Shown here piece after piece: positions 1 to 64,000 of a DNA stretch of 64,000 nucleotides. Under the pieces are notes generated by a model that saw nothing but the letters and a program-made list of their open reading frames with translations, did not search any database and was not told the origin of the DNA. Numbering within the stretch: the first letter of the stretch is position 1; each line of letters begins with the position of its first letter. Source of the DNA: Phoronis australis (taxonomy: Eukaryota; Animalia; Phoronida); the NCBI GenBank assembly GCA_002633005.1, contig NMRA01000385.1, forward strand, positions 189,839 to 253,838. The letters are read 5' to 3'. The position numbers and the translations under genes were made by a program.

Positions 1-61
1 TTTTTTGTTGTTGTTATTTTCATTGTTATCATAGCTTTAATGTTTTTTTTTTCTGTTGTAG

Positions 62-116
62 GCTTCAGTCAAAGCTGTAGAAGACCTTTGTTTCGGAAAA
101 GATTTTGAATTCCACG
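62..116 (+). CDS. Exon a of giant gene (ASVKAVEDLCFGKDFEFH)
   Basis: Polypyrimidine tract + tgtag acceptor; gtaaga donor; ends phase 1, matching next exon. Confidence 0.75.
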
Positions 117-3100
117 GTAAGACTGAATCCGAAAGGTTTAAATTAATACCAAAAATATTTTTATTTGATTCTGTCTTTTAAAGGTACAGGTTTAGTTGCT
201 TGCTAGTAGACCTCAATCCTCAGTGGCCTCAAAAGACTCTCAGACTAAATTCTTCGGCACTCAATTGGTCTTTGGTTTTGGGCACTTTTTGTATGTAAAT
301 AGTAAAGTTTCAGGACTTGTGCTTGGCCGAATATTCCCCATGCTTGCACTCTTGTTGACTTCTTGTTTACTGCTGTGAACTGTTTTTAACATCTTCATTG
401 CTGGGTATTGTAAAACATGAGTGCTCTTTAACATTTTACTGCATTTAGATTTAAGCAAAACAATAGAATTTCACCAAATAGCTAGAAATCGGCTTGTAAT
501 TTCCAAATTTTGCCTTGGAGTAGACACCAAGCACATTTGTTTGCACTTAATGCGTTCTCAGTTATGTTTCTGTTCTCTTTTAACTTTCCTGAGAATTGGA
601 AAAAAAATGGTGGGTCCTGGTTCTAATCTTTTTACTCGAAATCGAAAATATATTTATCACTTTCCTTTCATTAAATACAAACTCAGGATAATTATATATT
701 GTTCTTGTACTTGAGGCTATTAGGCACGCCACAGTGTACGCCCAAATTCGCACCTGATGAGCTCTAGATTTGAGCTTCAAGCTTAAGTAGAAACTTGAGA
801 TTTCTTGTAAAAACTTGAGAGTGAGACTGGAATTCATAGCTTTAATGGTGGTGTCATCGAAAGCAAAATAAGATTACACATTCATTGTCATAAACAATAA
901 TATATTCAAACACAGAATGAACTAGGCACTTATTTTTAGTTGATGGAAAGGAACTTTAAAAATAGTTTTGAATTCAGTTTCGAATAAAGATATTACATCC
1001 TGGGACCAGGTCTATTTTCAAGTGGAGTCTCAAAATAAAGTTTGGATGTTTTTCCTTTCTCTTGTAGTTATCTCTTGAAAATGCCATCCCAATTAACACA
1101 GTTGTCTTAAGTTCTTTCTGATGTATTGACTAGTCTGCCAAAACAATGTGCACAGTGCTATTGCTGAAAAACGTAAATGAAGGCATTGATGGATGTATGC
1201 TTTCATGATATTTTAGGAACAAGAACAAATAATAATACTAATTTTTGTCTGCCAATTGCTAGCTGATCTATGATCTCTGTGTTGAAACTTCTGAAATAAC
1301 GCCATGGACATTTTTCCAAACTATATTTCTTCTTTCAGGTGTTAATTGAGTAAAAAATCATGTTTCTTTGAAACACTATGTACTTCAGGTATGGACATAG
1401 TTGTGCCGAATAGAACCAATGAGACTGCTACACTTCGACGTGCCTGCCTCACTGTTGGTGGAATGGCATCAAGTCTGAACAAAACCAACCCAGCGAGAGC
1501 TGCTCAGATTGTTGGCCATCTTACTACCTGGTTGGAGCGACACAATGGTAAATCTCATGATTTGCTCGCTCTGGCTTTACACTTTGTATGAATATATATG
1601 GAGGACATTTCATAATGCGATAGTTGTGATGAGTGCTAAAATGTTGCAACGGCATCTTACATTGAAAGTTTGCTGAGATGTGCAGAAAGTGATTACATCA
1701 TACTTCTGGGATCTGTTTCATGAAATGTGACTTCAAGACTTCAAGACAAAAATTTGGTCTTATGCTTTCACTTCACACTGTCTTGCTTAAATTAGATTTA
1801 GCCAAGTATTTATGAACGCATGAACAGAAATAATTTATGGAAATTATCTCAGTATTTGGCAGTTTTCTGTATTTCTCAGAGACTGTACGTTTGCTCATTT
1901 GTGATTTAATTATTCCTCATAAATATTTACTTCAAGACTTGACATAATACGGTAGTGGTTTAATCACGTACACTTACACATTTGGTCAATCTGACAAAAT
2001 TCAACAAAAATAGCTCACCCCCTAGTATGTGAACCAGACAAATTTGACATAATTATTAATCGCTTGTTTACGTACTCATGATATAGTTGCTTAGTATCCA
2101 CGGCAGTTACAACTTGTGACCCATTGTAATTTCCTGTATCGAAGGGGCAAGCAAAAACTTTATTCATAAAAAATAGCAATTTGAAAGGACTCGAAAACAC
2201 TAGGTGTACTCTTGCTCACTTCCATATGGGCACAAGATTGGAAATCAATTGACTCTTGAACTTATGTGACCATGTGGTGGCAGTCTGATGAGTAGTTCCT
2301 TTTTCAGACCGCACCAAGCGCTCTGCTGATGACATGGACTACAACTATGAGTACTACACCGGTATGATTATGCTGTATGCTCTAAGCAATGCCGCTCATC
2401 ACACCTCGTTAAAGCTGTTCAAGAGATATGCAGCACCAAACCAGGGTCACTCGGCTTGGCGTAGAGCCGCTTTGGAAGCCATGAAGTTCTATCCTCATGA
2501 TGAGGTATGATTTGTTATGAGAAAATACTCTGGCTACTGTGATAGAAAACGTCATGCCCAGAGTGTAAGATTGTTTAATCAGTGCTACCTGGTGGTCAGA
2601 ATACTAAATATGCAGTGTTTGGCTCTGTCATTGTCATTTGGACACAGCTAAGCCAAAGAATATGCACATTGACTTAATGTGTGCGTCACCTGGTCAGCAT
2701 TTCTTGTAAAAACAAAATTAAAGAAATATAATCACTTTTCCTCACTTAGTTGTTTATCTCCCAGTATTTCCCATTAATAAAAGAGTAATGGTCTGATATA
2801 ACGTGCCCGAATTTTGAGAACCATTTTTTTTCCGCTAAATAACGGGCATAAACTGGTTCTCAAAATACGGGCACATTATATCAGACTATTGCCAATTAGT
2901 ATACCATAAGATTTATGCCTCACTGTTCCAAACCACACTGTGTGTTGTTCAATGCCATTGCAACAATTTCCCAGCAAACTTTTCAAAGACCAGACCCCAG
3001 TAAGATGGGGTCACTGGACCACCGTGATTTCTTGGGACAGCTGAATACTAAATTCATTGCCATAGTTTTCCTATGCACTCGCACGTTATATGTGGTCGCA

Positions 3101-6100
3101 AAGTTTCATTATATCTGTGTGGTGTCTGACATTGGTCATTTTGCTATTTAAGTTTGCTTTTGTATCTTTGCAGTTCGTTGAGGTTTTTGTAAAATATGCC
3201 TTATAGGTGTCTCTTAAGAAGACACCTTGCTATTTTCAGACAGGCTACATTAAGTTTACTGGAAGTGGGACCCTATAGGAGGAATGTTTAAAACGGATCA
3301 TTTTTTCAATTGCTGTGCGTGATAAAGTTGGTGCATGTCAATGCTCAGCATCGCTCATGTTTTTGAAGAGAGCTTTCTCTGATTGGTTTAAGGTCATTGT
3401 TATGCTAACCATTTTTAAGATCATATGAATTCATGTTTTAACGTGGAAGACACTGGCACGTTTATTGATTGTTTTTTCGATACATTTAAGAGTGCTGAGA
3501 TTCTCATCACCCTGGCCTTCCACGACTTTCACGATGTTGTCCGCCAGCAGGCCTACAGAACGTATACTGAGCATCCCAAGCGGTACCAACTGACGGATGC
3601 ACAGAGAGACATTATACTAAGGTAAGTAAATTAGGTTGATGCTATATAGAAAACTGTGGATGCGGTAATTCATTATTCTGATCTGTGGTAAAGTCACAGA
3701 TGAGTTTGGAAACAAATTGCAGCTGCTGAAGGGATGGTGATTCTAGTCTCTTGTCAAATAAGTCACTTGACTTTGTGCAATGTAATGTAAAACTGAAGTT
3801 TTTACCAAACAATCTGCTAGTGAAAAATGACCCTGTTGTGAAGGTTTCTGTTAAGACACTGTAAGTAGCATTCTGTGTGCTTGCTTTGAATTTGGTCACA
3901 CCCAGAGGTTGGCTGAAACAATGTCACACCACGGTCGGTGCAGTAATTTTCAAAACAATTATTTGACGTTTTAGCTGATTTTTACTGTCAAAAAGCATTC
4001 TTGTCGAAATTTAGTCAGAGTGAAATGTTTTGTTATTACATCTAGTCACTGATTGTTTTTTGTCATGGCCTTGCACAGTAAGTTGTTGAGATTTTGCCAA
4101 AATTGGTGTAGCACGCCTGTCAAGATTTTGTTGCTACTTAATCAGCATTGAAACAGATTCTAGAGGAAAAGAAATGAATATGTTGTCCTTGTTTTGTGCA
4201 TCAAACCTTCATTAAATTTGTTCAGTTTGTTTTGAAAACTGCTGTTCAGTACTAATGCATTCAGGCACTGTTCAGGGATTGGCCACTTATCTGGTAGTGT
4301 TAGGATTTAGGATTATTACCTCAAACAACCACAGAGAAAAATATTCATCACAGAATCAATGGCAAAAAGAAACACCAGACTCGTTGTTATCTGGATCTTA
4401 ACTAGACCTCTTTCAACCTTTAGCAATGGTAACCTGTTATTTGTATCGTTTATTCTCTGAGGTTCACCTGACTTCCCTATCGGAAAACTTGATGTTTATA
4501 ATTTCATGTTTTAAATTAATCTTCTGAATTCTTTCTTTCAGACGCAATGCCTCTGCTGTGATACCACCCAATAGGGATAGACGAGGTATCCAAGACTTTT
4601 TGGACAAGGGACTTCATTGGGAAATTGAGATACCTGGGTTTTCGTGGACCAAGGTGATTGGCAGCACAGCCATTGGTGCATCATTTGGTGTCATTCTGAG
4701 AAACAAGATGTCTCTCGATCTAAGTAAGTACAATTCGTTGACAGTAAAACCTCAACAATATAGTGTACAAGTGAAATTGTGTTTTCCTACTTTTTCATAA
4801 AAGATATGTAGCTTCAAATTAATGCTTTACCATGTTGCTACGGTCAAAACTATTATGGAATAAAAATGTGTGCATTCACACAATGTTACAAGGACTTGAA
4901 AAAGGGAAAATGGGTGAGATAGCACTGTGACTGAGGTTTCAACAAAAAGGGCTGAGATGAGAACAAAGGACTGGGCTGATTTCTGCAACAATTTCACACA
5001 AGAAGCTAGCATGGTCAGGTAAATCACCTTTTATAAAAGGTGATATCTTGTGAAGTTTTGCATGATAATTCATTTTCAAGAGGTTCTCACTTCCACAGAA
5101 TGTATACCTGATTGATGGTATTCAGTTGACACCTTATCTGTGGTAACTTAATTGTAACAGAGTGGTACATTATTTTCTGAAGTGTTACAGGTGCAAAGTT
5201 TATTGACATCGAAGTGGCATCGATAATCATTCAGTTAGTACTGAATTTTGTCACGTGCTGTTTGTAACTTTTTGGAGGCGCAGACTATGTTTGATGTTTC
5301 AAAACCAGTAGAGAGCGTGTTTATGATTTGATGTCAAGCTCTTGTGACACAGTCTTTGCTTGATGTTTTAGAACCCCTTGAAGGCATGTTTATGATTGAC
5401 GTCTATGATACAGCCTATGCTGAGGCCAACCTTGGGATCCTCAACATCAAGTTTGACATGTTCCGCCTCCAAGTCTGTTTCCGTGGTTATATCCGGTACA
5501 ATCTTAATATGGCTAAGGTAATGAGGCGAATTCTTCATTGAGTACTCTAACACTCTTCTATAATCCCATAAGCTATAAACTTGTGAATAGAGACTATATG
5601 TCATTTTGAAATTCACATAATATATCAGATTTATTTGATCTTGGGCACATTGTATCAAAAATCGTAAGTCACTCGGTCATAGCTATGACTTTCTCAGCCA
5701 CGTTATTGCAAATGGAAGAGCAGAAATGTTACTACTGGCATAAATTTGATAATTGTTTATTTTCAAATGTAATTATGGTTGTTAGCAGTCAGGTTAATGT
5801 ACTATGTGCAAACTAAAGGCAGAGTTATTGGTTCATCTTTACATCCAGATTAATCCCTCATTATCTGAAAGAAACTAACTTTTGATTGACGCTGCATACT
5901 ACTATAAAGCTATATGACTCAGCTTGATCTTCAATCAGTTGAGAAGTGATTTTCTGTCTATCAAAGAATTGCTAGTTTGTTACTTTTAGAGACCGGCATG
6001 GTGAGTAAGATGACATGCTGTCGTAACTAGTCATCTTGTCAGTTATTGTCTCAGCAATAACTATCAGTTTCAACCAAGTCCAGAAATCACACTTACTTAG

Positions 6101-9100
6101 ACTGATGAACAATTTGAGACAAATTTCTTAGTGGTAAGTTGTCTAAATCAATAACTGGTGTTTATGACTGAGAAGGTGGATTTATTGCCACTTTAAATTT
6201 TATTTGAAGTATTGTGACGATATTCCAATTAGTCTTGCCATTCAATATGAGAGACGTCTCACCGCTCAGAGGAAAATGATATTGTTCACTACTTCCGCAT
6301 TTTCCCTAATAACTGCCCATGCTCCTCTAAGCGCACCCCCACGAGTTTTCAGACTTTGCTGAAACAAGCGCCCAGCCCATAACCGTGTACATGCAAAGAA
6401 TGCCTTACCTACAGTGCTAAAATTCTACAGTAACGTCTTCAGTTTGACAACAAGATCTGGAAGTCTTGAAAAAATCATTGTGCGCTTAATTTCTAGACCA
6501 CCAGCCTCGCCGCTATATGTCGGTATTTAGCCATGACTGTACAGTTCAGACTTCCGCCGTGCTCTAAAAAGAATACTAGTTTGCTGATCTTCTGAGGAAC
6601 ATGTTTCGTTATGGTCTGGCCTATCAGAACAGACACAGCGTACATGTCGACAGGAGAACCTTTCCCGTACAAATTCCACATTTTCTCCTTCAACAAGATT
6701 CCAAATTTCTTTGTACATGTAGAAACCGCGAATCTAAGACTAATAAAAAATTGGTGTTAAAAGCACATTAGTTCTAGAAAAGTTTTAGAACATTGCATTA
6801 GTCTATAAATACTCAGGCACGCGTTTGGGACAGGCAGTAAAGCAGTTAAGCAGTTGACAGTTAGATAAAATTTGAACATCAATTAATTACTGGGCAGTTA
6901 CAGTAGAGTTGCTGAACGTGTCTCAGAAGTTCATCACAAGTCAAGGCTTCGCAGCACTGGCTGGAGCATAGAATAGACATTACGTCGGACGTTTTGTTTG
7001 AGTAGGCTTGTGAAGATACGGTCGAGATTAATAAAAGGATTAACTCGAGCCAGTCTTCAGTCTATCATCGCACCGAAAGCTATTAGCACCAGTCTGTAAC
7101 AACCTGCACCCACCCGCACACGGGGAAAAACGTGACATTGTTCAATTAATCATAATTGGTGTTGTTAAAGCCATATGTCTGATAAAATGACCACTGACAG
7201 TGAATGCTAACACACTCTTACACCTTAAAAACAACTGCCAGACAGTCATGTATGCATCCAGCCATACGCCGACTAATATGGGCCTTAGCATGGTCTGCAT
7301 ATCAAAGGGGGCTGGGGGGGGGGGGCTATAGCCCCTCACTTTTTTCTGTTTTGTGCCGCCCATGCTTACCAAGACAATTGTCAAATGTTTTTAGCAGGAT
7401 GAGACTGGTAATTGCTGAACAAAACACATTCTGCTTTACTGCTTGTGCTTATATCTTTGGATACAATGAACATCTAGCTCGTCAGATTGCGTTTACGACT
7501 GGCAATTGAACTCTCACGTGACACGCACGTGCTGGCATACTCATACGCGCAGACGAACTTCAAACCAAACATGTGACAACAACATGTGTGTTTGTTGAGA
7601 GATTTTTCTTGTGTTGCCGGATAGGCCATAGATGGCACGATCTAGCTCAAACCTGCTGTTAATCCTGACTCCACAAGAACTTAAAAATCTTAGGGACGTT
7701 ACTTGGAAAACTTAAGGTGAATTTCAGGTAGTTTGCTTAAGTAAAAACTGTATTGATTTTTTTTATTCAAGCATTTAAGTTGCCATAGTGATGATTGCAA
7801 GGCAGTGATATATCAGTCGACAAGTTTCCGCCCTGGGATTTCAGCACAATTTTCTGTAAAACAATCGTAATTTAACAACAAAGTTCGATAGCAATGCACC
7901 ACAATTTTGCAGACAGTCTGCTACAGTTTACTGATACGTCACAGAGCATAAATATGACGAGTCTTTGCTTTCGATCTCACCCGTTTCGGAGACCGGGTTA
8001 CAACCTCTTGGTTTACAATAAGCGCCTCCCTAAAACAAATTTTTATAAGCACCCTAGGTTGTTATTAGGTTGAATACAGTAGTCGATCAATTTGTACTTA
8101 GTGGGTCATTTAAGTAAAGACGAAATGTTATTTGCTCGAATCATTCTTAGTCATTGGTAATGTTTCATTTTCAGGAATATGGCATTAACTCGGTTCAAGA
8201 TCTCGTTAACATTTTTGACACACTTTACGACCAGTTCGTCACACCCATCGAGACTGCAGTCGATAGTTTCATGGGCATTTTCCAGAGCATAAATAAGCAA
8301 GGCGGCTTTGGAGTAAGTAAACAACTCTATACAAGTAACAGTGTTCTGAAACCATCACGAGAAGTTTATAGTTTTATGGTATGTGTAGGCTCACCAGCTA
8401 GGACTTCTGTGTGTATCAGGGGTGCATCTGTTGACAAATGAATCTTAATTGACAAAAAACAAGATCCCCAAAACCACGGTAAGTGTTTCGCGAGTTGGCA
8501 AGGAGCTTACTAGCAGAATGATTGGTTGGTGATGCTGGAATTACGTTTTTATTGCATTGTTTCTGGTCATTGCATAGTTTCTGGTCATTGCATATTGTTT
8601 CTGGTCATTGCATTGTTTCTGGTCATTGCATTGTTTCTGGTCATTGCATTGTTTCTGGTCATTGCATATTGTTTCTGGTCATTGCATAGTTTCTGGTCAT
8701 TGCATTGTTTCTGGTCCCAAATACCTTGTATAGAGAACACAGTCAATTATTTATCATAGTGTTTGTAATAATAAAATCTTATCAATTTTAGCCAAAAATA
8801 ATTTCCAACAACGAAATCATCTCAATGAACAGACAGGCTCCACTGTTTTATTTTTGTATTTGTTTTTATACTCAATAGTCAAACCCTGTTCATGCATTTG
8901 CGTATGTAATATCTACTGGCAAAGGGATATTAAAAACAAGTTGGTGCTGTCATCAGATTACATTATATGGATAATGTTGCAAACAGTGTTGTGTTCTGGT
9001 AGCAAACATATCAAAACAAACGAGCTGGAATTTGGCTAGTCATTTTTCCGCGGTGTGGCATATGCAAAACATGGTGTACAATATTTAGGTTCTCCAAGGG

Positions 9101-12100
9101 TTCGTTACTTGTCTTTTTTAAAGATCAGTCTGGACATAAATATGACTTGCAGTGACTATTACGTAAAAGTGAGTATTTATTCAGTAAAAAATTACAACAA
9201 CCTGTAGTAGTTCCAACCAAATATAACGCCAAGTACGGCAAAACATCTGATATGTGGGCCGCTTGACTGTAACCATAATTTCTCAAGACTTTAGTGTCGG
9301 ATTGTTTTGATGGTGTACAATTTAAAAGGAAACATTTTATTCACTGGTTTTACTCATCCGTTATGAAAAGAATGAAAAGAAAATTTTAATAAAATTTTTT
9401 TTGTGATACTGTGTCGAGGTAGCTGACGCGATATTCCAATATTTAGTTTTAGTGTTAAATTGAACTAAAACTGTTAATTATGCTTAACAACGTTTTATTT
9501 TTACTATTAACTCAGACATTGTGCTACTCGCATGTACAATCAGTAGTTTTAATAATAAACTACACCAGCTTCTACAAAGTTATGTCATGTTCTTACAAAC
9601 TTGGGCAAACACTATGGACTGGCAGTTACTTAAACAATTGTTCAGCAGTAAAATGTCATTTTGTCACTCTGAATTGAGAGTTGCTGTTGACATTATGGCA
9701 CCTAGGCAATAGTTGTTTGTTTGTGACTTGTGAGAACAGTGTGTGGTACCATACCTGTCAAGATTTTATCGAAAATTTGCCACTATTGAAAGGTGCCTAT
9801 AATCATAAAAGAAATCACAGATACATAATTCTCAGTTTCATCCATATCGAAGTTCGATGTAATACAGTTTACTTTGAATTATTGTACATGAGAGTATCTG
9901 TACTATATTGTGATGTTATAATGTGATTCGATGTATGTCCATTCATTAAAGAAATATGGCTCTACACTTGAACAAATTGCTTTGTGTTGAAAATTAATTA
10001 ACTTTGTTGTTTTTATAGGCCTTGTTCAAGTCCTTCGCCCAAACCATTATTGACCTTCCCAAGAACATCGTTAAAACTGCTGAAGCGCTGGCAAGCTGGA
10101 CTGGGAAAACCACCAATTGTCTCCCCTGGGTGACAGCTGTCCGAAAAGTTGTTCTCAGAATCAAGTTTTTCATTAATGATGTAAAAATGGACATCGAGAA
10201 TTTTGTTACGGTAATGCGTAAAAAATCTCTTGTAAAAGTCTTACGGTATATTAAATTTTTCCTGATAGTTGTATTAACTAAACTTTAATCAAAAGAGAGT
10301 ATGTCTTGAATTTTGCCGGCATAATTGATTCCATTTGCATCAGTTTAGAACACAGAAAGGTTTTTTCAGTGGGGAGACAGTTTTCAATTGAAAAGAAGAG
10401 GAAATGAAAATCTGAGCACATAATTTGTTTGTTTTCAAGAAATTTCATTTAATTAGCAAAGAAGCAGAACTTGTGTCATGGTTTTAGGTTCTTTGAAGAT
10501 GTTTAACTTTCAACCTGGCAAATTTCTTTGGAAGTAAATTGCAATGATTAGATTGTCCATAACCATGACAACAATAGCTGATGATTTTACAACTGGTTGC
10601 ATTTCAAAGTGGAAACAAAGAATTTGGAGACTTCCTCATGATACCCCAGGGTGTGCTTTCATTATAGATGTGAAATGGGAATTAAGTGCTGCTCAGATGG
10701 TTGACTTTTTTCCCTGTTTTTGTTCACGACAACTTTCCATGGGAAAGAGGGCATTTTGTTACAAAACTCAATTCCCTAATGGTTTACTTTTAGTAATTCG
10801 AAATTCCAAAAAAGGTGTCATATTGCTACTAAAAACCTGCATTTGTTTTTATAAATATTGCTCTTAGTTTTAAATGTATGGTGCAAGAAACGTGTTCTTT
10901 TTGGCAACATTAAAAAAGCACCCTTTGTACTGTTTCTTGCTTAGTAGTTTGAAAAACAAACTGCTCAAGAATCCCTACAAAATGTTTAGGTTGATGGAAT
11001 TATTCCTGACAAAAGGGTGATGTTTTCATAGAGACTCCTCTCAAACAGCTTCCTTTTTCAAATCCATTCTCTACATGACTGGGTATCTCAAATTTTCTAG
11101 CTGCAATCATCACAAGACAGCCAACTATCTCCTTACACGATTCCCAATAAACTGACTCTTTCCAAATCATGTAACTTTGTGTTCTTGAATTGTGTGCCTC
11201 AGAGATTGAGTCATGCTTCTTGCAGGGCGTTTTGACTGTCAGGACTATGCATATCACCTCAAACATTGAGTCATGCTTCTTGCAGGAAGTTTTGACTGTC
11301 AGGACTATGCATATCACCTCAGACATTGAGTCATGCTTCTTGCAGGACGTTTTGACTGTCAGGACTATGCATGTTATGATTCTTTGCGCTTTATGATGTT
11401 CTAAGAAATCTGAGCCAATCAAAGTACTTTCAACTGTTTTCAGACAATTCTTGATGCCATTCAAGTGACAATCCCTTACGCTATTGAGCAGTTTGAGAAA
11501 ACTGGCAAACAGATTGTGCAATCCCTAGGTGAACTGATTTCAGCGCCATCTAGTGCTCTGGAAGGACTTGGACAAGCTTTCATCAGGTATGTTGAACAAC
11601 ATTTTCTTGCTTGTCGCGTCGTCATTAAAACAGCCAAAGCACTAACTCGGCCATTTTGTACAAGGTATCCCTTGGCTGCCTTGTGAAATTCTTAGAACAC
11701 TTGCCAAGCGTTATTTGTCTAACCCAGGGTTGCCATGGCAATGTTTATGCTGATGGGTGCCAAGAAACGGGTGGAAATCAACTTCCCTATCAAGGGAGGC
11801 AACCTGCCCTACTGGATGACACCTGGTGAGGATCTGCGTGCCCTCAAAACTGATATGCTCTATGCTACAAAGTCGGTTTCCAACATGTTAAAAATCTACG
11901 CCACACGACCAACACCTTTCAAGGTTGGATATGGTGCTACTGGACTGAAGAGCATGGTGAGTATGATTAACTTGTCCGTAAATTATCATTTACTCTTTTA
12001 ATGCTTGACGGATTCAGATAAGATGAAAAAAACAGAGTAGAGTTGGATCAACTAAACTTTGTTCATTCATGTAAAAGCAAAGTGGATCTGTAGATATACA

Positions 12101-15100
12101 GTTAAATTACTTCAGTATGCTATAGACTACCCAGATGTAGTAGGGCAAAAGTGCAAATTGAAAAAAATGGTTGAGTATTAATTTGTTATTTTTATGAAAA
12201 ATTCTCTAATTCAAGCATGGGAAGATATGATCAATTTTAAATGAACTTTGTTGACAATTTACCATTTTTGATTCATGGTCCAAACTCTTTAATGTCGATG
12301 AAATTGCTTTATTTTCTTCATCTAGATAATAACGTGTTGTTTATTAATTTATGTTAGGGTCAACAACAAAAAGAGGTTGGCATGAAGTTCATCTCAGCTC
12401 TAAGTAACTTGCTGGAACCATTTGAATATCTGTTCAAGCCATTGTTTGACTTGTATAAATCTGTCCTGGCTGTCTACTACAACATAAAAGACATTATCGA
12501 CACCATAAAGACATAGTAAGTGTTTGCTGTTACTGATGGTGGTGGTAGTGGCAGTTGTGGTGAGAATGGCGATAATAACGGGGGCATTTGCGATGAACAT
12601 ATTATGTGCCATTGTTACCAAAAATTCACAAACAAAATTTTGGAAATGGTTATAAAAAGAATTTGATCTAAATAAAAATGTTGCGGAATGAAATTTAAGC
12701 AATTGAATTTTCCTAATTTTTCAATCCATTTTTGTTGTTTGATTTTAATCTTGCTGAATATGGTTTCTTTTTTGTTTTTTTATTGAAAAGTTGAATTTTT
12801 TCACAAATGGAATGTATTTTATAGAAATTAAAGCAACAGCAACTCACTCAATATCATTCAAACAAAGAAGTGATCAATTGCTAATTTGAGATATTCATCT
12901 GTAGCGTTACCAAAGCCAAAGACACATTTACTATGCTGTTTGGAGCCAAGTTTCACAAGAAGTTCCCCAGAACCAGACGTAGCGGGGCTGAAGATGAATA
13001 TGGAGATGGCAACTGGCCGTCCACTGCTAATAATTTCTATAGCAACAAAACTGAAGGCATTGGAATTATGCTTCTGGCTGATTCTGGTCAAAAGGTGAGT
13101 TAAACACCAGATTTTTATTTTTTTGTCTGAAGCACTAACTATTTTGTAGAGTCAGAAAATCATTTAAGATTTAATTGCCATTATGGTTTCTTGTTTCTCG
13201 TGAGTGTTTAGAAAATCAAGGAATCCTAAAATAGCTGTGTTAGGTTATCATGATTATGTAAGTCTTAATTGCCAACTGTTTCGCTTTTGGTGGGAATGTC
13301 GCGTGTTCTGCCACAGCATCTACCAGAGACAAGAGCCCAATGCTGGAGATTTACGGATGATGGTAACACATCAAATACAGATTGTAATACAAAGCCAATT
13401 CTTACTGGAGCCATGTTCCACAACTCACTCCACGTTAATTTCCTCTCTGGCAGGTTCCACCTTGTCCAAGCGGCTTGTTGCCTGAGTTGAACTGCTCTGG
13501 TCCTTCTAGCATCCTCTTCGTCTTTCCTTACGTCTTCCTGTACCATCTCCCTTCTCTGTACTTTTGATGCACTACTCCACTGTTGAAAATGGTAGGCTTC
13601 CAGTCCTTCGTGCCCAGCACAGATGTTTCCGACCATATTTCTGTTCAGCAACATGTTTTCTCCTTGATTTACGGCTACTAAGTGGCCATTTTCTTCCCGA
13701 TCGGGTCACAATTCTTGCCTCCCTTACTATAGCATCCCTTGCACTATTTACTGTTTGCACAAGTTTGCACTTAGCCATCTTGATCCCTTTTAATGAAGAT
13801 GACAATGTTAGCTGCAACTCTGCTGTTCTTCCGTACAGACTGACCTGAGTGAAATTTGGAAGAATCCCTAGCCATTTTTTAAACGCTTTGTTCACTTTTG
13901 GTTTTACTCCTTTCACAACAGAGACTGAAATTTCATAGAGTATATTAAATTCCCACATCAATCTGGGCAACAGGCCTGTTGGTAGACCTATGCCTTGAAT
14001 TTTACTGGTAATCCACTCTTCTCTATTCACTGTTAGCCACTGTTTAGTCTGAGCTTCAATCTGTAAGTTGTTGTTATGGTCGCTGAGCAGGTCATCGTAC
14101 CATTTGCCAAGATACTTGATTGTTCCCCACAATCAATGGCATCTGTTCACATTGAATCATCAGCCTTAATCCATTGACAATCTTTCTTGCCCTGATGACC
14201 ATGCTTTGTGACTTTCTTTGTTTAAATGTCATCATACTCCTGGTGGCTGCTTCTTCAAGTGCTGTTAAGGGCCTTTCATACCAACGTCGACGCGTCGATG
14301 GTTTGGGGAGTTGCGGTCAGTATGAACGCTTAACTATGGTCCTGGATCGCAGTTAACAGCTCCAGTTGACATCACAGTTAACAGGTGGATTTAAGACCGC
14401 AGCATCGACGCTGCGGTGTAGTATGAACGCTTAACTCCGGTCCAGTCGAAGTTATCGTCAAGTGGCACTGTTATCGTCAACAGTTACAAGGTAGTGTGAT
14501 CACTATTAGCTGCTTATATTTTGCTTTAATAATAACCAATCGATTTAAAGTTTAATGTCACTTAGCACATGTAAATATTTCCAAATTGAAACATTGAAAA
14601 AAATCTTAGCATGCAACGCTACCTTGCAGTAACTTCGATGACGACAGCGGCACCAACTGCTTACTTCGATGTTCATTAACTACCGAACCCAGTATGAACG
14701 GTCCAGTTAACTGCGCTGTTTTCGTCGACGCTCCAGACCGGAGTTAAGTCAATATGAAAGGGCCTTTAGACCCATCAATGCATGCACGTGTGTCACTGTT
14801 GTAACTGTACGGTCATCCATGTAAGCTTAAATCACATGCCTCGAAATTCCTGTCTCCAGTCTGAGGCCTCTGCTCTGACTTGTAACAAGTTGTTAGCTTT
14901 TTATTTATCAAGAAATTCATTCCCATGATGAAAAGGACTGAAGAAATCGTGCAATTCACCACAATCCTTCGTTTAATGGCGATCCATTCTGTAGTCCTGG
15001 ATCCCCATTGGTAAATCTCAGTTTGATTCCACTGATAATCGCTAATCATTCTCTGGATGCTGTCTGGTAGATGATAATAAATGCTTCACTTCTGGGTTGA

Positions 15101-18100
15101 TGAGCTGATGAGGAATTGACCTTAGAAAACCAATTGATAGCTTTCTGTAAAACAATTGACACAGAGATGTGTCATCTCAATGTGCTGGTGCCATTAAATT
15201 ATGAGCACATCTTTGCCATTTTGTTTTTGACAATTTTTTCTGTATTAGAACATAATTTTGGAGAATTAGGTAGAATGTCCTCTGTTTTTGATAATGGGTA
15301 AGTTGTTTTATTTCCTTATGGAAAGCCTTGAAAAAAATATTTAAATTTATGACCAACATGTGCCCTGGATATATAATAGTTCGTGCGTCACAAACTCCTT
15401 ACCAGACATGAAACAAGACCGGAGTAGGTGATATAAGGTCATTTATTATGACTAATACAATTACAAGTAATAGGTAGTGACAAATATATTAAGTAAGGTA
15501 AAAAATACTAATCGCTGGTAAGATGGGCAAATGAAAAGTACCACAACAGATGTTGTAAGACAGTTCATGCCCATCAACGTAAGGAGAGGAATGAACATGA
15601 AAGAAGTGTAGGACTACGTGCAAGTGCTGTCAGATTTAAATAAACCTTCAGTGAGTTGATGTTATCCTTTGAGATATGAGCAATTTTTAGCTAATTGTCC
15701 CTTCTATACCTAGCAGAAGTGGTCAAATTGTATGTTATTAGCTAGGCTGTGATAAGCAGCCCTAGAAGCATACAATGGCTGCATGTCATTGCTTTGGTGC
15801 TACAGCCACCCATTGTTATAATATTGGTTGAGTATCCTTATTGTACCTTACCTTTACCCCTAAATATATGTAAATGAAACATCATTTGCGATGCACCATA
15901 GGCATATGTCAATGACCCTGCTCTTGTTTAAGCTTTCTCTGCTGCGTTAATGTACTGGACTTTTAAATGCCAGTGAAGTTGTACTGCGGGGCTGTGGGCT
16001 GCAACTTCGTTGGTAGAAATTTGGAAATATTTGACACAGCATATTTGCTTACTGCCTGGACTAACGAGAGTTCATGTGTAACCGTGGCATTGAGGGCAAT
16101 AGTTACTTAGAGGGTCCTGCATTTTTAGAAATAGTTTGATACCTGTTATTTGATGGAGAAAACTGGTTCTCAAAATGTGGGACCCCTGTTATTGATTGTT
16201 ACCAAATTGGATAATTTTATGTAGTCCTGTGGAGGCAGTGTGGTATAAGCTCAAACCGCAGTGGATCATTATGATAGATCCTGCTTGATATTTCATTGAA
16301 CTTGTGTAATCATCACTGGTGGTGTTGCTGTCATTTTGGCGCATCGACATGGGTGCCATTGCAGTGCTGGTTGCATTTTCCTTGTTTTTCCTGTGTCATC
16401 AGTGTTGATGGGTATCATCATCTTGGGTTTTGTTGTCTTTATTGTAGCTGTCACTTTCTTCAGTTGGTTTTGCCTAGTGACGCTCCTTAGAATTCTGCAA
16501 ATTATATTTGTTTTGTGTTGTTTTATTTATATATCTGGATGTATTGTATTTTCACAGTTTTACTCTTGTTGTTATACACTTGTGTCATCTAAACATTATT
16601 ACGGCGTTTTCCCGTTGCTCCCAACTTGTTCGATTCTATAGCCCAACAACAAGTTGGGAAGTTTACCCACGTAGCCAATATCTTACACGACTGATTAACT
16701 CCATACTGGCATTCATGGTTGGAGGGCCAGCTTTCTTTTGTTCGATAATTGCTCTAATCTCCAATAAGATCGTGACTGGGCTGTGGTGTTAAATATAAAA
16801 GTTAAGTTATAACATATCTGAACATGAACATTTCTGAAATCTTCATCAAATGGTGATCATGTTTAGTTTTGGAATCGCCAAAATCGCCCAACTGCAACCG
16901 AAGTTACGACAATCTATTCTTTCCAAATACACCAATTCACTCTGGGTTTGACATTGTTTACATGTGGTCAGTAATGAGCCTAGTAGATAATTGGCCTGCC
17001 TGTTGTCATAAAAGACAAAGGACTGCACTTGGAAGTTAACAAAGAAGTTAGATGTTATCACACGCTCACCACCCCCTACGTCTGGTCAAGTCACTGAATG
17101 GGAAAACGCTGTCATGAAAAGATTGAAATCACTGTGAACATGTAGTCCTTTATTTAGAATACAGAACTTTATTTCTTAATCACAAATACAGTTGTGTTGC
17201 ACACTGAATAATTGTGAATTGTTGTGGTTTTGTAGGTTGTCGCTCCAGTGACTGGTGTTTATTACTATGAAAAACTTCCTCGCGAAAGAATTCGAATCGA
17301 ACCTACGAAAGGCAGTCTAAAGAAATATGTCATCTTTTTGTACAACGTGAAGTATCTCAGAACGTATGTACTGACAAGTGTTTCAGAATCATTTAAAACT
17401 TAGTGAGGGAATGTTCACAATTATTACCATTATCACAAGTGTACAGACCTCACGTTTTTCCTTGACAGCTCTCTCTCCCCCAAAGCGTAAAAAGACAGCA
17501 ATATTTTTGTAAATATCTAACCTGTTTGACTCCAGGACCTGTAAAAACTACAAATGTGCATGAAAGTTAATTGCAAGTGTTGCCTTGGACGGTGACGTGG
17601 TATAGGAGGGGTAGGCGTATACATGAGCACGGTCTTATCCCAAATGGAGTTTGTAGTGCTGGACATTGAAAGACTGCAATAGACATGTGATATTTTTGTG
17701 TGACAATCCCCATCTAAGCTTGACTGTGTGTTTATCATTACCACTTACACTATTTAGCTATGGTTTAATTATTTTGTTTCTAATTGGCCTGCTTCAACTG
17801 AAAAATGCCGTTTCCAATCTAGTGTAAAAAAATCTGCGATGTGGTCGACTGACAACCCGGGGAGTGAAAAATTGGCTGGAAGGGGATGAACGAAGAGAAG
17901 AATAAAAAGTTTGCTAACCAAAAATTTTGCATCTTCCATTTAGTTGCTTTATGGGTATGGAACATCACGCTTAGGAAATATTGAGGGGGAAATGTATTGG
18001 AATAGGAGAATATTGGTTCTCAGGAAATATCGTAAAGCACCAAGTCATTTATAACTGCCGAATTTCTAAGTTCTCTGTCAAATTAAAACCCGGTCGCTTA

Positions 18101-21100
18101 ACACAACAAACTGATATGCGTGTCTTTTTCGGACGACTGGTGCTTTTCTCTTTTGATGTTATGCTTTGGAGTGTTGTGCATACTGGAATATACATTGCCA
18201 AGCAACATCTGATTGAGATAATGACTTCTCCATATGAGCACACTCAGTCCCAGAACCAAGTGTTTGAAAATTTCTCAACTGCTCTGTTGAAAGACAATTA
18301 ATGTAAGTGGTGGCCGTTGTTTGGCTATTGATATTTTTTGCCATTTTCACGTTACTTTGCTGTTTTTTGCGATACAAAATGAGATGCAAATCGAAATGGA
18401 CGTTACTTTACGACATTTCCAAATTGCGTTCCTCTACCAGGACATTGCACGCAAGCATGGGGACATGGCCATAGGTCGAGCCTCAGTACGATATTGTCTT
18501 GGAGATTTTGTAATTGCATAATCGTGACTTCTTACATGAAAATAAATCTGTTTTTTCTACCACAAAGCATTGATAAGTTGATCGTTTAAGAATAGATGAA
18601 GCATTGCTGCTTTGTGATGTTGTGTTGCCAATTATGCTGTTGTCGGAAAGTTTCTTCAGCTCATCCGAAAATTTAAATAAGTTGCCAAAAACTCGCCAGT
18701 GAAACATGTCTAAGATCAATTTTGCATCATCTGGTGGTCACGCGACATGTTTAAAAAGTCATCAAGAGGATTGTTCTCTGAAGTGTTCTTTAAAACTTGA
18801 TTTGGCAACAACCTAACAATGGCCAAATTCGCTCGAGTTGCTTTTTGTGTGCCAGGTATCTGCTTAGAAGTGTAAAAACTTGGCTAGCATACATTGAAAG
18901 TTACATGTTTTATGTAGCAACTTGATACAAGCTAGCCAAAATCTCAGCTCGCGTCATGTCGAAGGCTGGTATTTTGATTTTGCCTGGTTAGATCTTGTGA
19001 CATTGCTGCGATTGGTTGTTTTGTTCTGTTTTTCGATGTGGAAAAGTAATTAAAAAGGATGACTTTTGTAATTTGACATCACCATTCTCATCGTGTCAGA
19101 AGCTTAAACTGTGTTAGCAACAAACCCTCAACCCAAAAGCCTGTGCATTGTTCAGTTGTGGAAATGGTGATAGTTGTGAACGAATCCAATTCAAGTAATC
19201 ACATTCTTATGCCTGCAGATTCAACTTCTGTTCTTATTCCTTTACTTCAGTCTTTAATGCAGCACTGCAGAAATATTCAGTGTTGATTGTATATTAATCT
19301 GTTGTTAGATGGCCTGCTTTCTTTTATCAAACAGGGCAGTTAAAGTTGAGGGGAAGCCAGCAAAGGCTGGTGAGCTAATTGGACATATGGAGACATCCCC
19401 CGGTGACAGCCAAAAGAACTTCATGTTTGTCAGTGTGCGCAAGGTGCCCAGAAGCTATCGCAGAATGAGTTTTTACCTGAAAGTGAAAGAGCTGCAGAAG
19501 GATGGCGAGTGGGTGGACCCTACTAAATACACGGAGAGGAACTCGCTCTTTCCCACTTGGGTGCAGGTGAGGAATTGTGGCAGTTCACTTAGTGAGGATC
19601 CTGGAATGTGAAGTGAACCCTTTCTCTCAGGAGACACAGCAAGAAGTTCTCTGACCTTATGGGACAGAAACATTGTGTTGATGTGCAGTGTTCTTTTATA
19701 TTTAACAGTTTTGTTGACCAATATCATTCCAGTGGTTTTCTTTTTGGGAAGTACACTTATAAGTTTGCAATATTTTCTGTGAAACATCCCCCTTTGCCAA
19801 GTGACATTTAATATCACCTTGGGGTTGTCAAGTTCTATCCTTGACAGCATGTAGGCATTACTTATGATAATAATAATAATAATAATAAACTTTATTCATA
19901 GAGGATAAAATACATTAGATATAAAAGCATGCTCTTAGCCAATGGCTAAGATACAGCATGGTCCTGTATATCAAAAATGAAATTAAATAAATTACGATAG
20001 ATAAAAGATTAAATTAAGTTTCATGATATTAGAAAGAGTACTTGACAAATTTAATTCACAAACTGAATTAAAAATAAATAAATTAATAAATAAATCAAAT
20101 AAAATTAAATAAATAAATTAAATAATTTAAAATTTAATAAATAAATAAGTCAAATCAAATTATATGAAATTAAGTTAAATTTCATTTAAACTTTAAAACT
20201 GTTATATGGTATATACATTGAAGAAACGAAAGGAGGAACAGCTAAGATGACCAAAGGTAACTGACGAGTTTGAGTCTCAGATCATAACTGTCAGCCTCCT
20301 TTAGGCTATTTGACAAGTATTCACCAGTGATGCCTGATGTAATGGCACGTTTTGTAAATTCCATCAAGGTCTTCTGATCATAAATTGGCAGCTGAATTAA
20401 GCATTTGAAGAAAGTGGCATTTTCTTTAGGAATTCCAAAGGAAAATACCAAAGTTACCTTTTTCTATGACCTATGGTGTAATCTGGTGACGAAAGCCTCT
20501 GATTTGTCTCTTCTTCCAGGAGTGCAATGACCGCTCAATCACAATCCTGGGCGTGCGGATAGATGCTGGTTCGTTTGCAGATGACAAAGATTCTAAGGCC
20601 AAGACGGTGCAGCGAGACATGCAAAGAAGTCAAGATGAATTCATGAACAGGTTAAAAGTGTGCTGTGTTCTGTAGATGCAAAAATTCTATGGGTAAAGAT
20701 AGTATTTTGAGACGCTTAAATTACTTGTAATACATGCCGATATTTCAAAAGCTCCTCTATAACGCAAAATTTTCGTGATAGAATCTCAAGAGTTTTAGGG
20801 ACTATAAACTTTATGCTTTTATCAGCAATTTCAATACAGACTGTAGGGGGAATAAACATGGTAATTACGCCTGGTATATTAATGGAACTTAACGCCATCA
20901 GGTCATGTGAATTGGCGTGAAATCGCATGTTATTGGTCAAACAAAGGTTTGTGGTTTTCTCAGGAGTTTCCACCGACCCAAAAGTGAGGAGAGGTTTTTC
21001 GGGTTGGTCTATCACGACCAAAACGTGTTCTGCACAATGCATTTTGATTGTGTACTTGTGCAGTCTGCTCTCCACCTATGTCACCTGATTGGAGTATTGT

Positions 21101-24100
21101 GAACTTTTTTCTTGAGAATAAACCAAAATGTCAATCAGTAAGTCATTGTTTACATATGCGCTGATTTTAAAGTTCGTTCTGATATCTCAAAAGTTTTGCA
21201 TGATCATGTGTTTTTGCAAAGCTCTGGCAACTGCGGAATGCAACCGCGGGCTGTGGCATTCTGGCTACATGAACTTTGAAGAATTATGAGTTTGATACTC
21301 TGCACTCAAAAGGTAAATTACATGCAAGTTGATGATTTTGCTAGTATGAAAATAAAAATTTAATGTAGAAATTTCATGGTTTATATTTTTGTCCCCTAAA
21401 ACATTAGATTGTTGTTAAAATTATACAAATGCGGTCTGACCCTTGGTTCAATTTGTGCAGGTATCGAGCCCCTGAGCCACCTTACCGACCAGCCAATGTG
21501 GATATGAGAGCACAGCGCCCTCTGTCAGAACAACTGAAAGGTGTCATTGATTTTGTCAATGATGTCAAGGCGTTGCTTGGAGGAGAGTAAGTTAAGCTAT
21601 ATGTAGGCGGCGCTTTACTAGATTTTTTTTCAAATTATTGAATATTAGGTTTGAGGGCTTCAAATTTTTAAGGGTATATCCTTGATTTTTTGTACTTTCA
21701 AAAATTATAAGTTTGTAAAACTTGAAGTGGATCAACTAGTATGTATCCAGTAGCATACAGAGTTTTGGTCATGTCCAGGGAGATTTTTTATTGGATGGCC
21801 CTTTCTCTACTCAAATGCATGGACTCTAGTACAAAGAAAAGGGAAAATATGAAACATAAAATAGAAACTTTATTCAATTTAACTTACTACAAGTCTGTCA
21901 CAATTTCAAAAAGTTTATTCACAGTGGTTGGATGCCCTAGGCATGTGGATGCTTGGTGCCATTGGGACGTGGCCCCCCCCCTTCCTCATACTACTGTATT
22001 TGTCCCATCCTCTAACAGACCATATCCGTTTACTTTGTCTGATTTTGTGCTAGTGCTGCAATGGTGTGGAAACTAATAAAATGATAATTATCTTTTCTGT
22101 ACTACTACGAATCTTTTGATGAAAAGTGTGACTTTCAAAAGAGTAAAGCTAGTTTTGCATGGAGATTTACTTAATATGTAAAAGTACTGCATTTTTACCT
22201 TGCTTCATGTCACTCATTCATTTTTGTTGGAATCAATGACAAAATGGCTGTTCTGTCATAATGTGTTATCCAGCACATCGAGGATTTGGAAAATTGCTGA
22301 AAGATTTGATGTCGGTCACTACACACTACGATTTGTTGTGGATCTGTTCAAGAAGAAAAAACTTGTGGACAGAGTGGATGCCCTGACCATAATAATCAAG
22401 AAACTGCAAGTTTGTGCTGGTGAGCAAATATATGACCTTTGATCTATGTGAATGATTTCTTGTGCGAATGGCAAATAACAAGAAATCCATGTATTGTCAA
22501 GTATAATAATGTGATCAATTATTTTACAATGTTGTCAGAGATTTACTGTGAGTTTGTTTAAAAGGTAGCTATGCTTTGAGATTGTGCATAGATGGAGAGT
22601 GAATAATAAACCCAGTGATTAATTTATTTTATGATTACCACAAATAAGACAAGTGACACCTGTTGTTAATTAAGTAATCAATTACAAAGAAGAGTAACTA
22701 CGCTAGCGCCCTCTTTAAAGCTAGGACTCTCCACTTGTTGGATGACTGTCCTGTTGATGAATCTTCGAACTGCACACACACACTGTATTGCGACAGTGTA
22801 CTTGCTGGTCACCGTCTCTGGTGATGTAAAACTTGTAGGCAGTTTATTCTACCCACGATTCTTATTGCTGGTCACAGTCTCTGATGATGTAACACTACAG
22901 GCAGTATCTTACTACCCACAATGCAAGTGACAAGCTCATAGTTACCTTTCTGTTTGTTAACCCTTTCCGTTGCCAAGATCCTCGCTAGAATCTTCCACGA
23001 GATGTCTCTGTTGTATAATTTCCTCTGTACACTGTAGCAAGTCTTTATGCTTTAATTACTGTTGCTCATCTGAATTATCTTCTTGATTTTAGCTCATATT
23101 ATAATATTCTACTTATTTAGTGATTGGCTATTAAAAACCACATGATCTTATCTAATCACATCATTGGCAGTTATGATTTGTTTTCAGAATTTTCTAGAAT
23201 CTCTAGAGTGCTTTGACCCCAGAGCCCAAAGTTGTAAACACCATCTAAAAATGGATTTTGCAATTAAAATACATGTTAACAAGTTTGACCCCATGATTTA
23301 AAAGTGCATATGCTTAAATTTTGGGCAACTTAAAATGGATCTATTCTTACTAATTTCTTAATCAATATTTATTCTGACAAATAAGCCTTCCTCAAGAAAA
23401 TACTTGAATACTTGTTCTTAAGATTTTCTCAACATAGAAGACTTAAATATTGATTAACACTTAGACCTCTTACCCTATTTCCAAGACTCTTCAATACTCT
23501 AACCTACTCAGGTAATCAGCACCAACATTTTCTGAGCCTCTGATAGCTTCAACCTTGAATCAATGGTTTTGCAAAAACAAGGCCTACCTCATGATGTGTC
23601 CATTGACGAACTTACTTTTTTTGAATGTAATCCAAGGGTTGATGGTCAGTATGAATGATGAATTCTTTACCATACAAGTACTTTGCAAAAGTTCTGATGG
23701 CAAAGACAATAGCCAAGCATTCCCTCTCAATGACTGAGTAATTCCGTTCCCGAGGTAACAATTTCTTACTAGCACATACTACTGGGAACCTGCCATCATC
23801 ACATTCCTGCAACAAAATACAGCCTATACCAGTATCTGATGCATCAGTCTGAAGGATAAAGGGTTTACTGAAATCGGGTAATCTCAGTATGGGTGCTCTT
23901 GTCAGCAGCTCTCTCAGAGTGTCAAACGCATGTTGCTGAACTTCTTCCCTTTTCACAGTGTTAGGTTGTTTCTTCTTTGTGAGCTTTGTAAGCAGGACGG
24001 CGATTTCAACAAAGTTTGGGATGAACTTCCTACAGTAACCAGCCAACCCAAGAAAAGAAGAAACTTGTTTCTTCATTCTGGGTCGTGGTGCATCTGGAAT

Positions 24101-27100
24101 GCGCCCCAGCTTTTCTTCATCCATCGCCAGATGCCCTTTACCGACTACATGTCCAGCGAAATTGATGGAACATTATCCAACCAAACACTTGGTGGGTCGA
24201 AGCGTTAATCCAGCCTCTCACACATGTTGGAAGGTGTCTCGCAAGGTGGCAAGGTGTTCAGTCCAGGTCTTATGGCACAGAATGTCATCCACATTATGTT
24301 CTGTATTATGTGCTCCTGCCAGCATCTTCCTTATCATGCGGTTGAAGGTCGCTGCTGAATTTACCAGACCAAATGGCATCTTTACGAACTTGTAGCAACC
24401 ACTCGGTTCTACAAATGAGGTCTTAGGCCGTGATTCTTGGGCGACAATGACTTCCCAGTACCCTTTACTCGGATCAATCTTCGTGAAATACTGGTCTTTA
24501 CTGATCTTAGCCATGATGTCATCGGGATTACCCATCGGTTCTGAGTCGAACTTGGTGATCGATACAGAATCGATTTGAACCATCCTTCTTCTTCACTAAA
24601 ACCATCGGATAGTTGTAGGAAGCATCAGATGGTTCTATGACTCCACACTTTAACATGTTGTCAATTTTCTCCTGCACAACAGACCGTGTGGCGTATGGCA
24701 GGGGATAAGGCTTGACTCTCACTGGCTTTTCACTGATGGTCTCAATCTTGTGCTTAACGAGATAGGTTGTACCCGGTACCTCACTAAAGATGTCAGAGTA
24801 CTCTTCTAGCAGACTTATCACCTCCCTTCGTTGGCTAGTAGTGAGCTCGTCTGATATCTTGACGTCTTTGTACGTTTCTTTTTGGTTTATCGATCCCAAC
24901 TCCAGTAGATGTTCATCATCAACAACACCAACTTCATTGTCTATTTCAGGCTGCGATGTCAGAACTCTGATCTGTATCATCTTTACTTACAGCCCCCCTT
25001 TAGTCACGAGATATGTAGATTTTCAACAGGTTGGCATGGTATGTCTTGATCTTTCCACCAACCCTTACTTGGTTGTCCATTTTGTTTAGTACCTCGGTCA
25101 CTTCATAGGGACCCCTCCAGTGCAGTAGCAGCTTGTTACTGTCGATTGGTAACAATATTAGGACTTGGTCTCCAACTTTGAAGCGACGATTTCGTGTCTT
25201 TTTGTTATAATGGTGCTTGTATGCTTCACCAGCATTCGTAAGTTTTCCCACACCAGTTTGTATGTCTCTTCCAGACGATTTCGAGGACATATACTCATAA
25301 GTATTTCGTACTTCTGGTGTTTTACTGCCAGTCAACAATTCTTTAAGCACCTTGCACTGTTCTACCATACAACAGTTCAAATGGAAAGAAACCTGTGCTC
25401 ACTTGTGGTACATCTCGGTAGGCAAACAGTACTGCTGGTAAGTACAGGCCCCAGTCTTGTGGACGCTAGCTCTTGGCACATTTTCTTAAGCATACTCTTC
25501 AGTACGCCGTTAATACGCTCACACATTCCATTGCATTTTGGATTGTACAGTGGTAAACAGTTGCTTCATGGATATTAGCTGTGTAACTTCTTTCAGTATT
25601 TCGGAGGTAAACTGTGTCCCAGTCAGTAAGCACCTCTCGTGGAAAGCCAATCCTACAGAAGGTTTCAAACAGACGAGAGTGCTTCTGCGACTCGCTCAGT
25701 TTCTATTCTGGGTAGAGCGACTGCCTCTGGGTATTATGTGGCATTAGTCTACGATGGTGAAAATGTACCGGTTGCATCTGTCTGTGATATGCGACACACG
25801 ACCAATCAAATCAACAGCTATACACTGGAACGGTTCTTCCATAAATGGCATCTCACCCAATGGCACTTTAAGAGATCCTGCCCATATGAGAATATTTGCT
25901 GGCAGATGTCACATGATCTGCCGAAACGATTTATGTCACTGCCAACTCCTGGCCAATAGAAGCTACTGGCTAATCTATCTCTGGTCTTCTTCACACCAAG
26001 GTGCCCACCAACGATCGACTCGAGAGCTGGCATCATAACCTGCTGTCGATATTCGACAGGGACAACTATCTGACGCAACTCTTTGGTGTTATTAGCATAC
26101 ACTGGTTACAGGTCTCCCTTTTGCTTCTCACACCAGTATTGACCTCTACCACGTGTTCTTGCTGGTTTCTCTTTCTCGACAAGTTCTATTAGCTTAGGTA
26201 GGGGAATTTCATGTTGTTACTCGTCCTTTAACTTGCTGACATGGAGACTTTCCACTCCGGATGGTGTTATTGTGAAAGGCTTGATGGGTTTCTCTCTCTT
26301 CTTGGCCTGTGCTCTAGTAGTGATTGTGGACATGGCACCGCTTTGTGGCTGCCAATTGGGATGAGGATCCTTGCTGACGCCAACAGCATTCCCTATGATG
26401 AGGTCATATATCGGTATTTGCATACACATCTCGATTTCACAGACGAAGTATGGAGTGTCTACCTCAATCTTTGCTATGGGGATTAGGATTGTGCTGTCCC
26501 ATCTATTAAGATGCAAATGCGTTGTTTCCTCACAAGTTGACTCTCTTTGACTAGGCACGTCTTCACTGCTGCACTACTACAACCAGTTTCACGCATCATG
26601 CGTACCTTTGTTTCATTGATGAAACTGTCGCAAACAGGCATATTGTGGTCATCAGGAACTAGACTCTCTGTGCTTATTACAGGTCCTTGTTTCTACGGGT
26701 ATTAGTGTCCCATCGACTAATTTCAGACAGCCATCAACTATGTGCTGCTCTATCTGACTACACTTTGCTTCCACAGCTTGACAGATTACCGTCTTCTTGG
26801 TGTCTTTCTTGTGATCCCATACAGTCAACATCCTGGATGTTGTTGGTAAATAATCTATATTATATGATCATGGTATGGACTTCAGTGCGTAATAAATATT
26901 TATTGTTTGGTTTGGTAACCTGCTCGGTAATTTTCAATAAGATGTGTTTCTGATAAGACGAAGGTGTTTGTTTACTCTGGCTCCTTCTGGTGGTGGTTTT
27001 GTGTTTTTGTATTTGCGTAATTGCTTCCTGAATATTTATGAAAGTTGGCAGATGTGTTCCCATAGAGCTTACAACAAACAGCGATGAGTTTTTAGGCAAG

Positions 27101-30100
27101 CCGACTGCTGCTGACTCTCCTGTTAGTTAGTTTACACCTGCATCTGTAGCTTCGGAGTTCACTGATGGATTTTCATGAAATGTAGCAAATAGGTTTCTAC
27201 TTTGAAGTTGTCATATGGATTTTACATACATTGTGTCATCTAATGGTCAAATTTTTGTCTTAGTTATTTTTTGGCATTTATTTTTTAAGCCACCCAAAGA
27301 TTCATCAGGAAACTTAGCAGATGTGTTTCAGCACGATGAGAAGAGTGTGCCTGAGGGTGATTTTTCGATGGGTCTGACTATTTTGGTGGCCCCTACTGGT
27401 GATGTTTTCTTTTACATGCATTGGTATAGCTCCTCTATAATTCGCAACAACTTTTTGCAAGTATTATGCCATAAATGTGCAGCAGCTGCCCATGACTTAG
27501 GATGGAATTTAGTTTTGTACGTTTGCATGTGTATCTTCAGAGTTCCTCAACTGCTTTTGGCTATCAAGTTCCTACTCTTAAGACAACAACACCTTCCCAT
27601 TTTAGGGGTGAAATAACAAAATACACTACTTTTTAGTGACCCTTTTATTATTTTAGATTTTTCATCGTCTGCCTCTGTGTCCACCCAATGGCTCACGGGG
27701 ATCATTATGAAAATTGGTAGATGTGTTTCTACTGACAAGAGCACAGCTGACATGGATTTTCAGATATGTTCAACAGTTAATGTTGTGGCATCTTTTTGTG
27801 TATCTTCGGCTGTACGAGCACTGTTTGAAGTTTGGCAGGGTTAACTTGACAACAAATAACCAAATCTGACTTCTACTTAAGTGCCTTCTAATGGCAATTT
27901 TTGTTTCATTCGTGTTTGCCTCGGTATCATTCTTTAGAATTCTTTGATGGATTTTCATGAATTTTGTCAACTAAATAACAACACTTGTCAATTTTTGGAC
28001 AGGTTTGATATATTGTGCTCCATAGTGAATTACCATTTTTATGATGCTAATAAACATCAATATAAGTATGCCGTTTGTGGGGCAGTCACGGGCATATTTC
28101 TTGCTCTGCGTTGTTCATTATGGCATTCTCCCTGTTTTGTATGTAATACCAGAGGTCGTTCGTAGAACATATGTCTATTGCATCATTAACACCAAACTAC
28201 TGCAAGACACGTGTACAGGCTAATAGTATATAAAATGTCAGGTAAATGCCAGGTGGCGTTGTCACTGCTCTAATGTAAACGTAATATAGCATAACATAAC
28301 ATCCCTCCACCCTGGGATTGAACACAATAAGGCTACTGGAAGTACACGAAAATAAATGACTGATATCCAACCAACTACGTTATAGTAGAGAAATGTCCAT
28401 TTATGAAAAACTTCAATGAAATAGTTCACAACGTAAGCCTTTGCGGCTGAATCGAACGTCGTCCCAAGCGGGTAACAACACAGTCCTTTCCGGCGGTCCC
28501 CGGCATCCTTGAACTCTGGATAGGATTTTCCCGAATTGTCGGAGATGTAGTGTCCGTGCCGCTTTTCTCCATTCGAACGTCATTTGGTGTTGTAACTAAC
28601 TTGTTACTATGCGTTGTTGGCAAGTTCGGTTGCCGAATTGGCACTTCTCTCGGTTGCCTTTGACTAACGATCGTATTTTTGTCTGGCATGCAATGTGACA
28701 TATGGTCTGTGTGGTGTCACCATTCGCGACCGTCATGTAGTTTAATTGTGTAAGACACCGGTCCTTGTTTGGCAATAATTACACCAGGCTGTCATTGCGG
28801 TAACCCGCCAAAATTAATGGCGTTAACAGTGTCTCCGATGAAAAGTTCTCGTGATCTAGGACGTTTGTCGACAGTCGCTGACTGTTTATCGAGAACTTTC
28901 TGACGCACATCTGGCACAAGCAAATCCAAACGCGGTTTCCTGACATTAGTACTTCAGCCGGTGAACGTCCAGTAGTCGAGTGTGGAGTAATCCGATATCT
29001 GGCTAAATAGTTATACAGTCGTGTCTCCAAATCACCACTCAGTTTCTTTATGCCCTGCTTGATTATTTGCACAGCCCGTTTGGCTGCCCCATCACTGACT
29101 GGGTGATACAGAGTTATGCAATGTGTTTGATGCCGTAGTTTTTACAAATTGTGGTAAAATCCACACTGGTGAAACCATACGCGTTATCCGACACAATAAC
29201 AACGGGTAGTACGTGTGTTGCTAAACACTGATGTAGTTGTTTAACAGTAGCCTCGGTCGATGTGCTATTGGTAATAAAAGCATCAACATATTTGCTGTGA
29301 GCATCCACTATTACCAGAATGTATTTACCTTGTATTGGTCCAGCGTGGTCTAAGTGACTACGGTGCCACGGTATTTCAGGCCATTCCCAGGGATGGATAG
29401 TTGCTTTTTGCTGTAGCGGCTTACTTTCCTGACAAGTTGCACATTGTGACACACATTGCTCAATGTCGTGATCTATAGTTGGCCACCACATGTAATTCCG
29501 GGCCAAATTTTTCATGCACACGATACCGGGATGCGAAGTGTGTAATTCCTCGAGTACCCTGCCACGCCCTTGTGGCGGAATCACAACACGCGATCCCAAC
29601 AAATTGCACCTGTCATGTAATACAGTTCCCATTTCTGTGGGAAATACGGAGTGATTGTGCCGTTTTCCTCCGGCCATCCTTGCAGTATGCAATTATACAG
29701 AGTAGCTAGTATTGGATCTTGTAAAGTCCAATGACGAATGTTATGCATGGTAACCATGGTTGCGTCAAGTTGCGCAAGAGTCAACACAACCTCCTGAGGC
29801 ACAGGGGTTTTGTTGTCATGCTTAAACTCCAGAGGTAGTCGACTGAGTGCGTCTGCATTGCACAGTCGCGCTGGGTCTGAAATTCAGACAGTAGAGGTAA
29901 GCTGACTACATCAATGACCCAACGTTGCATTCAGAGACTGTGTTGGTAATACCGGGCAACCTTCCTTTAATATTCCAAGTAATGGTTTGTGATCCATGAT
30001 TACAGTGAATTCGCGTCCATATAGATAGTTATGAAAATGTTTAGCTCCAAATACGACTGCGAGTGCTTCCCTGTCTGTCTGTGCATAGTTTTTCTTCGTT

Positions 30101-33100
30101 GCTGCCAGTGCACGCGACGCGAAAGCAATCGACCATTCTGTTCCATCACGCATAACGTGAAAATACTGCACCTACCCCAAAGGATGATCCGTTACAACAC
30201 AGTACCAATGACAACTCTGGCTGGTAATGTACTAACACGTTTTTGAACACAAGTAAGTCCTTCGATTTGTGGAAAGCGTCTTCGGATTTTCCCCATTTCC
30301 ACTTGGCACTGTTGCCTAGCAATGCATAAAGGGATGCCAGAACTGAGCTAATTTTCCGTAAGAACTTATGATAGTAGTTAATTAACCCCAGATACGAGCG
30401 TAACTCCGATAGATCCTGAGGTCTTGGGGCGTTCACGATAGCTGTCGGTCAGATCCCTTCGCTGTCAAGACAATGTCCCAGATAAGTCACCGACTGCTTC
30501 GTGAGCGAACATTTTTCTCTCCACAGTTGAAACCCGTTATCCAAGAGCCGTTGTAATAACTGATCCAAAGTCCTCTTGTGTTCCACCGTGTCGCGGCCTG
30601 CTATGACAATGTCGTCCAAGTATATGGCGCACATAGGTACGTTGTGCACAATTGTTCGTTGAAAAATGCTGGGCGCGCACGGACTACAAAATGGTAGACA
30701 GGCAGACCTTTATCCAGAATTTTGAAAATAGGGTGTCCATAATGCAGTTCCCAATATTCCAGGGCATCCATGATTCCGACGCCTAACCCCCCACCCCCAG
30801 CAATCCCTCCAGACACACACATTTTTTTAAAAAATGCATAGACCAAGGTTTTCACATTTAAGTTTACAAAACAGCCTTCTGTAGTGAGCATTTTTACTAA
30901 AAAAACTGTAGACCAAGACTTTTACAATGCTATCAACCAAGTGTGAGCATAGCAACATTGTATATACTTTGTATATACATTGTATATTTTCTTCCTGCTG
31001 TGAAAAAACAGCCCCCACTGTGAGACTTCAGAGGCTTCCTAGTATTCATTATAATGTGTGAGTCCAAACTTGAAAGCTTCCTATTGACAGTGGGTGTCCA
31101 AATGATACATTGGGCGTCTTTGCCAGGGCGTCCAGATTAGTACGCTGCATTAAGGCCTGTAGACGGGTATAAGCTAATAGTCCGTGGCTCATTGTGTTAA
31201 TGGTCGTTAACCGTTGGGCAGCCTCAGTTAGTTTCATTTGTTGACAAGTGTGGCTTAGATCAATTTTTGAGAACAGTTTTCCACCTGCCAGTCCTCCAAT
31301 CGTGGAATAGGGTACTGGTCTATCAAACCAGCCTTATTCAGGGTAGAACGGTAATCATCGCAAATACGAACATCCCCCGAATTCTTCAAAACCGGCACAA
31401 TGGGCGTGGCCCATTCCGATGAGTCAATACGTTGATCAGACGTTCAGGGCGAGCCTTCATGTATTTTGGTGGATGCAACGGGTCGACATTTAATGATATT
31501 TGTCCCCCTGAACACTTGCCTAATTCCTCTGTAAACAACTCCTGAAATTTCTCGTAACAGTCCATGTCATTCACAGCAGTCACATCCTGGACATGAAACA
31601 AGTTTGCCCAATTGATCTTTAGTTTGTTTAACCAATTACGTCCAAGTAGATTTGGACCATCTGCCACAAGGATAGGCAATTGCGTAGTTTTGTCGTCTGC
31701 TCTCACGCTAACGACTGATTCCTGTGGTCTCACTTCGGCACCACCGTAGCCAACAAGCACCATTTTTGCCTCATTAAGTGGTTGGCCACTAGACAATTTC
31801 TTCCATGTGCTGTGATTAATCACTGTATATTTGGCGCCAGTGTCGATTTCCTTCTGGATGGGCTGACCGTTGACAGTTATGTTCACCAAATGTGGTTCGT
31901 TTTTCGTCTTGTTCGATGTGAGGCGATACATTCCACTGTAAGTTGTTTCCCGTGTAGCTTAGCACGTCCCACTGTAGGTGGTTTTCCGCGGCGTTGCCTG
32001 CTCTTACATCACATGTGTTTTACCCGCGTGTCCAGAATAGCCATGTCCATGGGAAGAGCAAACCGATTTGTAATGATTTGGTTTACTGCACTTGAAGCAG
32101 GTAGTGCCCCAAGTGGGACATTTCCGTCTGTCCTTACAAAATGTGCCGCAACCCCAGCATGATCCTGGGCCGGCAGGCTTAGTCGAACGAAATTTTGTAA
32201 CTCTACTTGCCTGTAGGCGTTGTCCTGTCTGTGAGCGTTGCCCCGTTTGTCTTGTATTTTGTTAGTGTCCACCATCAGCGTCCCCATGGCCTGGAATTGC
32301 AAGGTCACGGATTCCTGTGTACGTCCGTTACTATGTAAGCAGTCCCTACAAGGTAATGCTCGGTTCTGTGAGTCCTTTGTTGCGCACCTTGTCCAAACGT
32401 GACTTTTGAATCAGCTGGGATTTGATTTCCAGATCCATGTCCGCAAACTCGCAGTATTTAATTAGCGAGGGTACGCAGCTGTGCATGCAACGTTTCTGAA
32501 GCATCCTGCGTCGCTTGTCGGAACCGAAACCGTATTGCGCTTTGGTGCAAAATAATTCGACATCTTAGTCTGTAATTGCTGATATGTTTCATTTATCGCA
32601 AACACATCGTCACCCGCATAATGGAGAAGCGTAGCTTTTTTCCGCTGTTCCTGCGTGATGTTTTTCGCCACCAGTAAGTTATCCAGCCGTTTCAGCCAAA
32701 GTTCCCTACATGTGCTGACTGATTCGGGTTGAATAGCAAATTAAGCTTTCAACATTAATTCATCCATAGTAATTTTCCTGTAAAATAATGGTTAAATCCT
32801 CTTCGCAAAAATGTTTTGTATGTAATAACCAGAGATCATTTGTGGAACATATGTCTATTGCATCGCTAACACCAAACTACTGCAACACATGTGTACAGGC
32901 TAATAATATATAAAATGTCAGATAGTCGCCAGGTGGTGTTGTAACTGCTCTAATGTAAACATAATATAGCATAACATAACATTCCCGTTAAGTGACTTTA
33001 CCAGACGTAGAGGGTTGTGAGCGTGTGATAACATCTAGCTCCTTTGTTGACTGCAAAGCACAGTCTTTTGTCTGGTATTACAACATGCTGGCCAACTATC

Positions 33101-36100
33101 TACCAGGCTTATTACAGGCCACGTGTGAACACTGTCAAACCCAGAGCAAATTGGCACGTTCATAAAGAATAGATTGTCGTAACTTCGGTTGTAGTTGGGT
33201 GATTTTGGCAATTCAAAACTAAACCTGATCTGCATTTGACAAGGAATTCAGAAATGCTATTGGCTTATGTTCAAATATGTTATAACAGCATAGCTCAATG
33301 AGGCTAGATAGTATGATCTTGTTGGAGATTAAGGGCAGTTTTCGAACAAAACAGAGCTGGCCCTCCTACCATCAATGCCAGAATGGAGTAAATCGGTCAC
33401 ATGTGAGATATTGGCTACAGGGGGTCATCTTCCCAATTTGTGGTTAGGCTATAGAATTGAACAAGTTGGGCTCAACAGGAAAACGTTGTAATGTCTCGTG
33501 TTATACCTGTTTTCACATTAATTTTCTTTTTAATTTTTTCCTGCAGACAAGTTCTCAGTGACCAACCCTCAGACATGGTCGCCTAGCACCATTAACAGGA
33601 AGCTGCGTAAATATGGAAAGGATGGTTACGGCTACAGAGGGGCGCTGATTAACAAGCTCTTCCAGGCGATATATGGAAGTATGTCCAAGCATGACTCGCA
33701 TGACTCATTATTGAGTTTACATTTATTGTTCTAGTGAATAAGAATTTAATGTTACATGGAAAATTTAGTGCACAATTTGTCGAATAAGTGGTATTTTATT
33801 TATTATGCGCCCACATATTTGTTTGTGGTGGCATATTGCTGTCACCTCTTTCCGGGTGTCTGGGCATCCAGCGTCTGCAGCTGCATCTCCTTAACCTCTC
33901 TCAGGACATCGATGAGATTTGGCAGGTGTGTTCCTATCAAGCTCATGACGACGAATTTCCGACTTCGACTACGGGTGTGTCCCTAGTGGCAATTTTAGTT
34001 TTTTATGCTTACCTTTGTATCTTTGATGGTCCTCAGAGGATTTTCATAAAATTTAGCAGTTAGGCATCTATTAGTGCGATGATGCTGTCCTCCCGTTTTC
34101 AGATGGATTCATTACTTTGCGGCACTCAGTAGCCAATTTTTACTGTTTTCGAGTCTGTTTTTTGGCGTCCACCCTTCTATAAACCAAACCGCTGTGAGGA
34201 TGATTTTGAAATTTGGTCTGTATGTTCTTACTGTGAAATGGGCGATGATTTGCAGACGACTTTGACTACTGTGGCGCCTCCTAGGAGCAGTTTGTGTATT
34301 TTTCTGTCCATGGCTGTTTCTCCTAGTACGTATGTAGGATCTTGTACTAAATGCAACAAGTATATTCATATGAAGTTGATAACGAACAGCGATGAGTTCC
34401 CATGGATCGGACTACCGTTGCGCCCCCTATTGGCAGTGTTATTTTTTATGTTACCTCAGTCTGTGTCTTCAAAGTTCCTCAACGGATTTTCATAAAATTT
34501 GGCAGATACCGTATTCGCCGTAATAACTGCCCATGCCCATATAAGCGCCCCCACGCATTTTCAGACTTTGCTAAAATAAGTGCCCAGTCCATAAATGTGT
34601 ACGTGCGAAAAATGCCTTACCTACAGTCCTAAAATTCTACAGTAACGTCTTCAATTTATCAATAATATCCGACAGTCCTGAAAAAAAATCATAGTGCGCA
34701 GAATTTATAGAGCACGAGCCTCGCCGCCATGTCGGTATTTAGCCGTGAATAACGATTCAAACATCTGCCATTCCTCAAAATGAACGCAAAAGTTTTGCTG
34801 ATATTGTGAGGACCAATGGTCTGGCCTTTCAGAACAGAAGTACTGTACTTATCTACGGGATTGCTTTGTAGATATTTCCCGCTTTCAACAGGAATCCAAA
34901 TTTCTTTGTAGGCCTACACGTGAATACCGCGAATCGAAGACTAATAAAAAGCTTGGCCAGTGTTAAAAGCACGTGGCCAGGAAGCGCGTGCTACATACAT
35001 GAACCTGTCATCAAAGGCATAAGTCGAGAACTATCCACGGGTAGCATAGCATCAGCAAGAAATGAATATTGGCACTAATTTCCGACAGTTTCTAATACTA
35101 TAAAAAAATGTTTGCCTTATTTTTAAGATGAATTGTTTGATTTACCATAATTGGTGTTTCCGATAAAATGACCACTGACAGTGAATGCTTACACACCCTT
35201 ACACGGAAAAATAACTGTCAGTCACGTATGCATCCAGCCACATGGCGACTAATATGGCCTTACTGAGACAAATGTCGGACATTTTTAGCACATGAGACCG
35301 GCAAGTGGCGAATGAAACACGCTCTGGTTTAGTTCTACTGCTTGTGCAAATTCTTTTGATACAATGCACATCTAGCTCGTTAGATTGCGTGGCTCTGGCC
35401 AAAAGACGGTCTCTGCTCTGGCAAATAAACTCGCACGTGCTCGCTTACTCACAACTTCAAAGCAAATGTCACGTGACAACAACATGTGTGTTCGTCCCGA
35501 CATTTTTCTCATGTTGCCGATCATACATGTAGATGGCACGATGTAGCACAGATTTGTACTTAAACCTGCCATGATCCCGACTCCACGGGAACTTAAAAAT
35601 CTTAGGGACGCTACTTGGAAAACTTGAGGAGGATTTCACGAGTTTCGCCGAGTTTTTGCCCTGGGATTTCATCACAATTTTCTTTAAAATGATTGTAATT
35701 TAGCATCAAAGTTTGATAGCAATGCACCTTGGTTTTGTAGGAAGTTTTTCATAGATTACAGATACGTCACAGAGCGTAAATATGATGAATCTTAGCTTCC
35801 GATTTCACCCGTTTCGGAGACCGGGTTTCAACGGCCTTGGGTTATAATAAGCGCCCCTCCTGAATCGAACTTTTCTAAGCGCCCTGGGCGGTTATTACGG
35901 TGAATATGGTAGGCATCTATTAGTGAGATGACACTATCCGCCCGTTTTTGGATGGATTTGAGGTATTTTGCACCACCTAGTGGCTATTTTCACAGTTTTT
36001 GAGTCTGTTTTTTGGCGTTCACCTCTCTATCAACCAAACCGTTCTAAGGATGATTATTGGCATGTATGTGCTTACTATAAAGAAAATGGCTGACGATGAT

Positions 36101-39100
36101 TTTCCGATGACTTCAACTACTGTGGCGCCTCCTAGTGGCAGTTTTGTTTTTTGCGCACATGGCTGTATTTCCTAAACTGTTTGCAGGATCTTTACTAAAC
36201 TTAGCCACTTGATTTATATGATGTTGGTAACAGTTGGCGACGATTTTCGCATGGATCTGACTACCAGTGTGCCCCCTAGTGGCAATTTTAGTTTTTACGT
36301 TTAGCTTTGTATATTCAAAGGTCGTCAATGGAGTTTCATAAAATTTGGAATATAGACATCTATTGGTGAGGTGACGCTAATTAACCTATAGTTTTTGGAT
36401 GGATTGTAGGTATTTTGCACCACGTAGTGGCCATTTTTACTGTTTTCGAGTCTGTTTTTTGGTTCGCACCTCTCTATCAACCAAACCATTCTAATGATGA
36501 TTTTGAAAATTGGATTATTTTTCCTCAGTGTTATGAGGAAGGTTGACGATGGCCACTTCGAATACTATATTGTGCCTCCTAGTGGTAGTTTTGTTTTGCA
36601 CCCATAGCTTATGTCCTAAACCCACTGTAAGGTCTTTATTAAACTTAGTAAGTCTATTTATAGACCTAATTCACGCCGACAGGACGCGAGTTCCTAAACG
36701 AGGCTCACTACGATACCTCTGTTGGCTTATCGGCATAGTTGTATTCTGCGTTCCTCTAATGGCTAGGAAAAATACGGACCCTCTACTGTCTGTTTTACAA
36801 TCTCCCGATAAGGACGCTGAGATTCGGAAGCGTTGAGTCGTTGCCATACGCCGGTATGAAAGAAAAAATGTCCGTGTAAAATTACTTTATAAATGTTTTT
36901 GAAAAGTTCATATTTTGTCGGATCTCAGTTGCCGAGCATCATAGCAACAATCGGAGAATCTTCGGCCAGTCAGGCTGCTCTTTCATGACTACGGGTTGGT
37001 TGAAATATGATGCATTTTTCTTTCCAAAAAGGACAGGGCCCCCAGTTCCTCAATTTCAGGACCGAATTTCGGCTCTATTCCCCTCTCAAAAATATTAAAA
37101 AATCATTCGAAATTCCCCCCAAGAGGCCTAAAAAGTGATTGAAAATTTCTCTCCGAAGTTCAAATCACCTGTAACCACAAAGGTGACAATTTGAAAGAGC
37201 ACAAAGTGCTACTTAAGACATAGCCTATGAGAGCTTGCAACAGGGCGGGGGTCCTACTGATGGTGATCGGGATGAGCTAGATTTTCCCCCTCACTCGACG
37301 AAAACATTCCCCTCTCAGAAGGCACAGGCACCTTTCCCCTCCGATGAATGAGGCCCCTGAAGAAACATGATAACTGCTTGCTCTGTCCAGTTAACTGAAA
37401 TGGAGCTCTAAAACGAGGTTATGCTTTGGTTGAACAAATTAGGTGTTTTAATTTTAAAATTCAACTTGGTTCAGATTGATATTTGAAACCTAATACATGC
37501 AGTAGATGTAAGAATTATTAAAACCAAGAAAGCAGAATTGATGGTCAAATAATTTTTATGTTAATTACGGGCCAGGTTTTTATTTTAATAAAAATATATT
37601 TAATAACATCAATTATTCTTTCAGATCTATGACAAATCAACTGCTAGTCCCTACCTACCAAGGACCTAGGCTATGCTTGATGTTAATATTCTTGATTAAC
37701 AAATTAAACCAGATGCACATGACAGCAAAATGCGATATCTTCAACTCGTGAACAATAAGAGCAGACGAACTGGTTCGTGTAGAAAGCATTTTTATCAACA
37801 ATTTATGTGAAGAAACGTAACCCTGCATTCACCATAATACCTAATCCGTAACACTAAAATCGCCGCAGTTTGGTCATATTTGCTTTTTATGTTTCGAACC
37901 TAGTTTTCCAAAATAATTGGATAATTATTGACACAGTTTTAAGATTTAATATTCAGGTTGGACTCAAAAGACCAGCCATTTAACTCACGCAATGTCGGCA
38001 ACTTCCGCTTTCTTTATCGCAGTGAGCCTCGCTTCAGATTTTAATGTCTGCCACTTGAAATAGGTCTATATGAAGCTAACAATAGACGACAACTTCCAGG
38101 TGGACGCAACTGTGCCTCCTTGTGGCAATTTCATGGCATGTTCCATTTTCAGATAGATTGGACGTTTTGTGCCATCTAGTGGCCATTTTTACGATACAAA
38201 TAAACAACTCTAACAAGTGGTGCATTTGTGGGCGCATATCAACGCTCTTCGCTGCTCTTGTTTTCATTGATGACACATGGCACCATTCTACTGTTATCAA
38301 GATAAGAACTAGCTGGCAGTGTTCTTATAAAGTTACTTGCGTAGTACGCTATGTTGAAAGCCGTGATTTGTTTTGCGGTTTTATTGCAAATCTACAATAC
38401 TCGCCATTGTCTGGCTGACATTTACTGAAATTTAGACCAGTGACTTTACCAGTTTCAATTATCCTTAAACACTGTCATTTATTGACTGCTCGTGAGCAGA
38501 GTGTTTGTCTGCCACAGAGAAGTCTCTAGATTCCTGTGTGTTTGCGTTTGTTTCATGAAAAGTGACTGAAGACAAGATTTAGCCTTATGCTTGGCTTCAC
38601 AAGTGATGAATAAAAAACAACAGTGCTGGTGGTCTGATTTCATTTGCGGTGCATCAGACATGTGCAGGTTTCATGGTTGAGCCCAGTTTGCACCAAACAT
38701 CTGGACTAAAAACAAGAGTCCCATCATGGTCCTTTGTGAAGGAAGCTTTCAAGTCTGCCTGTCTCCTTTAAGAAAATGAACAGGTTTAGCCATATAATTA
38801 TTAGGAGCACAAAAATCTGGAAATAATTTCAGTAACCATTAGTCATGGGAATACTCTCTGAGACTGCACTTTTACTAAACTTCAATAGCTGTATGGAGTG
38901 TAAGACCAGCGTTTCTAAATTCTAAAGGTTCAGTCACTTTTCCTGAAGCAAATTCCTTTGATAATTCATCCAAACACAAGAGTAATTATATCTTTTCTAG
39001 AGTGTCCCCACTTCTTGGGTGGAATCATGACTGGTTTCAATGTCTATTGCGAGCCTCATTTCGACTGCATGGGTCTGACATGTGCTGTCCCTGTTAAGTA

Positions 39101-42100
39101 CATGTGTCTCCAACAATGGGTGAGACTGGATACACGTGTTGACCTCTGTGGGCCAAAGTTGGTCTTCAAAGTTGGGTCTCCGCCTAAACAGAAATCCATG
39201 GAAATGACATTTGCTGGTGAGTATAAGATGCAGTGCACTGTTCTTATGCAGCACTAAGATGTACATGTCAGCCATCTGATTCTCCTGGCTTACAAATGAT
39301 GCAAGCCACTAGAAGACAAAAAGTGGTGTGGTGACTCCTTCCACAGACAGATGTATGTTTCCAGGGAGGCTGGAACACTCTATAAATTGCTGTCAACAAG
39401 CCGTTTTAATGCTTAAGCAGACTTTTCTCCTGTCCACAATATCCTAGATCTGCCATGCCACCCCTGGGCAAAACATGAACATGTGGAGAATTTCTCGCTT
39501 ACACTGGTCACCGCTCTGAGTCCCTTAGCCCCAGACAATTTTTACGATCCATATTCAGAATGCTCTTTATGTAGATCTGAGCTAATGAAGTGGAAAGGTA
39601 ATAGCTAGCACTACTTTCTTAACAATGGTTGTAGTTATTAAACTCAAATCGTTTTTCTCTGGCATTTGCACAGAGTTAAGGCCTGCAATATGGAGATCAG
39701 TTTTAACTTGGTACATTTTAAATACTGGTTTTACAAAAAGACTAAAAAGATAATTTGTGTTGATCTTGACAAAGGGTCAATTCCCAAAGGAACATTGGTT
39801 TTAAATATGTTTCATACCTGTTTTCATTACTTTATTTTAATACTCCTGTCTATTTGCTTTTTTTTCTTACCGGTTAGGGTTGCTATCTTTTTATTTTGTG
39901 TTTAACCAAAGCATCAGTCAGTTAATTGTGAACCCATCCCTGAATTTTCCAGAGTACAGCTACACCTAACATGTCACAGCAAACGAAACTCCTCGTGCCA
40001 TTAGTTCAAGTTCAATCGTTATTAGAACTCAAATCATAAAATATATACAGATATGGTCACGGTGATAGCCAAACTGAAGATTTGGAAACTCTGGACAATT
40101 TTAGTTGCCGTACCTACATAACTATTCTAGCTGTTTTCGCAGTCATAAAAAAATGAAATCACAGCTCTTTCCCACCGACCAATCTCATCCGCTGCTTGCA
40201 CTGTCTCGTTGACTACAAAGCTAGCCATCTTAGTTGTCTTCACAGGTGTTCCATTTCAACTACAAACTGACTATTGAAATTGGCTTATTTCCGCAGTTTT
40301 CAAGTAAGTGTACTACTCCTGGAATAAACTAGTTCGGCATGCACTGGGCCATAAGTGATGTTTTAAAAATTGTTGACTTCTTATTTAGTCACTGTGTGAT
40401 GTTCATTGACATTTCAATGTTGCTTAGTTGTATATTAAAAGAATAATCCAGGTGATATTGTTAACTCTGATCAGCATTTGTAAATCACCGAGTATATCAA
40501 TACGCACAGTCATTTATCTTCAAACGTACCCAATGTTTGTAGTTTATAGCTTAATAGTTCATCGATTTTTAAAAATCGAAAACCAAACTTGGTTGTTTTT
40601 TCCGTCTGAATACAGCTGTGGTATTTGTTTTTAACGAAAACTGTTGGTTAATGCATTTTGAAAATTCGCCAGTATGTACAGGCAGAGATGTTTACTGCAG
40701 TTTATGGTCGGGTAATTACACTTAATTGGGACTTGCTTGCACCGGACAATGCGGTCATCACAACTCTGGCGCAGCGCTCTCTTTGATCCTGGTAAAAGCC
40801 GCTCCGAAGGACGAGCGGTGAAAAGTCACGCATATCTTTAGATTGAAATACATGACTTTTGTGTAAGCGTATTGTTCACGGCATGATATGTGTTGGATCA
40901 TGACATCAAGTCATTGCATAGCCATGCACATGACAGATGAAGCACATTCAATTGTTTTTTACTATATAATGGGAGAACAATGCATGACAAATTAAATAAT
41001 GTTACACATTTAGAAATTAATATTCTCCATCTATTGTTAGTGATTTCAAATATGCATTTCCCAGATTAACTATTGTGTTTTCAAATTGCAAAAGTGACAA
41101 TGTCATTAAAGTTACGACAGAAAATGGAACACTCTGGTCCATTTTGTTCGTGTCCTGCCTAGCAAACATCCTTGTTTGCATAGGTTTATAAATTTCCTAA
41201 TCGCAAGTTATTGATGATGCCACCCTTGAGTATAATGTACCGTTGGAGGTCCTAAAGTCGTGAGTGCCCTAAAGTCGTGAATGATCTTATTTTGGCCTCT
41301 CCGCGCTCCCTGGGATATCTATAGCGTTGAAGTTTCCATTGTTCGTCTGATTACGAACGTCAAACGAATACCCGGACGTGTTGATATTCACAATAAGATA
41401 ATAAACAGTGAGTGGGTGTCTTCTTTTACCAATGTATATTAAACGGCATATTTCACTAATCCACTTTTTGTGCATTTTCAGAATATATTTCTGAAACTAA
41501 GCATCGTTCAGATTTGCCATAATACGCTCTCCACTGGTGGCTTGAACAATGTATCAAAATGGCTTAGGATCGATCAAGTTTCGTTAAGCCAAAGCAATAA
41601 AATACAGAGAGATAACTGATGCTGGTTCCTTAGCGTTTTACGTAAACAACTTCATTGAAAACGTCTGTGCACGTTGGAGTTGGGTGCAAAACACGTATAA
41701 CAATTTATTTCAATTGAAACTGAATTAATAAACTATGCAATGCATTTTTATGTCGTCTAGAGTAACTGTAAGCACTGTAGTTGATTTGTGTGGCCTTATT
41801 CAGTGCATTTCCATCCTAACAAATCGGTCATGATTTTAGGGCCTCATTCAAAATGGCCGGCGATATCGGCGACCGTTTCAAAACTGCTTACAGAGACAAA
41901 CAAGTGTTAAGATTGGCAAAACACTAACATTTGTGAAGGCTGATATATGTCCATGACATCTCTTGAGCAGTTAATTGCTAACGGATATTGGGTAGTATGA
42001 CAATCAGCTGCTTTTTATGCTTATATTCATGACTTTAGGTCACTGGTGTCTATTAGCACTTTAAGAATTAGGTTTTATTGAAAATCTGCAAAAGTGGATG

Positions 42101-45100
42101 GAATCATGTCAAAGCTTCGTATATGGCTTTGACGATGCAGTTGTAATGAGGCAACTGACTACCTTAGTGTCAAAAACACTGCAATGAAAATAAAAAACTA
42201 TCTGTGGGATTCCTGCACCAAAACTAAGTGTATTTGGATGGAGAAGTGATCAGCTATGTTTCAGAGAAGTGGTTCACTTTAAACTGCATCTCGGTAAATA
42301 TACAGCAAATGTATGTACCTCTACCACAGTTAGATAAATGAAACAGCTCCTTTCAATGGATATGTGGAGAATGATTTATCAGTGCATGCTATATGATTGA
42401 GCGTACCCCTTGTGTCGGACTTTGGTACTTCTGGTGTCCTGCCTTATGCACAAGGAAATTCTTTAGCATGTTTGTACATCATAGAGAAATCATGTGTGAT
42501 AACCTACAAGCTTGTCGATCATTCAGCAAATTCGGTAAAATAAGACTAATATCCAAGATAATTCAAACTCTAAAAAAGAAACTAACAATTCCAATCTCAT
42601 AAAACCTAGTAAGTTAAATCCTACTTTATTTGAGGTTGCTCATTTGATTTCCTACAAAATTAGACTATCCCCATTATTTAGGTCAAATTTCCTGTCTATG
42701 TTCATGGAACCGAGTGGAGCAAGATTTATCACTTGCAACTAGCAAACAAAGTGGATCTGAGGTAAAATAAACATATAACAATTCTTAACTCAACCATGCT
42801 GCCATATAATACTAAAATTATCGTTTTAAGAGGTAAAAGTCAATCAGCCAACATTTTTTGCAAAAACTTTAATTATATGCATTTCTATGCGACCAGGTAT
42901 TTTAGAAACAGCATCTGGTCATCTGTCGTTACCTTTGCTTGTCCACTGATTAATCGTTTGACTAGTCATGGTGAAATTGAGAACAAAGTTATATTGGGGT
43001 GTCTTGCCATCAAACTCTTTTGGTGCTGTTATAGGTACTTTTCAATGGTTTGCATTGCTCTTGATTTATTGCACGGGTTCTAAGTTTTTCTGCTTCCGTT
43101 TTATTTCAGAAAAAATCAAAGAGATTGATGTGGATGTGAGCACCACAATGGATGCCATGGTCGCCAAGTTCCAGTTTAATGTGACAGCCAACAGCAGTCA
43201 CATTTTTCTAATTGGCAAGACTCAACTCTGTTCTTCTTTCATGACCACGTGTATCCCCGACACGTTCATCTTCAAGAACATCACGTTCAAGATCCCGCCA
43301 TTTGCTGGCTTGAAATGTAACATCAACAGTGGTACGTTGTCATGTTCTAGATCATCTATCCTCATATCATTCACTTTTGCTGAAAATGCAACATTAACTA
43401 TGTCAAATAGTCATGATAACACTCTACTGTGAGTATTCATGGGCAGAAACAGATTGTGTTTGGGTTCAGGCACACATGGTTAAGATAAATATGTGCATGT
43501 AGTGGTGCACATCATTATGGATTTAATATCAACATGATCCAGTACCGATATTTTCATTGGTACAAAGGGTATTTTTACTGTTATTTCCAAAACGAGAGTA
43601 TGGAAATGAATTTGGCATGTAAAAGTTAGGCTGATGAATGTTTGCATACCTGGGTTATTGGCCTAACTGCACCGTACATTCACCAAACTGCTAAACCCAT
43701 AATTCAAGATGAGACTTGTTCCATAAACCTGTGGCACGTTTAGCTGATTGACGACTTGGGTCATTCCAGTGTTCTCAAAAATGGACTGAATGCTAGTTAT
43801 GGACCAATTGATGGAAGTTGCAGAATGTACTTCATACATCTTAGAGAAACTGTACTTTTCCTTTCTGTATTTTTAATTGCTGTTAGAACGTTGTCCAGTA
43901 CTTGCTTTGTGCAGCCCATTTGCTTTTTGTTACAACATAATATAGGCTTTCAGAAATATGGATATTTGTTATTTTTCACATTTAGTCTCTTTCTTCACTG
44001 GTTATTAATTTTAATGTCTGGATGTTTATGTCACCTTGTCAGTCATGCATGTGTCATTGGGGGATTTTGTTGCCATGCCCCTTTCAGGCGGTGAGTCAGA
44101 CAATGCTTTAAATGCCCGGGGTATGCAAGCTCTACCGTTGGTTGATTTGACGACGGAACTCATTCTGTGTGGAGAGAAGAGCAGTGAGATTATGCGATTG
44201 ATGAACGAGATCCGAGATGCCATAGCCTCCAATGTAAGACATTACCAAGGCATAGTTTCTGTGAAAAATTGGACTTCGACTTTTTACAAATCTACCATTC
44301 AATTATTCATGTTACCATTTCTTTTGAGTAAAGTTCAACAAAAAAGAATGGTACATTTTTAGCAAAACAACTGGATCAACAATTTTTACCTAATTTTATT
44401 TTATGTAAAATTTCAAGATGAGATCTACAGAACCCTGTTACTTTTTTCTAAAATATCATTTTGTTTTCGTTTTAGGCAAATGTTTGAAATGAAAATCATA
44501 AAAGACCAATTTTTGATAGCCACTGATGAAAAAGGGGAACGTTTTAAAAAGAATTCGTACCAATGTTGTAGACAATAGTGCAAATGGCATAGTATCTAAG
44601 AGTTTCTTAATGTATTTCAGAGATATGTTGTTCAAAGTTGACCGAATTTTATTATTTTATAGGGTCCTACACAGCCCTAATGTCATACTTGTGTCTTTCT
44701 AGATGAACATGGTCGAATATCTCGTAACTGCCGTGTTTGGAACAGCAGGGGAATTCCCTGGTGGCTCGGAGTTTTGTCTATCTGGTCAGGTTCCTGTGCC
44801 GACCAAGGACATTACATTCTTTGAATACCAATGGCGATTCATGGCAGGCCCTATTCCAATCAAAGTCGGTGAGTTATTTCATGTCAAGTAAAATTCACAT
44901 TTTATGGGGCATTTTTGTGACAGTGGTGGGATTTTATTATGACGGATGCCACATTCTCAGTACATGCATATCTATCGGTCACACAATGCTGTTGAAGCAC
45001 TTGCTGATACCTTACTTTACATTTTAGTAAAACGAACCTTGAGATGTCTAGTAAGTCTTATTTTCAAATCATTCAAATTTTTCCAGAAGACCCTTTGTGT

Positions 45101-47066
45101 CCGATATTGACCTTGGGGACATGATTGTGTCCATGAACTTTGAACTCTGTTTAAGCCATAATTGAAATGAACTCTACTACGATGACTGTTTTTTTTAACT
45201 GAGCTGTGCTTCTGATTGGCTTGATTTTTGCCTTGGAAAAACATTTAGGCTAGCATTAAAGCAATGGGATTTCGTATATTTTGCAATATTTAAGTATGGG
45301 AGAAAATGATTTTCAACTCAGCCTATCATGCTCAACAATAGTAGGGTTAGTGCTGTCCCTAGACTACACAGACCTCGGTTGGATGTTTACGTCTAGCTAT
45401 TGTTATTGGCAACTTTCGCGCCATTTTGGAATCTCAAAAAGGTTCGTTGCTTTAACTCTTTCACTGCAAAACATGCTTTTCAGCAACTTACCCCATTTCA
45501 GCGTTTTCCTGTTGGTCCCAACTTGTTTGATTCTATTGCCCAACAACAAGTTGGGAAGAGACCCCTGTAGCCAATATCTAACACGACTGGTTGACTCCAT
45601 TCTGACATCCATGGTACGAGGTCCAGCTCTCTTTTGTTCAATAATCGCTGTAATCTCCAATATGATTGTATCTAGCTTAAATTGAGTGGACTCTGCTGTT
45701 TAAAATAAAAGTTATGTTATAACATATTTGAACATAAACCAATAACATTTCTAAATTTCTTGTCAAATGCTGATCATGTCTTAAATTAGTTTTTGAATGA
45801 CCAAAATTGCCATGCTACTATTGAAGTTATGACAATATATTCTTACGTCCGAACATATCAATTTGCTCTGGGTTTGATTGTGTTCACAAGTGGTCTGTCA
45901 TAAGCCTGGTAGATAATTGGCTTGCCTGTTGTCATACCAAACAAAAGACTGTGGTGGGCAGTTAACAAAGGAGCTAGATGTCATCACTAGCTCACAACCT
46001 TCTTCATCTGGTAAAGTCATTGAACGGGAGAATGCCATCATGCATTCACTGCAAAGCACTCCAATTGGCATGTGGGGTATTTGCCTATTTTTACCTAACG
46101 AATCATAAATTTCGTGGCAGATAACTGTTAATTTATTGACATCATATCACAAGATGGCAAGTTTATGTAATCTTGAACAAAAATCAATGGCTTCCAGACT
46201 GTCCTTTCATGAGGGTCAGCCTGCTCAGAGAGGGGTGACTTCCCTTCCACACTGGCAGTTGTCCTCTGTTGATCATGACAAAGGCTTCCTAACCATAGCT
46301 CAATAGTGAGCCAACCACATAACGGTGTTTTACCGTTGCTACCAACTTGTTTGATTCTACAGCCCAACAACAAGTTGGGAAGATCACCCCTGTAGCCAAT
46401 ATCTTAACCACTAATTAATTCCACTCTGGAATTCAAGGTTGGAGGGCCGGCTCTCTTTTGTTCGATAATTGCTCTAATCTTCGATCAGATCGTATCAGCC
46501 TGACTGGGCTGTGCTGCTAAAAATGGAAATTAAGTTATAACATATCTGAACATAAACCAGTAGCATTTCTGAATTCCTTGTCAAATGCTGATCATATTTA
46601 GTTTTTGAATCACCAAAATCTCCCAACTACAACAGAAGTTGAGACAATCTACTCTGCCAGGTTTCAGTAACCCTTTGAAGCCCGGGAGATAATTTGCCTG
46701 CTTGTTGTCATATGGTACAAAAGACTGCTGGGCAGTTAACAAAGGAGCCAGATGTCATCCCGCGATCAGAATTTCTCACGTCTGGAAAAGTTGCGACAGA
46801 ACGCCATCATGAACTGCAAAAATCTCTTGTGCAGTATTACGTAATCATTGACAGGGCCATGATAAGACTATCAGACTAGAATTCACTTATGTAACCATTT
46901 AGGCATCTATTTTTAGTTCCACTCTTCGATTTGCAGTTTGACAGTTTGAACTTGTGGGTAGAGTGCATGATCATTATTGCTGACAAGAAATTCAGACGAG
47001 CATAAACAGCGATGTAACTGACTAATGAACAGAATCGACTCATCAAACTTTGTGATACAAAATAAT

Positions 47067-47097
<31 letters not shown>

Positions 47098-50000
47098 CAC
47101 ACACACACATATTTGTCGTGTGACCGATTATTTGTAATATCCATTGGTGCTCAATGAAGTTCACGTTAATAGTGCGCAAACCAAACACAAAACGACGCAA
47201 CTGCAGGTAGTATATGTAACCCTGGTTTTTTTCTGGGGCAGCACATACTTATGAGTCACCTGTCACTCAAACAGACTTGCGAAATAGCGTTGCAGCCAAT
47301 GATATACTTGTAAATAATGCCTTAGCTCGATTATGAATCGGGGAGTTTATTTGACAATTATAGAACTAATGCTTCATGCGACTGGGTATATTCAATCAAT
47401 AAAAGTTTGGAATTGTTATTCTGAAACATAGCAGCAGGCCAGATCACAATTTAACTGAGGTAGAGCCTACGCAGTTCTAATCACAGAACACCACCACACG
47501 CAAGTGACTGTTCACGTAGCCGGCTACAAGTGCGTTGGCTACTTAGACGCTAAATATGCTTTAATATGAAAGCAGTTCATCCCGATAATCTCAGCCCTTG
47601 CATTCACGGAACTGCTGTTGAAATTTTATCTGTTCTATGTTCACTCCGGCCTGATAACTGAATGCAGTTCGCTCGTGAATAAATTCAATTTCTATTTTAT
47701 GTGCTTAGGCAGATTTAGATCGATCCCGGCTGCGGGCCCAGGTTTCATTTTACAAATCACACGCCATGGGTGGTCAAACGATGCATGAAAGTGACGGGAC
47801 AGGTGGAAACAGAACAACTTCGACAAAAGATTAATAGGTTCACACTCTGTTTTAGATGGTTTCAAAATTCTTAAACTTGGTGCGAGAGAGCTGAAACATT
47901 TCGTGTAGAATACAAAATAGGCTAGTAAATAGAATGTGAGTAGAGAGACAAAGATATAGGGCCTATCTACAACATGAACGTTTTTAACTTTTATGGCACG
48001 ACAAACTTGGATGTGGATTTTTGCATTTCACAAAGTTTGTTTTGACATTGAACAAAATCGTTTTGCCGGTTTGACAAAGCAAAGGTCGGGGCGCCGGGAG
48101 GAAGGTAAGTTGGCCGCAGGTTCACTGAAGAAAATTGAAGTCGTGAACCCGAAATCTGACTTGGTAACACAACGGTCTCATCACCGGTGCTTATTAATTA
48201 GCTGTTAATCCAAATACAAAGCACGACACTGTGGTGATTATGCGATAGTCAGAGAATATACAGTTTATTTGGATAATGAAACCACGGTCAAGCTTGGCAA
48301 ATGTTTCGAGTCCGTAATTACTGCTGTCAAGGAAATGCGATCCAAATCAATAGCTATAGACTCCGAATCGACATGTCCGAAATTTCAAAATTTTTGTTAA
48401 ATTTGACCAATTCCCAAATTTCAGAATCAAAAAAATCAGTTTTGGGTTCAATGAAGTGTCCGAAATTTGTGAGACTGTCCTAAATTTGGGAATTTTTACA
48501 GTATGATTATTTTTGCATGATATGAATTGAAACCGTGTTTTAGATTTGTCAGGTTAGATTGTTTTGATGACAATTGTTATCTGCAGTACCCAAGTGTTGC
48601 ATTTTGAGTCGCAGTATATGTAAATAAAAGGTATAAGTCCATTATCGTTCTTTACAAGTTTATTTATAGAAAACAAATTACAAAAATTGAGAATTCATCC
48701 AAATAGTTTACGCACATGATAGTTAAAAAGAATGTTGTCTAGAAGTATCCACCATCCGAATCTGAGTTAAGGAAAATACTTTTCGTATTATTACTTCTCA
48801 ACTCCATCTTTGGAGTCTTAATCATTTAAGGATATTATACAAAGCTTCCCGTTTGGAGAAAAAAATTTTGTTTTGAAAATGCTTCCGAGTAAGTTCGGAT
48901 GTATTGTTACTCCTAAAAGTGAACTGCACTGTTACTCTCGATTGATTAAGCTTAGTAACAGGGAACAAAGAACTGTACCATCTGAAAGTAGACACGTCCT
49001 ACGTATTATTTTTTCTGGAGTATCCTTAATTCATACCAGTTATTATTGTCTCTCTAATCAGAAATTCTGAGACTCAGCTCAGATGATGCATTGTGTGGAC
49101 TGCGAACTTGAATTCAAAAATAAGTTTACCACTATTAGAATAGATGGCCTTTGCATGGTAAAAAACAAACCAAGTTTGAAAAATAATGTTCTGTTTTGGC
49201 CCCAGCTATTGAATTCATAAAACATCCTTTTGCTATGTACGTTTCAAATGTTTAAACTTCCAACAGCTGCCTTCTTCTATTACTTGGGATATTAGTGTGC
49301 CTCATTCTATTGTGGCAAAATGAAGTGTTATATTTATATGTATACAACTCTGCCAACTGAAATAGGCATAAGTAACTAACCTTGGCTGAAAGTAGTGCTT
49401 TCCCTGCTGATGCAGCTGGGGCTTTAGTAACAGGCAGAGGTATACCCTTTGTTACCCAAGCCTACAGTATAAGTCCACAATAGCCCTTAGTTATGAAAGT
49501 CAATGCAGGCACCATAGAGACAGCTGCACAAAATCAGATAATAGATAATTGGTCCGCAGTGCTTTGCCAGAATGGCTGGCTGTCATTTGTCTATATTTTA
49601 GCTCAAATATAAAAAATATGATTAGGTATTCAACAAGTTAAGTGTGTTTCAACCAAAACCATTTCCACTTACTCACTTAATTTGATTGGCATTGATAAAT
49701 GCAATTCTAAATTATTTAAAGAAATTTGGTGGTGAGTAAGTAATATGTTAATGTCTCCATCTCTTGCAGGGTTGTTGAACTGAGAAGAATGTCTGCAACA
49801 ACTAGCCTAAGCTTATTTTTTGTGTTCTAGAATTTGGAGCCGGTGGTTCTTTTGGAGCCTTCGTGAGTATCAAACTGTGTATAATGAGTATGCGTGTGGA
49901 GGCCACGGCCATCCCATGGTGTGGCGCCAAAGTCTGGGGCTCCGTCGCCATCTCGTTGGGAATCATCGAGGCTGGGGCCAAACTCATTGGATACCTCATC

Positions 50001-53000
50001 GAGACACAGTTCCCCAGTATTGCCAATGTTGGCTTTCAACAGTTCCCTCTTGATCTCAGGTAGATTACACGTACATCATAAATGATCATTAATCCCCTTC
50101 ACTTTTCTGCATTTTCACTACTCACAGCATCAGAATTACTCTGCATTATGATCCTCTCAACTGTTTCCTAATATCTTTTTGTTAACAGCCCGCTTTTCAG
50201 TGCATTGCTTTTCCAGCAAACTGCACTTCCTTTCTCATTAATCAAGTTAGTCTCAATTGTATTGTTTGGAACTCATTCTTTTCTCATGAGCAACACTTGC
50301 TTTTTGTCTGTCACAAGATATTGCTTGTTGTAGGTGCTTGAGACCTTGTCGTATGCACTTGATCCTCCATAAAGTTGATTTGTAAAATCTCATTAACATT
50401 TTATTATTACTTTAGTAAGCATCCAATTTGTCGGATCCTAAATACTATAAAAAATAAGTAAGGTGATTTTTTCTCAAATGAGGCTATCTTATTTAATCTG
50501 AAAGTGTGCGGAATGGTTCCGCACTTTTTTAATATCCACTTAGGGCCATAAAAACTGGTATAAAACAAATCTATACCTTACCCTAAACATGTTTACAATG
50601 TTACATTTTTATTTCCTCAATTATTTTTTTCTTAATTTGAAGTTCAATTTTTGCCATGTGGAATATTTCGCACATTTGCGGAATATTCTGCAAATCAGCG
50701 GAATATTCCGCAGATTTTGAGAAAAAATCGCCTTAAGTATATTTGGACGTTTGGATATTTCTCATCACACCAGCTAGTTTTGTAAATAACAAAAATGGCT
50801 GGCAATGACTGTTATGGCAGCCAGCTTACAAATTTGCATCAACATTTCTGATTACAAAGTGTCTGAAATTGTAGCCAGCTCCCAAATTTGCCTTTTTATT
50901 CTCAGTCATCTGAGAAGATGCTCTGATGATGAGTTCAGCTTCCACCCAACCATCCAATGATGGGGAATTCTATATTGTATTCATGAATAATTTTGACTGC
51001 TTGTTTCATTTTATTATGGTACACATGTTGCTCATTTTCAGGTAAAGAGTAATTCTAAAAAACGTCAGAATTTGGATGTCTCACAAATAGATGAATAGAT
51101 TCTGCTAAAACTTACAAATGCAAGTTGTGTGATTTTGCAATGTTCTTTTGATTACTGTCTTGATTATTCGGCTTTGCATAACTAAGATGATACTGAAAAT
51201 TGGGAAGGAAGAAATTCACAAAAAATTGAGAAGTTGCATGGATCAAAAGCAGAGAAGATCATTTGGAAAATCTGTTACTGCATTTTTGTGGTATCATTTT
51301 TAATGTGGAATTGAAAAAAATGTCATCTTATTGATACGCTTGTTTTTAAAGAAAACACGGTCAAGTAAGATATTTAATTTTGGATTTAGTGAGAAGTCAA
51401 ACTTTTTGTGTTTCTACTTTGAGAAAAATAATTTTGTAGATATTTGTATAAATGCGCATACTTGCTGAAGATGTTTTTCCACAACATTAAGATCCCAATC
51501 ATAAAAAACATTCCGTAAAAAGAAAGTTGGCTGCTTTTATTGGTGAAAAACTTGAACTGGAAGTCTTTTTTATCTATTCTCACTTGCTTACTATACAGTT
51601 CACTGTTATTTCCAGTGGAGGTATGGATTTGGTACTGACGCCATTACGAATAGAGCTGATGGCCTTTGTGGAAGTCCATCTATTTGTCACCTCCGAAATC
51701 CTCTGGGAGGGCTTCATCTGGAAATTTGCCACCAAACCAATCACAATGAACATGTTTACCATAGAGAAGGCAGAGGAGGACAAGTCGGCACCTCAGTTCC
51801 AGGGTGCTTCAAGTGCCACCAAAACAAGACGTTCTGGTCAACCTTGCAAGGTATGGTGCACTTTACTTCACACTAAAAAACAATGCACAGCATGTTGTGC
51901 TTCTTCCATAATATACTACTTCCTGTAGGTTGTCACTTACACGGTGAAATGAACAACCGGACAATTTTCGACTTATTTAAATGCGTCACATTTAGCTTTT
52001 GGTCAATTAAATGCCAAATTCTGTGGAAACTTGGCCGGAGTAATAAAGTGACTGGGCTAGGTACACAAAGCTTTTTTGTGAAACTTGAGTTGGCCCATTA
52101 ATTAAATCAATGTAAACAATGCTCTGGTGCTAAAAACACTGTGTTCACAGATGAATTCTATTTTTCAAAGCAATATGTTCTCGTTCCTATCTTTGACAAC
52201 ATACAAAATTGAATAAATACACAACAATTGTCGTTATTTACAGTCTTTATTCCACTCTGTTCATATAGTTGGAACAAAGTTTTACTCTACTCAACAGAAC
52301 ATTGGTGAAGCAACTGATCTGAAGAAACATGAATAAAAGACACATATTTCGAAACATACTTGTTTCATTCTCAAGTGGAAATAAAATGACTCGGTAATAC
52401 TTTTTGAATTAAAATTGGTTACAATAAATCCCTAGGAACTCCCCCGACTGCCATATTGCCTTGAAAACTGAAACTAACTCGTCGTGATAAGTAACTAAAT
52501 GAGCCAGGTCTGAGTGATGTGTCAGTGCCACCTACTGTACAAGACGGAAAATATTTACACAAAATACTGTTTACTCATCACAACGTCTTATTCTATTAAC
52601 AACAAAAATGACTAGCAGTTATAACTATTAGGGTGCCAAAATTCAAAATTCTAATTACAGAACCGCTTAAGGTAGGTGGATACACAAAAAAATTAATTTT
52701 GACTGTTTTTTACATTTTCATATCATCCTAATCTTTAATTCTTGATGCACAGTATACTGAAGAAAAATAAAATCATTCTGAAAATCCAAAGTTGTTTTTT
52801 TAGCTATATTTGACCAAGCCTCAGTAAGTCATACGGCTTGAGTGCTCACCAGCTCAGTGATTGGCAACTGGGGCGGAGCTTATATACAAGGACACTAACT
52901 CTAATCAAGCCCTGTCAACAAGCATTACGTAACCGGGCAATCGAGAGTGATGTACCAGCTGATATTGGTGTTGTAGCAAGACCAAGAATAAAACAATTCT

Positions 53001-56000
53001 ATTTTTGACCATGTGAAAGTTAGTAGTGAAATGGTGAACTAGCTCCTGTTCCGAGCCTGAGCCTGTTTGTCTATCTGCAAAAGAATTAAGTTGAGTACGC
53101 CAAGCCCTACCGAAGCCATCACTGCACTCAGCTTGAGGAGTCCGTGCAGAAATTGTGCATGTATAAGAGAAGTCGGTAATATGAGGTCAGTTGTCTTGCG
53201 AGAGAACGCTGAGTGTCGACGTGGGTGGTGTTGCACGATTCGGTGAGAGTGCATACACGCGCTGTGAAGACAAGCCGCGCGCGCGACACATGGACAACTA
53301 CATGCCGTCAGAGTAGAGTATTCGCAGATAAACCGTGCTTCTGTGCTGGGAACGTGCCGTGGAGAAACTAGGCTGTCAAACCCAGAGGATTTTTAACTTG
53401 CCACTGACCGTAACCCAAAGAATTGGAGAAATGACCCAGTGTTCAACATAACAAAAATTTTTCTAGTGCATAGATTCAAACGTAACCCTGAATTAAAACT
53501 CATGATATTATACGATTTTAGAGGAAAGCAATATAAGAAACTTTTAAGTTAAAAGTAACTTGAGAATCTCACCCAAGCGGCGCTATTTGCGCAGAAAGTG
53601 ATATTTTCTTATCCCAAAGTCCATTCGGTACAGGCACGTAAAAATGTTGAACCATTGCTATGAAAGTAGTTCTTTATCCTCGTCGCCAATATTGTTATGT
53701 AGGCAGTAACGCGGCGATTTGATATAACACATATATTGGTTGATGATAATATTGGAATACTAACAAATAGGTCTGTGTAATATAGTTAGAGAGTCTTTTA
53801 CAAACTGAGTGGAGAGTTCAGATGAATCGTATAAACAATCAACACATGGTGGTCGGCACACCAGTACAGCAGACAATAGATCAACGCTAAGCTCCGCCCA
53901 CGTGACAGCCATATTTGTTTTGGTCGTCTGTCGTGCATCACAAGTTCGAAAAAATGATTAAAATTACGCTGTAAACAAACAGGTATGTCACATTTTCTAA
54001 ATATGAAGTAAATATCAGCTTTATTTCTAGTACTTCAACAAAAATTGGAACATAATGACCACGCATTCTGAACGAAATTTGATCTCAAGTGGCAATCGAT
54101 GACCGCTTAACTTCAAAGCCGTTTTTCTCGGCTCGTGATTTCAGGATAGTGACACGATTCTCGGGCCTATTTTTCCACAACACGTGGGTCAATTTTAACG
54201 AAAGTTGCAAATTTGAAATCCTCTTGGACTGAAGTAAAATCGCGTGCCAGGGTTTTTTGATAAATGGACCAGATTTTTAGTTATTAGACGGAAAGTGACC
54301 AAATGACAAAAAGTGGCGTGCTTGCCCCAACTCACACGCAAAAAATGCCACAAAATCAAGATCATAATGATTTTGTACATATATTTGGTATGGATAAGTA
54401 GAATATTGCGTAAGGAAATAGTTGATAATGATCCCTGTGCATTTTGAAAAAAAATTCGAGGTAAAATTGGATTTGTTGAAAATTAAAAAATACGATTTTT
54501 TAAAAAAACGAACTACAAAAAAAACATTTTTTTTCGATTTTTGTCACTTTCAGAGTCATGTCTAACTAGTTAAAACTCCCTTTTTACTCATTTTAGTTAG
54601 GAACCTGGAGATTTGATCAGTGTATACACCTACCTTAACTATATTACTAAATTTTTCTGTTAACCCTTTATTCTTGGTCATGAGAGAAGACTACTATGAC
54701 AATGCGTCTGGATTTCACCCAGCTATTATTTTTAAATCTGATTACATTTAGCTTGCACTGTAGAAGTAATTTCTTTTCTGAGTGACAAACAAGAGAAGAC
54801 AAATTGTATAACTGCTGAGAGTAAGTGTAATCAACAGTTTGTGTTCGACAGAATGTTTGGTTTCAAAGCTCTTTTAAGTAGCTAGTGTTACAGCATGCAG
54901 TATCCTCAGACAGCATTTATGTGGCTTATGTGCTATAATGTCGTTTATATCTATAGATGCAAACCACAAAGGATATTACACAGATGCTGCAAATTTGTCA
55001 CGTTGTCTGGTGGCTGCCATCTTTATTCACACTCCAGTGCCATCTATTGTTTATAACAATAACCAATACATTGCATCCCTCCAACCATCAGAATAAACAA
55101 CCTTAAACAAAATTCACTTGTTAAAATCTAAAGTCACTGATTAAGTAAAGTCAAATGCCTAAATGAAACTTAAGAACTCTAAACTTAAAATGCATGACAT
55201 AGCCAACGTTTTCAACTATATAAGTAGTCTATAAAATACTACAACAGTTCTCAACGTCTGAATCTTTCAGGATGCTCAATATTCTCACGCGGTCTCAGGT
55301 TAGGTCCATCCCTTTCAAGGGAATTGTTTGGAATGATAGCTGCTTCTGGAACAGGTTTGAAATGGAACCTGTTCCTGGTCACATTTCTCTGCGCAATTCT
55401 AGCTGTGATCATGTCCCCTTTGATTTGCACAGCAGTTATCGGATTGGGATCATACGGAGAACACAGCCTGTTCGTTTTGGGTTGGAGAACAACGGTATCT
55501 CCAATGGGTAACTGACTTGGGGTGTTTTTTGGTCCTGCTGATCCACATGTGATTTCTGTTTGCTTTTCTGCTGTTCATCACGGATCATAAGATCGAGGTC
55601 ATTGCTTTGATGGGGCACTTCAGGTAGCAACACTTTAATGTTCGATCCAAACAGTAATTCAGCAGGAGCTACACCAGTTGTAGAGTGAGGGGTTGCACAG
55701 TAGTTTCTCAACATTTTAATATTTTTTCTGTTTCCACGACTTTCCTTTGACAGTTGCTGTTCAAATAGATTTGTTCGGAGTTTTCACTGAAGTTTTCAGC
55801 AGTGACACGTTAGCTCTGAGCCATAGCAGGGTGATACGGCGATGCTTAATGCCACAGTAATTCATGAAACGACGGAATTCATGGCTGGTAAATGGAGGAC
55901 CATTATCCAACTTCAGTACCTCGGGTGCACCCAGAGTAGCAAAAATCTTGTCTAACACAGGTGTACTTTATGCGGCGGATGTAGAACGCACAATTTCCAC

Positions 56001-57639
56001 AACAGGGAAATGTCTGAACTCATCAGTCACCACTAAACAATAGTCACCGGATAGGAAAGGTCCTGCAAAATCCATTCATAACGATTACCATCTTTCTTGT
56101 GGCAAAGGGGTCATTTGACACGCATGGAGAACATTTTGTCACACAACGACGCACGGATAGCAATGCTTGACTTTCTTTTTGACCATTTCGTCGAGGAGAG
56201 TGAACCACACTTAAGCACGCAGTAATGCTTTGGTTTTCACTAGGCCCTGGTGACTTTCATGGGCTAAATGAATTACCTTGTCACGAGGAGAAGCGAACAC
56301 AATAAATCGGTCACCATGGAGAATGACATCATCAGTCACACTAAGTTCGGACACTTAGTGAAAATCTTCATATTGTCACACTCCTTGTACTTATGCCATT
56401 AATTGTCAATCAACCATTTGACAATCTGCAACAACGGGTCAGTCCGGGTTGCTTCACGAATCTCACACAAAGTGATGGCTTTTGGACACGCTTGCTCGCT
56501 AACAAAATTGATATAGTTCTCGGTGGAAGTCAAACCATTACAGGTAACATAGTGCACAACGGGATGCCTGGACAGATAGTCCGCAGGATTTGAGGCACCT
56601 TGTCTGTAGACTACTGTTTATTCCGTTTGCTAAGACTGGAAACCTTCAACACTGAGTGTAATCGCAATAAGCAAATTATGATAAATAACGGTTACAGCAA
56701 TAAGTTTGTTGATGAGAATATGAAGCTTTTCATAAGCCGGTTGCAGAAGCCTACCGTATGTGTTTAAAACAAGCAAGTGGTTGTACCAAGAAACTATTCT
56801 ACCGCAACCAGTTCCATTCACATTATGTTGAAGATGAACGAGTTTTAAAACGGATCATCCATAATAATGTTAAGACCGTTAAGCCAGAAGATAGCTTTAA
56901 GTTAATTATATATTACCAAAACCATAAAACTAAAGATTTTGTTGTTAAAAACAATATGTGCTCAAAGTCTGTCCGAGTATTAGCCAAAACTGTCTTGATT
57001 TATCAGTTCAATTGCCCCCACAACGAATGTATTCGTTCAAACACTGATTGCTCAAGGTATGTTGGTTATACAACTTGCACTTTATCTCGCCGGTTATCTA
57101 TGCATTTACAGAATGGATCAATTAAAAATCACTTCCAAACACTCCACAAACAGAAAATTTCTCTTTCAGATATTGTTGACAATACCATCGTCAGGTATTT
57201 TGAACGTGACTCCTTTCGTTTGAAAATACTCGAAGCTTTAATAATTAAAACTGAAACTTCTGACATAAATCCCAAGATACTGGGTTCCATTGTACCTTGT
57301 CGTTATATAAATAATGTCCATAAGTTGTAACACCTATGTATTTTATTAAATTTTACGTTTCATAGTACATTAGTTTCCGTGACAATTTGCACGATAGCGT
57401 TTATGATTTTTAAATTTATTTGCCTTTGATGACTGATGTATAGTCGAAGTACCACTACTGTTTTATTATGAAATGTTTTGTACAGAGTTTTATATTTGCT
57501 CAATAATATGTGTTCGTGATGCCACTTACACTGGGCGATCTACTATATCAACTACCATCCGATGAAATACACTTGGGTAGACACTACGAAAGTTTGTTGT
57601 ACAAACTATTTAAAGCCAAGAATAGCTTACTTTTCAATG

Positions 57640-57678
<39 letters not shown>

Positions 57679-58394
57679 ATATTTATATACTGTGTTTTGA
57701 TTTGTTTGATTTGATGTTGTCGTACTATTTTTTCCTGAAGGTGGTTTGTTTTGTAATACTTACATAATAACCCTCTCTTGCTTAGGTTGGCCAACTTACT
57801 GATCTGGATGTGACAGACACCCAGTTCGAACTGGAGGTGGATGCTGAGGATGAAAACAGTGAAGTGACAATGCATTATGCTGTGGGCACTTATAAAGGTG
57901 GAACAAACGTAATAGTAAGTTACCTGTTTTTCATTATCTCTTTTGATACAGCTATAATTATGAAAATATCTCTTTATGTATATTTGCTCATAAAAATGGA
58001 GCTTAGTGTAAAAGACCATTCACAATTATTGCCGTTNTCGTTATAGAAATAATGTCCATAAGTTGAAACACCTATGTATTTTATTAAATTTTACGTTTCA
58101 TAGTATATTTATTTAGTTTCCATGACAATTTACACGATAGCGTTTATGATTTTTAAATTTATTTGCCTTTGATGACTGATGTATAGTCGAAGTACCACTA
58201 CTGTTTTATTATGAAATGTTTTGTACAGAGTTTTATTATATATTTGCTCAATAATATGTGTTCGTGATGCCACTTACACTGGGCGATCTACTATATCAAC
58301 TACCATCTGATGAAAGACACTTGTGTAGACACTACGAAAGTTTGTTGTACAAACTATTTAAAGCCAAGAATAGCTTACTTTTCAATGAAACACA

Positions 58395-58430
<36 letters not shown>

Positions 58431-61400
58431 ATATTTACATACTGTGTTTTGATTTGTTTGATTTGATGTTGTCGTACTATTTTTTCCTGAAGGTGGTTTG
58501 TTTTGTAATACTTACATAATAACCTTCTCTTGCTTAGGTTGGCCAACTTACTGATCTGGATGTGACAGACACCCAGTTCGAACTGGAGGTGGATGCTGAG
58601 GATGAAAACAGTGAAGTGACAATGCATTATGCTGTGGGCACTTATAAAGGTGGAACCAATGTAATAGTAAGTTACCTGTTTTTCATAATCTCTTTTGATA
58701 CAGCTATAATTATGAAAATATCTCTTTATGTATATTTGCTCATAAAAATGGAGCTTAGTGTAAAAGACCATTCACAATTATTGCCGTTTTTACGAGTTTA
58801 AACATCATATCACGTTTTGGTCATAATAGACAGACCCGAAAAACCTCGCCTCATTTTTGGGTCGACGGAAATTCCTGAGAAAACCACAAACTCTTTTAGC
58901 CAGTAAAAACACGATTTTATGCCTAGTATACACTTTACCTGATGGCATTAAGTTCCATTGCCAGACCAGGTGTAATTTCCATGTTTATTGCCCCTATGGC
59001 CCAAATTTAAAGTCGTTGATAAAAGCATGTCACGTAAGTCCCGTTTAGACATCAGCTTTTGGTCCGGTGCAACTGACACGGAGCAAACTGACCCATGTCA
59101 AGTGGCCGTTTACACGCACAACTCACTAATTGTGGCAAGATGGAAATTGCAGGCTGGAAAGACTGGATCGCACATGTGCAGGTTTACAAATGACGATAGT
59201 TGCAGAGACAAAGAACCCATACGTAGGTCATTAGGCAAGCGCAGTAGAGATGATCCTTTCCGCCTTGTCCCAGTTTCGCGTTTAGACATATAATTGACAT
59301 GGACCAAGATGTTTGGGTGCAAATTGCTCTAACCTCACAAACGGGTGGCAAAATTTGTCTCCCCGGAGTCAGTTTACTCCGTGTCAGTCCCGTTTACACA
59401 CTGGAACAACTCATTCCATGTCAGCTGATCCGTGTCAACTTTTGAAGTGTAAACAGCACTTAAGTCCCTGTTACTCCTGAGATTATATCACAAACATTTC
59501 GCGTTATAGTACGCTTTAGGGAGAAGAGATCAAGGGCTGCTGCTATGATCTTGACACCATGAACGTTTTGAAAATGGTGAAATGGTCATCGGCTTTTATG
59601 TAACTACAGTTCTCTGATGGGACACTTTTGTAATGGTGTGGTGTGCAGTCATAGAAATCTGGTATGCTCACCAATAGTATCTGAAATTAATACTTTCAAT
59701 TACCGTATACTTTTCATACTTTCCAGAGGACAGGGTTCAGGGAAGTGTATCTTTTGCATGCTCGTGGAAATTTTATTGCGTATTATTTACATTTTTTTGA
59801 CTTGTCTTATTTTAGGGCTGGACTCAAATGGCTGCTACCAATGCTCTGGTAGAGGCCAAGATGCCTGGTGGCATACCTCTATACTTTACTGTGAGGGCCA
59901 AGAACGAACAGGGGATGGAGGCCCTGGCTCAGTGTCAGCTGGAGACATTTGATAACACTTTACCTGAGGGACGAGTAAATATGTTGTATTTGTACTCGGC
60001 TAACCCTAAGGTCATTCAGTAAGTATTGTGTGTACACTCAGCTAAACCCAGAGCCACTCAGAAAGTGTTGTTCAGCAGTTATCTCTGTCCATTTAAGTGG
60101 TGTCATTCACTATATCTATAGTCAACTAGCCATGAACTCTGCTGACACTGGGTCATTCATTATATCTTTATCGCATTATCTAGTTGGTGGAATCAGAATC
60201 TACACTATGCCTTTGAATTCATTCACCCTAAGTGTCGTGTGTTAAACATGGGCGGCGCACCATAGGGGCCTGGGGGGCTATAGCCCCCCCCTTATTTCAG
60301 TGCTGCACCACCCATGTTAAAACTGATCTGGTCACCACAATGGTGTTGCAAGGGTTATTGTCGACTGGGGTGGATGAAAATAGTGCCATTTCCCTTGTGG
60401 GTGCCTCCTATGTCTCACCCCTTAACCCCAAGTGATTCTATTTCTGTCACACTTTGTACTGTATATTAGACAAGTACTCTTGTTCATGCTATGGTCATCG
60501 AAATAATCAACCAGGGTGTGTTCCACTGACCCAAAATTCTCGGCAAAAAGCAAGAGTATTCACAACTAAAGGTGTATACTGTGATACTAGAGAAAATGAA
60601 GTGCTTAAGTTGGCGAGGTTAAAATGTTGAATTATATGGTATAGAATCCATTAATTATCGGTTAGAATTCACAGGTTCTGTTCATTAAGGTAATATTTCT
60701 TGTCACAAGTGCAATCTAATGCTTGGTGTCAATGGAACATAGCTCAGGATGAAAAGAAAGGTGCCCACCGGTTGCATGGTGCCTGTCATAGTTTGCCTAG
60801 TCAGTCACATGACCTGCAAGACAGAGACCACGGATTGAAAAATGATAATGAACTAAGATTTTGAAAATGTCCTTGTATAACTACACTCAGTATTGGCCAA
60901 CAACAAAATACCATTTCCACTTCATGCTGACCAGTTAGTCTTTAGCCACTCACAAGTTCAGTGTATTTGGGGCATTCAATCTTTTCATGAAATAAATTAT
61001 CGGCATTCTAGTGACACATTTTGTGAATTGCACATCAGACCAAGGGTACTTTATCAGTCCGTCAAAAGTTACTGGTGATTCTGCGAAGTCTCCTTTACTT
61101 TTCAATAAGTAAAACTCAGGAAAGTAATTCTTGAGTCTAATCATTTTACTGGAGAAATGTGTTTGATAATTTCATTAAGAACTTGAAATGTCCAATTAAT
61201 TCCATAACAGTGAAAAGTTAAATCTGCTTATTTTGTATGTTGTTTTCCTGCTAAGAGCTGCACATTATGCCGTCTCAATAAAAGGTATCAAAATCTCCAA
61301 CAAACGAATAATTAATATATGCCCTGCAGTAGTGGTCTTTTTAACACAATTCACGCAAAGAGAAAAGAGTATTGTTCTCTTTTTACAGGGGATCTGTAGT

Positions 61401-61536
61401 TGCCTTTGAAGACAGTCCAATCAAAATTGAAAACCTTGCTCATGGCCTTGGTAACAGTCCTGGTAAACAGAATGGTGACACTTACTTTAAGTGGGATTCA
61501 TTCAGTTTCAACACACCCACCCTTAACACTCTAGAG
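62..61536 (+). CDS. Internal part of a giant multi-exon gene: 27 exons, 4509 nt, ~1503 aa, open at both ends. Putative secreted lipoprotein/vitellogenin-like + degenerate M23/LECT2-like + SAP-like + FnIII-like multidomain protein
   Basis: Exons 62-116, 1389-1547, 2308-2504, 3491-3621, 4542-4723, 5372-5517, 8175-8312, 10019-10210, 11444-11586, 11728-11956, 12358-12515, 12905-13094, 17236-17363, 19335-19566, 20520-20650, 21461-21586, 22274-22419, 33547-33678, 39001-39216, 43110-43331, 44088-44233, 44703-44868, 49831-50059, 51616-51850, 57786-57914, 59816-60018, 61389-61536. All are AG/GT bounded, all 26 junction phases match, and there is no in-frame stop. Confidence 0.9.
1389..1547 (+). CDS. 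Exon b (GMDIVVPNRTNETATLRRACLTVGGMASSLNKTNPARAAQIVGHLTTWLERHN), alpha-helical
   Basis: ttcag acceptor, gtaaat donor, phase 1-1; overlaps ORF 1346..1591. Confidence 0.85.
2308..2504 (+). CDS. Exon c (DRTKRSADDMDYNYEYYTGMIMLYALSNAAHHTSLKLFKRYAAPNQGHSAWRRAALEAMKFYPHDE), lipoprotein alpha-helical-domain-like with furin site RTKR
   Basis: tttttcag acceptor, gtatga donor, phase 1-0; LYALSNA...RRAALEAM resembles the LxALGNA...RxAAxxAL helices of large lipid transfer proteins. Confidence 0.88.
2787..2890. mobile_element. ~104 bp hairpin MITE
   Basis: ~37 bp near-perfect inverted repeats aatggtctgatataacgtgcccgaattttgagaacca / tggttctcaaaatacgggcacattatatcagactatt. Confidence 0.75.
3491..3621 (+). 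CDS. Exon d (SAEILITLAFHDFHDVVRQQAYRTYTEHPKRYQLTDAQRDIIL)
   Basis: ttaag acceptor, gtaagt donor, phase 0-2; D...VRxxAY helix motif. Confidence 0.88.
4542..4723 (+). CDS. Exon e (RNASAVIPPNRDRRGIQDFLDKGLHWEIEIPGFSWTKVIGSTAIGASFGVILRNKMSLDL), furin-like site RDRR followed by beta strands
   Basis: ttctttcag acceptor, gtaagt donor, phase 2-1. Confidence 0.9.
5372..5517 (+). CDS. Exon f (KPLEGMFMIDVYDTAYAEANLGILNIKFDMFRLQVCFRGYIRYNLNMAK), amphipathic beta strands
   Basis: ttttag acceptor, gtaatg donor, phase 1-0. Confidence 0.9.
6295..8079 (-). mobile_element. Non-autonomous TIR DNA transposon (Tc1/mariner-pogo-like ends) with decayed HIRAN-like coding remnant, copy 1
   Basis: Termini ccgcattttccctaataac...gttattaggttgaatacag-TA; collinear with 34509-35909; minus-strand peptides IRGFYMYKEIWNLVEGE...PVDMYAVSV...HVPQKISKLVFFLEHGGSLNCTVMAKYR. 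Confidence 0.75.
7289..7364. mobile_element. 76 bp CATGG...CCCATG mini-element inserted in the TIR element
   Basis: Absent from the homologous site in copy 2 (ggccttactgagac, ~35257); flanked by cttag/cttac; related to 60247-60316. Confidence 0.7.
8175..8312 (+). CDS. Exon g (EYGINSVQDLVNIFDTLYDQFVTPIETAVDSFMGIFQSINKQGGFG), amphipathic helix
   Basis: ttttcag acceptor, gtaagt donor, phase 0-0. Confidence 0.9.
8551..8716 (+). repeat. Minisatellite, 18-20 bp unit (ttgcattgtttctggtca), ~9 copies
   Basis: Read directly; explains the repetitive ORF 8526..8759. Confidence 0.95.
10019..10210 (+). CDS. Exon h (ALFKSFAQTIIDLPKNIVKTAEALASWTGKTTNCLPWVTAVRKVVLRIKFFINDVKMDIENFVT)
   Basis: tttttatag acceptor, gtaatg donor, phase 0-0. 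Confidence 0.9.
11197..11372 (+). repeat. Tandem repeat, 60 bp unit x ~3
   Basis: attgagtcatgcttcttgcagg..gttttgactgtcaggactatgcat repeated in register on three consecutive lines. Confidence 0.95.
11444..11586 (+). CDS. Exon i (TILDAIQVTIPYAIEQFEKTGKQIVQSLGELISAPSSALEGLGQAFI)
   Basis: ttttcag acceptor, gtatgt donor, phase 0-2. Confidence 0.9.
11728..11956 (+). CDS. Exon j (VAMAMFMLMGAKKRVEINFPIKGGNLPYWMTPGEDLRALKTDMLYATKSVSNMLKIYATRPTPFKVGYGATGLKSM)
   Basis: ctaacccag acceptor, gtgagt donor, phase 2-0. Confidence 0.87.
12358..12515 (+). CDS. Exon k (GQQQKEVGMKFISALSNLLEPFEYLFKPLFDLYKSVLAVYYNIKDIIDTIKT), amphipathic helix
   Basis: gttag acceptor, gtaagt donor, phase 0-2; absent from the ORF track. 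Confidence 0.87.
12905..13094 (+). CDS. Exon l (YVTKAKDTFTMLFGAKFHKKFPRTRRSGAEDEYGDGNWPSTANNFYSNKTEGIGIMLLADSGQK), start of M23/LECT2-like fold
   Basis: ctgtag acceptor, gtgagt donor, phase 2-0; the ORF track shows a different frame. Confidence 0.87.
13265..15118 (-). mobile_element. Degenerate non-LTR retrotransposon, RLE type (HERO/NeSL-like), RT and post-RT region
   Basis: Frameshifted peptides TTEWIAIKRRIVVNCTISSVLFIMGMN, IKYLGKWYD, GLLPRLMW..YEIS, RAVQLRQQAAWTRWNLPERKLTWSELW...FVLQSVFDVLPSSVNLQHW. Confidence 0.85.
14268..14765. mobile_element. MITE (PIF/Harbinger- or Kolobok-like) nested in the LINE RT
   Basis: TIR agggcctttcata / tatgaaagggcct with TTA (or TTAA/TTTA) flanks; internal agtatgaacg repeats; LINE sequence resumes on both sides. 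Confidence 0.8.
16598..17115 (+). mobile_element. ~500 bp MITE family X, copy 1
   Basis: TIR attacggcgttttcccgtt / aatgggaaaacgctgtcat; internal palindrome cccaacttgtt...aacaagttggg; three more copies in the window. Confidence 0.8.
17236..17363 (+). CDS. Exon m (VVAPVTGVYYYEKLPRERIRIEPTKGSLKKYVIFLYNVKYLR), M23-like core
   Basis: ttttgtag acceptor, gtatgt donor, phase 0-2; G-x-x-V-x-A-P-x-x-G motif completed across the l/m junction. Confidence 0.87.
19335..19566 (+). CDS. Exon n (AVKVEGKPAKAGELIGHMETSPGDSQKNFMFVSVRKVPRSYRRMSFYLKVKELQKDGEWVDPTKYTERNSLFPTWVQ), M23-like C-terminal half
   Basis: acag acceptor, gtgagg donor, phase 2-0; G..xKAGELIG and VDPTKY are typical M23/LECT2 motifs. Confidence 0.87.
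19866..20200 (-). repeat. (TAA)n tract plus AT-rich low-complexity DNA, possibly the 3' tail of an antisense LINE
   Basis: (aat)n followed by ctttatt and a short hairpin (cttagccaatggctaag); no recognisable coding remnant. Confidence 0.4.
20520..20650 (+). CDS. Exon o (ECNDRSITILGVRIDAGSFADDKDSKAKTVQRDMQRSQDEFMN)
   Basis: ttcttccag acceptor, gttaaa donor, phase 0-2. Confidence 0.83.
21461..21586 (+). CDS. Exon p (YRAPEPPYRPANVDMRAQRPLSEQLKGVIDFVNDVKALLGG)
   Basis: tgtgcag acceptor, gtaagt donor, phase 2-2. Confidence 0.82.
22274..22419 (+). CDS. Exon q (DTSRIWKIAERFDVGHYTLRFVVDLFKKKKLVDRVDALTIIIKKLQVCA)
   Basis: atccag acceptor, gtgagc donor, phase 2-1. Confidence 0.82.
22533..23379 (-). 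mobile_element. Putative 3' LTR of the Gmr1-like element
   Basis: Inverted termini TGTCAGA...TCTGACA; purine tract (ttgaggaagg on the minus strand) just inside; no second copy in the window. Confidence 0.5.
23490..26640 (-). mobile_element. Decayed Gmr1-like Ty3/Gypsy pol with order PR-INT-RT-RNaseH
   Basis: From 5' to 3' on minus: PR (MRETGC/G.., YDLIIGN), HHCC (GGHLGVKKT..FYWPG..SCDICQ), rve, GPY (WRGPYEV), RT (VKKKDGSNRFCID, KMPFGLVNSAATF, VDDIL), RH (LQTDASDTGIG, NYSVIERECLAIV, TDHQPL, NVGADYLSR). Confidence 0.92.
28133..28301 (-). repeat. 3' LTR (169 bp) of the Gypsy element
   Basis: About 16 substitutions + 1 indel versus 32812-32981, counted by eye. Confidence 0.92.
30703..31159. mobile_element. 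hAT-like MITE inserted in the Gypsy RT
   Basis: 8 bp TSD tagacagg/tagacggg; TIR cagacctttatccag vs caggccttaatgcag; splits YTRL|PF..APSIFQR. Confidence 0.8.
32812..32981 (-). repeat. 5' LTR (170 bp) of the Gypsy element
   Basis: Direct repeat of 28133-28301; adjacent PBS-like tttgcgaagagga on the minus strand. Confidence 0.92.
32982..33493 (-). mobile_element. MITE family X, copy 2 (inverted); its other terminus lies at ~28116-28132, split off by the Gypsy insertion
   Basis: Reverse complement of 16598-17115; cattatggcattctccc | LTR element | ttcccgttaagtgac. Confidence 0.8.
33547..33678 (+). CDS. Exon r (DKFSVTNPQTWSPSTINRKLRKYGKDGYGYRGALINKLFQAIYG), SAP-motif-like
   Basis: Strong pyrimidine tract + ctgcag acceptor, gtatgt donor, phase 1-1; follows an ~11 kb TE-filled intron. 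Confidence 0.85.
33950..36660. repeat. Degenerate ~430-450 bp tandem-unit repeat (likely transposon-internal) rich in gcgccNcctagtggc motifs
   Basis: Recurrent blocks catctattagtg, ttttcgagtctgttttttggcg, tcaaccaaacc, ccctagtggcaattttag; interrupted by 34509-35909. Confidence 0.7.
34509..35909 (-). mobile_element. Non-autonomous TIR DNA transposon with HIRAN-like remnant, copy 2
   Basis: TA-ccgtattcgccgtaataac...gttattacggtgaatatgg-TA; removing it restores ggcagataggcatctat seen in sibling repeat units; minus peptides IRGIHV..YKEIWIPVE..NPVDKY. Confidence 0.85.
39001..39216 (+). CDS. Exon s (KCPHFLGGIMTGFNVYCEPHFDCMGLTCAVPVKYMCLQQWVRLDTRVDLCGPKLVFKVGSPPKQKSMEMTFA), Cys-rich beta module
   Basis: tcttttctag acceptor, gtgagt donor, phase 1-1. 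Confidence 0.88.
41239..42048. mobile_element. Probable non-autonomous TIR element
   Basis: Left cctaaagtcgtga (twice) is inverted at the right as tcatgactttagg; boundaries approximate. Confidence 0.45.
43110..43331 (+). CDS. Exon t (EKIKEIDVDVSTTMDAMVAKFQFNVTANSSHIFLIGKTQLCSSFMTTCIPDTFIFKNITFKIPPFAGLKCNINS)
   Basis: tatttcag acceptor, gtacgt donor, phase 1-1; three N-x-S/T sequons. Confidence 0.87.
44088..44233 (+). CDS. Exon u (GGESDNALNARGMQALPLVDLTTELILCGEKSSEIMRLMNEIRDAIASN)
   Basis: ctttcag acceptor, gtaaga donor, phase 1-0. Confidence 0.83.
44703..44868 (+). CDS. Exon v (MNMVEYLVTAVFGTAGEFPGGSEFCLSGQVPVPTKDITFFEYQWRFMAGPIPIKV)
   Basis: tctttctag acceptor, gtgagt donor, phase 0-1. 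Confidence 0.88.
45493..46042 (+). mobile_element. MITE family X, copy 3
   Basis: catttcagcgttttcctgttggtcccaacttg...gaacgggagaatgccatcatg; collinear with 16598-17115. Confidence 0.8.
46318..46811 (+). mobile_element. MITE family X, copy 4
   Basis: cataacggtgttttaccgttgctaccaacttg...gaacgccatcatg; has an internal deletion relative to the other copies. Confidence 0.8.
47066..47109 (+). repeat. (CA)n microsatellite
   Basis: Read directly. Confidence 0.95.
49831..50059 (+). CDS. Exon w (EFGAGGSFGAFVSIKLCIMSMRVEATAIPWCGAKVWGSVAISLGIIEAGAKLIGYLIETQFPSIANVGFQQFPLDL), Gly-rich amphipathic beta hairpins
   Basis: gttctag acceptor, gtagat donor, phase 1-2. Confidence 0.88.
50462..50732. mobile_element. 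~270 bp Kolobok-like MITE
   Basis: TIR ggtgattttttctcaaa / tttgagaaaaaatcgcc; flanks gtaa/ttaa; internal gcggaatattccgca palindromic repeats. Confidence 0.7.
51616..51850 (+). CDS. Exon x (GGMDLVLTPLRIELMAFVEVHLFVTSEILWEGFIWKFATKPITMNMFTIEKAEEDKSAPQFQGASSATKTRRSGQPCK)
   Basis: atttccag acceptor, gtatgg donor, phase 2-0. Confidence 0.88.
52671..54634. mobile_element. ~1.96 kb non-autonomous Kolobok-like DNA transposon
   Basis: TTAA-ggtaggtggatacac...gtgtatacacctacc-TTAA; no transposase ORF inside. Confidence 0.85.
54886..56615 (-). mobile_element. 3' fragment of a Gypsy element (RH end, integrase, putative 3' LTR ~54886-55070)
   Basis: NPADYLSRHP, LAHESHQGLVKTK, MDFAGP, LDNGPPFTS, YCATPHSTTGVAPAELLFG; purine tract next to a TG...CA segment. 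Confidence 0.85.
56620..57642 (+). mobile_element. 5'-truncated Penelope-like element: GIY-YIG endonuclease ORF (56758-57330) plus pseudo-LTR-like tail
   Basis: LIYQFNCPHNEC...YVGYTTCTLSRRLSMH...H...H...RLKILEALII; downstream MPLTLGDLLYQLP...YESLLYKLFKAKNSLLFNET resembles a re-started ORF 5' end; ends in (CA)n. Confidence 0.85.
57786..57914 (+). CDS. Exon y (VGQLTDLDVTDTQFELEVDAEDENSEVTMHYAVGTYKGGTNVI), N-terminal half of FnIII-like repeat
   Basis: gcttag acceptor, gtaagt donor, phase 0-0; D-x-x-S...Y-x-VGT-x-x-GG-x-x-V motif. Confidence 0.85.
58538..58666 (+). CDS. Second copy of exon y (identical peptide), probably the other allele duplicated by the assembly
   Basis: Same splice sites; only synonymous differences seen (aca aac vs acc aat); lies in the duplicated block after the N at 58037. 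Confidence 0.6.
59036..59462. mobile_element. PIF/Harbinger-like MITE
   Basis: Termini taagtcccgtttagac / gtgtaaacagcactta; subterminal inverted repeats actgacacggagcaaactgac / gtcagtttactccgtgtcagt. Confidence 0.6.
59816..60018 (+). CDS. Exon z (GWTQMAATNALVEAKMPGGIPLYFTVRAKNEQGMEALAQCQLETFDNTLPEGRVNMLYLYSANPKVI), C-terminal half of FnIII-like repeat
   Basis: attttag acceptor, gtaagt donor, phase 0-2; YFTVRAxNxxG is the FnIII F-strand signature, followed by D-x-T-x-P linker. Confidence 0.9.
60247..60316. mobile_element. 70 bp CATGGG...CCCATG mini-element with 5 bp direct flanks
   Basis: ttaaa-catgggcggcgca...tgcaccacccatg-ttaaa; internal hairpin ggggggctatagcccccc; related to 7289-7364. 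Confidence 0.7.
61389..61536 (+). CDS. Exon aa (GSVVAFEDSPIKIENLAHGLGNSPGKQNGDTYFKWDSFSFNTPTLNTLE), next FnIII-like unit; gene continues beyond window
   Basis: ttttacag acceptor, gtatgt donor, phase 2-0. Confidence 0.85.
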
Positions 61537-62109
61537 GTATGTACACTATTGTTATGTCAACAAAAAGGAGGTGCAGAATTTTGCTGTTCCAATAATTTGT
61601 TCCATGATCCTTCAAAATATGTATAAGTTGTGACAGATTTTCGCATAGTGATCTGATCTGATTGTCTTGCATACTGTTCTCTGTGTTAAAAGTGGCCTTG
61701 CTTTGTTGAAGTTGTAAGAAAATTTTGGTAAATTAATCAAATTCTGCTTTAATTTTGTTGATACCTTATCAGGGATTAGTCAAATACATGTCTGAATTTT
61801 TGTGGGAACGGAAAAGATTCCATTGTTAACTAAAACGTAGACTGATGCTTCAATATGACAAAGAGTTCCCAACCAGTGAATATTCCAGACAGCAGTGGTT
61901 TTCAAATGCTGCCGATTTGGTCTGTTGTCATTAATGCTCCTGGCAGTCTTTTGTTCAGTATCACACATTCTGGTGCTCAACCCTGAGTTATTTTTCTGAC
62001 ATGATTGAAGGAGTTACATGTTGATTGTGCTAATTGCTCTGCTGTACAGAAAAGGAACTTGGATCAAGGTTTGTGATATTGTGGTCCATTGATACGCAGC
62101 AGTTTTTAA

Positions 62110-62995
62110 GCTTATTAAAAAACTGACTGCTCCAAACTCGTAAATAGTCATCTAATTCATCTCTCTTTTTTGCAGAATGTAGAAAAACACAGTTTGACTG
62201 ACCTAGGTTTTACATTTTAATGCTCAAATGTTTCTGTGCTAAAGTGGAACAACGTATCATACCCCACTTCACTTTTCAAATTTCATAGTGTCTGCCCTTC
62301 AATTCACGGCATGCGTGTGCATCTTCAGTACTTTAACTTGAATGCTGGATGTCATAATAATTTTGCTGTAAAATAGTAAAATTAGCTCAACAGTAGTTTC
62401 CAACTTTTGAACAAGCGCTCTGATGACGTAACATGTTTTGGTTGTGATATACTAACCCTAAAATCCTCCCTTCATTTTCGGGTCTGCCTTTATTTTGCCG
62501 GTACTGTGCGATTTTACGCTAATACACATTAGCCGATGGTGTTAAGTTGCCTGACTAAANGCTTATTAAAAAACTGACTTTGCTCCAAACTCGTAAATAA
62601 TCATCTAATTCATCTCTCTTTTTTGCAGAATGTAGAAAAACACAGTTTGACTGACCTAGGTTTTACATTTTAATGCTCAAATGTTTCTGTGCTAAAGTGG
62701 AACAACGTATCATACCCCACTTCACTTTTCAAATTTCATAGTGTCTGCGGCATGCGTGTGCATCTTCAGTACTTTAACTTGAATGCTGGATGTCATAATA
62801 ATTTTGCTGTAAAATAGTAAAATTAGCTCAACAGTAGTTTCCAACTTTTGAACAAGCGCTCTGATGACGTAACATGTTTTGGTTGTGATATACTAACCCT
62901 AAAATCCTCCCTTCATTTTCGGGTCTGCCTTTATTTTGCCGGTACTGTGCGATTTTACGCTAATACACATTAGCCGATGGTGTTAAGTTGCCTGA
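62110..62995 (+). repeat. ~440 bp direct duplication across a single N (62560)
   Basis: 62110-62555 is nearly identical to 62561-62995 apart from small indels. Confidence 0.9.
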
Positions 62996-64000
62996 CGAAA
63001 CAACACATCTGTTTTCACTTTTTCGCTCTTCTGATGGATTTAAACTTAAGATTCGAAATCTTCATAAAATTTTGACCTCTGTTCGTGTTCTCTCAGTACA
63101 TATTGGTGAAGTTTTAGCTGATGTCATTTCGGTCAGATCAGCCAAGTTTGAAATAACTTTTAGTATTGCTACGCAGTAAAGCAATTTCCTTTGTTTTGAA
63201 TTTTGTAACAGTTATAATTTCAAAGTAAATACACAGGAATTGCCATGGACCTGAGTTAAAATTTCTGAGAAAGTAACAAATTTCATGAATTTATGAATCC
63301 GCAAAGGTCTAATTTGCACAGTGCCACAGTATTCTAAGTAATCCGTTCTCGTGGGTGTCGTGAGCCTTGTGTGAGCTGTAAAGTTTCGTTGGTTATGGGT
63401 TTTTCAAAATGGGAGCGATGGGTGACTGTCTTCAAGCACATACATTTTTGTCGTAAAGTGAAAATCCCAATGAAAATCGGATGAAAAATGTTGCTAATGT
63501 CAATAGTTAACGATTTTTGTCTGAAGTCATGGTGAAAATGTGAAAGAAAGTTGGACGAAAAATGACACTAAAAATTGTTGAAAATTTACCAAAAGTTTTT
63601 GCTTCAAACTTCCATCTATTTTCCATGAAAATTATCGGGAGCTTTTTAGACCACCACATTACGATCAATGCTCAACAGCGGTTCTACCACGACATAGTTA
63701 TTTGTTGGTTATACCATCCACAAACACACATTGTGTTACAAGTTCTGTATACGTGTTTGTTAAAAATGAATTGTAGAAAGAGTATATTGGAGTAATCGAA
63801 CATTATAAACGACAGGTACGTTATAATGCGACTCGATTGTGCTTTTCCTGAACCTTCTAATTCTGTAGATATTGTAAATTGTTCGTGTGTCAGTGCAGTA
63901 GTCTCGACGATGTTGTCTGATATGTTCAACCGCTTACTTAAAAGTAACTGACCACCATTGTGTCAAGAACCGGAAACTCTTTATTGTTGTGCTCCGATGA

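Follow-up and report, generated by a model that had tools for sequence, protein, structure and literature searches.

This locus raises the question of whether a chain of exons scattered through a 64,000-nucleotide stretch of Phoronis australis DNA (hereafter the window) encodes one large protein and, if so, what such a protein might do. The window is AT-rich and of an animal type, and it contains introns. Splice sites were placed by eye and checked by script, resulting in a model of 27 exons on the + strand (62-61536). All 27 exon boundaries are AG/GT, and the single open frame comprises 1,518 codons without start or stop, open at both ends. An earlier note, made from the letters alone, had described 27 phase-matched exons with about 1503 uninterrupted codons, and this chain was confirmed with the slightly different codon count. 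In a plain six-frame translation, six of the seven protein motifs quoted in that note were found on the + strand, and the seventh crosses the 13094/17236 exon junction. The note had also called the protein hidden, which holds only for the track of open reading frames, as homologues are deposited at NCBI as uncharacterised proteins.

Stranded RNA reads carrying the same species label (runs X1-X3, tissue unspecified) were used to check the splice junctions of the model. The check covered 20 of the 26 junctions, in two stretches on either side of exons 14-20. At least six of the 20 covered junctions are present among the RNA joints listed. Two of these are clean GT..AG joints, 2504/3491 (7, 11 and 3 reads in X1, X2 and X3) and 60018/61389 (4 reads of X1), and four further junctions correspond to joints with bridging letters of the correct length. 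RNA reads lie on exon-bearing bins at few-fold depth, and the joint tables consist mostly of repeats. Bridging letters mismatched the window sequence (7 of 23 and 7 of 15 positions), so the reads may derive from a divergent allele or a paralogue. The gene is real and spliced, and either this gene or a close copy of it is transcribed.

Relatives were collected by searching exon 23 with HMMER against 1.84 billion representatives, which gave 43 proteins with E values no higher than 0.001; among them were uncharacterised proteins from scallop, abalone and amphioxus, 4,640-5,244 aa long. A search with a scallop protein added 17 long records, mostly from molluscs. A fragment from Owenia matched as well. 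The product of the exon model aligned end to end, at 27-33% identity, with single uncharacterised proteins of 4,500-5,400 aa (scallops, clams, abalone, amphioxus); against the Argopecten protein P0052 the model aligned over its full length to residues 404-1901 (33%), and the others were similar. One colinear homologue lies on a 15.3-kb contig resembling a single transcript. When five homologues were used as tblastn queries, 19 of 28 exon positions were matched, all on the + strand and with order kept, and no match was found in the window outside the exon model. The whole-length alignment to single proteins, together with the ordered tblastn matches, points to a single gene of which the window holds the middle or middle-front third. 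Judged from these alignments, the window encodes the equivalents of residues ~400-1,900 of a giant, presumably extracellular protein.

Homologues of the same architecture, which the earlier note had suggested looking for, were found as single proteins in molluscs and amphioxus with the same domain order. XP_060074374 (Ylistrum), XP_067664253 (Haliotis) and XP_078620548 (Branchiostoma) belong to the same family, share the domain order across the whole window and are 28-31% identical to the window protein; their C-termini vary and they carry no functional names. A full-length match to an already characterised protein would have spoken against the earlier note, and all matches proved to be uncharacterised. 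Several paralogues occur per mollusc genome. In two quick, long-branched trees, of which the second lacked 6 of the 20 rows, the window protein fell outside the mollusc clade, beside amphioxus in one of them. Scanned one at a time in Pfam, 26 exons had no match above cut-off. Word-based searches run with exon 14 and with exon 26 against targets of at most 2,000 aa yielded 11 and 7 candidates but no homologue, and nothing meaningful came from PDB sequence searches using exons 12 and 14. A literature search, with most subscription journals and supplements outside its reach, found no description of the family or its architecture. The sequences are thus already in databases, unnamed, and the architecture appears undescribed in the searchable literature.

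In order to place the parts of the protein, profiles were built from homologues alone and located on the window protein (E 1e-13 to 1e-64; Table 1). The folded models are those of mollusc homologues, 29-33% identical to the window protein.

Table 1. Features of the exon chain in the window, with predicted parts named after homologue profiles and models
Feature	Position	Strand	Exon coordinates	Evidence or remark
Head part (exons up to 3621)	62..3621	+		Homologue profile aa 3-183, E 5.8e-45; RNA joint 2504/3491
Furin-type motif 1, RTKR, alpha-helical domain loop	2310..2321	+		R-x-K/R-R within 25 residues in 17/20 rows
Exons 5-6, predicted amphipathic beta-sheet 1	4542..5517	+	4542-4723, 5372-5517	Position of the MTP/lipovitellin C-sheet; profile E 1.1e-40
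Furin-type motif 2, RDRR, after the helical domain and ahead of sheet 1	4573..4584	+		20/20 rows
Exons 7-11, predicted long amphipathic helices	8175..12515	+	8175-8312, 10019-10210, 11444-11586, 11728-11956, 12358-12515	Profile E 2.3e-53
Exons 12-15, M23/LECT2-like fold	12905..20650	+	12905-13094, 17236-17363, 19335-19566, 20520-20650	Profile E 1.8e-38
Exons 16-18, linker and small helical region with SAP-like helix pair at its end	21461..33678	+	21461-21586, 22274-22419, 33547-33678	Profile E 2.6e-13
Exons 19-20, cysteine-rich beta domain, no named family	39001..43331	+	39001-39216, 43110-43331	Profile E 1.1e-24
Exons 21-24, two helices and predicted amphipathic beta-sheet 2	44043..51850	+	44043-44233, 44703-44868, 49831-50059, 51616-51850	Profile E 1.7e-64
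Exons 25-27, first FnIII-like unit and region before PAN	57786..61536	+	57786-57914, 59816-60018, 61389-61536	Profile E 6e-54; RNA joint 60018/61389
Second copy of exon 25	58538..58666	+		Lies in a near-identical 750-base duplication spanning the single N at 58037; excluded from the model

According to the profiles, the window covers only the second half of the head's alpha-helical domain. Exon 3 by itself matched Vitellogenin_N at E 0.09 in Pfam, and among 11 scanned homologues this family was above the Pfam cut-off in five (best E 6.6e-13, profile 90-545). The model of an abalone homologue (residues 20-696, pLDDT 71) comprises an N-terminal beta-barrel and an alpha-helical domain. Using Foldseek, this head was matched to MTP (E 4.5e-17) and lipovitellin (E 2.1e-15) and also to bee vitellogenin and apoB. 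Its Z scores were about 19-21 against MTP, lipovitellin (1lsh, 20.4) and apoB (9bd8, 21.5), which are tied, and the next, unrelated helical repeats followed at Z 14. Hydrophobic N-termini were seen by eye in P0052, P0057 and P0048. The large-lipid-transfer-protein head proposed in the earlier note is thus supported as a fold in models of homologues.

Behind the head, the strands of sheet 1 were predicted at low confidence (pLDDT under 65). Exons 7-11 encode ~290 residues of a predicted bundle (helices 103-400 of the homologue model, pLDDT ~55-70), and exons 21-24 encode long strands in a region that terminates in a dibasic KTRR. When the window protein was compared with 100 shuffles, the strand moment reached z 3.3 in sheet 1 and z 5.0 in sheet 2, and the helical moment z 8.1 in the bundle; amphipathic helices and sheets are found in many folds without lipid binding. 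The distance from sheet 1 to sheet 2 is ~870 residues, with the helical bundle between. Sheet 2 weakly resembles the lipid-binding domain (A-sheet) of MTP, with MTP_lip_bd at E 2.8e-4 to 0.017 in six homologous records, below the Pfam cut-off. The model of P0052 residues 600-1729 (pLDDT 66.6, pTM 0.37) contains sheet 1, a long bundle, the M23 fold, the small helical region, the cysteine-rich beta domain and sheet 2. With this middle model MTP was the top row in Foldseek (E 1.7e-4), and in two runs of structural re-alignment MTP was absent among the best 50 rows of each. Docking of sheet 2 onto the P0052 head, carried out without an alignment, gave a score of 0.15 and a mark of 0.34, values that speak neither for nor against a pairing. 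The bundle also resembled four-helix bundles, alpha-pore-forming toxins among them (Z 9-12); this was discounted as generic, because a common arrangement of helices is enough for such Z scores.

The motifs of M23 metallopeptidases are given as HxxxD and HxH in the accessible text of PMC9662197. In the window these correspond to 13050-13064 and 19420-19428, and none of the four catalytic-motif residues is present, leaving the copy without zinc ligands and without the catalytic histidine. Of 21 homologue rows, 3 keep the first His, 19 the Asp and 20 the last His, and none keeps the catalytic His. All three zinc ligands are kept in three records of one amphioxus gene, with the catalytic His lost. 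The window copy has also lost two cysteines conserved in 18/21 and 21/21 homologues. Homologue P0026 matched Peptidase_M23 in Pfam (E 2.3e-9) and DipM in a PDB sequence search (E 0.009), and the ESM Atlas gave M23 leads only, below 0.9. Among 48,161 chains, human LECT2 (5b0h) ranked first for the M23 part of the homologue model (Z 13.3, rmsd 2.2 over 113), with LytM domains within ~1-2 Z of it (LECT2/LytM range Z 11-13). These values support the presence of the M23 fold in the homologue model and, by its residues, the domain is read as enzyme-dead and as no M23 peptidase. The dead M23/LECT2-like domain proposed in the earlier note was therefore recovered, and both folds that it expected from structure prediction, lipovitellin-like and M23-like, are present in homologue models.

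LECT2 and the degenerate LytM factors EnvC and DipM likewise have the M23 fold without the catalytic histidine, and degenerate M23 folds have mostly protein-protein interaction roles in the part of PMC9662197 that is accessible. LECT2, as described in the accessible part of PMC9258709, is a free 16-kDa zinc-binding protein, whereas the LECT2-like domain of the window is internal and has no zinc ligand left. As a separate observation, in the region 8175-20650 (residues 103-545 of the homologue model) a dead LytM-type domain comes after long helices, a layout shared with bacterial EnvC. EnvC was third in Foldseek with the P0052 middle model (E 3.6e-4), and this likeness is probably convergence.

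A SAP-like part had also been proposed, and of this only a weak signal was obtained: two homologues matched SAP (PF02037), one at E 0.0065 (16.5 bits) and the other at E 0.016 (15.3 bits), with the Pfam cut-off at 23.9 bits, and Pfam SAP gave nothing on the window exon alone. Exons 19-20 retain all 8 family-conserved cysteines, and their domain has nine strands in the homologue model (pLDDT ~70-89). The FnIII-like repeat stalk of the earlier note holds for the homologues, with at least 11-15 units in five full-length proteins; the window has only the first, divergent unit and the beginning of the region behind it, and the gene runs past the window. Pfam on exons 25-27 alone gave no match. Downstream, homologues carry PAN, fn3 and cadherin/Big_9-like units (Pfam fn3 up to E 1.7e-12).

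EGF-like repeats and a C-terminal membrane helix were present in 12 of 28 records (11 of the 12 bivalve; several records are incomplete), and 7 of these 12 end in a D/N/Y-V tail, which resembles a PDZ-binding motif. The amphioxus C-terminus consists of Sushi and C-type lectin domains. No membrane helix was found in the four abalone records or in the amphioxus records, and the abalone records also showed no Sushi/lectin end. The description of the protein as secreted is only part of the picture, since many homologues end in a membrane helix. In addition to the two furin-type motifs in Table 1, a third site just before the stalk was found within 25 residues in 13 of 21 rows, where the window sequence has no strict match. 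From the motifs themselves, we infer furin cleavage at these positions.

The large-lipid-transfer superfamily is given as apoB, apolipophorin, vitellogenin and MTP in the accessible text of PMC10799875 and PMC12214520. In the former, vitellogenin is defined by LPD_N, DUF1943 and VWD, apoB and apolipophorin by LPD_N and DUF1081, and MTP by the lipid-transfer module alone. No VWD match was found in 24 Pfam-scanned proteins or 18 precomputed domain lists, DUF1081 was likewise not matched in Pfam scans or precomputed domain lists, and Vit_open_b-sht reached only E 0.6. On domain content, the family has the superfamily head yet stands outside the domain definitions of vitellogenin, apolipoprotein and MTP. 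It shares with MTP (6i7s) the N-terminal beta-barrel and alpha-helical domain, followed by two sheets, the second weakly matching MTP_lip_bd. MTP itself, in the accessible text of PMC6717300, has ~880 residues, adjacent A- and C-sheets and PDI as partner, whereas in the family the sheets are separated and a 3,000-residue stalk lies behind them, in homologues of 4,500-5,400 residues. Vitellogenin/lipovitellin (PF01347, DUF1943 and VWD) shares the head fold (1lsh, Z 20.4) and probable proteolytic processing with the family, but the family is without VWD and carries inserted M23-like, SAP-like and cysteine-rich domains, a stalk and, in bivalves, a membrane helix. With apoB and apolipophorin II-I it shares the head (9bd8, Z 21.5), a similar size and amphipathic sheets and helices; unlike these it is without DUF1081, and its amphipathic part comprises only ~600 residues, the rest being FnIII-, PAN-, cadherin- and EGF-like modules. 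New here are the two amphipathic sheets set ~870 residues apart around a helical bundle, the membrane-helix end in 12 of 28 records and the Sushi and C-type lectin end in amphioxus.

The reading that we prefer, with a probability of roughly 0.4, is that of a furin-processed, stalk-mounted protein capturing lipid or lipid-coated particles outside the cell. It is supported by the end-to-end colinearity, the Foldseek and Z scores of the head, the MTP top row, the weak MTP_lip_bd matches of sheet 2, the amphipathic z values, the furin motifs, the loss of the catalytic His, the 11-15 or more repeat units and the membrane helix in 12 of 28 records. Against it stand the sub-threshold MTP likeness of sheet 2, with MTP missing among the 50 best rows of both re-alignments, the low confidence of sheet 1 and of the middle model, the occurrence of amphipathic elements in folds that bind no lipid, the distance of the window protein from the folded homologues, the abalone and amphioxus records without a membrane helix, the position of the window protein outside the mollusc clade and the loose match at the third furin site. 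The protein would be secreted and cleaved two or three times by furin, and the fragments would remain associated as in lipovitellin. At most, the head would work as MTP or lipovitellin does, and the dead M23 domain as LECT2 or EnvC. Sheets 1 and 2 would be A/C-type sheets which, split by the ~870-residue insert, fold back into an MTP-like lipid pocket, and the amphipathic bundle would add lipid-facing surface. The dead LECT2-like domain may serve as a docking module for protein or glycan, and the stalk would keep the head off the cell surface or matrix. Anchoring would be by the membrane helix in bivalves and probably by the lectin/Sushi domains in amphioxus. A bolder extension, which we regard as rather doubtful, is that the family is an unrecognised large-lipid-transfer branch, with a split-sheet MTP-like pocket on a long stalk which, in bivalves, is fixed to the plasma membrane. 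In that case a lipid carrier would have become a receptor at the surface or an arm for taking up lipid, and the internal M23 domain, still zinc-binding in amphioxus, would be the invertebrate counterpart of vertebrate LECT2. If a conserved family of molluscs, amphioxus and this animal puts the superfamily head on a stalk, often membrane-anchored, the fold would have a wider role, and the family would be a testable candidate for lipid uptake or sensing at invertebrate surfaces. The origin of LECT2 is touched as well, since a large invertebrate protein here contains a LECT2-like domain whose zinc ligands are lost step by step (three, two, none).

Among the alternatives, a soluble lipoprotein or yolk-type carrier similar to apoB or apolipophorin, whose head furin would free into body fluid, leaving the stalk a role in secretion or storage only, is unlikely. 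A furin-type site directly before the stalk in 13 of 21 rows and the abalone and amphioxus records without a membrane helix speak for it, as does the order of head, sheet, amphipathic helices and sheet, which we take to recall apoB. This reading is opposed by the failure of VWD and DUF1081 to match in Pfam scans and precomputed lists, by the few-fold exon depth in the three RNA runs (tissue unspecified), which is low for a bulk carrier, and by the conservation of a 3,000-residue stalk from molluscs to amphioxus. We would also give low odds to an immune sensor or clotting scaffold, in which microbial lipids or cell-wall glycan would be bound by the head together with the dead M23 domain, effectors would be recruited through the PAN, lectin and Sushi domains, and host lipid transport would not be the function. 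According to the accessible parts of the respective papers, the bacterial M23 fold binds peptidoglycan (PMC9662197), LECT2 acts on macrophages via CD209 (PMC9258709) and some large lipid transfer proteins have immune and clotting roles (PMC12214520); the Sushi and C-type lectin ends in amphioxus and the several paralogues per mollusc genome also fit. However, the M23-like domain of the window is minus all zinc ligands and two conserved cysteines, and this loss makes a conserved glycan groove doubtful.

A structural surface, mucus or adhesion protein, with the lipoprotein fold now an oligomerising cap without lipid binding, is improbable, although FnIII-, cadherin- and EGF-like modules make up most of the length and are joined by a membrane helix, and although P0032, which has no head-profile match, puts 13 tandem cysteine-rich domains ahead of sheet 2 and the stalk. 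Against it, the whole head and both amphipathic sheets are present with their order kept in molluscs, amphioxus and this gene. An artefact, either of two adjacent genes joined by eye or of a decayed copy, is very improbable. The RNA-checked stretches do not reach the six junctions of exons 14-20, one of which spans an 11-kb intron full of retroelement remains, and RNA reads mismatch the window at some letters, but the 1,518 codons are stop-free, colinear with single proteins of several independent annotations and covered by ordered exon matches.

Several relatives deserve separate mention. Family members P0056 and P0062 were automatically named 'Delta-like protein 1' and 'CRB-like protein', which is misleading and probably because of their EGF repeats. 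Two Logan/ENA records were also found: P0035, a distant homologue colinear from the helical region to the stalk, and P0066, in which HEAT-like helices occur together with matches to sheet 1 (weak, 830-898) and sheet 2 (6299-6433) that lie 5,400 residues apart. In P0032 (Branchiostoma belcheri), the 13 tandem cysteine-rich beta domains occupy residues 215-2850 before sheet 2 and the stalk, a layout which suggests that modules have been shuffled in related proteins.

Near-identical tandem duplications flank both single Ns of the window (57300-58036/58038-58788 and 62110-62559/62561-63000) and are likely to reflect joined contigs or overlapping haplotypes. The extra copy of exon 25 is most likely such an assembly overlap; its reading as a real repeat was rejected because homologues carry the unit once and the duplication is near-identical across a single N. 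The 11-kb intron holds two broken LTR-retrotransposon-type elements on the - strand (28148-32985 and ~23600-26900), with protease, RT, RNase H and integrase fragments, the former with terminal direct repeats of 158 bases that are 89% identical. A 204-codon open reading frame with a GIY-YIG domain (56716-57330, + strand, E 5e-5) is probably a Penelope-like element remnant. Intronic repeats at 2785-2893, 6936-7140, 16154-16770 and 52600-54640 carry many RNA reads on both strands, far above the exons.
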